A DNA stretch of 64,000 bases, taken from an uncultured delta proteobacterium (GTDB lineage Bacteria; Desulfobacterota; Binatia; Binatales; Binataceae). The stretch covers positions 193,988 to 257,987 of the forward strand of contig CAWBGG010000002.1 of NCBI GenBank assembly GCA_963788205.1, written 5' to 3'. Positions 1 through 64,000 of this stretch are shown here, piece by piece. The notes under the pieces are model-generated. The model was not told the origin of the DNA. It searched no databases and saw nothing but the letters and a program-made list of their open reading frames with translations. The position numbers and the translations under genes were made by a program. Every line of letters starts with the position of its first letter. Positions within the stretch are counted from its first letter, which is position 1.

Positions 1-568
1 GCGCTGCTCTGGCCGAACACCAGGTTCGCGGCCTGCCCAGCGGTGAGCCCGCTATTGAACGGCGCGGTGTACTCCAGCACGCGATTGTTGCAAGTGTCCG
101 CGACGTACAGATTGTCCGCCGAATCGACGGCGACCGCGCCCGACGCGCCCGTGGGCTTGAACGGCGGCGGATGGAATATGCATATCGACAGGCAGAGACC
201 CGCCGGACCGGTGACACACGCGTTCGTCGAGCCGCTGGGCTGGCCGATCACGAGGTCGGCTGGCTCGTCGGTCGTCAGTCCCGCCGCGCTGCGCCATCCG
301 AGCACGCGATTGTTGGCCGCGTCGGCGATATAGAGATGGCCCGCCGCGTCGACCACGGTGCCGGTGGCGTAGGTCAATGATCCGGGCGCCGGCGCAGTGG
401 AATTTAAGCTGTTGTGATTGAAATCCGGTTGACCCAGCACCACGTCGGCGGTGGTGTCGTCAGCGCTGCCGGGCGTTCCCGCAATCGCGAGCGCCGAGAG
501 CATGGCGCCGATCACGCAGGCCGCGATGAACCTGCCCGTCAGCCCATCGCGCAATCGCCGGCTCAGTT
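1..568 (-). CDS. NHL-repeat secreted protein (N-terminal part; gene continues beyond window start)
   Basis: Reverse-strand translation from ATG at 566-568 runs with no stop to position 1. It reads MFAELSRRLRDGLTGRFIAACVIGAMLSALAIAG (signal-like), then repeated LYIADAANNRVLGW / LYVADTCNNRVLEY blocks typical of NHL beta-propeller repeats. Absent from the ORF track because it is open at the window edge. Confidence 0.55.
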
Positions 569-1071
569 CCGCGAACATTTCCAGACCGCGCGCTTGCAGG
601 CTTGCCGGGACATTCTGACGAGGTTGGACGAAACGGGCAGCGCTATTATGCACCTCGGGGCGTATCTACCCGAGGATCACTCGGTAGCGGGTCTTGAGGA
701 ACTCGAATCGCGTGAGGGCTTTTGCTTTGGCAGGAGGACGGTCGGGGCGGTTCCTTTGGCAGGAGGGCTTCGGTTGGATTAGGCCGAAAGCACTCTGAAT
801 CGTCCCGACCACCTCTTTAGACTATCTGCCCGACGAAATATTCAAGGCTCTGTAATCGCGACGACTCTCCATCACCAACAGGCCTCGCGTCGCGAGGGTT
901 GAAATAGACCCTACACATTCTCAAATATCTCAAAACAATCTAAATGATTCTTCTTAGTCCGCCGATTAATCGATTTTTGGACGTTTTCAGGGCTCATTTT
1001 CGTCAGACTTTCGTCAGTGGCCCGACTGATTCCCGGCTTGCTGTCGAGATAGGTTCGGTTATGTTGGTGCG

Positions 1072-3201
1072 ATGCTGCCGGCCATATCCGGGATCCTGAG
1101 TGCGGTTGCCGGCCTCGGACTGATTGGAGGAGGGGGCTGGCTCGGGTACGTTATCGCGTCGCGGCTGATCCCTGCGGACTCGGCGACGGCAGCCCGGCTA
1201 TCCGCCGCTGCCGTTGTCGCATCGGCCGCCTTCTACGGCCTGTTCGCGATATTGCTGGCGGCGGGTCTGTTCGAGCTGCCGATCGCTCTGCCGGTGATTC
1301 TGGTCGGAGCTAGCGGCGCGTATCGATGGATCGGCGGCGAATCGTGGCGGCTCGCGCGTTCCGACTGCAGCCGGATTTGCGCGCTGATACGATCGTCAGT
1401 CAAAAATCCGGGCGCGATCCTGGTCGCGGCGTGCCTCGTGGTGGTCGCCTGCCGGATCATGCGCGGGATGGTGGCGCCGCCGCTGGCCTGGGACGCGCTT
1501 ACGTATCATCTGTTCAAGGCTGGGCGATGGGTCCAGCAAGGCGCCGATCTGATCCAGCCCGCGCCTGACGCGTGGGGCTACTACGAGTACTTTCCCAGCG
1601 CCGGCGACTCGTATTGGGCGTGGGCGATGCTGGCGGCGCGGGACGGGGCTTTTCTGGCGCCAGCCGCATTGCTGATTTGGGGCGGGATCGTATTGGCCGG
1701 CTATGCCTGCGCGCGGCATTGGGGCGCGCGCCGTGAGTACGCCATTTGGTGTGGTCTTGCGATCGCCATGACACCGGCGGTAGTGAACGCGATCACGGCC
1801 ACGTACGTGGACAACACCACGCTGATGTTCTTTCTGTTCGGAGTTCTTTTCACCTTCCGAGCGCTCGCTACCGGGGCCGCCGCTGACGCCGTGCTGAGTG
1901 GACTGGCGCTCGGCCTCGCCACCGACGTCAAGCTTCCGATGATGGCGATTCTGATGGTGGCGTGGCTCTTCCTGATTCAGCGAATCGCCGCGCAGATGGA
2001 AGCGGTGCTCGCGGCAATCTGCTTTTCCGCCGCGGGTGCGGCGTTGTTGCTGGTTGAATACGCGGGAGTCTGGCTCGATCGTGGACTTTTCTATCCGTTC
2101 GGACTGACGATACCCGCAATCGGCACGTGGCCCGGCAGCGAAGAAGCACAACTGCTCCATTCAGGGCGGTTGACGAGTCCGCTGCCTCATCCCAACCTCG
2201 TGCTGCTGCGCAGTCTCATCTGGCCGGGCTGGATGGCGGACTACCTTGGCCTCGGGCCGGTTGCGCCGATCCTGTTCCTGATTGGTGCGGCGGTTTGGAT
2301 CAAGCTCGCGCTCACCAGCGGCAGGAACCGGGCCGCGCTGTTGTTCGTGCCGGCCGCTGCGCTCCTGCTGTTCGCGGAGTTGATTTCCCCGGATATCGCT
2401 GCGCTGAGGACCTTCTGGCCGGGATTATTCGCGCGGTTCGTGATGCCGCTGTTCGCGCTGGTTGCGATCTTTGCTGCGGTGCCGCGCGGGATGCTGTGGC
2501 GGGCGATCTGGATGCTCGCCCTGCTGGTCGACGTTGCGCTCGCGATTCCACGGGCTTGGCGCGCGCTCGACATAAGCGCGGTACTGGCACTGGGCGCCCC
2601 GATGCTCGCCGGAATCGCAATCGCGGCGGCAATCCTGCTGCTGCTGCGAAGCCGCCTGCGCTTCCCGGCCGTCGCGGCGCTTGCGGCGCTGGCGATTCTC
2701 GTTCCAGTCGCGGCCGCGTTGCCCCGGTTGCGTGCGCGTTTGCGCTATCGCTTCTATGCGGCCGCGGCCAGCGACTCACCCGTCTACGATCTGCATCCGC
2801 TCCAGGCGGGATTAGCGAGGAGCTGGCGCGCGTGGCAATTCCTCGACGACGGTGCGCCCCATCGAGTTGGCGTCGCCGCAGGATGGGATCTGATCGGACA
2901 GAATTGGTATCTCTATCCGCTGCTTGGCAGTAGCTTGCAGAATCGGGTCTTTTACATTCCGATTACTGCGGACGGGAGCGTGATTGACTATCGGCGCTTC
3001 GCCGATCTGGCCCCGCGGGTTGATTTTCAAGCCTGGGTGGCAAGGCTCAAGCGCGAGCGAATCGAATACTTCGTCACGCTGGTGCCGCGTCCGCCGGAAC
3101 TTGGATGGATCAAGGACTCGCCGCAGTTGTTCACGCCGGTCTTGAGCAACGGCGCCTGGCAGACCACGGTGTGGGCCTTTCATCCCGCGCCAGCGCTCTG
3201 A
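1072..3201 (+). CDS. uncharacterised polytopic membrane protein (possible GT-C-type glycosyltransferase); paralog of 47102-49249
   Basis: 709-aa ORF with many hydrophobic helices. The MRGMVAPPLAWDALTYHLFKAGRWVQQG block and the C-terminal WYLYPLLGSSLQNRVFYIPITADGSV block are both shared with the 47102-49249 protein. Family not recognised. Confidence 0.6.
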   Translation: MLPAISGILSAVAGLGLIGGGGWLGYVIASRLIPADSATAARLSAAAVVASAAFYGLFAILLAAGLFELPIALPVILVGASGAYRWIGGESWRLARSDCSRICALIRSSVKNPGAILVAACLVVVACRIMRGMVAPPLAWDALTYHLFKAGRWVQQGADLIQPAPDAWGYYEYFPSAGDSYWAWAMLAARDGAFLAPAALLIWGGIVLAGYACARHWGARREYAIWCGLAIAMTPAVVNAITATYVDNTTLMFFLFGVLFTFRALATGAAADAVLSGLALGLATDVKLPMMAILMVAWLFLIQRIAAQMEAVLAAICFSAAGAALLLVEYAGVWLDRGLFYPFGLTIPAIGTWPGSEEAQLLHSGRLTSPLPHPNLVLLRSLIWPGWMADYLGLGPVAPILFLIGAAVWIKLALTSGRNRAALLFVPAAALLLFAELISPDIAALRTFWPGLFARFVMPLFALVAIFAAVPRGMLWRAIWMLALLVDVALAIPRAWRALDISAVLALGAPMLAGIAIAAAILLLLRSRLRFPAVAALAALAILVPVAAALPRLRARLRYRFYAAAASDSPVYDLHPLQAGLARSWRAWQFLDDGAPHRVGVAAGWDLIGQNWYLYPLLGSSLQNRVFYIPITADGSVIDYRRFADLAPRVDFQAWVARLKRERIEYFVTLVPRPPELGWIKDSPQLFTPVLSNGAWQTTVWAFHPAPAL

Positions 3202-3216
3202 ACGAGCGTCGCGGCT

Positions 3217-5562
3217 TCAGTGCGGAGGGCCGGGCCGGTTGATTTCCTTGATTAGCGCCTGAGCGTCGGCGTTTCCCGGAGCCAGGCGCGCGGCTTCGCG
3301 GGCAAGTTCGAGCGCTTCGCGGTCGCGGCCCATCTTGTGTAGCAGACGGGCGGCGGAAACTCGGCATAAGGTGTCGGTGGTTGGCGCGAGCATAATCGCA
3401 CGCTGATAGGCCGCCAAAGCTTCTTGATCGCGATTCTCGCTCGCGAGCAGAAAACCCAGCGCAACTTCAATCCGTCCCTCATTTGGATAGTTGGATGCCG
3501 CCCTTCGCAGGGTCTTTTCCGCGGCCTGGGTGTCGCCCGCGGCGAGCTCGACATTGGCGCGGGCGAGCTCGGCTGACGGTTCACCTTCCGGGAGCGACCC
3601 AGCCCGGTCGAGCGCCGCCTCGGCGTCGGCGCGGTCGCCCTGCGCGCTATAAAGACTCGCGAGCATAGCGTAACCAGTCCACGGGGGGGTCGTCATCAGT
3701 TGCAGTGCCCGGGAAATTTCGATCGCGCCTTCTTGCGCGTGGCCACGCCGCCAGTCGAGGACACCCATCCCATAGAGCGCGGCCGGGTTGTCGGGATCAA
3801 TGCGCAAGGCGTTGGAGAGATCCTGACCGACGGCATCAACACTGCCTTCCATCTTGTGAAGATTCGCCAACACCACGTACATATCGGCTGAAGGATGGCT
3901 CAGCTCGCCGACCGACTCGCTGATTTCCCCTGCCGCTTCGGCCGTGCGGCCCATCTGCGCGTGCACAAGCCCGAGGCTGTAAAGCGTTTCGACGTCGGCG
4001 GGCGCCAGACGATGCGCGGTTTGAAGCTCGCGTTCGGCGCCGACGTTGTCGCCCCGGCGCGAAAGCGCCGCCGCAAGCCCCGCGTGCCAGGTTGAGGACT
4101 CCGGAGACCGCGTCATACCGTGCATGCACAATACCTCGTCGTTGAGCCAGAAGTGCTGCACGTGCCAGAGCACCGCGACGTAACTGAGCGCCAGCGCCGC
4201 GGCCGCGATCGGCGCCAGGCGCGCGGCGCGCACCCATCGCGCAACGCTGTGAATCAAGTCGGCCAGCAGCACGCACGATCCGACCGAGCTCAGATAGAGA
4301 TACGAGTCGCAGACGATGTTGTCCTGCAGGCGCGAGCCTAGAGCCATGGTGGGAGCGATCGCGATTACGATCCAGGCGGCCCAAAACACCCGCGATCGGG
4401 CGCGCCCGCCTTTGCTCATGGCCAGCAGGGTGATGATCGCCAGTGCGATCAGGGCCAGCAACGGCAGGTAGAAATCCGCCGCCGCAGCGCTGCGAACGAT
4501 GGCTATCGGATGGACCGGGTCGGCGAGCCACGGAAGCGCGAGCAGCGCGAGGTCCCAACACAGCGCCTTCGGCACCGTCAGAAGGGCTTCCGCAGTGCTC
4601 AGGGTTGGTGCCGTCCAGCCCATCACCGAGCCGAGCACCAGCCGGCGCACGATCAGGTAGGCGGCCATCTCGCCGGCGAAGGGCGCCGCGCCAACGACGG
4701 CGCGCCAGACGCGCGACGCAAATGATGTTGCGCGGGGATCTTCGGCAGAGCCCGGCGATCCTGACAGGAATAAGTATGCGGCGATCAGAGCCGGAAACGA
4801 CACCGCCGACTCGTGAGACAGCAGCGCACCGGCATAGAGGAGCAACGCGGGCAGTCCGGGGCGCCATCGCGCGCCGCTCCGGCCGCTCACCAGATAAAAC
4901 GCCGCGAGCTCGAACGCCGCCGCCAGCACCAGTCCGCCGCCACCGCCGGGCCAGACCACCGATTCGGCGTTGATCGGGATGACGCCGAACAGCAGCGCGG
5001 TCACCAGCGCGGTACTCTGATCGCCGGTGACGCGCGCTGTCACCTTGAATACCAGCCAAATCACCAGCAGATGCAGCCCGATCATCGCTGCATGCCATCC
5101 GACCGGGTTCAGAGCGAAGAGGTGATAGTTCAGGCCGAACCAGGCCAGCAGCAGCGGCCGGTAGCGCGGCTTGTGCAAGCCGAACCACAAGAAGTCGCGA
5201 AAAAACGATTCACGGAAGAACGACCAACGCGCGATACGGGGGTTGTTGACGATCAATTGATCGTCATCCCAGACGAAGTCGTTGCCCAGGCAGCGCAGAT
5301 AGCCGAGCCCGGCGACCAGCATCACGCCGCCAAGCATCAGTCTGGCCCGCCATGGCGAGACCGCGTCGGCAGCCCTGGCCGCGGGCCCGACTTCAGCCCC
5401 GCGATAGCCGGATTGGGCGGAAAATTCGGCGCTGGGGAATCGCACCCGGGCCTGCGTATGGTTCAGGGGTGAGACTTCGGCGGCGGCTTCATCGGGAACG
5501 AAGACAGAACCGAGAAGTGCACCTTGCTTTGACTCCGGATGGAGTATTGGTAGCCCAGCCAC
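3217..5562 (-). CDS. TMTC-like membrane protein (DUF1736-type transmembrane domain + C-terminal TPR repeats), paralog 1 of 10
   Basis: 781-aa ORF. True start probably near 5337 (MLGGVMLVAGLGYLRCLGNDFVWDDDQLIVNN...). N-terminal multi-TM region carries the Y-L-R-x-L-G-N-x-F-V-x-D-D and YRPL/W..NY.LFG..P.GWH motifs; C-terminal half has repeated TPR-like A..Y..A......A units. Confidence 0.75.
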   Translation of the reverse strand: MAGLPILHPESKQGALLGSVFVPDEAAAEVSPLNHTQARVRFPSAEFSAQSGYRGAEVGPAARAADAVSPWRARLMLGGVMLVAGLGYLRCLGNDFVWDDDQLIVNNPRIARWSFFRESFFRDFLWFGLHKPRYRPLLLAWFGLNYHLFALNPVGWHAAMIGLHLLVIWLVFKVTARVTGDQSTALVTALLFGVIPINAESVVWPGGGGGLVLAAAFELAAFYLVSGRSGARWRPGLPALLLYAGALLSHESAVSFPALIAAYLFLSGSPGSAEDPRATSFASRVWRAVVGAAPFAGEMAAYLIVRRLVLGSVMGWTAPTLSTAEALLTVPKALCWDLALLALPWLADPVHPIAIVRSAAAADFYLPLLALIALAIITLLAMSKGGRARSRVFWAAWIVIAIAPTMALGSRLQDNIVCDSYLYLSSVGSCVLLADLIHSVARWVRAARLAPIAAAALALSYVAVLWHVQHFWLNDEVLCMHGMTRSPESSTWHAGLAAALSRRGDNVGAERELQTAHRLAPADVETLYSLGLVHAQMGRTAEAAGEISESVGELSHPSADMYVVLANLHKMEGSVDAVGQDLSNALRIDPDNPAALYGMGVLDWRRGHAQEGAIEISRALQLMTTPPWTGYAMLASLYSAQGDRADAEAALDRAGSLPEGEPSAELARANVELAAGDTQAAEKTLRRAASNYPNEGRIEVALGFLLASENRDQEALAAYQRAIMLAPTTDTLCRVSAARLLHKMGRDREALELAREAARLAPGNADAQALIKEINRPGPPH

Positions 5563-5957
5563 TTGCCGTTCTCGTTGGTTATCACCACGGTTTCCGTGGT
5601 GGGCTTGGTGGTGGTTCCTTCGGACTTCCTTAGGTTGAACGAGCCCTTGTACTCAAGGATTACGTACTGGCCTTCAGGCGAGCCCGGCACAGTGATGGCG
5701 GCCTGCGCCGACTCGAGCTTTCGCGACACCAGGGTTCCGAACCTTGCCCGATTTATTTTCATCACCGTATCCCACGAGGACTTGGTGATGGTGTTCTTGA
5801 TCGTCGAGGCGCAGGCGTCCCAACTGTCGTCGTACTGTCCGTGGTCGATAAGTTTGAGGAACGCGTTGCCCGCATCGATAGCTTCCTGCGGCGCGGGACC
5901 GCTCTCTTGTGCTCGCGCAACCTGCCGGGCGACCAGCAGCAGGAAGACCGGAAGCAT
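5463..5957 (-). CDS. small secreted protein of unknown function (DUF4019-like?)
   Basis: Start chosen at MLPVFLLLVARQVARAQE (signal-peptide-like) inside the 5463-6173 ORF. Lower GC than surroundings. Body reads ...SWDTVMKINRARFGTLVSRKLESAQAAITVPGSPEGQYVILEYKGSF... No catalytic motif recognised. Confidence 0.4.
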   Translation of the reverse strand: MLPVFLLLVARQVARAQESGPAPQEAIDAGNAFLKLIDHGQYDDSWDACASTIKNTITKSSWDTVMKINRARFGTLVSRKLESAQAAITVPGSPEGQYVILEYKGSFNLRKSEGTTTKPTTETVVITNENGKWLGYQYSIRSQSKVHFSVLSSFPMKPPPKSHP

Positions 5958-6162
5958 TGCGGTAACCACCCTGAACCTACTCACAGATTGGTATCCTCCT
6001 CTGCGTATGGCGTCCTCGATATGACGAGGGATGAGAGACTTCGATCTTGTAGCAGCGCAAGCGCGGTTAAGTCGAGTACCCAAATGATGAAGGTTTGGCG
6101 GCGCGCAGATCGAATCGTGACGGCCGGGAATGATTCGCTGCAGGTCTTGCAAACGGTCCACG

Positions 6163-7476
6163 CTAGGCCGCACCCGAGCTTGCTACGGCGGCGGCAACCG
6201 CGGCCCTTGGCAAGCTGCGATCGGGTTTGCGGCAGCGCATGATCATCTCGCTGCGCGCAATGTACATCGTGTCCTCGACCTCGAAGCCATGGCGCTCGAG
6301 AATCTCCGCCAGGCTCTTGCGGGTGTAGTGCGTGATGTGTTCATCGCGGTAGCCACCGGGGACAAGGAATCCATATAACGGCTCGATAATACGCCATCCC
6401 AGGGTTGCGTAATCCGGTGTCCCGATAATCAGTGTCCCGCCCGGCTTCAGCACGCGGTCAATTTCGCTGAACAGGACTTCGTCGTAGGCCACATGCTCGA
6501 TAACTTCGGAATGGATCAGGCAATCGAAGGCCCGGTCCTTGAACGGCAACGCCATCGCCGAGCCCCGCGCCAGCGGTATTCCGCGCCGGCGCAGGAACCG
6601 CAGCTTGTCGAAGTTGATGTCCATGCCGATCGTGTTGTTGAGGCTCTGCACGATCACGCTCGAGCCGCATCCCACGTCGAGCGTGCGTCCGGTCGCCCGC
6701 GCCCAGAAGGTCGTAATCCGATGGCGCCTGCGCTGCCAGAAGCGCTGAAGAGGTATGGCGCTATAGAAGGCGCGTTCGTCGTAGTCGGCCGATTCGACCG
6801 AATTACGCAACCCCCAGAGCTTGGCCGCCGAGCGCATCAGGTCCCATCCGAAGCGCAGCACGCGGGCGTGCGAGCGGCCGCTGCCGCGCGGGAAGTAGGT
6901 GAAGGGCACTTCGATCACGTTGAAGCCGCGCGCGTAGGCCTTGACCAGCAACTCCTCCAGCACGTCGAAACTCCGACCTTCGAGCTTGATTCCCTCGATC
7001 GCCTGCCGGCGGTAGAGGCGAAACCCGCTCGAAAGGTCGCGCACCGGCATCGAGAGCAGCCGGCGCAACCCGCCGTTTAACAACTTGCTCAACGCGCTGC
7101 GCGTCCATGGGCCGTAGGAGGCGCCGCCGCGGACATAGCGCGAAGCGATCACGATGTCGGCCTGGTTGCGGGCCCGCCACATCCTGGTCACGAACTCGGG
7201 CTCGTGCGACTGGTCGGCGTCCAGCGTGAGAATGTAATCGCCGCGGGCTTCAGCAAGGCCGGTCTCGGTGGCGCCGGCGTAGCCGGGCCGGCGTTCGGGC
7301 ACCACCCGCGCGCCCAGCGCCGCTGCGGCGTCCTGGGTGCCGTCGCGCGAGCCGCCATCGATGACGATGATCTCGAAATTGATGCCCTCGCGGGCGAGCT
7401 GCGCGGCCAGCCGCGGGATGAGCGCGGTCAGGTTCTCGCGCTCATTGATAACCGGCAGGATTACCGAGAGATCCAT
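6163..7476 (-). CDS. bifunctional GT2 glycosyltransferase (polyprenyl-phosphate sugar synthase, DPM1-like) fused to C-terminal class I SAM-dependent methyltransferase
   Basis: N-terminal domain MDLSVILPVINERENL...IIVIDGGSRDGT...LTLDADQSH is a DPM-synthase-type GT2 signature (DxD-type motif). C-terminal domain LDVGCGSS...DCLIHSEVIEHV...LKPGGTLIIGTPDY is a SAM-MTase (motif I G-x-G-x-G, motif post-II). The ORF extends to 7590 but MDLSV at 7476 is the likely start. Confidence 0.75.
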   Translation of the reverse strand: MDLSVILPVINERENLTALIPRLAAQLAREGINFEIIVIDGGSRDGTQDAAAALGARVVPERRPGYAGATETGLAEARGDYILTLDADQSHEPEFVTRMWRARNQADIVIASRYVRGGASYGPWTRSALSKLLNGGLRRLLSMPVRDLSSGFRLYRRQAIEGIKLEGRSFDVLEELLVKAYARGFNVIEVPFTYFPRGSGRSHARVLRFGWDLMRSAAKLWGLRNSVESADYDERAFYSAIPLQRFWQRRRHRITTFWARATGRTLDVGCGSSVIVQSLNNTIGMDINFDKLRFLRRRGIPLARGSAMALPFKDRAFDCLIHSEVIEHVAYDEVLFSEIDRVLKPGGTLIIGTPDYATLGWRIIEPLYGFLVPGGYRDEHITHYTRKSLAEILERHGFEVEDTMYIARSEMIMRCRKPDRSLPRAAVAAAVASSGAA

Positions 7477-7647
7477 TGAAAATCCGGGTTTCGGTGCGGG
7501 CCCCAAGGCCGTGTGCGCCGCCATTGTATCGTGCGGTCGGCGAGGTTCAAGTGGGCCTATCATTAAGGCGCCGCCGCGGCCGCGCAACAATCATCAGCCG
7601 GTGCCGGAGATCGATACAATCTGTCGCAAAATCGGGCACTTGGACGG

Positions 7648-10186
<2,539 letters not shown>

Positions 10187-10228
10187 GGCAGAATCGTAGC
10201 TAAGTCACAGGGTATTTCATATGGCGCG

Positions 10229-10633
10229 CTATTCCACCGAATAGCACATGAACGCTTTGGTCTGCGGCATTGCGGAGTCCGTGGCCGGATAGCAGGCGAA
10301 TTGCGTCGTCAGGCTGGTCGGAGGCTTGGGTTTGGAGCTCTGGTCGCTCTGCGAGCTTTGCCCGGTTTGCGAATTATCTCCCGAGCCGGTTTGCGAATTC
10401 TGTCCCGAGGTGGATTTCGGGGTCCGCTTGCCGATGAACTGGCCCACGTAAGGATTTGCGTTGCGTTGCACCGTCACGCCGCTGTTGGACTGACTCGAGT
10501 TCTTCTTCTTATGTTTCGACCCGCCCAAAAGGCTGGTCAAATTGCTCAAGCTTTGGGCTGAAGACTGCGCGGAAAAGGCGAGCAGCGATACGGCCAGGAC
10601 CGCAACTGCGGTCGCACAGATTCTCCTCGTCAT
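10229..10633 (-). CDS. small secreted Ser/Gln/Thr-rich low-complexity protein
   Basis: Within the 10229-10672 ORF the signal-peptide-like MTRRICATAVAVLAVSLLAFSAQSSAQS is followed by ...SKHKKKNSSQSNSG...SGQNSQTGSGDNSQTGQSSQSDQSSKPKPP...; lower GC than flanks. Confidence 0.4.
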   Translation of the reverse strand: MTRRICATAVAVLAVSLLAFSAQSSAQSLSNLTSLLGGSKHKKKNSSQSNSGVTVQRNANPYVGQFIGKRTPKSTSGQNSQTGSGDNSQTGQSSQSDQSSKPKPPTSLTTQFACYPATDSAMPQTKAFMCYSVE

Positions 10634-10729
10634 GATTTTCAAGGCTGCCCTCCGAATTAAGGTGAAAATCACTTCAATTTCGGAATGCCGTTCGCCGTAT
10701 CGCTACCCAGCGTCAGTCGGAAGACTGAT

Positions 10730-11032
10730 TCATTTTGAGCCGTTGTTGGCGGTTGCGCCGCCTGGATGTCCAGCGGCGCAGACCAGGACTTTGCGCGGGG
10801 TCTGTTCACACTTGCCCTGCACGGGCCCACTGCGACCCGAAAATGAGCAGGGGTCGCCGACCGCCTTCTTGCTGCAGGCTGCGACCCTCGCATGCCTCAA
10901 GGCCTCCAGTTTCGGCGGGATACCTGACTGGCCTGGGGTGGACTGGCTGGTGCCTGTGTCCTGCCCACGCGCCGTCGGCGCGAGCGTCACCAATGCGAGG
11001 AAAGCTGCGAATAAAACAATTTTGGACTTCAT
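10730..11032 (-). CDS. small secreted cysteine-containing protein
   Basis: MKSKIVLFAAFLALVTLAPTARGQD signal peptide, then ~75 aa containing 4 Cys (ACSKK...DPCSFSG...GKCEQ...VLVCAAG); lower GC islet. Confidence 0.4.
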   Translation of the reverse strand: MKSKIVLFAAFLALVTLAPTARGQDTGTSQSTPGQSGIPPKLEALRHARVAACSKKAVGDPCSFSGRSGPVQGKCEQTPRKVLVCAAGHPGGATANNGSK

Positions 11033-11146
11033 CGATCCTCCCCACGAGCCCTCGACCATGAGATTGAGGATCATCTTGCCCTTTTCATAAGGACGTAGCG
11101 AGAGGGGTTTCGGTTACATTGAACTTCAGCCCGCTGCGCGCCAGAC

Positions 11147-13198
11147 TTGCCCATCGAGATCGCTTCAATGGCAACCAAGTCGGCAGCTCGGGTCAGGCAA
11201 GGACGCTCGTCGCAAGGGGGCTCGCCGCAAAGCCGCTCGACGGATGAGCCGGTCCGTCGCGCCGCACCAACGAGCCCGTGGTGGTGGGCCGCGGGTTTGG
11301 TGGTTCTCGCCGGATATGCAACCGCGCTGGCCTTGGCAACGCGGCCCGTGATGCTGGTCGACGACGCGGCCATAACCTTCCGCTATGCGGAACGCCTCGC
11401 AACCGGTAAGGGCTTCACCTACAACGATCACGAGCATGTGCTCGGCGCCAGCAACCCGCTGTACGTCCTCATTCTGGCCTCCTGCTCGATGGCTGGAATG
11501 GATATCGAGACCGCCGCGCGCGGACTCGGCATCGCGCTGTTTGCCGGCTCGGTCGTGCTCGCGGCCCTGATCGCCGCGCAGCTTGCCTCGTTGCCGGGCG
11601 GTCTGCTGGCGGGCGTGCTGCTGGCGTCCCATCCCTTTTTCCGCACGCTGGCGCTGTGCGGGATGGAATCCGGGCTGGCCGTCTTCCTGGGCCTGCTGGT
11701 GGTCTTGGCGCTGTCGTTGGATTGGCAGGTGCTTGCCGCGATAGTGCTCGGTCTGGCGGTATGGAACAAGCTCGACGCCGGGATGCTCGCGGTCGCGGTC
11801 GCCGTAGCGTGGCTCCTGGTCCGCCGCCGCCCGCCGCTGAAGATCGCTGCCATAGCCGCGCTGGTCGCGCTGCCCTGGTTCGGCTTCGCGCTATGGTACT
11901 TCGGCTCGCCGTTGCCGCGATCGATGATGGTCAAGCTGGCCAACAACACCGGCCTGCCGCCGGACCATCTGTGGATCGTTCGCGAAATTTTTACTTACCA
12001 GCAGGGTTTCGTTCCGCTGCTGATCCTCGGTGCGACGCTGGCGGCGCCGCGGGTGTGGCGAACGCTTGCGCCTGGGCAGCGGCTGGCGGCTGCCACGCTG
12101 GGCGGATGGTTCTTGTTACACGCGCTTGCGTTCTCGATGCTGTGGCTGGGCGACTATTACCATTGGTATCTCGCCGTGCTGTGTCCGCCGCCGATCATCC
12201 TGGGATGCGCGGCGGGCGTCAGGCTGCTGCGGCCGATCGCTGCGGCGGCGTGGAGCCGGCGTCTTATCGCGGCGGGCGCGGTCGCCTTGCTCCTGCTCGC
12301 CGTCGCGCCGCTAAAGCAGAGCTTTGCGCAACTCGGCAGGAATTCGACCGACAACTTCGAGATCTTCGATTTCGACCGCTGCATGGCCGGGCTGTTTCTC
12401 GCCCAGTATGCGAGCCCGTCGGAGGCGGTCGGGTCGAAATTCGGCTGGGTGGCGTACGAAATAGCAAATCCGTTCAATGATTTCTCGGGATTGAATAGTA
12501 TCAAGGCGCGGCTGCCTAATGAGTACTGGGTAATGCATGGGCAGCCGCCGTTCGAGGGCTTCAGCCGTCCGCTCGCGCCGCGCGGCTATATACCGCTGGC
12601 CACATTCAACCTTTTGAGTGATTTGGTGCCGGGCTCGAGCTGGTTTGAAGTATTCGGCAGACCCGATTCGATGGTGGCCCGCAGCGGCAAGCGCTGGCTT
12701 GCTTGGCGCCTGTTCGAGCTGCCGGCGCCCGATCCCGAACCGCCGGAATCGGGGCTGGGTCCCGCGGCGATAACCGGCAACGACCTGGACGCGAATCCGC
12801 CCAGCGGCGCCATCTTCACCGTCCAGAACGCGCATCAGCCGGTGCGGGTGGTGTTCATGCCCCTGGTGGGTGCGAACGATTCCGGCGGCGGCGCACTCTT
12901 CGAGCTCCGAGTGAACGGCCAACTCGCTTGGCAGTCGCGGGTTGATGCGGGCGATCGTCCGCAAATCGTCATAGCGCCGCTGCGCGGATCGGAGCTTCTC
13001 GACCGCTTCCAGCTCTCATTCATCACTCGGCCCGGCGGTGACGGCGGTCAACCGGCCGGCAGAGCGCAATGGCACGGCGTCAAAATCATGATTGGCGATG
13101 CGTACGTAGATATGGCGCGGCTGCGAGGCAATCCACTGGTGCCGCGATGGATTAGCTATAACGGCGCGCCGCCATCGGGAGAAACCGGCGCCCGGTGA
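11147..13198 (+). CDS. GT-C family membrane glycosyltransferase (ArnT/PMT-like) with C-terminal extracytoplasmic domain
   Basis: 683 aa. Multi-TM N-terminus containing LVDDAAITFRYAERLATGKGFTYN, which resembles the DExRYAE first-loop motif of ArnT/GT83 and GT39 enzymes. Followed by ~10 further TM helices and a ~250-aa soluble C-terminal domain. Confidence 0.6.
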   Translation: MPIEIASMATKSAARVRQGRSSQGGSPQSRSTDEPVRRAAPTSPWWWAAGLVVLAGYATALALATRPVMLVDDAAITFRYAERLATGKGFTYNDHEHVLGASNPLYVLILASCSMAGMDIETAARGLGIALFAGSVVLAALIAAQLASLPGGLLAGVLLASHPFFRTLALCGMESGLAVFLGLLVVLALSLDWQVLAAIVLGLAVWNKLDAGMLAVAVAVAWLLVRRRPPLKIAAIAALVALPWFGFALWYFGSPLPRSMMVKLANNTGLPPDHLWIVREIFTYQQGFVPLLILGATLAAPRVWRTLAPGQRLAAATLGGWFLLHALAFSMLWLGDYYHWYLAVLCPPPIILGCAAGVRLLRPIAAAAWSRRLIAAGAVALLLLAVAPLKQSFAQLGRNSTDNFEIFDFDRCMAGLFLAQYASPSEAVGSKFGWVAYEIANPFNDFSGLNSIKARLPNEYWVMHGQPPFEGFSRPLAPRGYIPLATFNLLSDLVPGSSWFEVFGRPDSMVARSGKRWLAWRLFELPAPDPEPPESGLGPAAITGNDLDANPPSGAIFTVQNAHQPVRVVFMPLVGANDSGGGALFELRVNGQLAWQSRVDAGDRPQIVIAPLRGSELLDRFQLSFITRPGGDGGQPAGRAQWHGVKIMIGDAYVDMARLRGNPLVPRWISYNGAPPSGETGAR

Positions 13199-13230
13199 AG
13201 GCGCGTCCCGCGGCGCGGCGGGGAACGGAG

Positions 13231-14280
13231 CTAGTTGCTCGCTCGCTCCACCTTGTGGCCGCCGCCCAGCGCCTGGTCGATCAGTGCGTCGAAATCCGCG
13301 TCAGGGCGCGCGCCGAAAAGGATGCGGCCGTTGATGTAAAAGGTGGGCGTTCCTTCGATCCGGAGGTTTTTGCCCTCGCCCAGGTCACGAGCCAGTTCTT
13401 CGCCATACTTGCTCTGGTCGAAGCAGGTGTTGAACTTGGTCGTGTCCAGCTTGAGCCGGGCGGCCGTGGCCTTCAAATCGGCGGGCTCCAGCTTTGTTTG
13501 ATCAGCGAACAACGCGTCGTGGTAGGGCCAGAATTTCCCTTGCTCCCCCGCGCATCGAGCCGCCATCGCAGCCTGGAATGCGTGGGGATGCTCGTACTGG
13601 GTGAAATCGAAGTACACCAGCCGTACCTTATTGCCGTACTTCGCCCGGATTTGCTTCAAAGTGCCCTCGGCCTGGCGGGTGAATGGGCATTGGAAATCAC
13701 CGAACTCGACGATCGTCACAGGCGCGTTCTTGGGTCCGATCGCATAATGGTTGCCGGCCGGAATGTTGAACCACGGCGACATCAGATGGTCTTTAATTCC
13801 AATCTCGAGCGTGAGCTTGGCCAGCAGTTCCTGGAGTAGCGCTTGCTTCTGCTGGTTCTTTATAAGTACGCTGATCCCTTCTTTCTCCAACTCGTACGGG
13901 CGCGGGAGCTGGGTCTTCATCGTCTCGTATTGCGCCCGAACCTGGGCTTCAGGTGGTTCCGTGACCTTGGCGTCAATTTCCCGGGCGATATAGGCCTGCA
14001 GGCTCAGATGCTCTTTTTCAGCCCCCTGGCGAATTAGTTCGTCGGCCGCGATTGCCTGTATGGCGTGCTCCCTGACCAAGTAGAGCTGGGCGTTGACGTT
14101 GTTAAGCTCGTCTCTGTACTTGTCGTCTATTTCTGCTTCGGTGATCTTATGCGTTCCAATTTTCGCCAGCACCGCGTCGGACGTGCCCGGATTTCCAGCG
14201 AAGGTGGTCACGCCACCAGCCATCAGTAGAGCCGCCGCCGATCCGAAAATCACGGCGATTGTTTTCCGAATTGAGACCAT
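13231..14280 (-). CDS. DsbA-family thioredoxin-fold protein with N-terminal SurA-N-like chaperone domain; unusual CPFT (monothiol) active site
   Basis: ...NAPVTIVEFGDFQCPFTRQAEGTLKQI...YFDF...AAMAARCAGEQGKFWPYHDALFADQ is DsbA/BdbD-like. The active-site motif reads C-P-F-T, not C-x-x-C; checked on the nucleotide sequence (ttc acc). N-terminal ~170 aa has a SurA-N-like helical region. Start chosen at MVSIRKTIAVIFGSAAALLMAGG (signal-like); the ORF extends to 14325. Confidence 0.65.
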   Translation of the reverse strand: MVSIRKTIAVIFGSAAALLMAGGVTTFAGNPGTSDAVLAKIGTHKITEAEIDDKYRDELNNVNAQLYLVREHAIQAIAADELIRQGAEKEHLSLQAYIAREIDAKVTEPPEAQVRAQYETMKTQLPRPYELEKEGISVLIKNQQKQALLQELLAKLTLEIGIKDHLMSPWFNIPAGNHYAIGPKNAPVTIVEFGDFQCPFTRQAEGTLKQIRAKYGNKVRLVYFDFTQYEHPHAFQAAMAARCAGEQGKFWPYHDALFADQTKLEPADLKATAARLKLDTTKFNTCFDQSKYGEELARDLGEGKNLRIEGTPTFYINGRILFGARPDADFDALIDQALGGGHKVERASN

Positions 14281-14492
14281 CCCGTCGCACTCCCGTTTCT
14301 GAAAATCCGTCCTCCTCAGCATCACAGCGTGATGAATTCTATGCAGACGGGCCTGATATTGCTAGCGCTGATCTCTTGCGGCGCGCGGGAGAATCCGTCA
14401 GGGCAGGGTAAAACGCGCGCGGGGGGCGAGCGCGAAGCCGGGAAGCGGCCTGCCGACCATCGCTGCCCGGACGCCGCGGCCGGAAATCGGTC

Positions 14493-15728
14493 TCAGCGCG
14501 ACAACTCGGCGACACCGTCCGGCGAGTGGAAGATACCGGCGTCGAGCATCCGTGCCAGGTCGGCAGCGGTTTGCGGAAGATGGTGAATCCGGGCGAACGA
14601 GGGCCATTCCTCGGCGCCAGGCTCGGGACTTTCGACCGACAACTTGTGAAGAGCGTCAAACAAAGTGTCGGGCGGGATGTCGATTTTGGCGAGATATTCG
14701 ATCGCAATCCGGTTAGCGTCTACCTCCTGCCATCGTGAGTAGCCGTAGTCCGGCAGAGCGAGCACGTCGGGATATTTCGGCACTTCCGGCAAGAATTTCG
14801 TTGATCCCACCAGGCGAACTTGCTCCCCGACCCTGAGATTTTGCGGGTATTGCTGGTAGCGCTCATGGCCCATCAAGTGAGCCATTGCCGCCGCCAGTTG
14901 ATCGTCACTGAGCTGCTCGACCAGGGTCGTACTGATGAACAGCGTCCCATCAGGCACGCCGAAGCCGCTCGCCACGGCCGAGTCGAACAGCACTGCCTTC
15001 CACTCGAGGCCCGCTACCGGGTTGGCCCGCTTCAGGCGCGTCAATGCCTGGTAGGCCCGCCGGCCGTAGTCGGCGCGTCCCTGCCGCATCTGCGAAGCGA
15101 TGCTCCCGGCCATCTGCGCCCAAGGCTGCCCATCGACGTTTGGCGGTGGGGGCGTGCCCAACTCGCCCACCCCGAAGTCTTCGCGCACACCGGCTGGAAT
15201 AGTCACCGGCCATGGCGGGGGCGTGGCGCCGACGCCGAGGGCGAAGCGGTATGCCGAGCGCGGCACAGCATTCATTCTGAAGACTTCGCGGCCGCTGTAG
15301 CGAGAACCTACCGGATCGAATTCCACGATGGTCGTTTCGTAGACCACGGTGTGGGGCGGATTCGGGTAATACATCGCGAACCACTGCGCGTCGACCGGGG
15401 CGAGCGACCGGTTGATCTCGACCGCTTCGGGTAGACCGTTGCTCTCCAGCGCCCCCTCAACCGTCGAGTCGGTGATCGCCGCGTCGCGCAGCAATTGCCC
15501 CCCCTCAGTGGTCGGGTTGGTCTGTTCGATTGCTGCCAGAGTGGGCGCGCGCGGAAAATCCTGGCGAGCCACCGCCAGCGGCAGGGCTTTGATGGTATAC
15601 AGCTCGTGGAGCCGGGCTTCCGAATTATTGAACGACGATTCGATCAGATATCCAAAGTTCGGCTGAGACAGGGCCGTGCATCCGGCGATGGCGGCGGCAG
15701 CGAGGACTGCCCACGACATGCGAGTCAC
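14493..15728 (-). CDS. hypothetical lipoprotein
   Basis: 411-aa ORF. N-terminus MSWAVLAAAAIAGCTAL has a lipobox-like IAGC. No catalytic motif confidently recognised (HLMGHE is not a canonical HExxH). Confidence 0.5.
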   Translation of the reverse strand: MTRMSWAVLAAAAIAGCTALSQPNFGYLIESSFNNSEARLHELYTIKALPLAVARQDFPRAPTLAAIEQTNPTTEGGQLLRDAAITDSTVEGALESNGLPEAVEINRSLAPVDAQWFAMYYPNPPHTVVYETTIVEFDPVGSRYSGREVFRMNAVPRSAYRFALGVGATPPPWPVTIPAGVREDFGVGELGTPPPPNVDGQPWAQMAGSIASQMRQGRADYGRRAYQALTRLKRANPVAGLEWKAVLFDSAVASGFGVPDGTLFISTTLVEQLSDDQLAAAMAHLMGHERYQQYPQNLRVGEQVRLVGSTKFLPEVPKYPDVLALPDYGYSRWQEVDANRIAIEYLAKIDIPPDTLFDALHKLSVESPEPGAEEWPSFARIHHLPQTAADLARMLDAGIFHSPDGVAELSR

Positions 15729-15819
15729 GCTTTACTCTGCTTATTCGGGCTATCGTCGTGCAAGGTTGCCCTGTCCCGCAAGGTCACTGGAGTCCACAAC
15801 GCGCACGCAGCTCGCGTCG

Positions 15820-17954
15820 TCAGTGTTGCGGCGTTGCGCCTTTGATCTGGCTCATCAGGCTCGCAGCGCCAGGGTCATACGGATCAATCTGCAAGGCCAC
15901 GCGGCAGTCGTCGAGCGCCTCACGGCTGCGTCCGTGCGCGCTAAGCAATCTGGCGGCATAGACGTATGGACGCGGGTCCTGCGGCTTGAGGTCGATAGCA
16001 TGCTGAAGCGCCGCGAGCGCTTCGTCGTCGCGGTCTTGATCGGACATGAGCAGGCCGAGCATCGTCCACACGCGTTGGTCGTCCGGATAGCGGCCGGTGA
16101 GGTCGCGCAAGGACTTTTCCGCGCCGATCTTGTCGCCGTGCCGCGCCGCCATACGCACCCGCATGAGGGCGACTTCCTGGGCGCCGCCAGGCCGGGCCTC
16201 GGCGAGCTTGAGGATCGCCTCGCTGCGATGCTGGTCGCCGTCGAGATTGTAGAGCTCGGCCAGCTTGGTGTACGTGTCGACGGGGACGTCGGGATCCAGT
16301 AGCAGGGCGCGCCACAGTTCCATTTCGGCCTCGCGGTTGCGGCCGAGTTGCACGTAAAGCAGACCCAGGTGCACGAGGTTATAGACGCCGTCGAGGTTCC
16401 TGAAGTCGGGGGTCAGGTTGCGCCATTGTTCAAGCTCGCGCACCGCCCCTGGGAGGTCGTGGCGCCGCTGGAGCGCGCCGCTCATTTGCGCATGCCAGAT
16501 GGCGGCTTCGGGAAACTCCTCGATACCGCGCTGCGACATTGTGAGGGCGTCATGCCAGTAGTGCAGCGTGCTCCACAACGACGCCGCACATACCAGCAGC
16601 CAAGCCGCCATCCCCGCCCATACCAATCGGCGATAGAAATCGCGCCGCGCGAAGCCAGCCAGCACGGTGGCGGCCATGAGGCACCATCCGAACGACGGCA
16701 GGTAAAGGTATCGGTCTTGCACGACCATATCGAAACGAAGGGCCGACGTGTTCATCGCGGGCGCGATCGCAACCGCCATCCAGCCGGCGCAAAACAGGTA
16801 CAGCCGCCGGCGCGGGGAATTCATGATCGCCACGACCGCGAGCGCGAGGGCGGCGATGACCATCGTGGCGGGCATCCAGAACCCCGATGCGCCGATACTC
16901 GCCGGTGGGAGCAGGCGATGCGCCGGGCCCGCCGTCCACGGAACCACCAGCAGCATCGCATAGGTTGCGAGGACTTCGGGCACGCTCATCAAAGCCTGCG
17001 CGGTGGTCATGTGATGGCCGTGCGGCGGGCTGGTTATGGCCCCCACGGCCAATTTGTGTATGGCCAGATAAATGAAGACCTCCGCTACGAACGGCAGCAC
17101 ACGGGCAATCGCCAGGCGCAGGCGTACTTTCAGTGCCGGGGTGCCGGCAGGCGATTCGAGCAAGAAGACGTAGAGCGCGAGCAGCGCTGGAAACGTTATA
17201 GCGCTCTCGTGCGACAGGAGCGCGCCGGCGTATAGCAAGAGCCCAGGCCATGAGATGAACTGCTGCCGCCGCTCGTCACGAACTGGTAGAACGCTGCCAG
17301 TTCAAGCGTACCGACCAGCGGCAGATCAACCCCAGACGGCCACGCGAGCGAGTCGGCGTGAACCGGGAGCAGACCGAACAGCGCGGCCGCAACGAGCGCG
17401 CTCTCGAATTCACCGGTCAAGCGCTCGGCGATCTTGTATACGAGCCAGACCGCGACCAGATAAAGCAGGATCTGAGTGACGTGCCATCCGACCGGGTTGG
17501 CGCCGAAAAGCCAATAGTTGAGCCAATACCATTCGAGCCACACTGGCCGATAGAAAACTGTGACATGGGCCTGCGGATTCCGAAACCAGGCGGCGTCGAG
17601 GTAGAAAGCCTTCCAGGCAAATGACCACTGGCCGATGTAGTGGTTGGTAAGGATGTAAGATTCGTCGTCCGAGACGAAGTTGTTGCCCAGGCATCGCAGG
17701 GACGCGAGCGCGGTGACAATCAGCACCGCGGCCAGCATCAGGCGCTCGCGACCGGTAGCGAACCCGGATAGTCCGCGGGAATCGTGCAAATCTCGACCGG
17801 GCGAGCGCGCAACCTCTGGCGAAGCCAGTGACGGCGAGCGGCTGGAGCGCCAAGTCTTCATTTGACGATCATACTGAACGCGCCGCCGCTCCAGGTAACG
17901 CACCCTGGCGGTCGCCGCAGCGGGCAACAATTGTCCCGGGGCGGTGACGATCAA
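15820..17954 (-). pseudogene. TMTC-like membrane protein (DUF1736 + TPR), paralog 2, interrupted by a frameshift near 17270-17295
   Basis: N-terminal piece is ORF 17196-17954 (...LASLRCLGNNFVSDDESYILTNHYIGQWSF...LELAAFYQFVTSGG). C-terminal piece is ORF 15820-17238 in the -1 frame (MLYAGALLSHESAITFPALLALYVF... + TPRs). Shifting one nucleotide within cagttcgtgacgagcggcggcagcag restores ...FYQFVDERRQQFISWPGLLLYAGALLSHESA..., which is colinear with the intact paralogs. Confidence 0.6.
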
Positions 17955-18182
17955 GAAATTCCTGAATCATCCGGGCGGCCTGAGCAGCGGAAATCACGCC
18001 GAGCCGGCAATTTATCACACCGCGCGTACGCAAAGCCCGCGTGTTGCCAGCCGCGCGATTCGTTTGGTAGCATCCCGCGCCGATGTCGCAGGAGATTTCT
18101 GCGCTCGTAGCGCCGATTGAGCGCGAACCCCTTCGGAACCCAAACGGAAAATGCTGGTGACTTTGGCGCCCGCGAGGCGTGA

Positions 18183-19979
18183 GTGAGTGCGCCTTCGCCA
18201 GGCGCTGCGTTTGCTGCGCCGGAGGCCGCGCCGGGCCAGGAATCGCGCCGCGGCGAAGCCATGCTCTACGCCGGCGTGGCGGTGATTTCGGTAATCGTTC
18301 TGCTCTGGCAATTCTATCCTTGCTGGCTGGACCTCGAGGTGCCCTTTACCTACACGGGCGGCGACGCGCTCCTTCAGGGATTTTTCGTCAAGACCATAGT
18401 CAACTACGGATGGGTGTCGTATAACCCGTCGGTCGGCGCCCCGTTCGGCCTTGACTTTCGCGCTTTCCCGCGCTCGGAAGCGCTGCATATTGGGATCATC
18501 TGGGGGATGTCGCTGTTTATTCACGATTGGCCGGTGCTGCTCAACCTCTTCTACCTGTTCGGCTTCATCCTGACCGCGATTACTGCCCTGTTCCTGCTGC
18601 GGGAATTTTCCGTATCGCGACCGGCCACCGTAGTGGCGGCGATACTATTCACCTTTCTTCCCAGCCATTTTCTGCGCGGCGAGCCGCATGCTTTTCTGGC
18701 ATCTTATTATGTAGTTCCGCTCACCTCAGTTGTCATTTTGTGGATAGCCTGTGGCTATGCGCTCAGCGGCAGGCGCCGCTGGTTGGCCGGGATAATCTCG
18801 GTGCTAACCGGCCTTTCGGGCGTTTACTACGCCTTCTTCGGCGCCGTTTTCCTGCTGGTCGCCGGCTTGCGTGGCAGCCTCCGCAGACACAATTTCCAGC
18901 CCATGCTTGCAGCGGTCGTGTGCAGCTCCCTGGTCTCAGCGGCAATAGGGGCGTCGCTAATCCCCAATATCCTGTTCCTGCGCCAACAGGGAATGGAGGC
19001 GGTGAGCGCCGCGGTGGTGCGGACGATGCCGCAGGATGCCGAATTCTATGGGCTCCGGATCGCGCAGATGCTGCTGCCGGTTACCCACCATCGCGTACCG
19101 CTCCTGGCCCGATTCAAGGACGCGTACAACGCCAAGGAACTCGCCGGTAATCTGACCGAGAGCGATGATGCTTCGCTCGGCCTGATCGCGAGCGCCGGGT
19201 TTCTCGCGATCTTCGCCTCGCTTTTGTTCCAGTTCGGGCGCGACGAGTTGTGGCAGAGCCTCTGCCTGTTGACCGGCGCCGCGGTGCTGCTGGGCATGAT
19301 CGGCGGCTTGGGCGCGGTGCTGATTTTTGTCATTCCCCAACTGCATGCCTACAATCGCGTCAGCATCTATATTGCGGTGTGGTCGCTGTTAGCGGCGGCA
19401 CTACTATGGGATCGCGCCGTGAAGCGGTTGAAATCACCGGCGCTGCGCCGTGCCGCTCCCTTGCTCCTCATTCCAATCCTGGTGGCCGGTATCTTCGATC
19501 AGGCGCCGGCAGCGGTGGGGGACGTTCCATGGTCGACCATGAAGACGGAATACGGCAACGACCGGAGATTCGTGGCGGAGATTGAAAGACGCCTGCCGCC
19601 CGGCGCGATGATTTACCAACTCCCATACGTGCCGTTTCCGGAACATCCGCGCGTAGGTAAAATGTTCGACTACGATCTGCTCCGGGGCTATCTGCATTCG
19701 GGCGATCTCCGCTGGAGCTACGCGTTGATGAAAGGCTCTGCCGCAGACGCGTGGGAACGTAAGGCGGCCGGTCAGCCGGTTCGCCAGTTCGTCGCTTACC
19801 TGGTGCAGAACGGCTTCCGGGGCCTATACGTGGATCGTTTCGCCTACGACGACCATTCGCTAGCCCGGCTCGAAGCCGCCCTGAACTCAATCCTCGGCCC
19901 ACCCGCGGTCGTTAGCGACAATCAACGGCTGGTTTTCTATCTGTTGCCCGCGCCGACAACGACGCGACCCGGCGATTAA
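18183..19979 (+). CDS. uncharacterised polytopic membrane protein (possibly YfhO/GT-C-like)
   Basis: 598-aa ORF. Likely real start at MLYAGVAVISVIVLLWQFYPCWLDL (about 18258). ~12 predicted TM helices. The early loop GDALLQGFFVK...W..NP.VGAPFGLDFRAFP resembles the periplasmic loop motif of YfhO-like proteins. Confidence 0.5.
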   Translation: MSAPSPGAAFAAPEAAPGQESRRGEAMLYAGVAVISVIVLLWQFYPCWLDLEVPFTYTGGDALLQGFFVKTIVNYGWVSYNPSVGAPFGLDFRAFPRSEALHIGIIWGMSLFIHDWPVLLNLFYLFGFILTAITALFLLREFSVSRPATVVAAILFTFLPSHFLRGEPHAFLASYYVVPLTSVVILWIACGYALSGRRRWLAGIISVLTGLSGVYYAFFGAVFLLVAGLRGSLRRHNFQPMLAAVVCSSLVSAAIGASLIPNILFLRQQGMEAVSAAVVRTMPQDAEFYGLRIAQMLLPVTHHRVPLLARFKDAYNAKELAGNLTESDDASLGLIASAGFLAIFASLLFQFGRDELWQSLCLLTGAAVLLGMIGGLGAVLIFVIPQLHAYNRVSIYIAVWSLLAAALLWDRAVKRLKSPALRRAAPLLLIPILVAGIFDQAPAAVGDVPWSTMKTEYGNDRRFVAEIERRLPPGAMIYQLPYVPFPEHPRVGKMFDYDLLRGYLHSGDLRWSYALMKGSAADAWERKAAGQPVRQFVAYLVQNGFRGLYVDRFAYDDHSLARLEAALNSILGPPAVVSDNQRLVFYLLPAPTTTRPGD

Positions 19980-20999
19980 AGCACACCAACCAGCCAATTC
20001 CGGCCGAATTTTGCCAAACATTCGAGGTGGACCGCGCGCGAAGCTCAACCCCCAAAATTTCGCAACTCGTCGAGGCTTCGTCCCAACAAACTCTCCAGCG
20101 ACCTGATGTCGGGTTCGAAGATCGCGCGCAGCCATTCGACCGATTTTCCATCGAGCGCCGGTCGCGGGCCGCGGCTCAGGAAAAAGGGCTCGAAGATACT
20201 TCTCTTTATCCGGTAGGTTGAACCGGCGCTCGGCGGAACAAGGAGCTCGAGCCAGCCGCCTGCTGTAGCGGTTGCCGGCTATCAGCGGTACCCAGCGCCA
20301 TCGCGGCAGGCCGAATTCGTTGCCGACGTACGAAGTATCGATTGCGTGGCCTGGGGTCAGCTCCAGAAATTCAAACACCTCGGTAACAGTGCGGGCGGGA
20401 AACTTGTTGAGATTCCCGAGCATCAGAATCCGGACCTGCGACCGGCCGAACAGGTCCAGGTAGCGCTTTACCTGATCGTAATAGAGACCGAGTTCAATAT
20501 AGAGATGAGAAACGCCGAAGCCTTTGCTCCGCTGGTTCCAATCCTCGCGCAGGGCCTGGTCGAAAGGCGCACGCACCCAACCCTCCCGGACATCCATCAG
20601 GTAGTGCGAATATGCGCGTTCCACCGGATCGCGCAGGACGATTATGATCTTTGCGCCGGGGCTGACAGCCTTGATCCGCTCCGCCGTTCCGCGCTCCCAC
20701 AGATACGAGGAACTCGCATCGCCAATGGCCTTGTAACCTTCAGCCTTGGCAAAGAGCCGCAAATAGGTTTGTTGGTCCGCTACGTGGCTGATCGGAAAGC
20801 GCATCTGCCCGCACGGCGGGAGGCGGGAGAAGAAATGAGGCTCTTTCATCGCAGGCATGAAGACCTCGGGATGCTGCCGAAGGTAGATGTATAGCGAGGT
20901 CGTGCCGCTGTTCTGCGCGCCTGCGATGAAGAAATTTGGCCAGGCTCCGGCTTCCGAAGACGCTGCTACCCGATGAGGAAATGCCGCTGCCATGGTCAA
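19887..20999 (-). CDS. sulfotransferase family protein
   Basis: 370 aa. FFIAGAQNSGTTSL (5' PSB, PAPS phosphate-binding P-loop) and ...IIVLRDPVERAYSHY (3' PB motif) are the hallmarks of the sulfotransferase fold. Confidence 0.7.
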   Translation of the reverse strand: MTMAAAFPHRVAASSEAGAWPNFFIAGAQNSGTTSLYIYLRQHPEVFMPAMKEPHFFSRLPPCGQMRFPISHVADQQTYLRLFAKAEGYKAIGDASSSYLWERGTAERIKAVSPGAKIIIVLRDPVERAYSHYLMDVREGWVRAPFDQALREDWNQRSKGFGVSHLYIELGLYYDQVKRYLDLFGRSQVRILMLGNLNKFPARTVTEVFEFLELTPGHAIDTSYVGNEFGLPRWRWVPLIAGNRYSRRLARAPCSAERRFNLPDKEKYLRALFPEPRPATGARWKIGRMAARDLRTRHQVAGEFVGTKPRRVAKFWGLSFARGPPRMFGKIRPELAGWCALIAGSRRCRRGQQIENQPLIVANDRGWAED

Positions 21000-21413
21000 T
21001 CAGGCCAGAAAAGAGCATACACCGGTCGTTCTAAATACGGAGATTCCGAACGCGCGTTTCGATGAAGCTTGTCTCCGAACAACGCACGCACGGACGGGCG
21101 ATCGCGATCGCGGAACGCAAGATTCCACATTCCACGTGCTGCTCAGAGCGCCTGGGGGTTCCCCAAGATGGCCAAAGGCGGCGAAGCGGCTTTTTTAGAT
21201 CGCCATTCCCGGGCGAGCCACCGCCAGCATAAGACTGCCGCCGCGGGCCGAAATTTTTTGCGGCCCGATCTACATCGTTGAGGCTAGCGAAGCATTCGTG
21301 GCGCTGAGCATTTAATCAATCAACGCGCTAGGAAAGAAATGACGCCAGGCGAATCGGCGCGGCGCTCATCGCGGAGGCGAACGCATACGCACCAGACGAA
21401 ATGCCGCTGGTCG

Positions 21414-23162
21414 TCACTTGACGATAATACTGAACGCCAGCCGGCCGTCCGGGTAACGCACCGTGATGGCCGCCGGAGCGGGCAACACCTCGATTCCCGG
21501 ATAGACAAAAATTCCGTGCTTCAATTTGCCGTAGGCGAATTGCGGATCGAGAAAAGCGTAGTGATCAAAAGCGGCCACCGGAGCCGAAAGACCGGCGCGG
21601 CGGTAATAGACCGGTTGCCGTTGAAACCTGGACGGCGGATAGGGCCCGAAGAATAGCAAGTAGATATAGGGCTCGAGCACCTTGTCGGTTACCACCACGC
21701 TTTCGCGGCCGTCCCACAGCCGCGCGATATCACCCGCAACTTCCTCCATTCCATATTGGAAGTACGGCGCCGCGATTACCGGATAGTCAACAAAGTATGA
21801 TCGGACGAACCGGGCAGCATGGAAGATCGTTCCCGCGGCGAGCAATGCGGCTGCGGCAATAGCAAGTCCCGGAACGCGCCGGGTCAGTTCGAGCATCACC
21901 ACGAAGCCCAGTGCGGAAAGCAGCAGCCACGGCGCCAGCGCCATCAGGTCATGCCGCGAATCCGGATGCGACAGCAAGAGCGCAGGCGTGAGGGGCACGT
22001 TGTGCACCGGGTAGGTGAGCAGAACCCATGGCGTCGGATGTTCGCGCGGCTCGGGCGACCAGGCGCCCAACGGCAGGGTCAGAGCCGCCGGCACGGTGGC
22101 GATCACCAGCCATCCGAGCAACAGCAGCGCAAGTTTGCGGTGGCGCGGGATAATCAGAGCGAGCGCCGCAAACGCGATCAGGATGGCCTGCTCGGGGAGC
22201 AACTCGCCGAAACCCGGCGGATGGACAAGCGTGGCGTGGTCACCACGATCGCCGGTCAGGAAGAGAAAAGAGGGGGTGAAGTAGGATAGCCAGTTGGCGG
22301 CGAAATTTACCAGACGATATAGCAATGAACTATTGGCCGTTCCCGGTCCGCCTGGACATTCCGGACAATTCTTCATGAAATCAAACAGGTACAGAATATG
22401 GAATCGGGCCTGCAGTTCGGGATGGCGCAAAATAAGCACAGCCTGCGGTACCGCCATCAACGCAACCAGTCCAAGCGCGATAGCTGCATTGCGCCAGGCG
22501 GGCTTGAGCTCGCGCCAATAGAACGCCGCCAGCAAACCGATCATCAGGGGCGTGAACGCCCCGGTAACTGCGTAGGCATAGAGCGATAAGCCAAAACAGC
22601 CGCCGCTCAGGATGAGCCATTGCGGGTTGCGCCATCTGAGCCAGAGGAAAAAGCACATCACGGCGAGGCTGATCGTCGCCCAAGCCGTGGTGGTCTCGAT
22701 TCCATAACGGCTGAGTTCGAGATGCCAGGGCGAAAGTGCGCCCAGCACCGCAACCGCGGCGGCGCCCGGCCATCCCAGCATCAGGCCGGCAGTGACCGTG
22801 ATCGCCGCAAGGTCAACGCTTCCCCACAGCGCCGCGCCCAGCCGGACCACTCCCACCTTTAGCCCGAACAGTCCCACCAGCGGCACCAGCGAATAGTCAA
22901 ACAGCGGCGCCCGGTAATCGTTGAAGCCCTGCATCGCTATAGGCAGAAAATTACCATGATGGTCGCGGCCGGTAGTCAGGATTGAGTAGGCGTCATAGCC
23001 TTCGCAGGCCTCGTCCTGGTGAAATCCAGCGGGCACGTCGTGAAGCCGGACTACCCGCAGAACCACGCCGGTTGCCAGTGCCAGCGCAATCACCACCGCC
23101 GACAGGGACCTGGCTATTGAGCGCGATCCCTGCCTGGCACGCGGCTGGGCGGTTGGGTCCAT
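21414..23162 (-). CDS. GT39/PMT-like (ArnT-like) GT-C glycosyltransferase
   Basis: 582 aa. First loop AGFHQDEACEGYDAYSI (DE motif of GT-C enzymes) after an N-terminal TM; ~12 TM helices. The C-terminal ...VYPGIEVLPAPAAITVRYPDGRLAFSIIVK block is shared with the 62782-64000 paralog. Confidence 0.7.
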   Translation of the reverse strand: MDPTAQPRARQGSRSIARSLSAVVIALALATGVVLRVVRLHDVPAGFHQDEACEGYDAYSILTTGRDHHGNFLPIAMQGFNDYRAPLFDYSLVPLVGLFGLKVGVVRLGAALWGSVDLAAITVTAGLMLGWPGAAAVAVLGALSPWHLELSRYGIETTTAWATISLAVMCFFLWLRWRNPQWLILSGGCFGLSLYAYAVTGAFTPLMIGLLAAFYWRELKPAWRNAAIALGLVALMAVPQAVLILRHPELQARFHILYLFDFMKNCPECPGGPGTANSSLLYRLVNFAANWLSYFTPSFLFLTGDRGDHATLVHPPGFGELLPEQAILIAFAALALIIPRHRKLALLLLGWLVIATVPAALTLPLGAWSPEPREHPTPWVLLTYPVHNVPLTPALLLSHPDSRHDLMALAPWLLLSALGFVVMLELTRRVPGLAIAAAALLAAGTIFHAARFVRSYFVDYPVIAAPYFQYGMEEVAGDIARLWDGRESVVVTDKVLEPYIYLLFFGPYPPSRFQRQPVYYRRAGLSAPVAAFDHYAFLDPQFAYGKLKHGIFVYPGIEVLPAPAAITVRYPDGRLAFSIIVK

Positions 23163-23166
23163 CGCG

Positions 23167-25467
23167 TCAGAGAGACCGGTTTCGCCGGCGGAGCGCGATA
23201 AAGATTCCGAGGGCGAGCAGATATGACATCAGTGCTGCGAGCGAGATCCAGCGTCCGAGGATCCATCCGGGCGGAGCGTATTCCAGCCGCATCAGATGAT
23301 GGCCGGCGGCCATCGGCACCGCCATCAGCGCACAGTCAGCCGGCATCACTTGATACTCGTGCTGACTGCTGCCCGGCAGCGGTACGGCCTGCCAGTAGCG
23401 GCTGTATGAGTCGGTGATCAGCAGCAGCATCGGCCGCGGAAGGTCGGCCGCGATCGTGAGCGAATCGTTGTCGGCGGCTTCAAGCCGCGCCACGCCCGGC
23501 TCGATACCCGGGACCGGCTCGGGTGTGGGGGCGCTTTCGAGCACGACGGTTCTGGTTGGATCAAAGGAAGGTGCGCTGAGCGCGTCGAGAATCTCATGGT
23601 GATTCTCGATCCGGTTCCAGCGATCAACTAGCTGCAAGTGAGGGAGCGATCCCTCGATCTTCAAGACCTTGTAGCGTCTGGCTTCGGGCGTGAACACGAG
23701 ACCCAGGCGCAGCAGCCGGAACAGCGGTGTCTTGATGTTCCGCAGCGGCATCAGAGTGGGATCGTCGGGGTCGGCGTTCTGCGAGAAACCGACCAGCTCC
23801 TCATAACGGTGCATCACGACCGGATCGTAGCCCCAGATGTCGTTTGCGCCAATCATGATTGCGCTGTTGCCGAGGCCGAGGGTTCGATAGTCGCCAGGAT
23901 GGGCGTCCAGGTACTGGCGCACTACGGCCGTGGTCGGCGTCGCGATCGAAAACGTGGTCACGACCGAGCGCGCGAAGGTGAGCATCTCGGCGATACCGAA
24001 AGCGACCATTATGTAGGCGGCATAGGGCCGGTACGTGCGGATAAAAAACAACGCCGCCAGGACCAGCAGGATCCCGCCGGCGATCAGGCACTGAGACCCC
24101 GCGAGGCGCCGCGCCACCAGGTTGAAGCCCGCGTGCGTATAGTCGTCGGCAGGGATGTACGATTCGCCGGACTGCGCGATCATGTTGACGAGCGCGTTCC
24201 ACATCGTCAGCGCGCCACCGGATCGCATCCAGACTCCGAGTCCGGCGAGCAGTGCGGCCGTCACCAGCGCAGCAGCCGCGGCGAATCGAGATCCCCGCGG
24301 GGATCGCAGCAGGGCATCCGCTCCGAAGGCGGCCAGCATCGCGAGGAACAGCAGCGCCTCGAAGCTGAACCTCGCCAGCGACCTGAAGTAGCTGAACCCG
24401 GGCACATAGCGATAGAGCAGCCAGAAGAGCGGGGTGTGCTTGCCCAGCGCGATCCACAGCAGGACCAGGGCCGTCACCGCCCAGATCCGTTTGTAGGGAA
24501 ATTCCGACAGCAAGGCGAACAGAGCCATCGCGAGTCCGGTAAGCCCGAAGAAGGGCCACAGATCCCACAGGAACCATCTTCCCCAATACGGATAGCCGCG
24601 CAGAGTGCCGAAGAAGTCCGGGACCAGCATCGTGATCAGATTTTCGGGCGGAAGGGAAAAACTCGCCGCGAACGCGAGCCTTGCGCCGCCACCGCGCGTG
24701 CCCTCGGCCGCGGTCTCCCATCCGCTCCACAGTTGCACCGTGACGATCAGAAGTGAGGCGATACCGACCCCGGCGAGGCAGAGCACGGTAGCGCTGCGGC
24801 GCGGGGCCTTGATCAGGCGCATCGCGCCGTACAGGCCGCAGGCCGCGACGGTCTTGAATACCACCAGCGGATGGCCGGCAAGGAATTGCATCGCGAAGGC
24901 AAAGATACCGATCAGGACCCAGCGCGCGTCCGGCGCGTCGATAAGATTGTCGACGGTGAGAAGGATCAATGGAGCCCAGGCCATCGCGTCCAGCTCCGCG
25001 AGATGTCCCGCGAAGGTCTGGGGAAACACCGGACCGCCGAACATCACCAGTGAACAGGCAAACAGGATGGCGAGCGGATGCAATTGGTAGTGGCGCAGCC
25101 ACAGCGCCATGAAGAATCCCAGCATGACGACATGCAAAACGATTTCGCAGTTGAGCGCCCTCGCCAGCGGCAGGATCAGGTAAATCCAGTTGGGCGGGTA
25201 GAACAGCGCCGACTGAAACGCGCCCATAAACGGAGCGCCGCTGAAGACGTGCGGGTTCCACAGCGCGACGTGTCCGCGCCCCAACTGGTCAAATCCGAAT
25301 TGACGCCAGTAGATGAATTGGCCCGTGATGTCGGTGTCGGCCGCGGACAGGACCCGATCGCCGGGTCCAAACAGCACGCGCCCGAAAATCGCCAGCACCA
25401 TCGCGAGCAGGGCAAGCGGGATGTAGAGCGGAAAATCCAACCGAAGCGCTGCGCTTTTCCGGTTCAC
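23167..25467 (-). CDS. YfhO-family membrane protein (putative lipid-linked-sugar glycosyltransferase)
   Basis: 766 aa, >12 TM helices. N-terminal loop DTDITGQFIYWRQFGFDQLGRGHVALWNPHVFSGAPFMG matches the LWNP-x-x-F-x-G-x-PF signature of YfhO proteins. Separated by only 4 nt from the downstream GT39 gene. Confidence 0.6.
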   Translation of the reverse strand: MNRKSAALRLDFPLYIPLALLAMVLAIFGRVLFGPGDRVLSAADTDITGQFIYWRQFGFDQLGRGHVALWNPHVFSGAPFMGAFQSALFYPPNWIYLILPLARALNCEIVLHVVMLGFFMALWLRHYQLHPLAILFACSLVMFGGPVFPQTFAGHLAELDAMAWAPLILLTVDNLIDAPDARWVLIGIFAFAMQFLAGHPLVVFKTVAACGLYGAMRLIKAPRRSATVLCLAGVGIASLLIVTVQLWSGWETAAEGTRGGGARLAFAASFSLPPENLITMLVPDFFGTLRGYPYWGRWFLWDLWPFFGLTGLAMALFALLSEFPYKRIWAVTALVLLWIALGKHTPLFWLLYRYVPGFSYFRSLARFSFEALLFLAMLAAFGADALLRSPRGSRFAAAAALVTAALLAGLGVWMRSGGALTMWNALVNMIAQSGESYIPADDYTHAGFNLVARRLAGSQCLIAGGILLVLAALFFIRTYRPYAAYIMVAFGIAEMLTFARSVVTTFSIATPTTAVVRQYLDAHPGDYRTLGLGNSAIMIGANDIWGYDPVVMHRYEELVGFSQNADPDDPTLMPLRNIKTPLFRLLRLGLVFTPEARRYKVLKIEGSLPHLQLVDRWNRIENHHEILDALSAPSFDPTRTVVLESAPTPEPVPGIEPGVARLEAADNDSLTIAADLPRPMLLLITDSYSRYWQAVPLPGSSQHEYQVMPADCALMAVPMAAGHHLMRLEYAPPGWILGRWISLAALMSYLLALGIFIALRRRNRSL

Positions 25468-25509
25468 TTCAAGGCCCGACTGCGGTGCTGGATAGTTGGC
25501 GATGGGCGG

Positions 25510-27528
25510 CTAATGTGGTGTCTGGGCCGCCATTTTGCGATTGATCTTGTCGAGCAGGGCGCGCCCGTTGGGGTCGTTGGGCGAGACCGCCAGCACCGCG
25601 CGGCATTGGTCGAGCGCCTCACCGTCGCGATCCATCCTGAGCAGCACCGCGGCGCTGAGCAGGCGCGTGAAGGAGTCGCGAGGCGCGAGCGCGAGCGCAC
25701 GATCATAGTCGGAGAGCGCCTCTTCATTGCGCCCCATTCGTGCCGCGACCAGGCCCATCATGGTAAAGACGCGCGAGTCGTTCGGCACGCGATTGGCCAG
25801 TTCGTGCAGGACCGAGTCGGCGCCGGCGAGGTCGCCGTGATTGAACTTCGATTGGGCCCGAGCGAGCGCGGCGGCTTCGGCTCCGCCCGGCATCGACTCG
25901 GCACGGCTCAATGCGGCCTCGCTCGCCGCCTGGTCGCCGCTGCGATCGTAGAGTTGCGCCGCCCCGATGTAAGCGTCGGCCGGCGCCTCGGGCCATCGCT
26001 TCAGCCCCTCCATCTCTTCGTCAGCGGCTTGCTTCGTGCGGCCGAGCTTGGCGTGCACGACGCCCAGGTCGTAGAGTACGACGCTTTGGGGATCGCGGCG
26101 CGCGACCTCGCTGAATTCGCGCTCGGCCGCGGCGAAATCACCGCGCCGCTCGAACACCTGGCCGAGCCCGTAATGCCAGTTGTTTTGCTCGGGGGCGATC
26201 TCGATCAACCGAGTGTAATAGGCCACGTCGTCGTGCCAGAAGCGCTGCACGTTCCACAGCGCGGCCGCGTAGAGCGCAATCATTGCGGCGCCGGCGACCG
26301 CTACCAGGTTCGCGCGCGCGGGCGCCAGCGCCAGCACGCATCGTATCGCCAGATCGGCCAGCATCACGCACCACGGCGCCGAGACCAGAAAGAGGTAACG
26401 ATCCTGGAGTAGCGCGCCGGGGAAAATGGGCCGGATGTTCATCGCGGGCGCGATCGCGATCAGCATCCAGGCCAGCGCGAACAGATAGAGCCGGCCGCGC
26501 CGGTCATGGCGCAGAGTCACGAACAGGCCGGCCGCCAGCAGCACCAGTGCCGCGAGCGGCAGGTAAAATTGCGCCGAGGCCGCAGTGGTGACGATCGCAA
26601 ATCGATGCGCCGGAGCCGCCAGCCACGGCATCACCAGCAAACCCAGGTATCCGCACAGCAGCGCCGGCATCGTCATCAGGGCCTGCATCCAGGTGGTCTT
26701 GATCCCGGGCAGCGGCCCGTTGAGCACGAACCCGAGCACAACTCGCCGCGCGATCAGATACAGCAACAGGACCGCGGCGAACGGGGCGACACTGAGCAGA
26801 GTCTCGCGCACCCGGCGCGGCAGGTCTTGTGAGATGAAGCCGGCAGTCGGCTGTTCCCGATCATGTGGTCCGCCCAGCACGAAGGCGTAAGCTCCGATCA
26901 CCGCGGGAAACGTCATCGCGCTTTCGTGCGTCAGCAGCGCGCCGGCGTACAGCAGCAGCGAGGCGGTCCAGTAAAGTCGCCGCTTGGATTCGGCGCGGCC
27001 GATAAAAAGATAAAACGCACCCAGCTCGAAGGCTGCGCATAGCAGCTCGCAGATGCCGGCGATCCACGCTACCGCCTCGGCGTGAAGCGGCATCAGGCCG
27101 AAGAGCAATGCGCCGAGCGTGGCCGCACGCCAATCGTCAGCCAGGCGGAGCGCAATCCGGTACACCAGCCAGACCACGAGCAGGTACAACGCGAGCATCG
27201 TCACATGCCACGCGACCGGGTTGAGGCCAAACGCCTGATAGTGGAGTCCGAGCCAGATGTCCTGCAGCGGGCGGTAGTATGAAGTCTGCGGCAGGTGCGC
27301 GGGATCGAGGTACCAGAATTCGTCGTAGATTATCGACTTCCAGAGAAATGACCAGTGCGTGAGATAGGCATTTCTCACGATCATGCGGTTGTCGTCGTGG
27401 ACGAAACCGCCGGCGAGCGACCTCAGGTAGGCGAGCAGGACGGCCAGCAACACGCCGGCCATGACGAGCCGCTCGCGACGCGCGTTGGGATGGTCGATAG
27501 CGGCGCCGGCAGATTCGGTATTGTGCAT
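25510..27528 (-). CDS. TMTC-like membrane protein (DUF1736 + TPR), paralog 3
   Basis: 672 aa. ...LLAYLRSLAGGFVHDDNRMIVRN...WSFLWKS...YRPL...LGLHYQAFGLNPVAWHVTML...LLTHESAMTFPAVIGAYAFV..., then C-terminal TPR repeats (WHYGLGQVFERRGDFAAAEREFSEV...). Confidence 0.75.
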   Translation of the reverse strand: MHNTESAGAAIDHPNARRERLVMAGVLLAVLLAYLRSLAGGFVHDDNRMIVRNAYLTHWSFLWKSIIYDEFWYLDPAHLPQTSYYRPLQDIWLGLHYQAFGLNPVAWHVTMLALYLLVVWLVYRIALRLADDWRAATLGALLFGLMPLHAEAVAWIAGICELLCAAFELGAFYLFIGRAESKRRLYWTASLLLYAGALLTHESAMTFPAVIGAYAFVLGGPHDREQPTAGFISQDLPRRVRETLLSVAPFAAVLLLYLIARRVVLGFVLNGPLPGIKTTWMQALMTMPALLCGYLGLLVMPWLAAPAHRFAIVTTAASAQFYLPLAALVLLAAGLFVTLRHDRRGRLYLFALAWMLIAIAPAMNIRPIFPGALLQDRYLFLVSAPWCVMLADLAIRCVLALAPARANLVAVAGAAMIALYAAALWNVQRFWHDDVAYYTRLIEIAPEQNNWHYGLGQVFERRGDFAAAEREFSEVARRDPQSVVLYDLGVVHAKLGRTKQAADEEMEGLKRWPEAPADAYIGAAQLYDRSGDQAASEAALSRAESMPGGAEAAALARAQSKFNHGDLAGADSVLHELANRVPNDSRVFTMMGLVAARMGRNEEALSDYDRALALAPRDSFTRLLSAAVLLRMDRDGEALDQCRAVLAVSPNDPNGRALLDKINRKMAAQTPH

Positions 27529-27878
27529 CGCGTAGGCGTTGCCGCGGCCGCTTGCGTGACTCCATTCGCCGTCAGCGCCTGAGCAGTACGGGAGCCCTAA
27601 TTATCAGCGCTGCACGCCAGTGGCAATCCACTCCTGCCGGGCTCGTCGCATCGAATTGTTGACACTGCCGAGCCCACGTGGGAGGGAGATGCAATGCGAT
27701 TCGCAGGCCGGAATTTCGCCGCTTTGCTGCCCTGTATAGTCTGCCGCCATGTTGACGCCTCCATGGCGGCCAGTTCGCGCTGATGCCGGTTCTCTACGTA
27801 ACCGCGTAACCGCCAGCGGCGCGCTTTTGGATTTCGGAGCGAACAACCGGATGCGCTTTGTTGCAGACCCGTCACTGA

Positions 27879-30242
27879 ATGCGCGCACCGCGCACTTTTG
27901 CGCCCAGAGGCCGCGAGTGCGCGAGCCGGGCCAAGGGCTGGACGGTTAGCTCGATGGCCATGCTTGCCGGATCGCGCTGGAAGAGCCGCGAGAGTCTGCT
28001 GCTGGCGGCAGTGCTGATAGTCACCGCAATGCTGTGCTCAGGCGGCCTCGGCAGCGGCTTTCCGTTCGACGACGAGGCGCTGATTGTCCATAACGTCGCG
28101 CTTTCCGACTGGTTTTTTCCGTTGAAGGCGCTGACTCACGAGGAGTTCTGGTTCAGCAATGCCGGCTATTTTCCGCACTCGCGAAACTATCGCCCGTTGC
28201 TGCTCATCTGGTTCTGGCTTGACTACCATTTGTTCGGCCTCCACGCGCCGTTCTGGCATGCCTCGGTCCTCGCGATTCATCTGCTGGCGGTCTGGCTGGT
28301 GTTCCGGATCGCACTCGAGCTCGCGGAGGACTCGAATTCTGCGCTCCTTGCCGCATTGCTGTTTGGGATAATTCCCGTTCACGCGGAGGCGCTGTGCTGG
28401 ATGGCCAACGCCGGGTTGGTGATCGGCGCCACGCTGGAGCTGGCGGCCTTTTATCTGGTCATGAAGTCCCGGCGCGACGCGCGCATGATGGTGCTCGCGG
28501 CGGCGCTCTATGCGCCCGCGCTGCTGTGTCACGAAAGCGTGGCGGTCTTTCCCGCGCTGGTGGCGCTGTATGCGTTTCTGTTCGGAACCTCGCGCGTTGA
28601 CGCGCCCTCCGAATCGGCGCGAGAACCGGCCCTGGCCGGCGTGCGTCGCGCTGTGGCTTGGGCCGCGCCGTTTGCGATCGAGGTGCTGGGGTACCTGTTT
28701 GTAAGATGGCTGGTGCTTGGGTTCGCGATCAGGGCATCCGCTGAGCCGTGCAACCTGCTTACCCCGACGCAGGATGTGATGACCGTGCCGGTGGTGTTCA
28801 CGACCTATCTCACGCTGCTCGCGGCTCCCTGGCTGGCCCTGCCGAATCACCCGGTGTTTCCGGTCTCGAGCGCGCGGTCGCCGCACTTCTGGATACCCGT
28901 GGCTGCGATGGCCGCGCTTGGCGCAGCCCTGGTTCTGGTCTGGCAACGAAGCGCCAGGCGGAAATTTTACCTGTTCTGCGCAGCCTGGGTGGCAATCTCG
29001 CTGGCCCCGATGATGGTGCTGTCCGCGCTCTATACTCTCGTCCAGGATACCTATCTTTACCTACCATCGGTAGGATGGTGCGTACTGGCTGGAGATCTGG
29101 CGACGCGCTTTCCCAGCCGGAGCCTTTTGGTCCGGCGCTTGGCGCTGGGCGCCGCGGCGGCGCTGCTGGTCGTTTGCGCCGCAACCTTATGGAGAGTAGA
29201 GCACTTCTGGCGTGACGAGCTGACGATGGCCCACGGGTACGTTGAGGGGTTTCCCGAATCGGTATTGTGGCATTTCAATCTGGCGCGATTTCTCGAACTG
29301 AACGGCGACTTCCCGCAGGCTGAGCGCGAGATCAGGACCGCGCTGAGCCTCGAACCGGACCGGACCGGCATACTTCATGCCGACTCGGAAACGCTATATC
29401 TGGCCCTCGGAGGACTTCTGGCCAAGCGCGGCGAGATCGACGGCGCCGTGGGCGCGTTCAGCCAGGGGCGCATGGCAGAAAGTCCCATCGCGCCACCCGC
29501 GCCTGCCCCGCCCGCGCCCCCGCCTACGGCTGCTGCCCTTGCCGATCACTTCGAGCTCGCCGGCCAATTGCAGGCGCGCGGCGATTTGGCGGGAGCCCGA
29601 CGCGAGCTCGACGCCGACCTTCGTCTCAATCCGGCCGACGGTCGCGCGCTCTATTCCCGCGGCCTTCTCGACGTGCAAATGGGCCACGGCGCCGAGGGTA
29701 CCGCCGAAGTCGAGAAGGCTCTATCGATAACGAACGACGCTCCCGCATCGGCTTATGTCACGCTGGCCGAGATCTACGACCTGCAAGGGGACGATGCGCA
29801 TCGCGAGGAGGTCTTGAAGAAGATCGAATCGATGACCGACGGCGACAGGATCGCGGCCATGGCGCGCGCCAGCGTCATGGCTCGCCGCGGTGACATCGCC
29901 GGCGCGGAGCGCGTCTTGCGTGCTGTGATAGACCGCCATCCGACTGGTGCTGGTTCTATGTGGGTGATGCTGGCGCAGACGCAGGCCAGTGCCAATCAGA
30001 ACCAGGAAGCGCTGGTCTCCCTTGATCATGCGCTGGAGTACAGCCTCTTCAGTCAGGAATCGGTCAAGTCGGGCCTCTACATGCAGATCGCGCAGGTGTT
30101 GCATGCGATGGGCCGCGACCGCGAGGCGCTCGATCAATGCCGGCTGGTGCTGGCTCTGGAGCCCGGCGATCCGACGGCCCAATCGTTGAAGGCTGAACTC
30201 CAGAACAACCTCGCCCTGGCGCCCGGAGCCCGACCGCAATGA
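27879..30242 (+). CDS. TMTC-like membrane protein (DUF1736 + TPR), paralog 4
   Basis: 787 aa (alternative start MAMLAGS near 27954). ...CSGGLGSGFPFDDEALIVHNVAL...YRPLLLIWFWLDYHLFGLHAPFWHASVLAIHLLAVWLVF...LLCHESVAVFPALVALYAFLF... + TPR region. Confidence 0.75.
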   Translation: MRAPRTFAPRGRECASRAKGWTVSSMAMLAGSRWKSRESLLLAAVLIVTAMLCSGGLGSGFPFDDEALIVHNVALSDWFFPLKALTHEEFWFSNAGYFPHSRNYRPLLLIWFWLDYHLFGLHAPFWHASVLAIHLLAVWLVFRIALELAEDSNSALLAALLFGIIPVHAEALCWMANAGLVIGATLELAAFYLVMKSRRDARMMVLAAALYAPALLCHESVAVFPALVALYAFLFGTSRVDAPSESAREPALAGVRRAVAWAAPFAIEVLGYLFVRWLVLGFAIRASAEPCNLLTPTQDVMTVPVVFTTYLTLLAAPWLALPNHPVFPVSSARSPHFWIPVAAMAALGAALVLVWQRSARRKFYLFCAAWVAISLAPMMVLSALYTLVQDTYLYLPSVGWCVLAGDLATRFPSRSLLVRRLALGAAAALLVVCAATLWRVEHFWRDELTMAHGYVEGFPESVLWHFNLARFLELNGDFPQAEREIRTALSLEPDRTGILHADSETLYLALGGLLAKRGEIDGAVGAFSQGRMAESPIAPPAPAPPAPPPTAAALADHFELAGQLQARGDLAGARRELDADLRLNPADGRALYSRGLLDVQMGHGAEGTAEVEKALSITNDAPASAYVTLAEIYDLQGDDAHREEVLKKIESMTDGDRIAAMARASVMARRGDIAGAERVLRAVIDRHPTGAGSMWVMLAQTQASANQNQEALVSLDHALEYSLFSQESVKSGLYMQIAQVLHAMGRDREALDQCRLVLALEPGDPTAQSLKAELQNNLALAPGARPQ

Positions 30243-30290
30243 GCCGGTCGCATCAGAAGGTCGTAACGCCGGAACGCGCGGAGAATTGCG

Positions 30291-31559
30291 CTAGACCGGC
30301 CGCGAGGGAACACGCGTGAAGCGGCGTTTGAGCCTTAGGAACGGCGTCTCCAGCCATCGATACGAAGCCGCGGCGAGGCCGAGCGTCAGCCCGATACTCG
30401 CCGCGAGGTACAGAAGCTGCGATGAGAGCTGATCCCAGCCCCGGTGGAAACAAATCAGGCCCAGCAGCCTGCCGATCGCGATCGCAAATGAGTGATAGAC
30501 ATACAGACCGTAGGAAATCTTGCCCATATAGATCAGCGGCCGGTTCAACAAGATGGCCGGACCGCTTTGCCGCACGCCCAAAGCCGCGATCAGAATAGCG
30601 CCACATCCCAGCGCCACCGCGGGGTAGCTGATCAGAACCTGGATGAGCGTTGACGCCCCCCACGGAAAACCGAAGCGGGAGGTCAGAAGCCAGCTCGCTA
30701 CGCCGGCGGCAAACAGGCCGGCACGCGTCAGCCGGCCCAGATTTGCCAGCGCCTCGCGCGGCATCGTCGCGAGCAGGACTCCGATCGCGATGGGGTCCAG
30801 CCGGGTCAGCGTGTTGAACCAGATCGACATGGTGGGAACGCCCATCCGCCACGATACGATTCGCGCCAGCGTGGCCACCGCGAGCAATCCTATCGCGGCA
30901 CGCACCAACCCTCGCCTCGATGCACGCCGCACGACCAACGGCCAGAACAGGTAGAATTGCTCTTCGACCGAGATGCTCCAGAGCGGGTCGATGACTGAAA
31001 GCGGCTGTCCCAGCAGGGCCATCGCGAAGTTTCCGACCAGCAGAAAGCAGGCGGCCAAATATGCGGCCCGGACCGGGAAGAGCGTCGGCATGACTATCGA
31101 CAGCCCGAGCGCGAAGATCAGAAAGAAGAAATACAGCGGCCAAATTCTCAGCATTCGCCGGACGTAGAAAGCCTTCACGTCGACCGTTCCGGTTCGCGCC
31201 CGCTCTCTGACCAGCAACTCGGTTATCAGGTACGCGCTGAGCACGAAGAACAGATCGACCCCGAACGATCCCGCCAGAAAGTATGCTGCTGTGATCGGAC
31301 TCTCTGGAGCGGCGGGTGATCGCGGGAACGACCGGGAAAGATGAAAGACGAAGACGCTCAGGAACGCGAAACATCGGATGACGTCCAGCTCGGGAAGATA
31401 AAAGCTCTGCCCAGCTTTCGGCAGCGTATCTGCTGCGATTGGAGAGCCCACCGCGAGAGCCCGGCGGGCGGGCTGCGCCGAGGTTTCAACCGCTTTCATG
31501 GTTTCGATCCCTTCGATCCGGGAGTAGTAATCCGGGTGAGCGCTCAATTCTCGCGGCAT
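30291..31559 (-). CDS. acyltransferase family 3 (OafA/OpgC-like membrane O-acyltransferase)
   Basis: 422 aa (alternative start MKAVETS at 31499). FYLPELDVIRCFAFLSVFVFH...GSFGVDLFFVLSAYLITELLVRER...FYVRRMLRIWPLYFF...WSISVEEQFYLFWP...ISYGLYVYH; classic Acyl_transf_3 motifs, ~10 TM. Confidence 0.75.
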   Translation of the reverse strand: MPRELSAHPDYYSRIEGIETMKAVETSAQPARRALAVGSPIAADTLPKAGQSFYLPELDVIRCFAFLSVFVFHLSRSFPRSPAAPESPITAAYFLAGSFGVDLFFVLSAYLITELLVRERARTGTVDVKAFYVRRMLRIWPLYFFFLIFALGLSIVMPTLFPVRAAYLAACFLLVGNFAMALLGQPLSVIDPLWSISVEEQFYLFWPLVVRRASRRGLVRAAIGLLAVATLARIVSWRMGVPTMSIWFNTLTRLDPIAIGVLLATMPREALANLGRLTRAGLFAAGVASWLLTSRFGFPWGASTLIQVLISYPAVALGCGAILIAALGVRQSGPAILLNRPLIYMGKISYGLYVYHSFAIAIGRLLGLICFHRGWDQLSSQLLYLAASIGLTLGLAAASYRWLETPFLRLKRRFTRVPSRPV

Positions 31560-31773
31560 CGGAGCGCGAAAGCGAACCCAATACGTACCGCAATTCCAAC
31601 TTAACGGCTAGGCCGATGGAATTTCCGCCCGCGCACATCGATCAGCGCTGATTCCCTGAATGATCAGGCCGGACCCGATCCGCTTTGCGCGCTTATTGGC
31701 GGATAGCGGAATCCCCGCGCGGTAAATAAAATCGGCTCGCCGTGAATGCATCGCCGGACGGAATTCCTTCCAA

Positions 31774-33763
31774 GTGAACCACCAATTTGATGTGCGCGAC
31801 TCGACGGCCGGGTCCGCGATGAGGCGGGTGGCGCTGGCGGCGATTCTGGTTCTGGCGGCGCTGGTGTACCTGCGATGCCTCAGCGACGGCTTCGTCTACG
31901 ACGACAACATCCTGATCGTTGGCAACCATTACCTGGGCCAGTGGTCATTCCTGTGGAAGTCGCTGTTCAGAGACGAATACTGGTTCCAGGACCCGTTCCA
32001 TCTGCCGCAAAGTCCCCGTTATCGTCCGCTACTGCTGATCTGGTTCGCGCTGCAATACCGCCTTTTCGGACTCAACCCGGTGGGATGGCACGCGACCATG
32101 GTCGCAGTGCATCTGCTGGCCGTTTGGCTCGTATTCAAAATCGCCGCGCGTCTGACCTGCGATATTCGGGCCGCGTTACTGGCGGCGCTGCTGTTCGCAT
32201 TGATGCCGATTCACGTCCAGGCCGTGGCATGGGCCACGGGCTTCGGATTGGCGCTGACTGGCGCGTTTCAACTGGGAGCGTTTAATTTCTTCATGCAGCG
32301 CACCGCGGATGGGCACCGCCGCTGGCTGGTCTGTCTGGCACTCTATGCCGGCGCGCTTCTAAGCCACGGCGAAAGTGCCGGCCATGTTTCCCGGGCTGGT
32401 TGCGCTCTACAGCTTCATCTTCGAATCGCGCGGCCCAACTTCGCGCGAAGGGTCTCAATCGGCCCCGCTCGCCCGCCGCATCCGGCACGGGCTGGTCTGC
32501 GCGTCGCCCTTTATGGCGGAGACGCTCATCTACCTGTCGGTTCGCAAGCTGATACTCGGCAATCAGGCGTTGGGTACGACGAGTATAATAACTGCCGTTC
32601 AATTCGCGGCCACTGCGCCGCGAGTGATGGCGGCCTATCTGGAGTTGCTCGCGATGCCGTGGCTTGCGACTCCAGGCCATCGCGTGCTCCTGGTCTCCAC
32701 TCTGAGCGCGCCGGCGTTCTGGCTGCCCGCGATAATTCTCGCATCGCTGGCGGCGGCGGTGTTCATGCTTTTGATAGAGCGCCGTCGCCGGGAGCTCTAT
32801 GTGTTCTGCGCGGGCTGGATCGTGATGAGCCTGGCTCCGGTGATGTACCTGCCGGCGCTTCGGCCTGACCAAATCGTCGCGGATAACTATCTGTATACAG
32901 CTTCGGCCGGTTCGAGCGTTCTGATCGCCGATTGGATTGTCCACTTCTCGCGCCGGGGCACGTGGTCAGCGCGGCTGGCCTGGAGCGCGGTCGCGGCGAT
33001 GATGCTGGTCTGCGCGGTGTCGCTGTGGAGGGCGCAAGCCGTATGGCATGACAACCTGAGTCTGTTCTCGCGCTGCGTGCAGGACTTTCCCGAAGCGCAG
33101 ATCTGCCACTCCCAGCTCGGCACGGCGCTCAAGCGCAGCGGCGACTTGGCCGGCGCGCAGCGCGAATTGAGAGCTGCGCACGAGCTGGGTCCCGATCCGG
33201 TGACGCTGTTCGAGCTGGGGCAGGTGGATGCGCAACTCGGACAGGTCGATTTGGGCGCCCAGGAAGTCGCCGCCGGGTTGAGCAGCATGTCCAATCGCTC
33301 GGCCTACGGCTACATGGTTTTGGCCCAACTCTACTATCTGAACGGTGAGCAGGCGCGCAGCGAGGCCATCCTCAAGTACATGGAGACGCTCTTCGACGGC
33401 GCTCATGCCGCCGGCCTGGCCAGGGCGCGGATCGAGGTCGACCGCGGCGATGCGGCCGGTGCGGAGACTCTTCTGCGCAGCCTGACCGCCCGCTATCCGG
33501 ACGACGAACGATCTTGGGCGATGCTCGGGCAGGTGCTTGCCGGGCAGGGACGCGTCGGCGAAGCCCTCTCAGCCTATAACGAAGCCGCCAAGGTTGCGCC
33601 AGGTGATCCTGGGCCTTGGCTCGCCGCCGCCCAGTTGCTGCACGCATCCAACCGCGACCGCGAGGCGCTCGAGCAATGCCGCCGGGCGCTGGCCGCTGCG
33701 CCCAACAATCCCGACGCTCTCGCTCTCATGACGCAGATCGAGCGGGGTATCGCCAAGCGTTAA
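31774..33763 (+). pseudogene. TMTC-like membrane protein (DUF1736 + TPR), paralog 5, interrupted by a +1 frameshift near 32365-32385
   Basis: N-terminal part in frame of ORF 31774-32868 (...LVYLRCLSDGFVYDDNILIVGNHYLGQWSF...YRPLLLIWFALQYRLFGLNPVGWHATMV...LYAGALLSHGESA). Continuation in frame of ORF 32375-33763 (..MFPGLVALYSFIFES... + TPRs ...LALMTQIERGIAKR). The tail of the first ORF beyond about 32380 is a stop-free GC-rich shadow frame. Confidence 0.6.
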
Positions 33764-33797
33764 CCGGCCGTTCGCGCGGTGCGGGTCGCGCACGACC

Positions 33798-35816
33798 TTA
33801 GTGCTGCCCGGCGCGGATTTGATCGATCAACGCACGCGCGTGCGAATCGTTCGGCCGGAGTTCCAGCCCGCGGTTCAACTGCTCCATCGCTTCTTGGTCG
33901 CGGCCGAGCGCATGGAGCATCTGTGCGGCCGAGTAGTAGGTCACCGGACGATCGGGCGCCAGCGCGATCGCCTTCTCGTATGCCGCCAAGGCGTCCTGAT
34001 TGCGCTTTTGCGCGGCCAGCGCGCCGCCCAGCGTCAGCCACACGCGAAAATCGCGGTTCTCCGGATCGCGCGCCTCAAGCGGGAGCAGAACCGCCTCAGC
34101 GCCGGACGGATCGCCATGCGCCATCTTGATCTGGGCCCGTGCCAACGCGACGGCTTTGACGCCATCAGGCAGGGATGCAGCGTGTTCGAGCGTTGCCTCG
34201 CTGCCCGCCTGGTCGCCGGTCGAGTCGAGGACTTGCGCCAGCAGCGCATAAGCAAACGGGTCCGAGCGTGGCACCAGTTTCAGCGCCTGGGCGATTTCGC
34301 TGGCGGCCTCCCGGTTTCGCCCCATCTGCATGTGAACGAATCCGAGGTTGTAGACCGCGCGATCGTTGTCGGGTTCGAACTCGACCGATTGGCTGAACTC
34401 GCGCTCGGCCGACGCCAGATCGCCATGTTCGAGGTAATGCCCGCCCAGATTGTCGTGGCACGCCGAGCATTCCGGAAACTGCTCGACGACCTGGCTGAAG
34501 AGCGTGAAGTCGTCGCGCCAAAATCCTTCGGCGCTCCAGAGCGCCACCACGTAGCTTGCGAGCAGGATAGCCGCGGCACCGATCGCGATTTGCCTGGTCT
34601 GCGTGCTACGCCGGGCAAACCGGATCGCCAGATCGCCGGCCATCACGCACAGCGCAACTGCGGGCAGGTAGAGATAGTTGTCCTGCACGATCTGATCGGG
34701 ACGCAGCGCGCGCAGATTCATCACGGGCGCGATCGCTATCCCCATCCAGGCGGCGCAGAACAGGTACAGCCGGCGGCGCGAATCGTTGCGCACCAAAAGG
34801 TAGAAGATCGCGCCGAGTGCGGCGAGAGCCGCCGCCGGCACGAGGAAGGCCGGATCCGCGGCCGTGGCGACGAAGAGCGCGCGATGGGGCGGCGGATCGA
34901 AGAACCATGGCGCGGCGAGCAACAGCAGATCGGTGACAATCACGCGCGGCACGGTCAGCAAGACCTCGGCGTTGGATGCGTGATTCAGCTGATGAGTGCG
35001 GTTGATGAATCCGAGCACCTGATAGCGAACGATCAGATAGAAGATCAGTTCGACCCAAAAAGCCGCGCTGCGGACAATCGCGGTGCGAAGGCGCGGCCAC
35101 AATTGATCCTCCGACGACTCGAGAAAAAAGGCGTACGCGAAAATCAACGCGGGAAAGAACGCGGCCACCTCATGGCTGAGGAGCGCACCGGCGAAAAACA
35201 GCATCGCGAGAATCAGCTCGGGTAACGGCGCGCGGTCGCGACGGATCAACAGGTAGATCGCGGCGAGCTCGAAAACCGCCGCCAAGGTGACGCCGCCGGC
35301 CGCCACCCACGCGACCGCTTCGGTCTGGATCGGATGAAGTGCGAAGATCGACGCGGCGACAATCGCGGCCTCGGACGAGGCCGTCAGCCGAAGCGCCACT
35401 TTATATACGAGATAGACAGCCACCAGATGCAGGCCGACCATCGCGGCGTGCCATCCTGCGGCGTTCAGACCGAACAAATTGTAGTTGAGCCACACCCACC
35501 ACAGCTGCATCGGGCGATACCGCGAGCTCACCGGCAGATGGAGCGGGTCTGAGAACCAATACTCGTCGTGAAACAGGGCCTGCCACAGGAACGAGGAGTT
35601 CGACAGACCGTGATTGGTGACGATCAGCGTATGATCGTCGAAGACGAATCCGTTGCCGAGCGATCTGAGATACACCAGCGCCGTGACGATCAGCACGCCG
35701 CCGATCAGGAGTGCCCCTCGATCGATTCCGCCCGCCAGCCCCGCCGGGACCGTCGTCCGTGGTTTCGCGTCAGCAGCCAACCGGTTCTTTATACTTAATC
35801 GGGACGCTGGTTTCAT
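33798..35816 (-). CDS. TMTC-like membrane protein (DUF1736 + TPR), paralog 6
   Basis: 672 aa. ...LVYLRSLGNGFVFDDHTLIVTNHGL...YRPMQLWWVWLNYNLFGLNAAGWHAAMVGLHLVAVYLVYK...LLSHEVAAFFPALIFAYAFF... + TPRs; ends ...LIDQIRAGQH. Confidence 0.75.
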   Translation of the reverse strand: MKPASRLSIKNRLAADAKPRTTVPAGLAGGIDRGALLIGGVLIVTALVYLRSLGNGFVFDDHTLIVTNHGLSNSSFLWQALFHDEYWFSDPLHLPVSSRYRPMQLWWVWLNYNLFGLNAAGWHAAMVGLHLVAVYLVYKVALRLTASSEAAIVAASIFALHPIQTEAVAWVAAGGVTLAAVFELAAIYLLIRRDRAPLPELILAMLFFAGALLSHEVAAFFPALIFAYAFFLESSEDQLWPRLRTAIVRSAAFWVELIFYLIVRYQVLGFINRTHQLNHASNAEVLLTVPRVIVTDLLLLAAPWFFDPPPHRALFVATAADPAFLVPAAALAALGAIFYLLVRNDSRRRLYLFCAAWMGIAIAPVMNLRALRPDQIVQDNYLYLPAVALCVMAGDLAIRFARRSTQTRQIAIGAAAILLASYVVALWSAEGFWRDDFTLFSQVVEQFPECSACHDNLGGHYLEHGDLASAEREFSQSVEFEPDNDRAVYNLGFVHMQMGRNREAASEIAQALKLVPRSDPFAYALLAQVLDSTGDQAGSEATLEHAASLPDGVKAVALARAQIKMAHGDPSGAEAVLLPLEARDPENRDFRVWLTLGGALAAQKRNQDALAAYEKAIALAPDRPVTYYSAAQMLHALGRDQEAMEQLNRGLELRPNDSHARALIDQIRAGQH

Positions 35817-35940
35817 CCCCGGAAATCATCCACGCACCGGACCACCGCGTGGCCGGACGGATTCTGGTAAAGTCCGACGATGTCGGCGCCTTCCCGACGA
35901 AGAGCGCGTTCGGTGGAGAGCATGCTCTTGCAGATCTTGA

Positions 35941-37554
35941 TTGAGATCGTCTACGGTGCCGACTCGCGTGGCTGACCTCAACCGAAATACGCGACTGGCC
36001 ATCCTCGCCGCGCTGGTCGTTGTGGCCGGTTGGCTGAGGTTCACGGCGGTCGGCTTTGGCTTGCCCCAGCAATTTCGCCCCGACGAGGAGTTCCTGGTTC
36101 CCAAAGCGCTCGATTTCGATACCGACTGGGAGCCGCATAAGGTCGTTGGCATATACCCGGCCGCGCAGATGTACCTGGTACATGGGGTGCTGCGTGGGTA
36201 TGCGATAGTCAAAGGCGAAAGCGGGAACCTGCACGCGATTTTCGACCCGAACCAGGCGCTGGCCTTTCTGATAGCCAGAGAGGTTTCGGCTGCGATGGGC
36301 ACTGCGACCACGGCCGCGGTCTACCTGGCGGCTGTACCGATATGTGGCCCAGCCGGCGCACTGGCTTCCGCCGCGGTGGTGGCCTTCTCGACCCTCCACG
36401 TGCGCGAGTCCAAGTTCGCCAAGACCGAAGCGCCGGCGGGCCTATGGATCGCGCTCGCGATCGCCATGATGATGCGCATCGTCTATCGCGGCCGGCGCTC
36501 CGACTACGCGCTGGCCGGCTTGTTCTCCGGGCTCGCCGTGGCAACGCACTATCCGGCGGGCCTGAACGTCGTTGCCGTCTTTGTGGCGCATCTCGAAGCC
36601 CGGCGCCGCGAAAATCGGCCGTTCCTGGGCGCTCTTGGCGATGGACGGATTTATCTGGCCGGTGCGGTCACAATAGTCACTTTCTTCTGCGCGACACCCT
36701 ATTTCTTTTTGGATTGGGCGCAGACCGTCCATGACTACGCCAGGTTTATTGGCACCTTGTCTCATACGGCCGAAGCGGATGGCTGGTGGTGGCTGGTAAG
36801 CCGAATGATGCCGGATGGCTTCGGTATCACGTTGCTGCTCTTCCTGCTGGTTACACTTGCATACTCTATCCTGCGCCCGAGGCCGGGCGTGCTCTTTCTG
36901 CTGGCATTTATCGCGATTAACTTTGCGAGCTTCCTCATCGGGTCGCCCCCGCTCATGTATCGCTATCTCATAACTCCGTTGCTGCCGATGGCGGTGCTGG
37001 CTGGCGTCGCTATCGGTGATTTAACCGGCTTCGCTTCAGCGCGGCTGGGAGCCACGCGCGGCAGTTTGGCCGGAGCAATGCTGACCGGGATGATTCTGGC
37101 GCCTTCACTGATCCACGATCTGCAACTCAACCGGCTTTTGCGTCAGACCGACACGCGCACGTTCGCCAGCCAGTGGATTGCCACTCATATCGCGCCGGGA
37201 AGCAATGTCGCGGTGACCAACATCGCCTATATAAACTATGGAAAGCCGCTACTGCCCCCCGGCTGCATGGTTGTTCCGATGCAAGATCCCGCGGTGCTGC
37301 GCGCAGAGGATGTCTGGTGGGTTATCTCGGACAGTCTGCCGGAAATGCGCCTCTACTCGCCGGGACCGTCAAGCGCCCAGCTTGCTGCGCTGGAATCAAG
37401 CGCCGACCTTTGGTTCGACCTCAATCCGATTAAGGATGGCGCTCCCGCGCCGATCTTCGACGAGAACGACGCGTTTTACGCGCCCATTCAACACATCGCG
37501 AGCATGGAACGGCCCGGCCCGAGGATTCGGATCTGGAGAATCAGGCCCGCCTGA
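35941..37554 (+). CDS. GT39/PMT_2-like GT-C glycosyltransferase
   Basis: 537 aa. LAILAALVVVAGWLRFTAVGFGLPQQFRPDEEFLVPKALDF (TM1 followed by a DE-containing loop as in PMT_2/ArnT-like enzymes), then ~11 further TM helices. The C-terminal soluble tail differs from the 21414 paralog. Confidence 0.65.
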   Translation: MRSSTVPTRVADLNRNTRLAILAALVVVAGWLRFTAVGFGLPQQFRPDEEFLVPKALDFDTDWEPHKVVGIYPAAQMYLVHGVLRGYAIVKGESGNLHAIFDPNQALAFLIAREVSAAMGTATTAAVYLAAVPICGPAGALASAAVVAFSTLHVRESKFAKTEAPAGLWIALAIAMMMRIVYRGRRSDYALAGLFSGLAVATHYPAGLNVVAVFVAHLEARRRENRPFLGALGDGRIYLAGAVTIVTFFCATPYFFLDWAQTVHDYARFIGTLSHTAEADGWWWLVSRMMPDGFGITLLLFLLVTLAYSILRPRPGVLFLLAFIAINFASFLIGSPPLMYRYLITPLLPMAVLAGVAIGDLTGFASARLGATRGSLAGAMLTGMILAPSLIHDLQLNRLLRQTDTRTFASQWIATHIAPGSNVAVTNIAYINYGKPLLPPGCMVVPMQDPAVLRAEDVWWVISDSLPEMRLYSPGPSSAQLAALESSADLWFDLNPIKDGAPAPIFDENDAFYAPIQHIASMERPGPRIRIWRIRPA

Positions 37555-37590
37555 GCCGCCGGACAGGCCGTAGCTTCCGCGACCCTTCCC

Positions 37591-37770
37591 ACAGGCCGTA
37601 TGAAATCCTGCCAAGAAGTCGTCGATTGGCCGACGATGGCCTGCGAATCGGCTTCGTTGTCTTTGCGCTGCGACTCCGCTAGATCGGCGTTTCGGAGGCG
37701 ACACCCGTCGAAACTGGCAACTCCATTCGCGACTCAGCATCTCCTGCGGGCAACCGCGCCACGGCTGCTG
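37591..37770. repeat. ~180-bp intergenic repeat, copy A (contains antisense fragment of acyltransferase-3 gene)
   Basis: acaggccgtatgaaatcctgccaaga...gactcagcatctcctgcgggcaaccgcgccacggctgctg; about 85-90% identical to 41826-42020. First ~55 nt are homologous to the reverse complement of 44451-44510 (internal part of acyltransferase 44206-45423). Confidence 0.7.
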
Positions 37771-37865
37771 CCGCCCCCCAAGCCATCGGTACAGGCAAGT
37801 CTGACCGACTCCTGGAAGCTGCGATTCCGCTGCTGATCGCGTGTCTTCCACTGTCGCGGCTGGCG

Positions 37866-40800
37866 TTGTTCGACCAGCCGTTCGCAGCGGGGGACTGGAA
37901 CAACCAGCTCTGGATAATCGGTTATACCGGCGAGTACCTGCGTCAACACTGGTCCTTCCCGCGGACCTTCAACACCGATCAGCTCATAGGCATTCCCTTC
38001 CCGATATTCTACGGGACCTGGCTTTATCCTGTCGCCGGGATGGTAAGTGCGTTCCTCGGCGCGGCAATCGCCGTGCGTCTGGTTATGGTGGCCCTTTTCT
38101 GGTTGCAGACCACTCAGATCATCAGACTGGTCAGAACGGTCTATTCTGACCGCTACACCGCATGGGCGCTCGCGGCCCTTGTGGCGTTCGCAGTCTATCC
38201 GCTCGGCAATCTTTATGACCGCGGGGCGTTCGCGGAAGTGGCCGCAGCTTCGCTGCTGGTCTCAGCGCTGGCGGCGTGGATGCGCGCGCTCTATACCGAC
38301 AATCCGCGCAGCAGCGCCATCTTGGCCTCCCTGGCGTGGTTTCTACTCGCGCTTTCCGCCGGGTCGCATCCTGGCACGGCGATGCTGGGGATCGTGCTGT
38401 TCGGATTTGTCCTGGTAGCGAGTCTCGCGATTACTTCCGATCGTTTCTGGATAGCAAGAACGGCCCTGTATGCGCTGCTGTTTGTGGTTGTCCTATCACC
38501 GTGGCTGTATGCTGTTTTGAAGTTCCACCAGGATCTCGCGTTGAGTCATATCAAGTGGGCGCCGACCGACCAGATCGGAACATCCTCCTTCTATACTCAA
38601 GCGAACTTCGGACTGTTAGTGGTCGTCGGCTTCCTGTCGGTCGATGCCTGCCGCCGGCTGCGTAAAGGCCAGTTGGCCGTGACGAACAAGCTCATCCTGC
38701 CCGGCGCGTGCGTCGCCCTTTTCGTGCTGGCCGGGTTGTACCCGGTTTCGACGGTTGCGTCCCTTAAGTCTGCGTATAGCCCGGTGACCTGCTGCGATCT
38801 GCTGCTTTTGCTGGCGGCCGTACCGCTGCTGAGCGTGCTGCGGGACTTCCGGCCCGAGATCGAGAGGTGGCTGAGAATCCTGCTGCTGCTGATGACGGCG
38901 GCGATGGCAGTGGGTGTGCTGGTGAAGTTCGACCGCGTGGCCGCGGTCGAAACAACGGGCGTGCTGCCTGGCACAGGGTTGCTTGGGGAACGGAAATCCC
39001 TGGCGCAGTTGCCACCGTCCTTCTACGGTCTGCGGGACTATCTCAACGTTGCCGGGGTTGACGTTGCCGCCTCTGCGCCAAGCTCGCCGAGCGTTGACCG
39101 AAAGCATCCGGTTAGTTTCACGACGCCGTCCAGCAACTCCGGCGGGGCCTTCAGCTCCGATGCACAGGTCGCGATGGTGCCCGGCGTGGGACCGAGTTTC
39201 GGTGAAGTGCAGGCCGCGATGCCGGCCGCCGTCCGGCCACTAAGACTGGTAACGAATGTTTTGAGCTTCGGCTGGAACAGGCTGGTGGTGGGCGGAAGCG
39301 AACTGCCTCCGGCGGCCAGCTACGTCTCGCCCCGGGGGACGCTCGCATTCCCGTGGTTTCCGCTCGACAAAACATTGGGATACCGGTTCGTTCCGGATGT
39401 CCCTTATAACGTGCTTCGATTCACATCGGTAACTGCGTGTTTCGCCTGGGCAGCGATTCTCCTTTGCGCTGCGGTCTTGGAAGCCACCGGCCAGCCCGCG
39501 ATTGTCGAGCGCTTAGGGCTGGGCTATCGCTCCTTGTTCGCATCGGCATTGGCCGCCGTGGTAGAATTTTTTGGCCGAGCGATCGTTGTCGCAGGGCTTG
39601 TGACGCTCGGCTTCATCGTCGTCACGGTTCTAGGCGTCTATCGGCTTGCCCAGTTCCACCATTTCTACCCTAATGGCTTGGACTGGCGTGGAGCCCTGGA
39701 AGGGATCTGGCCGCTGTTGCCTATCACTGGATGGGCAGCTATCAGAGTGTCGCTGTTTTGGGGCTGGAGCACGGCGGTAATAGCGGGACTGCTGCTGGCA
39801 TTCGACCCGGCGCTTGGCCTGTGCGACGCGCTCCTGGCTGGCGCGGCCGGTCTGTGGTTTCTGGGGGATTTTCTCGGCAACATCTTGGGTCCGCTGGGAC
39901 TGTTTCGCGCGCCGTTGATTTGGTTGTTGTTGGCCGCCGGCACGCTTTGGTTGTTGCGCCTGCGGCCGCGCATCCGCCTGCGCGCGCCCAGCATGGGACA
40001 AAAGCTGGCGTTGCTGGCCTTCGCGCTGATGGCTGTTATAACCCTGCCGATCCAACTGGGCTCGCCGGTGGTCCCGAGGGTGGACGCGCTGGCCTGGCCG
40101 TCTTCAGCCCAGCGCATTTTGACTTTCCACACTTATGCGCCACTGAACAACGACCCCTACGCAGTCTGGGCCTGGTCCGCACAGGCGCCGGGAACGGAAT
40201 TGTTCTATGCGCTGTTGGCGCTCGGCAGTGGTACGCGACTTGCCGTGCTGGCAGAGAGCGCCGCGATGGTGCCGATGCTGGGGTTGCTGGCCTTTGGCGT
40301 TTACCGGCTGGGCCGGGTGCTTTTCGATGACCTTGCGGGCGGGTTCGCGGCTCTCCTTTTGCTGTTCACCATCTTCCACAACACCATGCAAAGCATGCGG
40401 CCGGGTGTGACCGCCTTCGCGCTAGCCAGTATTGGCCTGGCCTTCTTTCTCGACGCCCGCCGAAGCCGGACCCGCATGGCGATCGGCGCGATGTTGCTCG
40501 GGGCTTCCATTCCCTCCCATGCGATCGACGGAGCCGTCGCGATGGCGGTGGCCGCCTGCGCCGTAGTGATTTGGTCAGCGGCGAAAGTTCGATCCCGGGT
40601 CCGCGCCGGTATCGGATGCCTGGCCGGTGCTTTGCTGCTCGGGTCACCGGAGTTCTTTGTCGTGTTCCGCATACCGTTGCCTTACCCGATTCTGTTGTTA
40701 AGCCAACTTGCCGGCGTCGCGGTCATCCTTGGCTCGGCGCGAACACTCGAGGGCGAATCCGTCGCGGGCTTAACGATCCCGCGCACACTCGGCTTGGCCG

Positions 40801-41795
40801 TCTTTGGGGCCCTCGCGCTGATGCTGCCGTTCGAGTCTTGGCTTACGGTGTTCGCTCCTGGCGGGGATCAGTCATCGATTCCACTAGTGGTGGCTCAATT
40901 GCTGCTGACTCCACTAGTTCTGACGACCTCGGGAGTGGTCGGGCTTATTTTGCTGGAGGTGAAATTGCGAACCAACCCAAGAGCGCCGGCCTATGCCGTG
41001 CTTGCAGCGGGCGTCGTGCTGCTCGGTCCTGTGGCGACTCTGGTACTTGGCGTCGTAGACCCCTACGCTTCAAGCGCCTCCGCAAGGTTTATGGTTTCGC
41101 ATCCTGTGGGGTATCTCAACCTGTTCTGGTGTCCCTGCTTTATTGCCTTAATCGGGGCCTTAGCGTTCGCCTTGGTCTGGAGCCGGTGGTCCAAATCGAT
41201 TGCCCTGTTCGTGCTGCTGTGCCCGTGGATTTATCCCTGGCAGGTGACGAATCCAACCCATTTTTTGTGGCAACTATTGGGCCACTCAATGGTTGAGCAG
41301 TCGGCCTACAATCTCGACATCGCCGCCCGAGGCTACTTTTCGAATTGTCCCGATCGGCGCTGGAGCCTGAGCCCGGAAGGCTTCGCTCTGGTTGACATTC
41401 TGAACCGGGAAATAAGTGCCGGGCGGATCACGATGGAAACGCATATCCCCCATGTCTCTTTTTCGCCGCCATCATGGGACTCGCCGGCGGAGTTCGCGCT
41501 TTTCACCGGAATTAACGACGACCCAATCGATAAAGACTTCGATCCCAATGACATTTATCTTGCGGACACCCGCCGACGGTCATTCAAACAATTTGTCGCC
41601 ACTTTCGCGGAGGGCGCCCCCTACATCCTCGACGAGAGAGACCTGCCGCCGGGAATCACGTACCCGGGCTATGAAGAGATCTTTGACCGCGAGCGTCTGC
41701 ACCTTTTCCGCCGCCTCGCGCTCACTGCCAACAACGTCCCTGCACCAGCGAAATTTCCACCAGAGCTTGGCGAGCCGGGTGTCGAGGCCCCATGA
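37866..41795 (+). CDS. very large polytopic membrane protein (1309 aa), uncharacterised; GT-C-like architecture suspected
   Basis: TTG start at 37866 (first ATG about 58 codons in). More than 30 predicted hydrophobic helices plus a ~300-aa C-terminal soluble domain (...SPEGFALVDILNREISAGRITMETHIPHVSFSPPSWDSPAEFALFTGINDDP...). Residues ~570-1309 are ~90% identical to the downstream 42080-44209 protein. Confidence 0.6.
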   Translation: MFDQPFAAGDWNNQLWIIGYTGEYLRQHWSFPRTFNTDQLIGIPFPIFYGTWLYPVAGMVSAFLGAAIAVRLVMVALFWLQTTQIIRLVRTVYSDRYTAWALAALVAFAVYPLGNLYDRGAFAEVAAASLLVSALAAWMRALYTDNPRSSAILASLAWFLLALSAGSHPGTAMLGIVLFGFVLVASLAITSDRFWIARTALYALLFVVVLSPWLYAVLKFHQDLALSHIKWAPTDQIGTSSFYTQANFGLLVVVGFLSVDACRRLRKGQLAVTNKLILPGACVALFVLAGLYPVSTVASLKSAYSPVTCCDLLLLLAAVPLLSVLRDFRPEIERWLRILLLLMTAAMAVGVLVKFDRVAAVETTGVLPGTGLLGERKSLAQLPPSFYGLRDYLNVAGVDVAASAPSSPSVDRKHPVSFTTPSSNSGGAFSSDAQVAMVPGVGPSFGEVQAAMPAAVRPLRLVTNVLSFGWNRLVVGGSELPPAASYVSPRGTLAFPWFPLDKTLGYRFVPDVPYNVLRFTSVTACFAWAAILLCAAVLEATGQPAIVERLGLGYRSLFASALAAVVEFFGRAIVVAGLVTLGFIVVTVLGVYRLAQFHHFYPNGLDWRGALEGIWPLLPITGWAAIRVSLFWGWSTAVIAGLLLAFDPALGLCDALLAGAAGLWFLGDFLGNILGPLGLFRAPLIWLLLAAGTLWLLRLRPRIRLRAPSMGQKLALLAFALMAVITLPIQLGSPVVPRVDALAWPSSAQRILTFHTYAPLNNDPYAVWAWSAQAPGTELFYALLALGSGTRLAVLAESAAMVPMLGLLAFGVYRLGRVLFDDLAGGFAALLLLFTIFHNTMQSMRPGVTAFALASIGLAFFLDARRSRTRMAIGAMLLGASIPSHAIDGAVAMAVAACAVVIWSAAKVRSRVRAGIGCLAGALLLGSPEFFVVFRIPLPYPILLLSQLAGVAVILGSARTLEGESVAGLTIPRTLGLAVFGALALMLPFESWLTVFAPGGDQSSIPLVVAQLLLTPLVLTTSGVVGLILLEVKLRTNPRAPAYAVLAAGVVLLGPVATLVLGVVDPYASSASARFMVSHPVGYLNLFWCPCFIALIGALAFALVWSRWSKSIALFVLLCPWIYPWQVTNPTHFLWQLLGHSMVEQSAYNLDIAARGYFSNCPDRRWSLSPEGFALVDILNREISAGRITMETHIPHVSFSPPSWDSPAEFALFTGINDDPIDKDFDPNDIYLADTRRRSFKQFVATFAEGAPYILDERDLPPGITYPGYEEIFDRERLHLFRRLALTANNVPAPAKFPPELGEPGVEAP

Positions 41796-41825
41796 TCAGC
41801 TTAGTGAGACTTATGGCCAAGGGAG

Positions 41826-42020
41826 GCTATACATACAGGCCGTATGAAATCCTGCCAAGATATACAAGTCGTCGATTGGCCCACGATGGCCTGCGAATCG
41901 GCTTCGTTGTCTTTTCGCTGCGACTCCGCTAGATCGAAGATTCGGGGACGACAGCCGTCGAAACTGGCAACTCCATTCGCGACTCAGCATCTCCTGGGGG
42001 CAACCACGCCACGGTTGTTG
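41826..42020. repeat. ~195-bp intergenic repeat, copy B (contains antisense fragment of acyltransferase-3 gene)
   Basis: tatacatacaggccgtatgaaatcctgccaagatatacaagtcgtcgattggcccacga matches the reverse complement of acyltransferase codons ...ANRGLVYLGRISYGLYV (44451-44510) at ~90% nt identity. Translated antisense it reads PSWANRRLVYLGRISYGLYV followed by a stop. Confidence 0.7.
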
Positions 42021-42079
42021 TTGCTCCCCTTGGCCGCGCGATCGTTAGCACAGCGCTTGTAACGCTCGGGTTCATCGTC

Positions 42080-44209
42080 GTGACGGTTCTGGGCGTCTAT
42101 CGGCTTGCCCAGTTCCCCAATTTCTACCCGCATGGCCTGGACTGGCGCGGCGCCCTGGAAGGAATCTGGCCGTTGCTGCCTATCACTGGATGGGCGGCCA
42201 TCAGAGTGTCGCTGTTTTGGGGCTGGAGCACGGCGGTAATAGCCGGACTGCTGCTGGCATTCGACCCGGCGCTCGGCCTGTGCGACGCGCTCCTGGCTGG
42301 CGCGGCCGGTCTGTGGTTTCTGGGGGATTTTCTCGGCAACATCTTGGGTCCGCTGGGGCTGTTTCGCGCAGCGCTGATTTGGTTGTTGTTGGCCGCCGGC
42401 ACGCTTTGGCTGTTGCGCCTGCGACCGCGCATCCGCCTGCGCGCCCCTAGCCCGGGACAAAAACTGGCGTTGCTGGCTTTCGCGCTGATGGCGGTTATGA
42501 CCTTGCCGATCCAACTGGGTTCGCCGGTGGTCCCTTGGCACGACGCGCTGGCCTGGCCGTCTTCAGCGCAGCGAATTTTGACTTTCCACACTTATGCGCC
42601 ACTGAACAACGACCCCTACGCGGTGTGGGCCTGGTCCGCGCAGGCGCCGGGAACGGAATTGTTTTATGCGCTGTTGGCGCTCGGCAGTGGCACGCGACTG
42701 GCCGTGCTGGCGGAGAGCGCCGCGATGGTGCCGATGCTGGGGTTGCTGGCTTTTGGCGTGTACCGGCTGGGCCGGGTGCTTTTCGACGACCTTGCAGGCG
42801 GCTTCGCAGCTCTCCTTTTGCTGTTCACGATTTTCCCTAAATGGACACAAAGCATGCGGCCGGGCGTGACCGCCTTCGCGCTAGCCAGTATTGGCCTGGC
42901 CTTCTTTCTCGACAACCGCCGAAGCCGGACCCGCATGGCGATAGGCGCGATGTTGCTCGGGGCTTCCATTCCCTCCCATGCGATCGATGGAGCTATCGGG
43001 ATTGCGGTGGCCGCCTGGGCCGTAGCGATTTGGTCAGCGGCGAAAGATCGATCCCGGGTCCGCGCCGGCATCGGCTGCCTGGCCGGTGCTTTCATGCTCG
43101 GGTCACCGGAGTTCTTCGTTGTGTTCCGCATACCGTTGCCTTACTTAATTCTATTCTTAAGCCAACTTACCGGCGCCGCGGTCATCCTTGGCTCGGTGGG
43201 AACACTCAACGGCGGCTCCGTTCAGGGTTCAACGCTTCCGCGCACACTCGGCCTCGCCGTCTTTGGGGCCCTCGCGCTGGTGCTGCCGCTCGAATCTTGG
43301 CCCACTTTTGCGGCGTTCGCTCCGCTCGGGAATCAGCCAGGGATGCCATTAGCGCTGGCTCAATTGTCGCTGACTCCAATAGTGCTGACGACCTCGGGAG
43401 CGGCCGGGCTCATTTTGCTCGCGCTGAAATTGCGAACCCATCCAAGGGCGCCGGCCTATGCCGTGCTCGCAGCAAGCGTCCTGCTGCTCGGTCCGGTGGC
43501 GAACCTGGTGCTTGGCGTCGTAGCGCCCTACGTTTCAAGCGCCTCCGCAGAGTTTATGCTTTCGCACCCTGCGTTCTATCTCAATCTGTTCTGGTGTCCG
43601 TGCTTTCTGGCCTCAATCGCGGCCTTGCCACTCACCTTGGTCTGGAGCCGGTGGTCCAAATCGATTGCCCTGTTGGTGCTGCTGTCGGCGTGGATCTATC
43701 CCTGGCGCGTGATGGATCCAACCCTTTTTTGGTGGCAACGAGCCCCCCACTCCATGGTTGAGCAGTCGGCCCACAATCTCCAGATCGCCGCCCGCGGCTA
43801 CTTTTTAGATTGTCCGGATCGGCGCTGGAGCCTGAGCCCGGAAGGCTTTGCCGTGGTTGACATTCTGAACCGGGAAATAAGCGCCGGCCGGATCACGATG
43901 GCGACGCACGTCGCTCATGTCCATCTCTTGCCGCCGACGTGGGAATCGCCGGCGGAGTTTGCGCTTTTCACCGGAATTAACGACGACCCGGTCTATAAGG
44001 ACCTCGAACCCAATTTCCCGCTTTTTGCGGGTAGCCGGCAACGGTCAATCGAACAATTCGTCGCCACTCTCGCGGAGGGTGCTCCCTACATCCTCGACGA
44101 GAGAGCCCTGCCGCAGGGAATGATTTACCCGGGCTATGAAGAGATTTTTGACAGCGAGCATCTGCACCTTTTCCGCCGCGTCCCGCCCACTGCCAAAGTC
44201 CCGCACTAA
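42080..44209 (+). CDS. N-terminally truncated tandem paralog of the 37866-41795 membrane protein (corresponds to its residues ~570-1309)
   Basis: 709-aa ORF beginning GTG at 42080 (MTVLGVYRLAQFPNFYPHGLDWRGALEGIWPLLPITGWAAIRVSLFWGW...), colinear with 39640-41795 at roughly 90% identity. The frame is open upstream to a TAG at 41930-41932 with no canonical start, so the true start/expression is uncertain. Confidence 0.55.
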   Translation: MTVLGVYRLAQFPNFYPHGLDWRGALEGIWPLLPITGWAAIRVSLFWGWSTAVIAGLLLAFDPALGLCDALLAGAAGLWFLGDFLGNILGPLGLFRAALIWLLLAAGTLWLLRLRPRIRLRAPSPGQKLALLAFALMAVMTLPIQLGSPVVPWHDALAWPSSAQRILTFHTYAPLNNDPYAVWAWSAQAPGTELFYALLALGSGTRLAVLAESAAMVPMLGLLAFGVYRLGRVLFDDLAGGFAALLLLFTIFPKWTQSMRPGVTAFALASIGLAFFLDNRRSRTRMAIGAMLLGASIPSHAIDGAIGIAVAAWAVAIWSAAKDRSRVRAGIGCLAGAFMLGSPEFFVVFRIPLPYLILFLSQLTGAAVILGSVGTLNGGSVQGSTLPRTLGLAVFGALALVLPLESWPTFAAFAPLGNQPGMPLALAQLSLTPIVLTTSGAAGLILLALKLRTHPRAPAYAVLAASVLLLGPVANLVLGVVAPYVSSASAEFMLSHPAFYLNLFWCPCFLASIAALPLTLVWSRWSKSIALLVLLSAWIYPWRVMDPTLFWWQRAPHSMVEQSAHNLQIAARGYFLDCPDRRWSLSPEGFAVVDILNREISAGRITMATHVAHVHLLPPTWESPAEFALFTGINDDPVYKDLEPNFPLFAGSRQRSIEQFVATLAEGAPYILDERALPQGMIYPGYEEIFDSEHLHLFRRVPPTAKVPH

Positions 44210-45423
44210 TGTCCTCGCTTCAGACCGGCCGGGAGGGAACGACGGTGAATCGATCCTTGAGCCGCAGAAACGGGCTCTCCAGCCACTGATACGAAGCCAT
44301 CGCGAAGCCGAGCGTCAGGGCGAAGGACAACGACACGAAGATCGGCAGCGCCAGCGGCAACATCACTCCCGGCCAGCGCATCGCCAGGCCCCGGAGCCAG
44401 AAGTGCATGATCAGCTTGACGAGACACATGGCGAAAATATGGTATACGTACAGGCCGTAGGAAATCCTGCCAAGATATACCAGTCCTCGATTGGCCACGA
44501 GTTTCGGGTAAACGGCGCCGGTACCCAAAACGGCCAGCAGCAAGGCCCCTGCACCCAGCGCGATAGCGGGAAAGGCGAGCATCAGGCGTAATGCGCCCCC
44601 GGTCTTGGGAGTCTGACCGTAGTAGTAAGCGGCAAGAAACCAAAGCGTCAAGCCCCCCGCTATCAGCAACACCCGCGAGGCCGGACGCGTGCGCACCACG
44701 CTGCCGTGAGGCATCGTACCGATCAGGATACCGACGGCAAAGGGATGCAACCGGAACAAGGTGTTTACCCATATCGACGGCCCCAAATGCCCGCTGATTT
44801 GCGCCACGCCGGGCACCAGAGTCGAAGCCGTGAACATGACCAGGGCGGCCAGGCGCATCCCGCGCGTAGAGGTTCGCCGGACCACCTGCGGCCACACCAC
44901 ATAGAACTGCTCTTCGACCGAAACGCTCCACAGGACCTTCAAAGTTATGGGAAGCGAGTCGATGTGAAAAAAGTTTGCCACAAACATCAGGAGCGTCATC
45001 AGGTAGAAAGGTTGGACCGCAAAAAACTGGTAAAAGTGGCCGAGGCCGCCTACGAGAGCGATGAAAAAAAAGTACAAGGGCCAGATCCGGAGAATTCGCC
45101 GGATGTAGAAGGCCCGGAACATCGATACCCCCTGTAGCCGCGCGCTCTTTCAGAAACAGCCGCGTCAGCAGGTAGGCACTCAGCGCGAAGAACAGGTCAA
45201 CGCCGAAGCTACCCATCAACACGAGGGTCTTAGATAATCCGGGTAGCCAGAAGCCGCCCTCACCGAGCAAAGGGCTATCGGCGACGTGAGAAATGAAAAC
45301 GATCAGGAAGGCGAAGAAGCGCAGTGTATCGAGTTCAGGAAGAAAAAATCGTTCGGGCTGCCCAGCCGGGCGCTCAGTGACAGTCGCGCTGTCGAATTCG
45401 GTCTGGAGGGCGTTCTGTTTCAC
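44206..45423 (-). pseudogene. acyltransferase family 3 (OafA/OpgC-like), interrupted by a 1-nt frameshift near 45110-45125
   Basis: N-terminal ~95 codons in frame of ORF 44206-45423 (FFLPELDTLRFFAFLIVFISHV...GSFGVDLFFALSAYLLTRLFLKERAATGGIDV), then switch to frame of ORF 44220-45122 (FRAFYIRRILRIWPLYFFF...WSVSVEEQFYVVWP...ISYGLYVYH...). Removing one nt in gatgttccgggcc restores ...IDVRAFYIRR..., matching the intact paralog at 30291-31559 (VDVKAFYVRR). Confidence 0.65.
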
Positions 45424-45484
45424 GGCCTTCAGCCAGCAGACTAGGCTACCATCGCGCTAAATCAAGCCCTGAAAATGTGTCGCA

Positions 45485-47014
45485 TCAGAGCGGGATGGAG
45501 CACTGTCGAGGCCGGCTTGACCGAGCCCCAAGCGACTCCTGGGCCGGAGAGCGGGACCGCATCGCTTGGCTAATGAACACGGCCAGCAGCAGCAGGTAGA
45601 GAGGATCGGCAACATAGCGGAAGCGGCTGTTCTCCATCGCATTGAAGAGAATTCCAGTCAGGCCCGTATAGAGGATGCCTAGCACCGCGAATAGCAGGGT
45701 CGCGCGGGCGGCGATCGGCAGTCCCTTGCCGCCGCTAATCACGGTCGCAAGGCCCCATCCGATCAGCAGCGGCACCGCCACGGCGAGCAGGATCGACACC
45801 CGATAGTCCGGAGACTCATTCCCGTAGTGGATCTCTCCGTCGCTATACGGCCCGCCCAGCCTGACTGGCACCGCCAGAAGTCCCCGCTCATAGAGCGCGA
45901 TCCAGCCCGACATCTTCATCTGATTCGGATGGAGCGTCGGCGGCTCATGGCTGGCGGGTTGAAGGTACAACTGCCCGGTTGCGGCGACTGCATGAAGGTA
46001 AGCCTTCGGACGATGCCGCAGGACCCAGACCGCGTCATGCAGGCAGATCCTCGAGAGCTGGACGTAGGCAATATTGTTATAGTTGGACAGGCCATTCTGC
46101 TTGGTCTTCTCGTCCAGCGCCGGAACGCCGGTGAGCGGCGCCGAAAACGAGCCCAGCCGCACAAACGGCATGCCCAAACTCATTGCAGAGAGTTTGCCGG
46201 CGGCCACCAACTGATGACGATCGGCCGGCGGGAACTGGAGCGTGGTCATGGTGCACAGGTTCATGCCAAACCACGAGCTGGTGCTCAAGGTGCCGAAGAG
46301 CAACAGATTCTTGGCATACCAGGCCAGGATAACGGCCAGCATCGCCAAGCCCGGCGCGAAGAGCGGGTGCATCTCCTGCCGCAGGAGCAGGTAAAGCGCC
46401 GCGCCGACGCCCAGGAACCAAACGACCTGGAACGACGAGTTCATGAGCACCGGCAGCGCCAGGCAGCATACGAACGCCCATCCATAGAGACGGCGCTTGT
46501 CGCGCAGAAACCGGTTCAGGCAGAAGGCGGCCAAGACCAGAACGAAGGTGGTGGGGTAAGTGTCGTAAAACCAATTTTCGAACATCAGAGTTGCGGGTCC
46601 GATCTCGAACACGAGGGTAATCAGAAGAGCCAACCCAGTCGGGACATCGAGATCGATCATCAGCAGGAACATCACGATCGCGAGCGCGAGGCCGATCGCC
46701 GCAAACAGGACCTGCAAGACCAATGGGTAAAAAGCGGGAAAGAACTTGGCTGCCACGCCCAACGACAGGTTCATCAGCGGCGGCTGGCTATGCAGATACA
46801 ACAGGCTCTCCCACAGACGAGACTGGAGTAGCGGCAGATCCAGGAACTGCCAAAAGCCGAGGTTGGTCGCAAAGCCGTTGCCCGACTGATAGTACAGCGC
46901 TCGCGAGGCGACGAAGGCGGCCACAATCGTGAGCAGGGCAAAGCGCTCGGACGGCCACGACGGGCGCGGAACCGTTCGAGCCGGGGCCTGCATCTGCTGA
47001 TCCGGAATTTCCAT
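45485..47014 (-). CDS. uncharacterised polytopic membrane protein
   Basis: 509-aa ORF with ~12 hydrophobic helices (…LLTIVAAFVASRALYYQSGNGFATNLGFWQFLDLPLLQ...); no family motif recognised. Confidence 0.5.
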   Translation of the reverse strand: MEIPDQQMQAPARTVPRPSWPSERFALLTIVAAFVASRALYYQSGNGFATNLGFWQFLDLPLLQSRLWESLLYLHSQPPLMNLSLGVAAKFFPAFYPLVLQVLFAAIGLALAIVMFLLMIDLDVPTGLALLITLVFEIGPATLMFENWFYDTYPTTFVLVLAAFCLNRFLRDKRRLYGWAFVCCLALPVLMNSSFQVVWFLGVGAALYLLLRQEMHPLFAPGLAMLAVILAWYAKNLLLFGTLSTSSWFGMNLCTMTTLQFPPADRHQLVAAGKLSAMSLGMPFVRLGSFSAPLTGVPALDEKTKQNGLSNYNNIAYVQLSRICLHDAVWVLRHRPKAYLHAVAATGQLYLQPASHEPPTLHPNQMKMSGWIALYERGLLAVPVRLGGPYSDGEIHYGNESPDYRVSILLAVAVPLLIGWGLATVISGGKGLPIAARATLLFAVLGILYTGLTGILFNAMENSRFRYVADPLYLLLLAVFISQAMRSRSPAQESLGARSSRPRQCSIPL

Positions 47015-47101
47015 TTTTGAATCTCGATGCAGAAGTTTCGTGCGGCGCTGGCAGATGCCGCCGGATGGAATTCCTTCTACCGCGAGCGCAGCCCTAATAA
47101 T

Positions 47102-49249
47102 CTAGCGGATAGCGTAGACGCCGGGCCCGAAGCCCGGGTCACCTCTGAGCTCGGTAAAAGTTTCCGGCGCGCGGTCCATCCAGACCTTTTCCGCCGGAGG
47201 CGGGTCGAGACTCACCACGAAGTCGATGTGATCCCGCTTGAGCCGATCGACCCAGGCCTTGAAGTCGGCGCGCTTTATCAGGTCGCCTGGCGGCCCTCCG
47301 TAGTTCACCACCGAGCCGTCGGCGGTTACGGGTACGTAAACTACCGTGTTCTGAAGATGGCTGCCCAGCAGCGGATACAAATACCAGTTGTCACCGATAC
47401 CGTCCCATCCGGCGGTCACCGCAAGGCGATGGGGTTTGCTGTCATCGAGAAAGGACCAGAGCGACCAGGTCGCGTAATCCGGCGACAGCAGGTGCATGTC
47501 ATAGACCGGATCCCTGATCGCCGCCGCGGCCTGGTAGTAGGGGTAGCGCAGCCTGGATCGGATCCACGGCAGCGTCGTGATCGGCACCAGCACCATCACG
47601 GCGGCCACGATAATCGCGAACCTGCGCCAGGCTTGTCCGCCCAACATCAGGATCAGCGCCACTAACACGGCCGCAACCAGAATCGGCGCCGCCAGTTCGC
47701 CGACGGCCGCGGCGTCGAAGCTGGTAAATCCGGTTGGCAGCGCCAACGCCCCATCGACCAGCAGAACCAGCCACCAGAAACCGAAGATCCAGGCGCTCGT
47801 GAACAAGGCCGCGGCCACGGTCGCCAGCGCAAACACCGGCATCGTGAAACGGCCGAAAGTCAGAAACAGCAGCGTGCGGAACCCTGCCGTCTCGGGCGAG
47901 AACAGGCCTCCCGCCAGAACCAGCGCGATCATGAGAATGAAAAGCATCGCGCCCCTTTTTTCGGGCCGGGCGAAAGTCCTGAGCCAGCCGATTACGCCCA
48001 GGACCAATATCGCGGGAGCCAGGGGACCGAGTCCCAGATAATCAGTCGCGTACAGTTGTGAGAACGGCCAGATGAGATACAGCAGGCCGGGCGTGCTGAG
48101 GTGATGCACCAGCTTGGCGGAGTGAACCATCGACCACTCGCGATTGCCCTTCGACAGCACGCGGCCAAACAGAGTCAGCGGGAGCGGGTAGAAGGGAGAG
48201 CCTTTTTCGAGCCAAATCCGCCAGTAGGAATTCAGGAACAACAGCGTGCCGATCGCACAGGCCGTGAGCGGCACGCCAAACCGTTGCCATCCCGAGCGTT
48301 TCCTGAAAGCGCTCAGAAAGATAAAGCCCCACCCGATCGCCATCTCCGGCATCATCGTGACTTTCACGGCCGTGGCCAGTCCGAGGGCGAGGCCGGCGAG
48401 AGCGGCTTCGGGAATCGTGGGAGCGGCAAAACTTCGTGCAGTGAAGAGCAACGCCAGCAAAAAAAAGGCGAGTCCAATGGTATCGATGTACCCGGCGGTC
48501 AACGCATTGGCGATAGCCGGCGTGAATCCGATCGAGAGCGCCGAGAGCATCGCCAGCTTCTGCGTGGCCCCGAACGTCCGCGCCGCAGCGTATCCGGAAA
48601 GCACCAGACTCAACCAGAACAGCAGGCCGCAGGGCGCCAGGAATTCGCCGTCACTGGCGGCCAGCAGCGGCCAGGACCAGAACGAATCGCCCGCGGCCGG
48701 ATAATATTCGCAGAATCCCCAGGTGTCGGGCGCGGCCTGGACCACGTTGTGGCCCTGCTGGACCCATCGGCCGGCCCTGAACAGGTGATACAGCAAGGCA
48801 TCCCATCCCAGCGGCGGCGCGACCAGGCCGCGCATCACGCGGGCAATCACGATCGCGGTGAGCAGCGCGAGGATGATCGCCGGGGCCAATCGATAGGCAA
48901 ACGCGCGCTGGCCATCGGAAAAGACACTCCGTGTAAAGTCGCGAGCAAGGCCGCGCAGCCGGCGCGCGTCGAGCATCAGGAGTGCGGCCGCATCGCCGGC
49001 GCGCAACGAGAAATGAGCCGCCGCGGCCACAACCAGAATCGACACTAACGCCGGTCCGGGTCCGAACCATCCCAACGCCAGCAGCGCCACGAACGATCCG
49101 TAAAATATCCCGTAGGCCAGCAGCGTCGCACCGGCCAAGCGGGTCGAAGAAGGCGCCTCCGGCAGCATCTGCGCGGCGAGCACATACGAGGACCATCCGC
49201 ATCCGGCCAGCAGCACGAGTGCCTTCGCCAGATTCCAAATGCCGATCAC
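47102..49249 (-). CDS. uncharacterised polytopic membrane protein; paralog of 1072-3201
   Basis: 715 aa. Shares MRGLVAPPLGWDALLYHLFRAGRWVQQG, ...DTWGFCEYYPAAGDSFWSWPLLAASDGEFLAP... and the C-terminal WYLYPLLGSHLQNTVVYVPVTADGSVVNY block with the protein at the other end of the window. Confidence 0.6.
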   Translation of the reverse strand: MIGIWNLAKALVLLAGCGWSSYVLAAQMLPEAPSSTRLAGATLLAYGIFYGSFVALLALGWFGPGPALVSILVVAAAAHFSLRAGDAAALLMLDARRLRGLARDFTRSVFSDGQRAFAYRLAPAIILALLTAIVIARVMRGLVAPPLGWDALLYHLFRAGRWVQQGHNVVQAAPDTWGFCEYYPAAGDSFWSWPLLAASDGEFLAPCGLLFWLSLVLSGYAAARTFGATQKLAMLSALSIGFTPAIANALTAGYIDTIGLAFFLLALLFTARSFAAPTIPEAALAGLALGLATAVKVTMMPEMAIGWGFIFLSAFRKRSGWQRFGVPLTACAIGTLLFLNSYWRIWLEKGSPFYPLPLTLFGRVLSKGNREWSMVHSAKLVHHLSTPGLLYLIWPFSQLYATDYLGLGPLAPAILVLGVIGWLRTFARPEKRGAMLFILMIALVLAGGLFSPETAGFRTLLFLTFGRFTMPVFALATVAAALFTSAWIFGFWWLVLLVDGALALPTGFTSFDAAAVGELAAPILVAAVLVALILMLGGQAWRRFAIIVAAVMVLVPITTLPWIRSRLRYPYYQAAAAIRDPVYDMHLLSPDYATWSLWSFLDDSKPHRLAVTAGWDGIGDNWYLYPLLGSHLQNTVVYVPVTADGSVVNYGGPPGDLIKRADFKAWVDRLKRDHIDFVVSLDPPPAEKVWMDRAPETFTELRGDPGFGPGVYAIR

Positions 49250-49288
49250 TTCGAGACGCCGCCGTTGCGCAACCGCGGCGAGCGGCCG

Positions 49289-50038
49289 CTATTGCGCTGC
49301 GCGCACCGCCGGTGCTTCGGCGCGCACGCCCTTGGCTTCCCAGCTAAAGCGCTGCGAAGACCTGGGGTTGGAAGAGTAGACAACGAACGTATTGTTAGCG
49401 ATCACGGCGCCATTTTGGCTCTTGATCGCGACCGGATCGAAACCGTTGATGTTGGTAAGCACGATGGTTCTCGAGTCGGTTCTGGTCAGACGCTCGAAGT
49501 TCGGCGGCAGGGAAACCGAGGCCTCTCCGTTGGTGAGCTGGGCCTCACCGCGAAACAGCAGCGCCGGCTCGTTGCTCAATACTGAAGAATAGGTCAGATG
49601 TGCCGATGGGTCCGCCGGATCGGCGATATCGACTTCGAGCGCGCCGTCGATTTTGGCGTTGCCGTTTACTTCGAGCAGCTCGCTCGGCGTGCTGGTGCCG
49701 ATACCGACGTTGCCCTCGGCCAGAATACTCAGTCGGCTGGCGTATTTAGTATAAAAATCCAGTCCGAATCGATTGCCGCCTTCGGTGCGCTTGGAGCCGA
49801 TCCCCTCGCCGCATTGCGGGCAGCCGAATCGAATTACGTAGTCGATTGCATTATTGTGCAGCGGCCCTCCGTCCTGCAGGCCGATCGCGTCAACCAGCAC
49901 GTCGCCGCTGACGAATTGGGCATGTGCGGCCGCGCCCACAACCAGGAGCATCAGGGACGATACAATCAGAATTCCCGCCGCCAGGGGTGGCCGCCTGCGC
50001 GTAAGTCCCCGTGCATCGCGCGACTGACGAGAGTTCAT
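49289..50038 (-). CDS. secreted protein with tail-fibre-like motif (hypothetical)
   Basis: 249 aa. N-terminal TM/signal (LAAGILIVSSLMLLVVGAAAHAQ). Central GNVGIGTSTPSELLEVNGNAKIDGALEV resembles the GNVGIGTT-P---L-V-G motif seen in bacterial/phage tail-fibre C-terminal domains. Assignment tentative. Confidence 0.45.
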   Translation of the reverse strand: MNSRQSRDARGLTRRRPPLAAGILIVSSLMLLVVGAAAHAQFVSGDVLVDAIGLQDGGPLHNNAIDYVIRFGCPQCGEGIGSKRTEGGNRFGLDFYTKYASRLSILAEGNVGIGTSTPSELLEVNGNAKIDGALEVDIADPADPSAHLTYSSVLSNEPALLFRGEAQLTNGEASVSLPPNFERLTRTDSRTIVLTNINGFDPVAIKSQNGAVIANNTFVVYSSNPRSSQRFSWEAKGVRAEAPAVRAAQ

Positions 50039-50197
50039 GGCACCTTATGCCAAGCTGAGCCGTGGATGGTCAATAGAAGCCAGAACTTCTTATAACAGTG
50101 CCCCCCCAACGGCTGGCTTATCGCGCTCTTTACGGCGCCCGCGGATGATCCAGCGCGAGCGGCCGCCGCCCGGCGCAATCGGCCACGATCGATCCGA

Positions 50198-51109
50198 CTA
50201 GATGTAGAGAATTATAATGTCAGCCGCGACCCACAGCACGACCGACATCAGCAGGGTGCGATCTTTCAGGAGCAGCCGCGAGGGCTCACCGCCTTCACGC
50301 TTCTCGACCACCAGGTACAGGTAGCGCAGGATGCCGAGCACCACGAAGGGCACGGTAAGGTACAGATAGCCGGTACCGAGTTTGCGTTCGACGTCGGGTG
50401 AGGCGGTGTAGATCATGTAGCCCACCAGGGTCGCGGAGGCGGCGATCGATATCATCTGGTCGATGAGCCGGACGCTGTAATGGTCCAGCGCGCTGCGATG
50501 AGACGACGCCGCTACGCCCAGCGCGATCAGCTCATGGCGCCGGCGGGCCAGCGCGAGCAGCAGCGCGAGCACGAAGGTGATGAAGATCAGCCAGGGAGAA
50601 ACTTCGACGTGAATCGCCAGTCCGCCGGCAAAAGCGCGCATCACGAAGCCGATCGCGATTGTGATGACGTTGACGATCACGATGTGCTTGAGCCGCAGCG
50701 AGTAGGCAAACTGGAGCGCCACATAAGCGACCGCGAGGCACGCGAAGCCGGGCCCCAGCGCGAGGCTGAGCACGCCCCCGACCACCCCGAGCATGCATGC
50801 CATCACGATCGCGTCGGGCACGCTCAGCTCGCCGCTGGCGATCGGGCGGTTGCGCTTCTCGGGATGCTTGCCGTCGGTCTCGCGATCAGAGATGTCGTTT
50901 ACGATGTAGCCCAGGCTCGAGACCGCGCAGAACGCAACCAGTGCCATCACGGTGCGCAGATCGTCGCCCAGGTGAAAGAGCCGCTGGCTGAAGATCAGAG
51001 CCGCGAAAATTATCGCGTTCTTCAACCATTGATGGGGGCGGGCAACCTTCCACATCGCCCGCCATCGGGCCGTCCGGACCGGGGGTTCTCTATCTTCGGC
51101 GAGATTCAC
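50198..51109 (-). CDS. UbiA-family prenyltransferase, decaprenyl-phosphate phosphoribosyltransferase-like (DPPR synthase homolog)
   Basis: 303 aa. ...ARPHQWLKNAIIFAALIFS...GYIVNDISDRETDGKHPEKRNRPIASGELS... (NDxxDxxxD Asp-rich motif of the UbiA superfamily, in the context typical of Rv3806c-type 5-phosphoribosyl transferases), 8-9 TM helices. Confidence 0.75.
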   Translation of the reverse strand: MNLAEDREPPVRTARWRAMWKVARPHQWLKNAIIFAALIFSQRLFHLGDDLRTVMALVAFCAVSSLGYIVNDISDRETDGKHPEKRNRPIASGELSVPDAIVMACMLGVVGGVLSLALGPGFACLAVAYVALQFAYSLRLKHIVIVNVITIAIGFVMRAFAGGLAIHVEVSPWLIFITFVLALLLALARRRHELIALGVAASSHRSALDHYSVRLIDQMISIAASATLVGYMIYTASPDVERKLGTGYLYLTVPFVVLGILRYLYLVVEKREGGEPSRLLLKDRTLLMSVVLWVAADIIILYI

Positions 51110-51255
51110 TAATCAAGTTTGTAGCCACGAGTCGCAGCCAAAGGCAAGTCGCATTTTGCGCCGTATAGGCACAGGCCAACCCGATCGCGAAGCACGCGGC
51201 GCCAGGAGCGCGGTGCGTGCTCTGCCGCAAAGCTGCGCGGCGCAGCGCGCGGAGT

Positions 51256-53355
51256 CTAGTTCCGGTTTAGCTCGCGCTGGATCGCGGCGGCCAGCGCGCG
51301 CAGATTGGGGTCGTCGGGTGAGCTGCTGAGCGCAAGTTCGCACGCGTGGAGAGCCTCCTGGTCGCGGCCCGCGCCGTACAGCGCCTGCGCCATGAAAAAA
51401 AGCGACTGGGGATCGTATGGATCGATGCTCAGCGCGTGCTCGAAGGCCGCGAACGCTTCGTTGTTGCGCCCGCGATCCTTCATCGCTAGGCCGAGCATCA
51501 CCCAGATTTTCGGATCTTCCGGAAAGCGCCGCGCGAGGTCATTCAGAATTGCTTCGGCGGAGTTTTTGTCGCCGTGTCGCCAGTCGATTCGTGATTGAGC
51601 CATCCCCGCCGCCTCGGCGCCCCCGGGCAGCGATGCGGTAAAGTTCAGGACCGCCCGGCTCTTGTCGGCCTGACCTTGCTGGTCGTAAAGTTCGGCCAGC
51701 AGCGCGTATGCAACGGCGGTCGCCGGCTTGGGCCTTTTGCCGGCGCCCTGGCTGTGGCCCACCATCCCGGTCATCTCGCTCAACGACTTTTCAATCTCGC
51801 TCGTGGCCGCCGCAGTCCGTCCCTGCCGCGCGTCGATTTGGCCCAGCGCGTAGAGCGGAGGCGCGCTCGCCATCTCGTCGAGGTCGATGGCTCTTTTGAG
51901 CTCAACCTGCGCGCCGGTCAAGTCGCCGCGTACCTTGAGCGTCATTCCCAGGCGTCCATGACAGAGGGCCGATTCGGGAAAAGCGTCGATACAGCGCTGG
52001 AACAGCACCAGGTCGTCGTGCCAGTAGCCCTGCACATGCCAAAGCGAAAGGCTGAAGCCAGCCAGGACCGCCGCCGCGCCCACGGTTACGATCGAGCGCG
52101 CCGCTTGGCTCCGACGCGCAAGGTTGACCGCCCAATCCGCCAACAGCAGCGACCATCCGACCGACGCCAGGTACAGATAGCGATCGCAGACCAGCAGATC
52201 CGGATGAATCCCGCGCAGGTTCAGCATCGGCACGATCGCAAAGCCCGTCCACGCGGCGCAGAAGGCGTACAGGCGGGCCCGCGGCTGAGCGCGAAGCAGC
52301 GCGAACAGAATCGCCGCGCCGAGGCAAAGCCCCACGATCGGCAGGTAAAATTCGGGTGACGCGGGGCTGAGGACGCGCAGCACGCGATGGGACGGTCCGG
52401 CAAAAAACGGCACGACCAGCAGCCCCGCGTAGTCCGCGACCACGTGGGGCAAAGTCAGAATCGTCTCGGCGGTGTTGGCGAGCGCCTGCGTGTCCGCCCG
52501 ATACGGCATGCTCTCAAAAGGGCTAAGGAAGAATCCGAGCACGATGCGCCGCACGATTAGATAGAGCAGGGCTTCGAGGGCGAAGGGTGCGGCGGCCAGC
52601 ACGGCCTCCCACACCCGTGGCCCGTCCAGATCGTCCGCCAGCTTCTCGGCATGGGGGGATTCAAGCAGCAGAACGTATGATCCGAGCAGCGCGGGGAAAA
52701 TCATCGCGCCGTCATAGCTGAAGACTGCGGCCAGATAGCACAGCAGCGCGGCTGGCGAATGCCGCCGCGCCGGACTGGTCCGGGTGATGAAAAAATAAAA
52801 TGCCGCCAGCTCGAACACGGCGCTCAAGGGAAGCGCCGCGGCCGAGATCCACACCACCGCCTCCGCGTGAATCGGGGTCAAGGCAAACAGCGCCGCGGCG
52901 AGTAGCGCCGCCCACAGATCTCCGGCCAGCCGCAGCGCCACCTTGAAGACCAGCCAGATCGCCAGCAGATGGACCATCAACAGGGTCGCATGCCAGCCCG
53001 CTGGCCCGATCAGAAGATGGCGATGGATCGTGAACCAGACGTCGGTCAGCGGCCGGTAGACCAGGCTCTGCGGCAGCGCGAATGGGTCGCGCATCCAGAA
53101 GAAATCGTAGGCGAACGACTTCCAGAGAAACGACCACTGCGCCATGTAGCGATTAGCTACGATCAGATCTGCGTCGTCGAAGACAAAGCCGTTGCCAAGC
53201 GATCTCAGATAGACCACTGCCGTGACCAGCAGCAGCCCCCCGATCAGCACGCGATCGCGGCCGGGCCCGGACTCGATCGCCCAGCCGGGTGCGCGGACGC
53301 CCTGGCTGGGATCAGCCGGTGGGGCCGAGTTTGCAGGTTTTGCCGCCGATGACAT
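51256..53355 (-). CDS. TMTC-like membrane protein (DUF1736 + TPR), paralog 7
   Basis: 699 aa. ...VVYLRSLGNGFVFDDADLIVANRYMAQWSF...YRPLTDVWFTIHRHLLIGPAGWHATLLMVHLLAIWLVFK... + TPRs (...LGMTLKVRGDLTGAQVELKRAIDL...). Confidence 0.75.
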   Translation of the reverse strand: MSSAAKPANSAPPADPSQGVRAPGWAIESGPGRDRVLIGGLLLVTAVVYLRSLGNGFVFDDADLIVANRYMAQWSFLWKSFAYDFFWMRDPFALPQSLVYRPLTDVWFTIHRHLLIGPAGWHATLLMVHLLAIWLVFKVALRLAGDLWAALLAAALFALTPIHAEAVVWISAAALPLSAVFELAAFYFFITRTSPARRHSPAALLCYLAAVFSYDGAMIFPALLGSYVLLLESPHAEKLADDLDGPRVWEAVLAAAPFALEALLYLIVRRIVLGFFLSPFESMPYRADTQALANTAETILTLPHVVADYAGLLVVPFFAGPSHRVLRVLSPASPEFYLPIVGLCLGAAILFALLRAQPRARLYAFCAAWTGFAIVPMLNLRGIHPDLLVCDRYLYLASVGWSLLLADWAVNLARRSQAARSIVTVGAAAVLAGFSLSLWHVQGYWHDDLVLFQRCIDAFPESALCHGRLGMTLKVRGDLTGAQVELKRAIDLDEMASAPPLYALGQIDARQGRTAAATSEIEKSLSEMTGMVGHSQGAGKRPKPATAVAYALLAELYDQQGQADKSRAVLNFTASLPGGAEAAGMAQSRIDWRHGDKNSAEAILNDLARRFPEDPKIWVMLGLAMKDRGRNNEAFAAFEHALSIDPYDPQSLFFMAQALYGAGRDQEALHACELALSSSPDDPNLRALAAAIQRELNRN

Positions 53356-53859
53356 TGCGCGCTAGCGAGCCGTGCGCCCTCGGACCGCCACGATGCGGGC
53401 AGGCTGAGGGTCGGGACGCGGATGGGGCATCGCTGGATAATACACTTCGGATCAAGGCCGCAGCGGAAGTGGGCTTCGGAATCCTAGATCGGCGACCCTC
53501 ATGTTACAAGGTAGAATATATCGCGCGTTGCGCCATGGCGGGCCGGAAAGTTATCCACAGGCTTGCAACATTCGTCGTTTGCGCTAGTGCCATCGTTGCT
53601 ATACAGCGATCGCCAGATGGCTTGTTTTCGTCCGGCGATTGATGGTGAAAGCCCGACCAAATGGTGGCGAGCCGCCCACAAAACGCTGCTTGATGCTGAC
53701 CAAAAGCTTGGCCGGGCGGTCCATGCTCAAAAAAAACCGTTTGACGTAAGCATTGCCGGTGCGGTAGGAGAATCGTGGCCAAGTGAACGCTCGCCTAGCA
53801 GGAGGGAGAGCGCCTTTGGGAGGCCTCCTCTATGCTTCGGCGGCTGAAGGCGCTAAGCG

Positions 53860-55788
53860 ATGACACGACACCCGAGAGTGTGGTTTGGGCTCGCAACGGT
53901 CGCGTGTATTCTTTTTTTGGTAATCTTTTACCCGTCGCAACGCGCCGATAATTCAGTTTCGCCGCGCGTGGCGAACGCCAAGCGGATCAGCTCCAGCTCA
54001 TCGGGGCAACTCGGGAAGGCGCCTGCGGCCAACACCGCGGTCGTCAGCGCGCGTCTCAACCAGAGCTACGATCAACTCGGCTTGGGCTTCGAGCCCAACG
54101 TAGGTCAGGCCGACGGCCGGGTGAGATTTCGCGCCCGCGCCGAGGGTCTGTCCATTTCGTTCACGCAGGACGCGGCCCGGATTCTGCTCAGCCGTGCTCC
54201 ATCCCCGGCCCAAGCCGCGCGGACGCTTCCAATTGGCGACGGTGTAACCGCAAGCAATTCGAAGCATGACTCAAAATCAGGGGTTCTGCGGCCTGCGGAC
54301 AACCTGGCCCTGACGATGAGACTCGAAGGCGCGAACAAAGATGCGAAAATCGAGGGCGTAGACAGGCTTCCCGGCGTGACCAACTATTTCGTCGGCAGTG
54401 ATCCCCGCAATTGGCACTCCGGCATCCCGACGTATTCCAAGGTGAGATACAAAGGCGTCTACCCCGGCGTCGATCTGGTCTACTACGGCAACCATCGCGA
54501 ATTGGAATGCGACTGGGTAGTCAAGCCCGGCGCACGTCCGGACAGCATAAGGCTCGCTTTCGACGGCGCCAGCCGGATTGACATCAACGGCGATGGCGAT
54601 CTGGTACTGGGCACGCCACGCGGGCAAATCCTGCTGCGCAAACCGGTTGCCTACCAGGAATCGGGCGGCAAGAAGCGGCCGATCTCCAGCCGCTATACTC
54701 GTCTGTCCGGCGCGCGCGTCGGCATCGAGCTGGCTGCTTACGATCGTGACCAGCCGTTGGTTATCGACCCGACGCTGAGCTACTCGACTTACCTGGGCGG
54801 CTCGTTCCTCGATTTCGCGAGCGGACTGGCGGCCGACGCAGTCGGCGATGCCTACGTGACCGGAACCGCCTGCTCGGCGGATTTTCCGATTACCCCAAAA
54901 CCGAACATCGTGCAGGCCACTTATGGTGGAAGTTGCGATGTGTTCGTAGCCAAGGTCAATCCGACCGGGACCGCGTTTGTGTATTCTACCTACCTCGGCG
55001 GTCCCAGCGCCGACAGTGGCAACGCGATCGCGGTCGATCAGTCCGGCGCTGCTTACATAACCGGATACGCGGGCTCCGGCTTTCCGCTTACGCCAGCGGG
55101 CGGTTCGGTCGCGCAGCCGAATTTCGGCGGCGGAACTTCGGACGCGTTCGTGGCCAAGATCAGTCCGGATGGCTCGACGTTGTTGTATTCCACCTACCTG
55201 GGTGGCAGCGGAGTCGACGAGGGCGAAGCGATCGCAATTCCCTCGGGATGCGCGGCGAACTGCGACGCGTTCGTCACCGGATATACCGAGTCTTTGGACT
55301 TTCCAGTTGCTGCGGCGCCCAACCTGACCCCCTTCCAGACGGCCAACGGTTGTACCAGCGGCGGCGCGCCTTGTATCGATAAAAACGACGCGTTCGTGGC
55401 GAGGCTGAATTCTTCGGGTAGTGTCTTCAAGTACGCCACCTACCTGGGTGGACACAGCGGCGACGGCGGATTCGCGATCGCAGCTGACGCGCAAGGCAAC
55501 GCCTATGTCGGCGGCATAACCGACGCGATCCTCATTCCGGCCTTCTCACAGAATTTCCCGATCACACCCGCGACCGCGGTGCAGAACACCTTCGGCCAAG
55601 CCGCCGCCACCGGTTTCATCGCAGTACTCAATCCGACCGGCACCGGGCCGCTGTTGTACTCGACCTACCTGGGCGGAACGGGCTTTCAGGCCATCAATGG
55701 TCTGGAGTCTGGGGCCGGATACTTTTGTGCTGACCCCCAATCTCAGCGTGAACAGCATCTATGTCGCGGGCTATGCCTACTCGAATGA
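53860..55788 (+). CDS. giant secreted beta-propeller/BNR protein, N-terminal portion (reading frame broken at ~55711-55714; continues in 55697-58498)
   Basis: Signal peptide [29 protein letters not shown]. Repeated units of the form YSTYLGG-x-x-D-x-G-x-AIAVD--GNAYVTGYT-S-DFP-T (SBBP-type beta-propeller repeats) at least 6 times. The ORF ends in a stop-free GC-rich shadow frame after ...[20 protein letters not shown]. Confidence 0.65.
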
Positions 55789-58498
55789 TTTCCCGACTAC
55801 TGCCGGCGCCTACCAGGTGGCTTTCGGCGGCTTCGATGACGAGTTCGTCGTGCACCTGGTACCGCAGAACAACCCGACCCTCCCTGGCGTGCCGTATTAC
55901 ACGATCGCTTATTCCACCTACCTGGGCGGCACCGGCGATGACAACGGCGGATTAATCGCGATCGACGCGACCTGCGGCGTGGTGGGTTGTGATACCTATA
56001 TTGCCGGCACCACCAATTACACCGATTTTCCGGCGGTGAATTCGTTTCCTCTGCCCGCGCCCAACGGCGAATTGCTGGTCAGCACCGACAACGGCGCGAG
56101 CTTCGGCTTCACCGGCAATCTCGGCAGCATCGGCTCACTCAATGCGCTGGTGGTCGATCCAAGCACCACACCCCATACCATCTTCGCCGGCAGCGCGCGC
56201 AAGGGCCTGTACCTGAGCACCGATGATGGCCACACCTTCGGACCCACCGTGCTTTCGCAGGCGCAGTATGCGACCGGGTTTAATGGTATCGCGATCGACT
56301 ACTCGCCCGGCACCGGCGTGTGCGCCGGCAGCAACGAAAGAGTATTCGTCGGCAATGGGCAGGGGCTGTACCGCAGCACCGATCGGGGCGTGTCGTTCGC
56401 TCAGACCGCACTCAACGGCTTCCCGGTCTCGCCGGTATTCGTCGATAGCAACGCGGAGCCGCCCGCCATCTACGTGGGAACCAAGACTCCGGGCAACCCT
56501 CCGCAGTTTCAACTGCTGAGGAGCGCCGATTGCGCCAACACCTTCGACCCCACCGGGCTTCCGAGCGGCGCCTTCGCCTTTTCGTTGGCTTCTGATCCGA
56601 ACCATAACCCTGAAGCGGTCTATGTCGGCACCAATCGCGGTGTCTTCGTCAGCAGTGTCGGGGGCATACAGTTCACCCAGACCGGAGAGAATTTTCAGCC
56701 TGCGTTCTCAGTGGCGGTCGACTCCAGTGTGAAAAATCCGGCTCCGCCGGGAAGTACCAGTCCCAACTCCAACCTGTACGCGGGCGCTCAAGTCGGACTG
56801 CTCGAAAGCACCGACGGGTTCGCTACGGTCACCGGTCCGGTCAACACAGTCAGCCTCGCCCTCTATGACGTGAAGGTTGATGCTTCGTCCTCCCCTTCGC
56901 ATATCTATGCGGCGGGCAAGCTCAACGATCTGGGCTTTCTGCTGCAAAGCACCGACGGCGGCACGACCTTCAGGGAGATCGGCCCGGCCACGGCCTACCT
57001 GCCGCCGACGACCAGGATCGGTTTGGATCCAGGAGTGACTACCGGAATTGGCTCGGTTACGGGAATCTTTATCAGCCCGTTCCTGGAATATAACGCCACC
57101 GTCGCCAAGCTGAGCGGAGACGGATCGACCCTGATCTTCTCCACGCTGCTGGGTCCATTGAGCGGAGCAGCGAACGATGGCTTCGCCGGCGGCGTAGCGA
57201 CCGACACCCTCGCCGCAACCGGCATCAATCTGGTCTATGTAGCGGGCGGGACCGCCTCGAGTAATTTTCCAGTCGTACCGGCTCCGCCGGCGGTACCGTC
57301 TGCCGCGCAGCCGGCGCTGGCAGGTTCGCTCAACGCGTACGTGCTCCAGATCGGGCTCAACTTTCCAACCCCGACCCCAACCCCAAGCCCGACCCCAACG
57401 CCGACGCCGACCCCTACGCCCACGCCTTCGGAGAGCCCGTCCGCGACGCCGTCGCCAACGCCGAGCGCGAGTCCGACCGCGGCACCGACCTCGTCGGCTA
57501 CCACAACCCCGTCGCCCACCCCAGGTCCGACGGTCACCCCCAGCGGACCCACGCAAACACCTAGCCCCTCACCGACTCCGGTAGGGCCCACTCAGACTCC
57601 GATCAGCGCGACGGCCACGGTCACTCCGACTCCGAGTGGGCCAACTCAGACTCCGATTAGCGCGACGGCCACGGTCACTCCGACTCCGATTGGACCGACG
57701 GCAAGTCCAAGCGGTCCCACCCAGACCCCGGCGCCAACTACTGCAACTGCGACTCCGGTGGCCACCGCTTCGCCTGGCATCGATACTGTGGCGGTTACTC
57801 CGGTGTCGATTACCGCCTCTCCGGGTGCGACGCCGGTGGTCGGGACCTTCTCGGTCACCAGCCCCAGCACAAACTGTCAGCAGAGCCTGACGGACGCGTT
57901 CGTGCTCTTCGGCGACGCGTCATTGTTCACTTCGTCGACGCTGACGGCAACGATCAACGGCGCCAGCGAGACCTCCACGCAGGTTCCGTCTTCGACCGGC
58001 AACACCGACTACAGCTTCAGCCCGCCGATCATCATCCCGCCCGGCGGCACCGTCGACTTCAGCTTGCAGGTCACGATCGCGGCCAACCCAAGCGCGTCGC
58101 TGGCTATGGCCAACCCGCCGCGGCTGGTGCTCGCCGGGATGATCCCGGTTCCCAAGGCGGGCGGGCAGATGGCCGGCCCGATGATGGTATGGCTGGGATG
58201 CCTGGGGATACTCGGCTTGGTAGTGCCGCTCTCGTCGCCGCGCCGCAAACGAGTGCTGATGGCGAGCGCGATGCTGATACTGGTCGCCGCGACGGTGTCG
58301 TGCGACCTGCCCAAGAGCAGCGGTCCATCCAAGCCGTCGAAGACCTCGGCGCCGACCTCGGCTCCAACGCAGAAGCCGACCCCCACGCCGCTGTCTTCCG
58401 ATCAGACCCTGGAAGGGTTCGCGGCCACCGACTGTGTCGGTATGGTAACGTTCACACCTGAAGTGCAAGATTTGGGAACGGTCACGATCAGCAAGTAG
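55697..58498 (+). CDS. giant secreted beta-propeller/BNR protein, C-terminal portion with BNR/Asp-box repeats, Pro/Thr/Ser-rich linker and C-terminal hydrophobic segment
   Basis: Continuation ...[35 protein letters not shown] (same SBBP repeat). Then Asp-box-like [41 protein letters not shown]. Then ~140 aa of [14 protein letters not shown]...[18 protein letters not shown]... Ends with hydrophobic [24 protein letters not shown] and a [15 protein letters not shown] lipobox-like segment. Confidence 0.65.
57358..57790 (+). repeat. low-complexity Pro/Thr/Ser-rich linker-coding region inside the giant secreted protein gene
   Basis: ccgaccccaaccccaagcccgaccccaacgccgacgccgacccctacgccc... encodes [77 protein letters not shown]... 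Confidence 0.7.
57585..57692 (+). repeat. perfect-register 54-nt tandem repeat x2 (encodes [19 protein letters not shown])
   Basis: gggcccactcagactccgatcagcgcgacggccacggtcactccgactccgagt followed immediately by gggccaactcagactccgattagcgcgacggccacggtcactccgactccgatt (4 mismatches in 54). Confidence 0.8.
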
Positions 58499-58650
58499 CA
58501 ATCAGTCCTGGAATCAGAACGCGGCGGCACGCTCCCGACAGGGATGTGCCGCCGCGCGCATTTCCAGACCACCGCACGAATCCTTTACCTCCCCGCGCTG
58601 AGAGAGCCCTCCCGTGATGATGCGCGAGCGGCGCATCGGCGCGGGAGCCG

Positions 58651-60663
58651 CTAATGCGGCTTGGCGCTCTGTTCGATTTCCGTTATCAGCGCCAGCGTGC
58701 GCGAATCATTGGGCGAAGCGGCCAGCGCGAGGTAGCATTCGTCGAGCGCCTCGCGATTACGGTTCATCGCATGAAGCACCTCGGCGGAGAGAAAATGCGG
58801 CATCGGGGCGTCGGGTGTAAGCTTGACCGCCGCTTGGTACGCGGCTAGCGCTTCGGGGTTGCGTCCTTGTGCGGCGAGCGCCCGCCCCAGCGCGGTCCAC
58901 ACGAGGTAGTCATCGGGATGGCTGCGCGCCATCTCGCGCAACATCGCCTCGGCGCCGGCGGCGTCACCATGGGATACTTTTATCTGCGCCCGCGTGAGTC
59001 CGGCGGCCTCGGCGCCGCCCGGCATCGATTCGGCATACGCCAGTTCCGCATCGCGGCGCGCGTCGTCGTGGTTCAAGTCGTAGACCTGCGCCAGCAGCAG
59101 ATGGTTCTCGGCGGCGGGATGCGGCAGATGCCTGATGCCGGCGGCAAGCTCGGCGGCGCCGTCGGCGAGCCGGCCCATCCGCAGGTGCAGAAGTCCGAGA
59201 TCATACAGCGTAAAGGGCGCGTTGGGATCAAGGCTCAGCGAGGTCGCGAGCTGCTGCGCCGCCGCGGATAGCTCGCCGCGTTGCTCGAGCGCACTGGCGA
59301 GCCGGTTGTGCCACATCGCGGCATCGGGACAGCGCGCGATACAGGCGATCGAGAGCGCTTCGTCGTCGTGCCAGAATCCCTGCGCCCGCCAGAGCGCTCC
59401 CGCATACAGGGCCGCCATTGCGATCGCGGCACTCACCGCAAGCCGGCGCGAGGTGGCGCCACGCCGCGCGAGGCGAAACCCGCCGTCGGCAAGTATCACA
59501 CACCATCCCAGCGATGACAGGTAGAGATAACGATCCTGCACCAGCGCCTGCTCAAAGAGCCCGCGCAGATTCATCATCGGCGCGACCGCGACTACCATCC
59601 AGGCGGCGCAAAACAAGTAGAGCCGCCCGCGCCGGTCGCGTCTGGCAATCGCGAACAGGATCGCGCCGCAGGCGGCCAGCGCGGCGAGCGGCAGATAGAA
59701 GCCGGGCGCGCCGAGGCTCCCGACGATCGGCACCTGATGGGCCGGGCCGGCCAGCCACGGCATCACCAGCAGCGCCACGTAGGTCATCACCACGCGCGGC
59801 GCAGTCGCGATCGCCTGCGTGCCGGTCAAATGGGTCAGAGCGTTGGGGCGATTGATGAAACCGAGCACCAGCCGGCGCACAGTCAGATAGGCCAGGGTCT
59901 CGGCCGCGAACGGCGCCGAACTGACGATCGCGGTCCGTACTCGCCGCGCGCGCGGTGAAACGACTTGTCCGGGCTCGATCAGCAGGACGTACAATCCGAT
60001 CAGCGCCGGAAATGCGACCGCGCTCTCGTGGGTCAGAAGGGCGCAGGCGTAGAGCAGTATCGCGAGCGTCCAGTTGCGACGCTCGGCTCCGCCGCGCGCG
60101 ATGAAGAGATAGAACGCTCCCAGTTCGAGCGTGGCGCTGAGCGGCAGCGGGATCGCGGTGGCCCACACCACCGCCTCAGCGTGCACCGGCAGCAGGCCGA
60201 AGAGTAACGCGGCCGCCAGCGCCGGCTGTGTCCCGCCGGTGAGCCGGGCCGCGATCTCGAACACCAGCCATACCGCGGCCAGATGCAAACCGACCATAGT
60301 CGCGTGCCATCCGGCGACGTGGGGTCCGAACAGATGGTAATGCAGGCCGAGCCAGATATCCTGGAGCGGCCGATAGTATGCGCTCGCCGGCAAATGGAGC
60401 GGATCCATGAACCACCATGAATCACGCGTCAGCGACTTCCAGAGGAACGACCACTGCCCGATCTGCCGGTTGGCGATCACCATGTCGTGGTCGTCGAAAA
60501 CGAAGCCGTTGCCTAGGCATCGCAGATAGACCAACGCCGTGGCGAGCAGCACGCCTGTGATCATCAAGGTTCGGCGGCGCGCGTCCTCGCGGGCATTGGC
60601 AGCGCGGCCAGCGACGCGACTTCGACCAGGTGCGCCCGCTTTGACCGGCAGCCCGCGCTTCAT
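58651..60663 (-). CDS. TMTC-like membrane protein (DUF1736 + TPR), paralog 8
   Basis: Start chosen at MKRGLPVKAG (ATG 60663-60661, forming an ATGA overlap with the stop of the upstream paralog); the ORF extends to 60765. ...LVYLRCLGNGFVFDDHDMVIANRQIGQWSF...YRPLQDIWLGLHYHLFGPHVAGWHATMVGLHLAAVWLVFE...LLTHESAVAFPALIGLYVLL... + TPRs. Confidence 0.75.
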   Translation of the reverse strand: MKRGLPVKAGAPGRSRVAGRAANAREDARRRTLMITGVLLATALVYLRCLGNGFVFDDHDMVIANRQIGQWSFLWKSLTRDSWWFMDPLHLPASAYYRPLQDIWLGLHYHLFGPHVAGWHATMVGLHLAAVWLVFEIAARLTGGTQPALAAALLFGLLPVHAEAVVWATAIPLPLSATLELGAFYLFIARGGAERRNWTLAILLYACALLTHESAVAFPALIGLYVLLIEPGQVVSPRARRVRTAIVSSAPFAAETLAYLTVRRLVLGFINRPNALTHLTGTQAIATAPRVVMTYVALLVMPWLAGPAHQVPIVGSLGAPGFYLPLAALAACGAILFAIARRDRRGRLYLFCAAWMVVAVAPMMNLRGLFEQALVQDRYLYLSSLGWCVILADGGFRLARRGATSRRLAVSAAIAMAALYAGALWRAQGFWHDDEALSIACIARCPDAAMWHNRLASALEQRGELSAAAQQLATSLSLDPNAPFTLYDLGLLHLRMGRLADGAAELAAGIRHLPHPAAENHLLLAQVYDLNHDDARRDAELAYAESMPGGAEAAGLTRAQIKVSHGDAAGAEAMLREMARSHPDDYLVWTALGRALAAQGRNPEALAAYQAAVKLTPDAPMPHFLSAEVLHAMNRNREALDECYLALAASPNDSRTLALITEIEQSAKPH

Positions 60664-62741
60664 CGCGCACCCGCAGATTGTCCCGAGTGCGCCTCGCGCT
60701 GGATGGTGGCGATCAGCGCCTGCGCGTTGCGGTCGTTGGGCGCGATCGCCAGTGCGGCGCGGCATTGCGTAAGCGCCTCCTGATCGCGCCCCAACTTGTG
60801 CAGCGCCAGGCCCGTCATCACGCGCGCGAATGGATCACGGGGCGACAGCGCCTGCGCTCGCAGGAAGCAGTCCAGCGCTTGCTGGTGGTTCTTCTCCCTG
60901 ATCGCGGTCATCCCCAGCATCGTCCACGCGCGCGGATCGTTTGGATCGTTCGCGGTGAGGTCGCGCAAAATCGCTTCCGCGCCCGGCAGATCGCCGTGAT
61001 TATATTTCAACTGCGCACGCGCCAGCGCCGCGACGTGCGCGCCGCCCGGCAGCGACTCGGCCTGCTTGAGCGCCGCCTCGGACTTGGCCTGGTCGCCAGT
61101 CAGATCGTAAACCTGGGCCAGGCCGACGTAGGCGTCGGCAGGCGGACTGGCAAGCCGCTTGAGCCCCTCCTCCTGTTCGGCTGCGGCCTGCTTGATATGG
61201 CCGAGCTGGGAATCGACTACGCCCAGGTCGTAGAGCGCGGCGCTCTGGGGATCGAGCTCTAGCGCGGCCTTGAACTCGCGCTGCGCGCCCGCCAGATCGC
61301 TGCGGTCTCTTAATGCCACGCCCAACCCGTAATAGCCGTCCACCTGGTCCGGGCTTTTTTCGATCAGCGCGGCATAGAAGGCCTCGTTGTCGCGCCAGGA
61401 ATACTGAACCTGCCAGAGCACGGCTGTGCAGACGATCAGGAACGCGGCGGTGGCGGCCCACACGATGCGCCTTATTATTTTGGATCGGTCCGCAAGACTT
61501 ACCGCAAAGTCCGCAACCATCAAGCACCATCCGACCGACGCGAAGTAGAGATAGCGGTCCTGCACAAACGCTCGATCGAAAAAGAGTCGAAGATTCACGA
61601 CCGGCGCCATCGCCACCGCTATCCATGCTGCAAAGAATAGGTAGCGGCGGCGATGGGGATGGTTGCGCACGGCGGCCGCAAACGCGGCGGCCAGCACGAG
61701 CACGATCGCAACCGGACCCCAGAAGTGCGGCGATGACGCGCTGGATACCGTCAGCATCGCGCGGCGAGGGCCGGCCAGCCACGGCATCGCGAGCAGCGCG
61801 ATGTATCCAACGATCACCCGCGGGAGGGTCAGGATCGTCAGCGCTGGCGTCAGGTGGGTGATCCACCCCGGCTGATGAAACAGAAACCCCAGCGACAACC
61901 TGCGAGCGATCAGATATCCGATCGCATCGCCCACAAACGGCACGGCGCAAATCAGGCTGCGGCGCAAGCGGGCGAGAATAGTATCGAGCTTGCCCTCCCA
62001 ACTCGCGGGCGCGCCGAGCGGCTCGATCAAAAATACGTAGAGGGCTATCAGGGCCGGGAAGAGCACGGCCGCTTCGTGAGTCAGGAGCGCGGCCGTGTAG
62101 AACAGTAGCGCGGGAAGCCAGCGCGTGGTGCTGGTGGATCGTGTGATGAAGAAATAAAACGCCGCGAGTTCGAGCACACCGCTCAGCGACATGTCAACCC
62201 CGGGCTCCCAGGCCACAGCCTCGGCGTGGAGGGGAATCAGCCCGAAGAGCAGGGCCGCCAAAGCCGCGATGCGGACGTCATCCGCCACCTGCATCGCGAT
62301 CTTGAACACGAACCAGACGCCGACCAGATGCAACAGCACGAGGCTCAAGTGCCAGGGCATGGGGTTGAGACCGAACAGATGAAACTGTATCGCAAGCCAA
62401 ATGTCCTGCAGCGGCCGGTAATACGAACTCTGCGGCAGATGCGCGGGATCGCGATACCAATACGGATCGCTCAGCAGCGATCTCCAGATGAACGACCACT
62501 GGCCGATGAGGCGGTTGCCGACGATCATGTCGAGATCGTCGAGGGAAAAGCGATTGCCCAGGCTTCTCAAATAGGCGCAGAAGGTGACCAACAGCACCCC
62601 ACCCGCTATGGCAGACTCGCGCCATCCACCGAAACCGGCGCTGACGCCTGCCGCGCTTGCGGGCGCAGGAGCCTTGATCGAAACGACCCGCCTCATCAGA
62701 CCGCTAACATTCGGGCGTTTCGCTGCCGCCGGCGCGGCCAA
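60660..62741 (-). CDS. TMTC-like membrane protein (DUF1736 + TPR), paralog 9
   Basis: 693 aa. ...FCAYLRSLGNRFSLDDLDMIVGNRLIGQWSF...YRPLQDIWLAIQFHLFGLNPMPWHLSLVLLHLVGVWFVFK...LLTHEAAVLFPALIALYVFL... + TPRs (...YYGLGVALRDRSDLAGAQREFKAALELDP...). Confidence 0.75.
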   Translation of the reverse strand: MAAPAAAKRPNVSGLMRRVVSIKAPAPASAAGVSAGFGGWRESAIAGGVLLVTFCAYLRSLGNRFSLDDLDMIVGNRLIGQWSFIWRSLLSDPYWYRDPAHLPQSSYYRPLQDIWLAIQFHLFGLNPMPWHLSLVLLHLVGVWFVFKIAMQVADDVRIAALAALLFGLIPLHAEAVAWEPGVDMSLSGVLELAAFYFFITRSTSTTRWLPALLFYTAALLTHEAAVLFPALIALYVFLIEPLGAPASWEGKLDTILARLRRSLICAVPFVGDAIGYLIARRLSLGFLFHQPGWITHLTPALTILTLPRVIVGYIALLAMPWLAGPRRAMLTVSSASSPHFWGPVAIVLVLAAAFAAAVRNHPHRRRYLFFAAWIAVAMAPVVNLRLFFDRAFVQDRYLYFASVGWCLMVADFAVSLADRSKIIRRIVWAATAAFLIVCTAVLWQVQYSWRDNEAFYAALIEKSPDQVDGYYGLGVALRDRSDLAGAQREFKAALELDPQSAALYDLGVVDSQLGHIKQAAAEQEEGLKRLASPPADAYVGLAQVYDLTGDQAKSEAALKQAESLPGGAHVAALARAQLKYNHGDLPGAEAILRDLTANDPNDPRAWTMLGMTAIREKNHQQALDCFLRAQALSPRDPFARVMTGLALHKLGRDQEALTQCRAALAIAPNDRNAQALIATIQREAHSGQSAGAR

Positions 62742-62781
62742 AATTTCGTGAGCGCCCCTCGCGTTCCGGACCTGCGGCGCT

Positions 62782-64000
62782 TCACCTCACTACAATCCTG
62801 TAGGCTATGCTGCCGTCCGGATAACGGATCACTACCTTGGGCGGAGCCGGAACGACGTCATCACCGGTGAAAACAAAAATGCCGTGGGGAAACACCCGCA
62901 CCAACGCGCCGGCGGCATTTTTCGCTATCGCCTCGTAAACCACGAAGGGGGAAACAAAGTAGTGCCGGCCGAAGCTTTTGATCACTTGACCCCTGAACCA
63001 CGCCCCCTTTACGTCAGCCGCGGTCTGAAACCATTTCGGAGGATACTGTTCGAAGACCAACATGTAGATATAGGCCTCGCTTATTCTCGGCGTGACAACC
63101 AGAACCTCCTTGCCGTCGTCGAGCCGCTTGATCTGCCTGGCAACTTCTCCCGCTCCATACTGAAAATATGGCGCCGACATCATTACGTAGTCGCCGAAAT
63201 ATGTTTTGCAAAACCGCGCGCTATGGAATATCACACCGGCCAGCAGCAGCGCCGCTGCGGCGCTCATGAGTAATACTCTTTTACGCAGCAACTCGAGCAG
63301 CGCGACAAATCCCAGCGCCGACACCAGGGTCCACGGCGCCATCGCCAGGGCGTCGTGCCGGGAGTCGGGGTGTGACATAAGCACTGCCGGCGACAAATCA
63401 GGGTTAACCGCGACGCGTGAGTAATCGCACAAAATAGACGCCGTAGGAATGTCAGTCTTTTCGAGCGCGAACGCTCCCAGCGGCACGGTGAGCATCGCCG
63501 GCAGCGCCGCGCATATCAGCCAGCCGAAAGTGAGTAGCGCAAACTTGCGGCGCCGGACGTTGAAAAAGGCCAGCGCTGCCAGCAATATCAAAGGCGCTTG
63601 TTCGGGCAGAAGCTGCCCGAAACCGGCCGGATGGAGCATCGTCCAATGGTCGCCCCGGTCACCGCGAAAAAACAGGAACGACGGTGTGAAATAGCTTATG
63701 AAGTTGGCGCCGAGGCTCTCGAGCCGCGCGCCCTTTGTTCCCAAGATCGAAATCACGCTGAAACGCTGCTGCATTTCAGGGTGCTTCCAGATTAAGATCG
63801 CCTGCGGCAAGGCCAGCAAGGCCACAATGGCCAACGCCAGCAGTGCGGTGCGCCTGTGGCCGTTAAGTTCGCGCCAGTAGGTCAGGATCAGCACCCCGAT
63901 CATGGGTGGCAAAAATGCCTTCACTATCGCGTAGCTATACAGCGATACGCCGAAGATTATTGCACTTAGTAGAAGCCATCGGTCCCGCCGCCACTTGAGC
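62782..64000 (-). CDS. GT39/PMT-like GT-C glycosyltransferase, C-terminal part (gene continues beyond window end); paralog of 21414-23162
   Basis: Reverse-strand frame open to the window edge. ...LALAIVALLALPQAILIWKHPEMQQRFSVISILG... is colinear with the 21414 protein (...LGLVALMAVPQAVLILRHPELQARFHILYLFD...), and the C-terminal VFTGDDVVPAPPKVVIRYPDGSIAYRIVVR matches VYPGIEVLPAPAAITVRYPDGRLAFSIIVK. Confidence 0.6.
   Translation of the reverse strand, partial: LKWRRDRWLLLSAIIFGVSLYSYAIVKAFLPPMIGVLILTYWRELNGHRRTALLALAIVALLALPQAILIWKHPEMQQRFSVISILGTKGARLESLGANFISYFTPSFLFFRGDRGDHWTMLHPAGFGQLLPEQAPLILLAALAFFNVRRRKFALLTFGWLICAALPAMLTVPLGAFALEKTDIPTASILCDYSRVAVNPDLSPAVLMSHPDSRHDALAMAPWTLVSALGFVALLELLRKRVLLMSAAAALLLAGVIFHSARFCKTYFGDYVMMSAPYFQYGAGEVARQIKRLDDGKEVLVVTPRISEAYIYMLVFEQYPPKWFQTAADVKGAWFRGQVIKSFGRHYFVSPFVVYEAIAKNAAGALVRVFPHGIFVFTGDDVVPAPPKVVIRYPDGSIAYRIVVR

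Follow-up and report, generated by a model that had tools for sequence, protein, structure and literature searches.

The animal TMTC1-4 proteins are protein O-mannosyltransferases of CAZy family GT105 that act on cadherins and protocadherins (PMC7801869, PMC10214176). These enzymes are linked to disease, and in animals the acceptor is presumably chosen through the TPR domain; our PDB searches returned no TMTC structure. The human TMTCs all match the Pfam family DUF1736 at E < 1e-30, canonical TMTC1 (Q8IUR5) excepted at 3e-19 (PMC7801869). A second animal enzyme, TMEM260, combines DUF2723 with TPRs and O-mannosylates the IPT domains of plexin, MET and RON (PMC10214176). Among bacterial proteins, the closest architecture is that of Pseudomonas aeruginosa TfpW, a proven pilin O-arabinofuranosyltransferase. 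This 646-aa protein starts in the cytoplasm, is predicted to span the membrane with 11 TM helices, and exposes both a DDx motif and its C-terminal TPR domain to the periplasm; its donor is polyprenyl-phosphate-D-arabinofuranose, whose synthesis begins with a homolog of DPPR synthase (bioRxiv 10.1101/2020.04.19.049825). The initial annotation of the DNA described here held that bacterial members of this family have no established function. That remains true of the present clade, for which we found no report in the literature of an experimentally studied member, but not of the architecture, which TfpW shares.

We analyzed a 64 kb stretch of DNA (the window) from an uncultured Binataceae soil bacterium, in which nine TMTC-like loci are spread within 60 kb (Table 1). 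Seven are intact and two are each broken by one single-base frameshift. The products, of ~660-790 aa, consist of an 11-helix membrane domain followed by ~7-10 TPR units. In an all-versus-all BLASTP of the window ORFs, the listed loci matched each other at 33-48% identity along their entire length (E 1e-82 to 0), and Pfam assigned TPR families strongly to every copy, which bears out the common architecture of membrane domain plus TPRs that had been proposed. The paralogy of these loci is real and far beyond chance. The copies share 33-53% pairwise identity and are thus clearly divergent, as had been stated. The tenfold count was too high, however: tblastn of the window with all nine proteins as queries gave no tenth copy or fragment. 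The source contig carries at least 12 copies; because our genome scan used a single peptide pattern, the counts per genome and the taxonomic breadth derived from it are underestimates.

Table 1. TMTC-like loci and accessory genes of the window, with the basis of each assignment
Feature	Position	Strand	Product and basis	TMTC-profile E	Motif variants	Relatives (identity)
TMTC-like GT-C + TPR putative glycosyltransferase, long form	3217..5562	-	ORF 781 aa; TPR Pfam; BLASTP to other copies E 1e-98 to 1e-122	1.3e-22	FVWDD and RYRP; D-S-Y in place of D-R-Y	P0140, closest (67%; 701 aa)
TMTC-like gene, frameshift-split	15820..17954	-	ORFs 17196-17954 + 15820-17238	4.5e-20 (repaired protein)
TMTC-like GT-C + TPR putative glycosyltransferase	25510..27528	-	672 aa; BLASTP, TPR Pfam, motifs	3.9e-24		P0036 (identical); orthologs P0033 (93%), P0039 (79%)
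TMTC-like GT-C + TPR putative glycosyltransferase, long form	27879..30242	+	787 aa; BLASTP, TPR Pfam; Pro/Ala-rich insert within TPR region	7.5e-18	FPFDD; D-T-Y where D-R-Y expected
TMTC-like gene, frameshift-split	31774..33763	+	ORFs 31774-32868 + 32375-33763			Intact orthologs P0032, P0037, P0026 (78-85%)
TMTC-like GT-C + TPR putative glycosyltransferase	33798..35816	-	672 aa; BLASTP, TPR Pfam; weak PMT_2 match, 22.9 bits	1.4e-22	FVFDD; D-N-Y
TMTC-like GT-C + TPR putative glycosyltransferase	51256..53355	-	699 aa; BLASTP, TPR Pfam			P0081 (identical); orthologs P0069 (88%) and in L001 (73%)
TMTC-like GT-C + TPR putative glycosyltransferase	58651..60663	-	670 aa; structure modeled
TMTC-like GT-C + TPR putative glycosyltransferase	60660..62741	-	ORF 693 aa; BLASTP, TPR Pfam		RFSLDD	P0056 (identical from residue 16); ortholog in L001 (57%)
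Decaprenyl-phosphate phosphoribosyltransferase (UbiA family), accessory	50198..51109	-	NCBIfam NF008977 (275.5 bits, cutoff 234); PDB 8j8j (E 8.5e-35)
Two GT2 + SAM-methyltransferase fusion genes	6163-7590, 8633-10186	-	Pfam Glycos_transf_2, Methyltransf
NAD-dependent sugar epimerase/reductase	7648-8598	-	Pfam Epimerase; between the GT2 fusion genes
Secreted DUF7948/SBBP beta-propeller protein	53860..58498	+	Pfam DUF7948, SBBP

Two of the starts in Table 1 may lie elsewhere. The true start of the 3217 gene is probably downstream of 5462, since the ORF shares its first ~100 nt with an upstream DUF4019 gene, and the database gene call for the 60660 gene begins at 62696 and gives 678 aa. The start of the 58651 gene overlaps the stop of the paralog upstream by 4 nt.

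The membrane domain of these proteins is homologous to that of the animal TMTCs along its whole length. In profile comparisons against the published TMTC alignment, the family profile matched human and fly TMTC1-4 with HMMER E-values of 3e-18 to 4e-32, and hhalign aligned the two membrane domains over 379 columns at 99.9% probability (E 1.2e-31). Reciprocally, a TMTC profile picked up each of the nine loci (E 4e-24 to 7.5e-18) but none of the remaining ORFs of the window. We therefore rejected the idea that the shared motifs are driven by composition: against 13 other window ORFs, 12 of them multi-pass membrane proteins, the family profile reached less than 3% in hhalign, as opposed to 99.9% against TMTC. 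On these comparisons, the nine loci encode homologs of TMTC1-4 that probably belong to the TMTC branch within the GT-C superfamily.

The label of DUF1736 plus TPR given by the initial annotation holds in its TPR half but not in its DUF1736 half. No copy matched DUF1736 (PF08409), even at E ≤ 10 on isolated membrane domains, and the family was absent among the 25 families listed for 44 more distant bacterial relatives. The TM7-TM8 loop, which corresponds to the DUF1736 region, nevertheless exists and can be aligned, although other residues stand in place of the TMTC motifs DNPA and DW. Both the silence of the DUF1736 model and the lack of DNPA and DW are observations that speak against reading these proteins as O-glycosyltransferases.

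Other GT-C families fit less well. Of the ten sequences scanned, three matched PMT_2, at 20-26.5 bits, with only a 252-aa fragment reaching the 26.1 cutoff, and neither PMT nor MIR was matched by any copy in Pfam, so membership of the PMT (GT39) family was rejected. The TMEM260 family was rejected as well, as DUF2723 is absent from all copies; TMEM260 shares the 11-TM GT-C module and C-terminal TPRs and is likewise a protein-specific O-glycosyltransferase with distant bacterial homologs (PMC10214176), but belongs to a different GT-C branch. NCBIfam returned only sub-threshold TPR families for the copies. When the membrane-domain profile was searched against PDB sequences, nothing matched at E ≤ 10, which leaves no HMMER-level similarity to PMT/POMT (GT39), ArnT (GT83) or STT3/PglB/AglB, from which the Binataceae proteins also differ in their marginal PMT_2 scores, in having no MIR or soluble OST domain, and in a C-terminal module made of TPRs. 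The PDB search with the full-length profile and the Foldseek search with the full-length model were dominated by TPR proteins, and we therefore modeled the membrane domain alone.

In a confident AlphaFold model of the 58651 protein, 11 transmembrane helices precede 14 helices of the TPR domain. Its loops follow the positive-inside rule, with 22 K+R among ~70 cytoplasmic-loop residues against 8 among ~153 periplasmic-loop residues, which places the N-terminus in the cytoplasm and the TPR domain in the periplasm. This corresponds to the animal TMTCs, where an 11-TM GT-C module precedes a TPR domain on the non-cytoplasmic side. The copies have a GT-C membrane fold whose first extracytoplasmic loop carries a putative catalytic acidic residue. 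The conserved motifs (Asp-Asp of loop 1, YRP, H-x-E, H-E and D-(R)-Y-L-Y) are located in loops on the periplasmic side or where the membrane meets the periplasm.

The sequence blocks quoted earlier for this family, L-G-N-G-F-V-x-D-D, QWSF, YRP, W-x-x-(N/H)-Y-x-L-F-G-x-x-P-x-G-W-H and L-L-(S/T)-H-E-S-A, are present. The motifs in common with TMTC1-4 are F-V-x-D-D, (S/x)-Y-R-P-L, L-L-F-x-x-x-P-x-H-x-E-A-V, (K/H)-E and (E/D)-R-(V/Y)-L-Y-x-x-S-x-G-(F/W)-C. Conservation of the two residue pairs that had been singled out for checking differed: the first-loop Asp-Asp (residues 57 and 58 of the 58651 protein) is found in all nine copies, as is Y-R-P, but the His-Glu pair is replaced by Y-D in 51256. 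The H-K of the TMTC S-H-K-S-Y-R-P block occurs in 3217 only, and in our reading of the hhalign alignment the acidic loop 2 residue of TMTC1 (D169) has no conserved Asp counterpart. Unlike TMTC1-4, with their ER-V-L-Y Arg, four of the nine copies (3217, 27879, 33798 and 31774) have S, T or N at the Arg of (D/E)-R-x-L-Y, whereas the acidic residue of this motif is invariant. That an equivalent of the phosphate-binding Arg of TMTC and OST is found in only five copies may also count against O-glycosylation.

By analogy with TMTC, PMT, ArnT and TfpW, we consider the nine loci to be probable GT-C glycosyltransferases of the TMTC branch, with periplasmic O-glycosylation from lipid-linked sugars as their most likely role. 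A polyprenyl-phosphate sugar would be made at the cytoplasmic face, with the GT2-type synthases and the polyprenyl-phosphate phosphoribosyltransferase of the surrounding island as candidate enzymes, and would then be flipped to the periplasmic face. There, the Asp-Asp site would transfer the sugar onto a hydroxyl of the acceptor, which the TPR domain would hold in place. Exported proteins would be the most likely acceptors, for example the neighboring beta-propeller protein with its Pro/Thr-rich linker.

The genes around the paralogs are compatible with such a pathway. The polyprenyl-phosphate phosphoribosyltransferase gene at 50198-51109 adjoins the 51256 paralog, and this adjacency of UbiA-family and TMTC-like genes is kept in L001, a relative. 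The gene product, an equivalog of DPPR synthase by profile match, catalyzes the first step toward lipid-linked ribofuranose or arabinofuranose donors. Since neither DprE1 nor DprE2 was recognized in the window, however, arabinofuranose is only a candidate donor. For the GT2 fusion genes and the epimerase gene between them, the best NCBIfam matches, all sub-threshold, were AglJ, dolichyl-phosphate hexose transferase, ArnC and GDP-L-fucose synthase; the fusions are candidate polyprenyl-phosphate-sugar synthases and the epimerase a candidate nucleotide-sugar enzyme. The beta-propeller gene has TMTC-like genes on both sides and encodes a ~180-aa Pro/Thr/Ser-rich linker, with 24% S+T in its C-terminal ORF. 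Its counterpart in L001 is a single 1171-aa gene, likewise with a PT-rich linker, and we regard the protein as a candidate glycosylation acceptor.

Compared with TfpW, by description rather than by sequence, the Binataceae proteins share the 11-TM GT-C module, the periplasmic DDx and the periplasmic TPRs, and both settings involve a DPPR synthase. TfpW, however, is encoded by a single gene adjoining pilA, and the window has no recognized DprE1/DprE2; no pilin gene was recognized among window ORFs ≥ 150 aa, and a pilin would fall among shorter ORFs. With respect to the animal system, the Binataceae copies are bacterial and periplasmic rather than resident in the ER, and nine or more paralogs per genome stand against four TMTCs. 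Their donor cannot be dolichol-phosphate-mannose as such, nor can their acceptors be animal-type cadherins.

The target of the same enzymes might instead be a complex envelope glycan that they build or decorate, be it a polysaccharide, a lipoglycan or a glycolipid, and not proteins; we take this possibility seriously but consider it rather unlikely. Each copy would then be responsible for a single linkage, in the way that the GT-C paralogs Emb and Aft share out arabinan synthesis in mycobacteria, and the TPR domain in the periplasm would keep hold of the polymer as it grows or attach to the machinery that exports it. TPR domains of the BcsC, PgaA and AlgK systems bind polysaccharide, and mycobacterial DPPR synthase feeds arabinan synthesis. 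The island also resembles a set of envelope-glycan genes. Besides the GT2 synthases and the DPPR synthase, it includes two Acyl_transf_3 genes, one sulfotransferase gene and ~12 further multi-pass membrane proteins, of which four have sub-threshold PMT_2 matches, one passes both PMT and PMT_2 and one has a weak YfhO match. With these other GT-C-like (PMT_2-type) proteins, the many multi-pass proteins without an assignment and the acyl- and sulfotransferases, glycan assembly fits the island as well as protein glycosylation does. On the other hand, protein glycosylation is the function both of TMTC1-4, the closest sequence relatives of known role, and of TfpW. Furthermore, Wzx/Wzy, ABC-exporter and outer-membrane export genes were not recognized in the window, and the position between TMTC-like genes is occupied, in conserved fashion, by a gene for a secreted protein whose PT linker is mucin-like.

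Building on the favored role in protein O-glycosylation, we tentatively suggest, as a possibility that may well not hold, that Binataceae run an extensive periplasmic pathway with at least 12 TMTC-type transferases, each selecting its own class of exported protein through a different TPR domain, and possibly different lipid-linked sugars, including ribo- or arabinofuranose from the adjacent DPPR synthase. Such a pathway would be a prokaryotic equivalent of the acceptor-specific TMTC pathway of animals, which may even have evolved from it. The envelope or secretome of Binataceae may be heavily glycosylated, which is not mentioned in the main genomic description of the phylum.

The expansion had been called old and maintained, and relatives in other genomes agree with this. 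For six of the nine paralogs, the nearest protein of another genome is closer than any paralog in the window (33-53%): five have such relatives at 57-93% identity and 3217 has one at 67%, an unplaced database protein. For 27879 and 33798, no closer outside relative was recovered (about 43-47%). Since the Binataceae orthologs (57-93% identity) show partial synteny and dN/dS of 0.24-0.34 (0.24 for 51256, 0.34 for 60660), the expansion is old, maintained and lineage-wide; these comparisons indicate that old duplications are retained under purifying selection across Binataceae. It is plausible that the paralogs serve different acceptors or sugars, which fits old, maintained duplications. These dN/dS values are rather high for an enzyme, an observation that speaks against the O-glycosylation role.

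Part of the array could be decaying, with 15820-17954 and 31774-33763 as true pseudogenes and a functional complement of seven in the window, but we judge this unlikely. Both frameshifts stand in the deposited assembly, and the public gene call for 15820-17954 is a truncated 472-aa product (P0259). Each locus, however, contains exactly one 1-nt indel, and the repaired ORFs have no stop codon. In 15820-17954, tblastn places the frame change between 17274 and 17214, where one base is apparently missing at ~17265-17275 and a 1-base insertion restores a 711-aa ORF. In 31774-33763, the frame changes between 32379 and 32387, with a surplus base in gccGgcc at ~32380, and a 1-base deletion there gives an uninterrupted 662-aa ORF. 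The latter gene retains lineage-specific features of its intact orthologs, such as an unusual LLSH-G-ES insertion common to all of them, and its dN/dS to those orthologs (0.31-0.32) is on par with intact copies.

At least two unrelated genes of the same window are also frameshifted, namely an acyltransferase gene (44206-45423; near 45.13 kb) and the beta-propeller gene (at least one frameshift; frame change at ~55713-55724), which together with the two TMTC-like loci makes 4-5 frameshifts per 64 kb. A supposed frameshift in a further acyltransferase gene (30291-31559) was rejected: nothing interrupts this gene, and ORF 30253-31374, which overlaps it, is spurious. TMTC-like genes are split in the same fashion in related MAGs of Microflora Danica, all assembled from Nanopore data (PMC12313526). 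Both frameshifts are thus probably Nanopore assembly errors rather than signs of dead genes.

It is highly improbable that the proteins are membrane-anchored TPR scaffolds or chaperones that resemble TMTC in structure only. TMTCs were originally described as ER adaptor proteins, and the phosphate-binding Arg is missing in four of nine copies of these putative enzymes, but all 58 family members compared retain the Asp-Asp, the YRP and the acidic residue of D-x-Y-L-Y, the conserved motifs all lie on the periplasmic face, the site of GT-C active sites, and genes for lipid-sugar donor synthesis are co-located.

What the window shows is the expansion of a family within a recognizable enzyme type rather than a system of a new kind. 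Its nine paralogs, which are clustered, diverged and conserved, amount together with candidate donor genes and a candidate acceptor to a natural experiment in acceptor or donor specificity, and form a compact gene set for heterologous reconstitution and structural work. Bacterial homologs are abundant, with 56,716 cluster representatives at E ≤ 1e-10.

All-against-all BLASTP of the window's long ORFs gave full-length alignments among nine TMTC-like loci (E 1e-82 to 0, 33–48% identity), which establishes paralogy independently of the failed DUF1736 test described below. Every sequence motif quoted in the initial annotation was found in the family. Its count of ten genes was not borne out: tblastn of the window with all nine proteins returned no additional family fragment, and the count is therefore nine.

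Features of the window, with coordinates in nucleotides
Position	Strand	Feature	Remarks
3217-5562	-	TMTC-like	intact
15820-17954	-	TMTC-like	split: overlapping ORFs 15820-17238 and 17196-17954 in differing frames; single frame change (tblastn)
25510-27528	-	TMTC-like	intact
27879-30242	+	TMTC-like	intact
31774-33763	+	TMTC-like	split: overlapping ORFs 31774-32868 and 32375-33763 in differing frames; single frame change (tblastn)
33798-35816	-	TMTC-like	intact
51256-53355	-	TMTC-like	intact
58651-60663	-	TMTC-like	intact
60660-62741	-	TMTC-like	intact
6163-7590	-	GT2 + SAM-methyltransferase fusion	GT2 best matches AglJ, Dol-P-hexose transferase, ArnC, sub-threshold
between 6163-7590 and 8633-10186		GDP-fucose-synthase-like reductase	
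8633-10186	-	GT2 + SAM-methyltransferase fusion	domain order opposite to 6163-7590; same sub-threshold matches
50198-51109	-	UbiA-family decaprenyl-phosphate phosphoribosyltransferase (DPPR synthase)	NCBIfam equivalog, 275.5 vs 234 bits
49289-50038	-	249-aa single-TM protein	downstream of UbiA gene
47102-49249	-	13-TM protein	weak PMT_2 match; downstream of UbiA gene
1072-3201 / 47102-49249	+ / -	further multi-pass proteins	
21414-23162 / 62782-63924	- / -	further multi-pass proteins	
35941-37554	+	further multi-pass protein	
23167-25467	-	further multi-pass protein	
11147-13198	+	further multi-pass protein	
18183-19979	+	further multi-pass protein	
45485-47014	-	further multi-pass protein	
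19887-20999	-	sulfotransferase	
13231-14325	-	DsbA-like thioredoxin	SurA-like N-terminus
14493-15728	-	M48 peptidase	
30291-31559	-	Acyl_transf_3	
44206-45423	-	Acyl_transf_3	
53860-58498	+	secreted DUF7948/SBBP beta-propeller protein	between TMTC-like genes; candidate O-glycosylation acceptor

The architecture first proposed for these genes, DUF1736 plus TPR, held only in its second half. Pfam placed many TPR families in the C-terminal third of every copy, whereas DUF1736 matched none, even when the membrane domains were scanned alone at E ≤ 10. PMT_2 was marginal only (20–26.5 bits vs. a cutoff of 26.1), and NCBIfam returned TPR models only, all below threshold. As a reference for TMTC1-4, the animal protein O-mannosyltransferases, we used the published membrane-domain alignment (supplementary file of Eisenhaber et al., 2021; PMC7801869). 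A profile of the Binataceae family matched human and Drosophila TMTC1-4 with E-values of 3e-18 to 4e-32 (at a nominal database size of one million), and hhalign gave 99.9% probability (E 1.2e-31, 379 aligned columns). For the reverse search, eight animal TMTC sequences were made into an HMM; it matched every one of the nine loci (E 4e-24 to 7.5e-18) and none of the other ~30 window ORFs, other PMT_2-like proteins included. Composition-driven similarity is excluded, as the family profile scored below 3% probability against 13 other window ORFs, 12 of them multi-pass membrane proteins.

Family and TMTC have in common the motifs F-V-x-D-D, Y-R-P-L, L-L-F-x-x-x-P-x-H-x-E-A-V and (K/H)-E, as well as (E/D)-R-(V/Y)-L-Y-x-x-S-x-G-(F/W)-C. 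On the strength of the profile matches in both directions and these motifs, we assign the nine loci to the TMTC branch of GT-C enzymes as genuine members. The label ‘DUF1736’ does not suit them: the Pfam model represents the TM7-TM8 loop of TMTC (PMC7801869), which exists and aligns in the family but lacks TMTC's DNPA and DW motifs, and the model is silent because of this absence. More distant bacterial relatives carry TMTC-like K-E and D-R-Y-L-Y-L-P-S-x-G-F motifs and the Pfam label PMT_2 plus TPR, without DUF1736. The family is very large: its membrane-domain profile matches 90,325 cluster representatives at E ≤ 1e-3, 56,716 at E ≤ 1e-10 and 6,078 at E ≤ 1e-30.

AlphaFold2 models of the full-length protein (pLDDT 91.8, 58-sequence alignment) and the membrane domain (pLDDT 88.1, 22-sequence alignment) were confident, and both predict 11 long helices followed by 14 helices that form about seven TPR hairpins. 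No solved GT-C structure was detectable by sequence-level search. In segments taken from the model, Lys and Arg number 22 in ~70 predicted cytoplasmic residues versus 8 in ~153 periplasmic-loop residues; this bias places the N-terminus inside and puts the loop with Asp-Asp, the remaining conserved motifs and the TPRs on the periplasmic side. The arrangement is the same in TfpW, the Pseudomonas aeruginosa pilin O-arabinofuranosyltransferase, and in TMTC, where these parts face the ER lumen. The first-loop Asp-Asp singled out for checking is present in all nine copies, as is Y-R-P; its companion His-Glu is not universal, 51256 having Y-D instead. The Arg of D-R-Y-L-Y, before TM10 and next to an invariant Asp, occurs in five of nine copies, while 3217, 27879, 33798 and 31774 have Ser, Thr or Asn in its place. 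It corresponds to the Arg that binds lipid phosphate in TMTC and OSTs. The difference may divide the paralogues along lines related to the donor. Mean identity is slightly higher in the membrane domains (44%) than in the TPR domains (39%).

The best named homologues come from Candidatus Binataceae MAGs, some named ‘protein O-mannosyl-transferase’ in JGI annotations. Six of the nine paralogues are closer to a protein of another genome than to any paralogue in the window. Placed orthologues of five share 57–93% identity, against 33–53% among in-window paralogues; 3217 has a 67% relative whose genomic context was not placed, and no closer relative was recovered for 27879 or 33798 (about 43–47%). 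With dN/dS to orthologues at 0.24–0.34, these comparisons uphold the initial view of an old and maintained expansion, one that is characteristic of the lineage. Database entries identical to three of the window's proteins all come from one 1,337,627-bp contig, which encodes at least three more family members beyond the window (P0012, P0048, P0065); the proposed genome-wide count thus yielded a lower bound of at least 12 copies. A genome scan restricted to one peptide pattern nevertheless gave counts of 13, 10, 8 and 5 for four MAGs of Binataceae, with six of these copies packed into 60 kb of MFD03044 contig_18405; it also gave one match (29% identity) in a Blastocatellia MAG. Gene order on a relative's 278-kb contig (L001) equals that at 47–63 kb of the window (acyltransferases, two overlapping TMTC-like genes, DUF7948/SBBP, TMTC-like, UbiA, 250-aa gene), and another relative has five TMTC-like genes in a row. 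The expansion of this recognisable enzyme type is real, clean and conserved.

The window is an envelope-glycan island. Its two GT2 parts are nearest to polyprenyl-phosphate hexose synthases, below all family thresholds. The UbiA gene (E 8.5e-35 to PDB 8j8j) directly adjoins a TMTC-like gene, and the UbiA/249-aa/13-TM gene order is kept in L001; the window showed neither a DprE1 nor a DprE2 gene. The analysis establishes the fold, homology and topology of the proteins, together with their conserved catalytic motif, their conservation and their genomic context. We propose that a polyprenyl-phosphate sugar would be synthesised on the cytoplasmic side and then flipped, and that the Asp-Asp site would move it onto an acceptor that the TPR domain holds in the periplasm. 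By analogy, protein O-glycosylation is the favoured role, because the best-characterised relatives, TMTC1-4 (GT105), act on proteins (PMC7801869, PMC10214176), as does TfpW (646 aa, 11 TM helices, DDx motif, periplasmic TPR domain), whose donor route includes a DPPR synthase homologue (bioRxiv 10.1101/2020.04.19.049825). TfpW was the only characterised bacterial enzyme of this architecture that we found. The main rival is stepwise envelope-glycan assembly, as by mycobacterial Emb and Aft paralogues; it is supported by the abundance in the island of further putative GT-C-type membrane proteins and of enzymes that modify glycans.

For protein O-glycosylation, the DUF7948/SBBP protein is a candidate acceptor, with a C-terminal hydrophobic segment and a ~180-aa Pro/Thr/Ser-rich linker of PTPTPS-type repeats (S+T 30–40% locally). 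Such segments are O-glycosylated in many systems. Gene, linker and flanking TMTC-like genes are conserved in L001, where the gene is single (1171 aa). In L055, part of a related MAG (MFD03044 contig_18405, 287.8–309.8 kb), the TMTC-like array adjoins a chaperone-usher type cluster (Usher and SCPU-domain proteins; 1192-5851), and such surface fibres could be another acceptor class. The literature touches briefly on prokaryotic TMTC homologues (PMC7801869), public pipelines annotate them generically, and they go unmentioned in the main genomic study of Binatota; we found neither an account of such expansions nor any experimental study of this clade. The family gives a way into two topics, the TPR-guided choice of acceptors by GT-C enzymes and the cell envelope of a soil lineage that is uncultured.

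About half of the window's genes look like membrane glycosyltransferases. Among roughly a dozen more multi-pass proteins, none detectably related to the TMTC-like family, four match PMT_2 below threshold, one exceeds the PMT and PMT_2 cutoffs and one matches YfhO weakly; the others have no Pfam assignment. Two more paralogue pairs occur among them, 1072-3201 with 47102-49249 and 21414-23162 with 62782-63924 (43% and 48% identity). The protein at 37866-41795 (+; 1309 aa, ~25 hydrophobic segments) adjoins one at 42080-44209 (+; 709 aa), to which it is 84% identical over 706 aa; neither has a Pfam match, and the pair looks like a recent tandem duplication. The sulfotransferase, thioredoxin, peptidase and two acyltransferase genes lie scattered among the glycosyltransferase genes and suggest that glycans are O-acylated or sulfated and that proteins are handled in the periplasm.

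The frameshifts in the two split loci are probably assembly indels. In 15820-17954 a base is absent at ~17.27 kb (17265-17275, context gtgacg[g]agcgg) and in 31774-33763 one is surplus at ~32.38 kb (~32380, gcc[g]gcc); one-base correction gives ORFs of 711 and 662 aa, respectively, with no internal stop. Single-base frameshifts also break an otherwise conserved acyltransferase gene (44206-45423, at 45118-45149) and the DUF7948 gene (at 55713-55724 and possibly 57361-57814), which makes four to five within the 64 kb. Similar splits occur in L055 and, in L001, in the tail of the DUF7948 gene; the MAGs most closely related come from Microflora Danica and were assembled from Nanopore reads (PMC12313526). 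This recurrence points to assembly indels. That the interrupted copies are real pseudogenes is unlikely; 31774-33763 has a dN/dS (0.31–0.32) that matches the intact copies and, like its intact orthologues, carries an unusual LLSH-G-ES insertion. Elsewhere in the family, the stop of 60660-62741 overlaps the start of 58651-60663 by 4 nt (ATGA, 60660-60663), as do their orthologues in L001, and this conserved overlap suggests translational coupling.

Follow-up and report, generated by a model that had tools for sequence, protein, structure and literature searches.

How did two colinear copies of one membrane-protein gene come to lie in tandem in the genome of this Binataceae soil bacterium, one as the C-terminal part of a larger gene (gene A) and the other free-standing behind a copy of the same upstream repeat (gene B), and is the shorter copy a gene in its own right? 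Within the 64,000-nucleotide stretch that was analysed (hereafter the window), blastn aligns positions 39571-41731 colinearly with 42030-44196 over 2167 columns at 88.14% identity (251 mismatches and one gap, a single 6-nt indel; E = 0), close to the roughly 90% estimated in the original prediction, and the proteins of gene B and of the C-module of gene A share 82-84% identity. The upstream repeats R1 (37591-37779) and R2 (41835-42029) are 89% identical over 195 blastn columns, with 15 substitutions among 189 aligned bases and one 6-nt indel, and R2 reaches 44 nt farther left than R1. The repeat joins the coding homology without a gap at 42029|42030, equivalent to 37779|39571. That the same repeat precedes both copies, and that in copy B it is fused straight to an internal point of the gene, had both been predicted and hold true; only the right-end coordinates given for the repeat were off by about 9 nt. 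The differences between A and B are structured by codon (10.1%, 8.0% and 18.0% at positions 1, 2 and 3, respectively), so these are two real genes that evolve separately and not an assembly duplication. The proposal that the duplication is recent is not supported: dS between A and B is about 0.24 (dN 0.095, with 17.5% difference at fourfold sites), and the A-B protein distance is about that to P0008, the ortholog in a sister genome. The three protein identities are nearly equal (A-B 84%, A-P0008 83%, B-P0008 82%) and therefore do not order duplication and speciation.

No transposase is found among the ORFs flanking the copies, which encode PMT_2, acyltransferase-3 or unknown membrane proteins, and there are no inverted repeats of at least 30 nt in 36000-46000. 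Nothing thus points to an IS- or transposon-mediated duplication, and the predicted tandem partial duplication without IS elements is borne out. The surrounding 64-kb region is dense in PMT_2/TPR paralogs. The breakpoint sequences (…CCCCCC|AAGCC, …TTTTT|TGGCC and …CTCCCC|TTGGCC) share no microhomology above 0-1 nt; the letters previously taken for junction microhomology (gccacggctg / gccgtggtag) sit 13-20 nt from the breakpoints, and that claim falls. Recent gene conversion over a long tract of A and B was also rejected, since the third-position differences are evenly spread along the gene. The longest identical A/B run is 83 nt (99.9th percentile of the null, 89), and conversion is limited to a small tract at most.

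Gene A encodes 1309 aa and has an annotated ORF start at TTG 37866. The conserved coding of its N-module (37793..39512, plus strand; GKSDRLLEAAIPLL...) begins at 37793 without a canonical start codon, and blastn to the relatives' loci L001-L004 covers 37793-38533 and 38918-39512. The N-module family comprises 436 representatives, mostly of 560-620 aa, whose free-standing members stop directly behind the module's last TM helix, and homologs of A align only with residues 1 to ~560, their C-terminal parts being different. These results suggest that the N-module is a complete member (~570 aa) of a free-standing family of GT-C-like membrane proteins. Its AF2 model, from an 11-sequence alignment, is of medium confidence (pLDDT 68, pTM 0.74), and Foldseek matches this medium-confidence model to PglB, ArnT, STT3, AftA and Pmt4 (probability 1.00, E 6e-4 to 4e-2, TM-score 0.33-0.39). 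In P0002-4, the closest relatives of the N-module, the C-terminal domain was considered as a distant homolog of the C-module and rejected (hhalign probability 0.4%). The N homology ends at 39512 and the A/B homology starts at 39571, which leaves a linker of 19 codons (GLGYRSLFASALAAVVEFF; 39513..39570, plus strand) that is absent from B and present in the sister protein P0008. The C-module of A (39571..41795, plus strand), placed by the family alignment and by its 88.1% identity with 42030-44196, is copy 1 of a predicted GT-C-fold glycosyltransferase, and the last ~20 codons of gene A extend into an acyltransferase relic. Gene A thus combines two complete proteins, an N-module and a B-type protein, in one fusion. 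In another genome, P0251 (an N-module with 81% identity) and P0008 (the last N-module helix, the linker and the C-module) lie on one 1.09-Mb contig. Because they share this contig, the sister genome appears to carry the same fusion, which would predate the species split.

Gene B (42030..44209, plus strand) is copy 2 of the putative glycosyltransferase. It encodes 709 aa; GTG 42080, the start of its annotated ORF, falls within the predicted TM1, and the frame is open from 41933. A canonical start codon before the first predicted TM helix is absent in both A and B, and B starting at GTG 42080 would lack most of TM1. The C-module family has 95 homologs, nearly all of ~690-790 aa with 95-100% coverage. 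A scan of Binataceae species-representative genomes with the family alignment yielded 43 C-module loci, all with at most 51% identity, and none of the 43 is fused to an N-module. No match was found in a scan of genome contigs with gene A, in metagenome scans with the A/B/P0008 alignment or with a 24-nt leader block, or in exact-protein look-ups for P0001, P0007, P0008 and P0251; one homolog search listed no B ortholog in the sister genome, but that search did not list gene A itself either. The AF2 model of gene B (pLDDT 89, pTM 0.91) has about 20 helices at residues 2-555 and an alpha/beta domain at 575-716, and its Foldseek matches are AglB, STT3, ArnT, DPY19 and AftA (probability 1.00, E 5e-6 to 7e-4, TM-score 0.39-0.44). 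Gene B and the C-module of A are thus predicted to combine a polytopic membrane part and an extracytoplasmic domain with similarity to the GT-C core. The family carries D85 (invariant) and D171 (nearly invariant) in a conserved loop (SPVxPxxDxL...QRIxTFxxYxPxxNxPY), candidates for the acidic catalytic residue that GT-C enzymes have in the first extracytoplasmic loop. Neither A, B, the N-module nor their homologs have a Pfam or NCBIfam profile match at E <= 1, and a profile of 48 family members has none to PDB sequences at the same threshold. Judged by these family comparisons, gene B shows the full architecture of a Binataceae-specific free-standing GT-C-fold family and is not a stump.

The repeat itself is composite, an acyltransferase-3 gene relic followed by the leader of gene A (~145 nt). 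The left part of R1 (37591..37636, minus strand, 46 nt) was recognized as Acyl_transf_3 relic by blastn to 41835-41886 and 44450-44500 and by tblastn with acyltransferase proteins; translated on the minus strand it reads ..NRRL--LGRISYGL. A longer relic lies between A and B (41736..41886, minus strand), as determined by blastn, by tblastn and by aligning the A-end/R2 region with the B-end/acyltransferase region. Its robust part, 41791-41886, is 83% identical (blastn, E 3e-23) to 44406-44500, within the minus-strand acyltransferase gene downstream of B, and a deletion of ~147 nt relative to the B-acyltransferase junction is located just to its left. The relic has an in-frame stop (..NRRLVYLGRISYGLYV*PPLAISLTKLI..), and this translation aligns with both acyltransferase paralogs in tblastn; the intact genes match PF01757. 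The left end of the repeat, including the conserved ISYGLYVYH region, is accordingly of Acyl_transf_3 (PF01757) origin. The source family is represented by the gene convergent with B (44220..45423, minus strand; Pfam PF01757). Its reading frame is interrupted at a GGG run near 45118-45131, perhaps by a true frameshift, perhaps by a mistake in the assembly; the paralog at 30291-31559 aligns with this gene in two frames (tblastn). The 46-nt relic in R1 calls for an extra assumption: either a short stretch of R1 was later converted by R2, or the relic was already there before the duplication.

The right part of the repeat shows no such similarity, and its reading as further acyltransferase remnant was rejected. 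Leader X1 (37637..37792, plus strand) looks like the native upstream region of gene A, being homologous (MAFFT) to the upstream regions of the N-module genes at L001-L004, with local-alignment z = 4.3-11 and none of 300 shuffles matching the observed score. Two blocks are conserved in X1, TTCGCGACTCAGCATCTCCTG and a promoter-like block (TTGTCT at 37657-37662, 17 nt, TAGATC at 37680-37685). Leader X2 (41887..42029, plus strand), which now stands before B, is apparently a copy of the gene A leader; it is homologous to the same upstream regions (z = 3.4-6.6) and keeps the promoter-like block (TTGTCT at 41907-41912, TAGATC at 41930-41935). The leader shows no similarity to the upstream regions of 19 free-standing C-module genes, including one on contig L004. 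The conserved columns hint at a promoter; a sigma-70 consensus scan called none inside the repeat. The two leader copies differ at 7.9% of positions versus 17.5% at fourfold sites (P = 0.002, Fisher's exact test), and the leader is thus the more conserved. A structured RNA (riboswitch or leader) was rejected, as there is no Rfam match near the repeat and the folding z-scores are +1.9 and +0.2 (consensus fold -16 kcal/mol, covariation term +0.61). An N-terminal coding extension from ATG 37600/41844 is not supported either: it requires one added base at the C-run, and whichever frame is read, most R1/R2 substitutions would change the amino acid.

Taken together, gene B probably derives from a duplicate of leader plus gene A that lost its N-module. 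Before the split from the sister genome, a ~720-aa C-module gene would have fused in frame behind a ~570-aa N-module gene, so that the early gene A stood under the leader native to the N-gene and was convergent with an acyltransferase-3 gene. A tandem duplication without a mobile element, covering the leader, all of A and a 3' portion of the acyltransferase gene, would then have joined the acyltransferase relic to the second leader copy at 41886|41887. Subsequently, as we infer the order, the distal copy would have lost 1791 nt (leader end, N-module and linker), which placed A's leader just before TM1 of the C-module (42029|42030). Gene B would thereby be a re-created free-standing glycosyltransferase, presumably transcribed from the copy of A's promoter region. 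The direction from A to B is indicated by the leader, since it resembles N-module upstream regions and not those of C-modules. The A/B homology begins abruptly at an invariant Arg before TM1, downstream of the starts of family members, and in the family alignment B is without the native N-tail and native start codon. The agreement of A and B against P0008 in the conserved half points the same way. One deletion would also explain why the A/B homology sets in exactly where the R1/R2 homology stops.

Alternatively, B could be the ancestral free-standing gene, A having been made by fusing a copy of B behind an N-module gene, and the repeat being B's own upstream region later copied before A. This would fit the family norm of a free-standing ~720-aa form and the relatives L002 and L004, in which an N-module gene has a free-standing C-module gene 3-10 kb away, but the leader resembles the upstream regions of N-module genes in relatives and not those of C-module genes. 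Under the same reading, the longer R2, with its acyltransferase relic positioned like the intact acyltransferase behind B, and the near-equal three-way distances among A, B and P0008 would be natural; however, B lacks the family's N-terminal tail and any canonical start before TM1, and an exact 1.8-kb insertion is required where one deletion otherwise suffices. We therefore regard an ancestral B as unlikely.

If B was released from A, has it been kept? Between A and B, dN/dS is 0.15 in codons 1 to ~300-320 and 0.48-0.76 (about 0.6) in codons 300-700. Among 113 family-conserved columns, B keeps 104 and A 102, and departures number 9 in B, 11 in A and 10 in P0008. Unique changes amount to 36 in A and 50 in B overall; in the conserved half they are 4 in A, 5 in B and 19 in P0008, A and B agreeing against P0008, and the branch lengths of A and B are similar. 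Both copies have been maintained by selection, with the N-terminal GT-C half almost unchanged and the C-terminal half diverged in both. The suggestion that B is a decaying duplicate is contradicted by the low dN/dS of the conserved half, the symmetric unique changes and the conserved columns that B keeps. The other suggestion, a variant C-terminal periplasmic domain, is right in that divergence is raised there, but the raised divergence covers the whole C-terminal half including the variable TM module. GT-C enzymes have one conserved and one variable module (PMC10154233). The same lipid-linked donor chemistry in A and B, combined with a different acceptor or partner, would be expected to give such a pattern, and the two copies may have diverged in function accordingly. 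A conserved half beside a diverging half thus offers a concrete hypothesis on which part sets specificity.

It could still be argued that B is a pseudogene remnant in which stop codons have not yet gathered, given that its first canonical start is GTG 42080 in mid-helix, that reading frames are broken nearby, in the acyltransferase and in two PMT_2/TPR paralogs, and that dN/dS reaches about 0.6 in the C-terminal half. We find this improbable. The B frame is open across 725 codons despite 257 nucleotide differences, a ratio of 0.15 over the first ~320 codons is impossible with one neutral branch, and B shows neither a several-fold excess of unique changes nor more departures from conserved columns than A or P0008; the conservation of its leader copy also speaks against decay. 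An assembly artefact, produced by joining the same locus from two strains or species head to tail or by expanding a repeat, is hardly credible. The source is evidently a metagenome-assembled genome, its proteins are known from one 1.34-Mb contig only and homopolymer errors are possible, but the 12% difference between the copies follows the codon structure, their architectures differ (B without 1791 nt, A with the 147-nt deletion and another tail), the junctions of acyltransferase relic with leader and of leader with C-module are unique, and a variant allele should contain the N-module.

Retaining the derivation of B from A, one may speculate that gene A is bifunctional, with both GT-C modules active in two consecutive lipid-linked sugar transfers, and that B was then released under an identical leader, so that tethered and free versions with diverged acceptor-binding modules are co-expressed from non-canonical starts in the shared leader; we hold this extended scenario to be rather doubtful. 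Annotation should avoid the label of truncated pseudogene for B and should treat A as a fusion. The locus would record a whole modular cycle, from GT-C-like fusion through duplication to loss of a module with the parent's leader carried over, and it defines two unannotated families with GT-C-like predicted folds, one Binataceae-restricted and one broader. A search of the literature on Binatota glycosyltransferases found nothing relevant. The case is a clear but ordinary one of gene-family evolution, with nothing mechanistically new.

Like the GT-C enzymes (STT3/AglB/PglB, ArnT, PMT, DPY19 and AftA/Emb), both modules are polytopic, with predicted structures that match (for the N-module on a medium-confidence model), and in B, too, the membrane part is followed at the C-terminus by an alpha/beta domain. 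The strong selection on the N-half and relaxed selection on the C-half of A and B parallel the conserved and variable modules of these enzymes (PMC10154233), and the genes neighbour PMT_2 and TPR proteins and acyltransferase-3 genes. A and B differ from them in having no sequence-level match in Pfam, NCBIfam or PDB and TM-scores of only about 0.4, and none of the solved structures matched here joins two GT-C-like modules in a single polypeptide, as gene A does. Bacterial genomes also undergo tandem segmental duplication through illegitimate or unequal recombination. In keeping with this, the two copies lie next to each other in direct, colinear order, without transposase or inverted repeats, and the junction lies inside a neighbouring gene, leaving an acyltransferase relic. 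Such amplifications are usually unstable and near-identical, whereas this one is old (dS 0.24) and stably kept, and it later lost 1791 nt and ~147 nt by internal deletion. The Drosophila 'monkey king' genes reportedly arose by gene fission, in which a gene is duplicated and the copies then degenerate or are deleted in part. Similarly, a fused two-module gene appears here to have been duplicated and one copy to have dropped a module, giving a free-standing gene beside its parent. Unlike in that system, only one module was released, the parent is still fused and intact with no complementary degeneration, and the released module retains the parent's upstream leader.

Gene B (ORF 42080-44209, 709 aa) and the gene A ORF (37866-41795, 1309 aa) are colinear over 42030-44196 and 39571-41731, respectively, with 88.14% identity in 2167 columns (blastn; 251 mismatches, plus a single 6-nt indel). 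The upstream repeats R1 (37591-37779) and R2 (41835-42029) differ by 15 substitutions in 189 aligned bases and one 6-nt indel. R2 ends at 42029, directly abutting the start of the coding homology at 42030, and the second copy lacks 37780-39570 of the first (1791 nt, 597 codons). The original prediction of a partial tandem duplication with an upstream repeat is borne out by ORF listing, repeat finding and blastn. Its absence of IS flanks also holds, with neither inverted repeats nor transposase-like ORFs beside the copies, and the microhomology proposed for the junction sits elsewhere than the breakpoints. The 257 differences between A and B affect 10.1%, 8.0% and 18.0% of first, second and third codon positions. 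This codon structure indicates two real, separately evolving genes rather than a duplicated assembly path; an assembly artefact is rejected, and the tandem duplication is real and IS-free.

Homologs of gene A align only to its first ~560 residues (the N-module) and then continue into unrelated C-terminal parts. The N-module family comprises 436 representatives at 50% clustering, most of them free-standing, 560-620 aa long and terminating shortly after the helix preceding the linker of A. It is also a promiscuous fusion partner: besides free-standing forms of ~600 aa, it is joined to an unrelated ~500-aa membrane domain in P0002-P0004, to beta-rich repeats in P0005 and P0006, and to a TIG domain in P0112. 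Gene B has 95 homologs, nearly all of 690-790 aa and from Candidatus Binataceae/Binatus metagenome-assembled genomes, covering 95-100% of B. The C-module gene is free-standing in 43 loci of species-representative genomes, some with tandem or inverted pairs, and an N-module precedes it in none of the 43. Gene A is thus a fusion of two complete proteins, whereas gene B is built like an ordinary member of its family. Old tandem or inverted pairs of free-standing C-module genes are frequent elsewhere in Binataceae (L020 10016-14330, L021 10388-14292, L046; L009, L026, L031, L041, L045 and L047), which makes duplication recurrent in this family. In another Binataceae subclade (L025, L027, L032, L034, L037 and L043), the stop-to-stop C-module ORF runs 270-400 aa upstream of the match (~10001). 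These extensions are mutually homologous (42-71%), closing with a TM helix and a charged or proline-rich linker, and thus the C-module there seems to be joined to a different N-terminal partner.

The repeat is a composite of an acyltransferase-3 gene relic and the leader of gene A. The relic forms its left end in minus-strand reading: 41791-41886 is 83% identical to 44406-44500, within the minus-strand Acyl_transf_3 gene (44220-45423) convergent with gene B, and its translation, NRRLVYLGRISYGLYV*PPLAISLTKLI, contains an in-frame stop. R1 shares only the last 46 nt of the relic. Fainter acyltransferase similarity reaches leftward to ~41736, beneath the final ~20 codons of gene A, and it adjoins a ~147-nt deletion relative to the junction between B and the acyltransferase gene. 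The remainder of the repeat, leader X (~145 nt; X1 37637-37792 and X2 41887-42029), shows no acyltransferase similarity in either copy. X aligns with the intergenic sequence immediately upstream of N-module genes in the four closest fetched relatives (L001-L004), with local-alignment scores above those of 300 shuffles by 4.3-11 SD for X1 and 3.4-6.6 SD for X2; no shuffle exceeded an observed score, and only that of the weakest pair (X2 and L001) was equalled. As a control, X was compared with the regions upstream of 19 free-standing C-module genes, including that of contig L004 itself, and nothing was found (z from -1.7 to 2.1). Since X resembles sequences upstream of N-module genes and not of C-module genes, it is the native leader of the N-module of gene A, of which gene B carries a copy. 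Two blocks are conserved in X, TCGGCT..TTG.CTTT..GCT.CGA.TC.G.TA and TCGC.ACTCAGC...TCCT, and the first could be promoter-like (TTGTCT, 17 nt, TAGATC). R1 and R2 differ at 7.9% of sites, against 17.5% at fourfold-degenerate sites (P = 0.002, Fisher's exact test), with 2 substitutions in the left 100 nt and 13 in the right 89 nt, and a 42-nt block containing the second motif is identical in both. The repeat is not a structured RNA, and its variable stretches have no coding look in any frame.

A sister genome encodes, on one 1,093,926-bp contig, P0251, an N-module of 81% identity, and P0008, which runs from the last N-module helix via the same linker into the C-module and shows 83% identity with A and 82% with B. 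Its ortholog of the fused gene is called as these two ORFs: P0251 is frameshifted past about residue 430, and P0008 has an internal-Met start in the last N-module helix. The split is due either to pseudogenisation of the fusion or to a frameshift in the assembly. The fused A-type gene in the sister shows that the fusion is older than the divergence of the two genomes. B most likely derives from A, not the reverse, because B has the leader of the N-module gene, because A/B homology starts abruptly at an invariant Arg before TM1 and B is without a family-type N-terminal tail or start codon, and because the end of R1/R2 homology coincides with the start of A/B homology, for which a single deletion suffices. 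The history can be reconstructed well and most likely ran as follows: N-module and C-module proteins fused into gene A, A and its leader were duplicated in tandem, and the second copy then lost its N-module, giving the free-standing paralog B. The join of relic and X at 41886/41887 is best read as the duplication junction, and the duplicated segment would have extended from the leader of A into the acyltransferase gene that follows it. The presence of 46 nt of relic in R1 and the near-identical left 100 nt of the repeat can be explained by an older relic that acted as recombination substrate, or by a later short R2-to-R1 conversion. The duplication had been considered recent but is not; the near-equal identities among A, B and P0008 place it at roughly the time of speciation. 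In the conserved half, a three-way count of unique changes (19 in P0008, 4 in A, 5 in B) groups A with B against P0008, and in the second half (32 in A, 45 in B, 29 in P0008) both copies are accelerated. No sister ortholog of B is among the gene B homolog matches, a weak negative as the same search also missed gene A.

Between A and B, dS is 0.24, dN is 0.095 and dN/dS is 0.39 overall (Nei-Gojobori). dS varies little between 100-codon blocks (0.16-0.33), and dN/dS rises from 0.14-0.16 over codons 1-300 to 0.48-0.76 over codons 300-700. Third-position differences are evenly spread and no identical run exceeds 83 nt, so a large recent conversion has not taken place. The 83-nt run (39816-39898 and 42275-42357; null 95th percentile 66, 99.9th 89) could mark a short conversion tract, or it could reflect strong constraint on the transmembrane segment that is most conserved. 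A dN/dS of 0.15 in the conserved half is incompatible with either copy being neutral. Of the 113 columns with 90% or more conservation across 46 other members of the family, B departs at 9, A at 11 and P0008 at 10. The low dN/dS and these few departures indicate that B is not the decaying remnant once proposed; it is a selectively maintained free-standing paralog.

A canonical start upstream of the first predicted helix is absent from both A and B. In A (37780-37866), 37793-37865 retains 21/25 protein identity to relatives with changes mainly at third positions, no canonical start lies upstream of the conserved N-terminal coding sequence GKSDRLLEAAIPLLIACLPLSRLAL, and a 13-nt gap removes the region where relatives have a GTG/TTG start. 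The sister protein P0251, too, starts at the position corresponding to TTG 37866. The first canonical start of B, GTG 42080, is mid-TM1. Possible explanations are initiation at a non-canonical codon, a lost first helix, or homopolymer errors at junction-adjacent C-runs. The acyltransferase gene beside B (44206-45423, minus strand) has its frame broken at a GGG run near 45118-45131, which keeps homopolymer errors a possible cause. Two PMT_2/TPR paralogs are also broken into two ORFs each (31774-33763, plus strand; 15820-17954, minus strand), and these three genes may be real pseudogenes or carry long-read homopolymer errors.

PMT_2/TPR paralogs abound in the surrounding 64 kb, which also contains two acyltransferase-3 genes. 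At least 10 genes combine a PMT_2-like membrane domain with TPR repeats (~670-790 aa) at 33-48% mutual identity (e.g., 3217-5562, 25510-27528, 27879-30242, 33798-35816, 51256-53355, 58651-60765 and 60660-62741). Other paralog pairs are 1072-3201 and 47102-49249 (43%), and 21414-23162 and 62782-63924 (49%). GC skew is -0.13 in the 2-kb bin 56001-58000, inside ORF 55697-58498 (933 aa), versus about 0 elsewhere.

Neither the N-module nor the C-module matches Pfam, NCBIfam or PDB sequence families. The AlphaFold model of gene B is confident (pLDDT 89, pTM 0.91), and each of its top PDB hits is a GT-C glycosyltransferase, namely AglB, STT3, ArnT, DPY19 and AftA (probability 1.00, E down to 5e-6, TM-score about 0.4). 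The N-module model, of medium confidence (pLDDT 68), matches PglB, ArnT, STT3, AftA and Pmt4. The locus provides a further instance of known processes, acting here on two GT-C-like families without existing annotation. GT-C enzymes have one conserved and one variable module (PMC10154233), which the conserved N-terminal half and diverging C-terminal half of A and B parallel; this split suggests that the two copies may have diverged in acceptor or partner recognition.

Follow-up and report, generated by a model that had tools for sequence, protein, structure and literature searches.

A propeller-rich predicted cell-envelope protein with a C-terminal membrane hairpin and lipobox-like motif, encoded across a reading-frame break in an uncultured soil bacterium

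Proteins combining DUF7948 with SBBP repeats (PF25778 and PF06739) are found in Acidobacteriota, Thermoanaerobaculia and others, share a cassette of signal, DUF7948 and SBBP propeller, and vary widely in their C-terminal parts; at least 7998 database proteins match the family at E ≤ 1e-5. Two described classes of element invite comparison with the C-terminal part of the protein analyzed here. Classical lipoprotein signal peptides (Lgt/LspA/Lnt) consist of a positive n-region, a core of about 15 residues, G, S or A at position -1 and an invariant Cys, whereas MYXO-CTERM/myxosortase (PMC11980579), PEP-CTERM and GlyGly-CTERM are C-terminal tags of unrelated surface proteins. In addition, NCBIfam holds the model NF058595.1 ('invert_tail', lipo-invert putative C-terminal anchoring domain), for which a literature search returned no experimental characterization or paper.

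Here we describe a gene at 53860-58498 (+) of a 64-kb stretch of DNA, referred to as the window. Its predicted product is an exported cell-envelope protein of roughly 1545 aa from an uncultured soil bacterium; relatives carry the NCBI label 'uncultured delta proteobacterium', and the label Candidatus Binataceae is given to homologs of the neighbouring genes. With a probability of about 0.7, the locus is explained by a single gene with a probable consensus error, encoding an exported envelope protein with a lipid and/or hairpin anchor at its C-terminus. The observation made in a preliminary description of this DNA was confirmed as a whole; of its interpretation, the single gene, the +1 indel, the propellers, the Pro/Thr linker and the lipobox were retained, and secretion and the role as a GT-C substrate were not.

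A single gene and the origin of its frame break

The two open reading frames, ORF1 (53860-55788, +, frame 1, 642 aa as listed) and ORF2 (55697-58498, +, frame 2, 933 aa as listed), had been proposed to form one protein, and their coordinates and frames were confirmed; removal of one G of 55711-55714 yields a single 1545-aa ORF with no internal stop. Judged from the sequence, 53860-58498 is one gene, interrupted in the assembly by a single extra base, with ORF1 as its N-terminal and ORF2 as its C-terminal part. The intact ortholog P0001 (1484 aa, 72% identity) reads through the junction without a change of frame and is colinear with the 1545-aa protein across its entire length, and locus L001 is syntenic with the window locus. 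ORF1 beyond about 55705-55714 is out-of-frame read-through, and the ATG of ORF2 at 55697 is no genuine start, as it lies inside an SBBP blade; the frameshift itself is located in blade 5.

While ORF analysis allows the frame switch throughout 55520-55786, codon-level comparison with L001/L004 and L005 placed the extra base in 55705-55714 (+), with GAGT (55705-55708) and GGGG (55711-55714) as candidates. Orthologs have one Ala codon, GCC, in place of GAGT, followed by Leu (Val in P0007), and the codons of two orthologous loci slightly favour GAGT over the GGGG run. The GGGG homopolymer, previously named as the site of the error, is not established as such; with 519 homopolymer runs of at least 4 bases in the window (about one per 123 nt), chance alone would be expected to place one within the interval open to the frame switch. 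Split genes verified in the window number three, and not four as had been counted. Relative to the orthologous loci, a window-specific in-frame insertion of 30 nt (55721-55750, +; ten residues in a blade loop) starts 12 nt downstream of the frameshift.

The extra base is most probably an assembly indel or consensus error adjoining this strain-variable 30-nt indel, because the nearest relatives are Nanopore-only MAGs with many split genes: the orthologs among GTDB representative genomes come from three MFD MAGs only, which are Nanopore-only assemblies with one round of Medaka (PMC12313526); the linkers of P0002, P0004 and P0005 contain out-of-frame tails; and the TMTC paralogs split in the window differ from those split in L001. 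A real frameshift, leaving either a recent pseudogene or a truncated exported fragment of 617 aa (DUF7948 and 4.5 SBBP blades) with the downstream part not made, is unlikely. The sequence as given does carry the extra base, the neighbouring lineage-specific insertion speaks for local mutational activity, so that a genuine change took place here in this lineage, and two TMTC-like paralogs are also split in the window, which would fit relaxed selection on a redundant island. However, dN/dS is low and equal on either side of the break (0.21 upstream, 0.225 downstream), and both halves are under the same purifying selection; moreover, the break sits within a propeller blade, ORF2 alone is without any export signal, and the splitting of both housekeeping genes trpC and trpF in L002, in keeping with the Nanopore-only origin of the related MAGs, points to technical indels. 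Programmed ribosomal frameshifting, which would join the two long ORFs at their G-rich overlap, can hardly be entertained, as every ortholog is in one frame here, with different nucleotides, no conserved slippery heptamer is present, and the -1 nt correction would need a +1 shift, for which no known signal is present at this site.

Propellers, linker and flanking genes

From N- to C-terminus, the protein comprises a signal, DUF7948, six SBBP blades, seven Asp-box motifs, a seventh SBBP blade, a linker, a beta-sandwich, a hairpin and a tail; DUF7948, the beta-sandwich domain, and the nature of the C-terminus as a two-helix hairpin with a conserved tail had been overlooked before. By hydropathy, a hydrophobic segment (53878-53931, +; residues 7-24) follows MTRHPR and could act as signal peptide or as signal anchor; its Cys16 lacks conservation in both P0007 and P0109. 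In a Pfam domain search, DUF7948 (54088-54774, +; residues 77-305) was matched by PF25778 (E 8e-62, 209.5 bits) and the SBBP repeats, as anticipated, by PF06739 (57.3 bits), while BNR (PF02012), also anticipated, gave no match at E ≤ 0.01.

The six SBBP blades (54775-56065, +; YSTYLGG motifs at residues 308, 375, 443, 525, 600 and 684) precede an Asp-box (BNR-like) propeller (56066-57085, +; S-x-D-x-G-x-[ST]-F-like motifs within residues 741-1037), which is followed by a seventh SBBP-type blade (57086-57358, +; FSTLLG at residue 1093). The estimate of at least six SBBP repeats thus holds, the Asp-box region being preceded by six YSTYLGG-type repeats and followed by a seventh; the Asp-box repeats are likewise present, but with seven motifs instead of five. 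The repeat order suggests an SBBP propeller interrupted by a nested Asp-box propeller, an interleaving also seen in the DUF7948/SBBP relatives P0106 and P0118. Seven Asp-box motifs at a spacing of about 50 residues are shared with GH74 xyloglucanases, Sortilin-Vps10 and Ycf48-type propellers, but family HMM scores remained below cut-off (F510_1955, 57.8 bits; Sortilin-Vps10, 19.7 bits with a cut-off of 33). In Foldseek searches, the predicted all-beta double-propeller core resembled GH74 (E about 6e-14, with low TM-scores of 0.24-0.30), and the best structural match was CylK (E 1e-19), via the SBBP/NHL-like propeller.

The Pro/Thr/Ser linker (57359-57775, +; residues 1167-1305) spans 139 aa, of which 42 are P, 42 T and 19 S, in line with the (PT/PS)n stretch of about 140 aa reported previously, and its DNA is repetitive, with 6-bp/18-bp units at 57365-57426 and 54-bp units at 57572-57693. 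As to its presence in orthologs, a long linker was found in P0001 and P0007 and is absent from the more distant P0109. The combination of Asp-box insertion, Pro/Thr linker and hairpin/lipobox is confined to a small clade (P0001-5, P0007, P0109, P0257, P0259).

The genes on either side (51256-53355, - and 58651-60765, -) encode proteins with a TMTC-like GT-C membrane domain and TPRs, and a further TMTC-like paralog lies at 60660-62741; JGI names homologs of the neighbouring genes 'protein O-mannosyl-transferase'. The GT-C assignment of the neighbours was upheld: in the TMTC1-4 O-mannosyltransferases (GT-C/PMT clan), as here, a multi-pass N-terminal domain is joined to C-terminal TPRs, and all six aligned paralogs have the motifs DD, YRP 40 residues on (as in TMTC1) and DRYLY, resembling ERxxY, together with the TPRs (motifs for comparison from PMC7801869, Table 4). 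The DUF1736 loop was not detected in these neighbours, PMT_2 was matched by one of the six paralogs (E 8e-5), and none had a sequence match in the PDB.

A C-terminal hairpin with a lipobox-like motif

The conserved C-terminal module starts with a beta-sandwich (Ig-like) domain (57776-58120, +; residues 1306-1420; six strands, pLDDT 62-80). After a Gly-rich stretch follow TM1 (58178-58231, +; residues 1440-1457), an RRKR cluster (58241-58252, +; residues 1461-1464) that would form a cytoplasmic loop and the n-region of an internal signal, and TM2 (58253-58303, +), which ends in the lipobox-like TVSC with Cys1481 (codon 58301-58303) before Asp. A short Pro/Thr linker (residues 1482-1511) and a conserved 34-aa tail complete the protein (58304-58495, +). 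The hydrophobic region with its lipobox-like motif is present as first described, and it is conserved: the module of P0109 has 30% identity with an invariant C-D, and a module profile matched at least 178 protein cluster representatives with unrelated, diverse passenger domains. Among the 124 matches aligned across the hairpin, Cys is present in 118 (95%), position -1 is G in 103, S in 10 and A in 8, and RRR(R) is located 17 residues upstream. An AF2 model of the module (pLDDT 50) was uninformative.

NF058595 shares with the module the order TM, Arg cluster, TM2-lipobox Cys and tail. The window protein matched it at E 9e-4 to 3e-3 (17.7-19.6 bits, cut-off 37) over profile positions 19-90 of 113 (25-109 for P0246). 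Matches were also obtained for 26 of 32 and 23 of 51 relatives; the best had E-values of 5.6e-8 and 1.7e-6, and none of the 83 relatives tested scored above the cut-off. These scores indicate a divergent branch. With classical lipoprotein signal peptides the element shares the features of the type and a probable N-in/C-out orientation, but it follows a stop-transfer helix and is separated from the C-terminus by about 45-65 residues. In MYXO-CTERM-type tags, too, a TM helix goes together with an Arg-rich cytoplasmic stretch and an invariant Cys, and lipidation is predicted; in MYXO-CTERM the Cys motif comes first, followed by TM and Arg-rich end, whereas the present module has TM, Arg cluster, TM and only then the Cys, with about 64 more residues behind it. 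NCBIfam sorting-signal models did not match the window protein, and no dedicated sortase gene was seen near the loci inspected.

Anchoring, lipidation and glycosylation

The hairpin and the possibly uncleaved N-terminal anchor make membrane tethering more likely than the secretion that had been assumed. In the proposed mechanism, the passenger would be exported by Sec, TM1 would halt transfer with RRKR kept in the cytoplasm, and TM2 would re-export the tail, oriented exactly as a lipoprotein signal peptide. Cys1481 would then be open to diacylglycerylation by Lgt and possibly to cleavage by LspA. The C-terminal end would thereby be anchored by lipid, by the hairpin or by both, which is what the name 'lipo-invert' implies.

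Tentatively, the hairpin might instead be a two-helix membrane anchor only, with a Cys that serves in a disulfide or in helix packing and is never lipidated. Lgt and LspA are known to act on N-terminal signal peptides, our literature search found no precedent for a lipobox being lipidated at an internal site, here 1481 residues away from the N-terminus, and the T and V at positions -3 and -2 differ from the classic L-[AS]. Against this, the 124 divergent sequences conserve the full layout of a type II signal peptide (RRR(R) n-region, about 15 hydrophobic core residues, G/S/A at -1, Cys in 95%), and NCBI curators, in naming the domain, arrived at the same reading. Pmt-type enzymes favour Ser/Thr/Pro-rich regions. 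The neighbouring TMTC-like enzymes may glycosylate the linker, the evidence being adjacency, but a dedicated acceptor substrate of these enzymes, O-glycosylated on the linker, is quite improbable. For such a role speak that this is the only PT-rich protein among 33 ORFs of at least 200 aa scanned in the window, that three TMTC-like genes bracket the gene in a layout kept in L001/L004 (about 75% nucleotide identity), that a different PMT_2 gene adjoins the ortholog P0007 in L002, and that the protein and the TPR domains would both face the periplasm (topology from PMC7801869); Pmt-type O-mannosylation is described as widespread in prokaryotes, e.g. in Actinobacteria (bioRxiv 10.1101/2023.08.23.554508). 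Yet the adjacency is confined to the closest relative, being lost in L005 (66%), L006, L003 and L084 and absent at L086 and L087, which encode other proteins with the same C-terminal module, so that the substrate idea of the preliminary description stays a conjecture. The TMTC-like family has undergone heavy expansion, to nine copies in the window and many per genome, which makes chance adjacency likely; P0109 is without a long linker; and the eukaryotic TMTCs are described as modifying folded cadherin domains, not mucin-like linkers (PMC11292533, PMC7001481).

All in all, the gene encodes an ordinary surface protein whose anchor is uncharacterized; the propellers, on a long flexible stalk, may form a surface module for binding or for acting on glycans. 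The most notable part of the protein is the conserved C-terminal membrane hairpin with an internal lipoprotein-type signal; if this were cleaved, the 'mature lipoprotein' would be the short tail only.

Gene model and architecture of the propeller protein

The two overlapping ORFs at 53860-55788 (forward strand, frame 1, 642 aa) and 55697-58498 (frame 2, 933 aa) were joined by taking one G out of 55711-55714, which gave a continuous frame of 1545 aa with zero internal stops and bore out the proposal in the preliminary description that they encode one protein. With stop codons as the sole constraint, the switch between frames is permitted anywhere in 55520-55786. A search of 5.8 billion proteins returned an intact ortholog (P0001, 1484 aa, 72% identity), which crosses the junction in a single frame. 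In Pfam, DUF7948 (PF25778; residues 77-305, full profile 1-214) scored 209.5 bits against a gathering score of 27, and SBBP (PF06739) 57.3 bits against 20.5, in three stretches; because of these scores and the intact ortholog, a chance ORF can be dismissed. dN/dS ratios against the ortholog in the nearest relative (locus L001; Nei-Gojobori) were 0.21 before the break and 0.225 after it, with all structured segments in the range 0.15-0.24, and gave no sign of decay. The stretch 53860-58498 is a real gene to be annotated as a single ORF, and its product is a further member of the DUF7948-SBBP surface-protein family. As a gene call the result is minor, the product being a large surface protein of unknown function and of a kind common in soil bacteria; for annotators, it means that the two ORFs are to be merged.

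The merged protein begins with MTRHPR and a hydrophobic segment (residues 7-24), in which Cys16 was considered as a true lipobox cysteine and rejected for its mid-helix position and lack of conservation. DUF7948 (residues 77-305) is followed by six SBBP blades of the YSTYLGG type (306-735), seven Asp-box-like motifs at a spacing of ~50 residues (736-1075), a seventh SBBP-type blade (1076-1166), a PT linker (1167-1305), a beta-sandwich domain (1306-1420), TM1 (1440-1457), the sequence RRKR (1461-1464), TM2 (1465-1481), which ends in TVSC and is followed by Asp, a short PT stretch (1482-1511), and a conserved tail of 34 aa (1512-1545). The preliminary description had counted at least six SBBP repeats, in agreement with the seven YSTYLGG-type motifs found; its five Asp-box repeats were too few, as there are seven motif-like sites (residues 741, 786, 839, 888, 931, 983 and 1030), four with the canonical STD.G..F and three degenerate relative to S-x-D-x-G-x-T-W/F. 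Its two domain expectations fared differently: SBBP lies above its gathering score, but BNR (PF02012) had no match at E<=0.01 in the merged protein in Pfam. Sortilin-Vps10 (19.7 bits, cut-off 33) and NF045728 (57.8 bits, cut-off 175) also stayed below threshold. The long Pro-Thr-Ser linker was recovered, with 42 P, 42 T and 19 S in 139 aa; its DNA carries 6/18-bp tandem repeats at 57365-57426 and a 54-bp tandem repeat (2.3 copies, 92% match) at 57572-57693.

An AlphaFold model of residues 296-1170 was all-beta (pLDDT 76, pTM 0.74). Its best structural match in Foldseek was the propeller enzyme CylK (E 1e-19), and double-propeller GH74 xyloglucanases were matched at E ~6e-14 with TM-scores of just 0.24-0.30 for this two-domain model; a catalytic assignment for the propellers is not justified. 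Given the order of the repeats and the same interleaving in two homologs (P0106, P0118), SBBP blades 6 and 7 appear to be separated by an inserted Asp-box propeller. At the locus of a 42% ortholog (L006, 7820-12940), a second, more distant Asp-box/SBBP paralog follows after a few kb in the same orientation (14663-20439).

Position and cause of the frameshift

At the junction, the close homologs P0001, P0003 and P0004 read ...FQAINGLALGPDNSIYADGY..., P0002 reads LALGPNNDIFADGY and P0005 ASGY. In the window, frame 1 gives INGL, with CTG at 55702-55704 as the last conserved codon, and frame 2 gives LGPD, with CTG at 55709-55711; the four bases GAGT (55705-55708) take the place of a single GCC codon in the nearest relative (L004) and at the locus of the 66% ortholog (L005). 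Deleting a G from the GGGG run, as had been done in the preliminary description (INGLESGPD), is length-neutral as well but puts Ser at a beta-strand position held by Leu in five orthologs and by Val in the 43% ortholog P0007. For this reason the extra base is placed within 55705-55714, and a position outside a homopolymer is slightly preferred. Runs of at least four identical bases number 519 in the 64 kb, or one per ~123 nt, so the GGGG run inside the interval carries no evidential weight.

Another difference lies 12 nt 3' of the frameshift, a lineage-specific in-frame insertion of 30 nt (55721-55750) in a loop of an SBBP blade, which is missing from all five orthologs. A duplication was ruled out as its origin, as no similar copy occurs elsewhere in the window. 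A single insertion of 31 nt was likewise rejected as the cause of the frameshift: CTGGGGCCGGAT, which separates the +1 site from the 30-nt insertion, can be aligned with the orthologs (9/12), and the two are therefore separate differences.

We consider the frameshift to be an assembly indel, with a probability of about 0.75, plausibly arising from a strain-variable 30-nt indel in the pile-up. That it is genuine and recent is unlikely, given the low dN/dS on both of its sides (0.21 and 0.225), the lack of visible decay, and the obvious technical breaks in related MFD assemblies. Among 185,579 GTDB species representatives, orthologs were found in only three, all of them 'MFD' MAGs that bear the label uncultured delta proteobacterium. 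Such MAGs are built from Nanopore data alone, with a single round of Medaka (PMC12313526). P0002, P0004 and P0005 run into out-of-frame tails within the PT-coding linker repeats, which marks this repeat DNA as a hot spot of indel errors in the related assemblies; at the locus carrying P0007 (L002, 1874-3315), both trpC (IGPS) and trpF (PRAI) are broken in two in the gene calls, which points to technical indels in that assembly series. Programmed ribosomal frameshifting as the means of joining the ORFs is negligible, since the orthologs are in frame with different nucleotides.

Two TMTC-like paralogs in the window are also frameshifted into two ORFs each, one on the reverse strand (17196-17954 and 15820-17238, site ~17196-17238) and one on the forward strand (31774-32868 and 32375-33763, site ~32380-32395), at sites away from long homopolymers. 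Which TMTC-like paralogs are split differs between the window and L001. The break in the propeller gene had been called the fourth frameshift in the window; no fourth one was identified.

The TMTC-like neighbours and the PT linker

The propeller gene is part of an island in which genes for TMTC-like GT-C enzymes are unusually densely packed, with nine paralogs in 64 kb (35-48% mutual identity, two of the nine split): 3217-5562, 15820-17954, 25510-27528, 33798-35816, 51256-53355, 58651-60765 and 60660-62741 on the reverse strand, and 27879-30242 and 31774-33763 on the forward strand. Elsewhere, seven or more copies of TMTC-like genes were seen on single large contigs. TMTCs are defined by a DD motif in the first extracytoplasmic loop, YRP ~40 residues on, and ERxxY before TM10 (PMC7801869). 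The earlier reading of the neighbours as GT-C-like holds up, as DD, YRP and DRYLY motifs and TPRs are common to six aligned paralogs: D60, D61, Y100, R101 and P102 are invariant, the spacing from DD to YRP is exactly 40 residues, the same as in TMTC1 (PMC7801869), DRYLY resembles ERxxY with E replaced by D (D391, Y393 and L394 invariant), and a TPR domain is present at the C-terminus. Homologs of these neighbours carry the JGI name 'protein O-mannosyl-transferase' and the NCBI assignment Candidatus Binataceae, and some bear PF13231. PMT_2 was matched by one of the six (E 8e-5), and the DUF1736 loop was detected in none of them. With a profile of their membrane domain, a PDB sequence search returned no match, and a comparison by hhalign with the PMT_2 protein of the window itself gave nothing significant. 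On their motifs, the assignment of the neighbours as putative GT-C enzymes of the TMTC type is credible.

Further large membrane proteins with weak PMT_2/YfhO matches (E 1e-4 to 1e-8), and paralogs of these, are encoded at 21414-23162, 23167-25467, 47102-49249 and 62782-63924 on the reverse strand and at 1072-3201 and 35941-37554 on the forward strand, so that the island has several putative GT-C-type enzymes beyond the TMTC-like set. The reverse strand also encodes two proteins in which a GT2 glycosyltransferase is fused to a SAM methyltransferase, in opposite domain order (6163-7590 and 8633-10186; GT2 then methyltransferase versus methyltransferase then GT2). On the forward strand, tandem paralogs of 1309 aa (37866-41795) and 709 aa (42080-44209) had no Pfam or NCBIfam match; residues 586-1289 of the former are 83.6% identical to the entire latter protein.

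The preliminary description had proposed the PT linker as a candidate substrate of the neighbouring O-glycosyltransferases. The propeller protein is indeed the only PT-rich one among 33 scanned island ORFs of at least 200 aa, and the order GT-C / propeller gene / GT-C / GT-C is preserved in the nearest relative (L001/L004, ~75% nt identity). The adjacency is limited to this relative, however: at the 66% ortholog locus L005, TMTC-like ORFs are missing within 10 kb, as they are at the related loci L006, L003 and L084, L002 carries a PMT_2 gene in place of the TMTC-like neighbours, and module-bearing proteins at L086 and L087 lack such neighbours. The distant homolog P0109 has no long linker, and the targets of characterised TMTCs are folded cadherin domains (PMC11292533, PMC7001481). 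With adjacency lost, the linker missing from P0109 and TMTC targets folded, the proposal is possible but at present unsupported, and we rate it as improbable; the propeller protein is a convenient first candidate for an acceptor of the TMTC-like enzymes, and no more.

The C-terminal module and its proposed mode of anchoring

The embedded lipobox-like element noted earlier in the hydrophobic C-terminal region was confirmed as part of a conserved module. Hairpin and tail are conserved in the homologs P0001, P0121 and P0122 and kept in P0109 at a mere 30% identity, with PRR, the C-D pair and the tail motif invariant. Among 1.84 billion cluster representatives, a profile built from the C-terminal 240 residues had 178 protein matches at E<=1e-3, of which 68 reached E<=1e-10. 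Of the best 150 matches, aligned with hmmalign without motif pre-selection, 124 span the hairpin; the lipobox position is Cys in 118 of these, preceded at position -1 by Gly (103), Ser (10) or Ala (8), with an RRR(R) cluster 17 residues upstream of the Cys and ~15 hydrophobic residues between the two. In a motif-selected set of 118 from the best 150 matches, ~29-72 residues, mostly 40-56, separate the Cys from the C-terminus, and most end in the tail consensus SSTQxVxA...G..VxVxGLPxxLGTI. The module is usually preceded by a PT-rich linker, and the passengers ahead of it are mutually unrelated (pro-kumamolisin/sedolisin peptidases, Sortilin/BNR propellers, NHL, SBBP/DUF7948, thaumatin, Kelch).

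Pfam has no model for the module. NCBIfam release 20 contains NF058595.1 ('invert_tail'), a lipo-invert putative C-terminal anchoring domain, which scored 17.7 bits with a 240-aa query and 19.6 bits with a 133-aa query of the propeller protein, short of its cut-off of 37, and matched relatives, all below the cut-off, in 26 of 32 and 23 of 51 cases. Residues 1440-1545 have the same layout (TM helix, Arg cluster, TM helix with lipobox Cys, tail), which is conserved in relatives. On these sub-cut-off matches, the module is a divergent branch of the curator-recognised lipo-invert domain; as the propeller protein and its relatives fall below threshold, NF058595, the sole curated model, under-detects the family. 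A literature search on 'lipo-invert', internal lipobox and SBBP function found nothing relevant.

RRKR, the 13-residue stretch and the TVSC lipobox ([GAS]-C) resemble a bacterial lipoprotein signal peptide (PROSITE PS51257-type), which is N-terminal in the precursor, whereas the Cys here is residue 1481 of 1545. In PEP-CTERM, MYXO-CTERM and GlyGly-CTERM the Arg-rich cluster ends the protein, whereas 81 residues (1465-1545) follow it here, and the NCBIfam models of these sorting signals had no match at E<=0.01.

At L002, a small ORF after P0007 (13899-14411) matches module profile positions 83-232 (E 7e-30), from which it follows that P0007 also ends in the hairpin/lipobox module, severed by another frameshift. 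The L005 locus (8294-13166) has no detectable module of this kind; its propeller ORF is followed by an ORF of 578 aa in a different frame (11433-13166), and the C-terminus is either different or indel-scrambled.

As for the mechanism, the passenger would be exported via its N-terminal signal, TM1 would halt transfer with the Arg cluster remaining cytoplasmic (positive-inside rule), and TM2 would re-export the tail in an N-in / C-out orientation. Type II signal peptides are oriented in exactly this way, so that Lgt could attach lipid to Cys1481 and LspA might cut ahead of it. Given the TM1/TM2 hairpin, the earlier description of the protein as secreted is to be replaced by exported and membrane-anchored. 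An internal start producing a separate small lipoprotein was considered and rejected, the GTG/ATG candidates at 58217-58271 having no Shine-Dalgarno-like sequence. An AlphaFold model of the module built from five sequences (pLDDT 50) was too poor to judge packing of the tail against the beta-sandwich.

Taken as a whole, a working 'inverted lipoprotein' sorting device is quite improbable. In such a device, the second helix would act as an internal type II signal peptide following Sec export, for processing by Lgt/LspA, and the lipidated tail of ~45-65 residues would stay on the beta-sandwich, e.g. by strand donation. Unrelated passengers (propellers, sedolisin peptidases, NHL, Kelch) would thus be lipid-anchored at their C-terminal ends and could be trafficked to the outer membrane, and in this lineage the PT stalk ahead of the module would also be glycosylated by the expanded TMTC-like GT-C enzymes. 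The module recurs behind widely differing passengers in at least 178 protein clusters and, if its Cys is lipidated, would represent a new route for anchoring proteins by their C-terminal ends in diderm bacteria.
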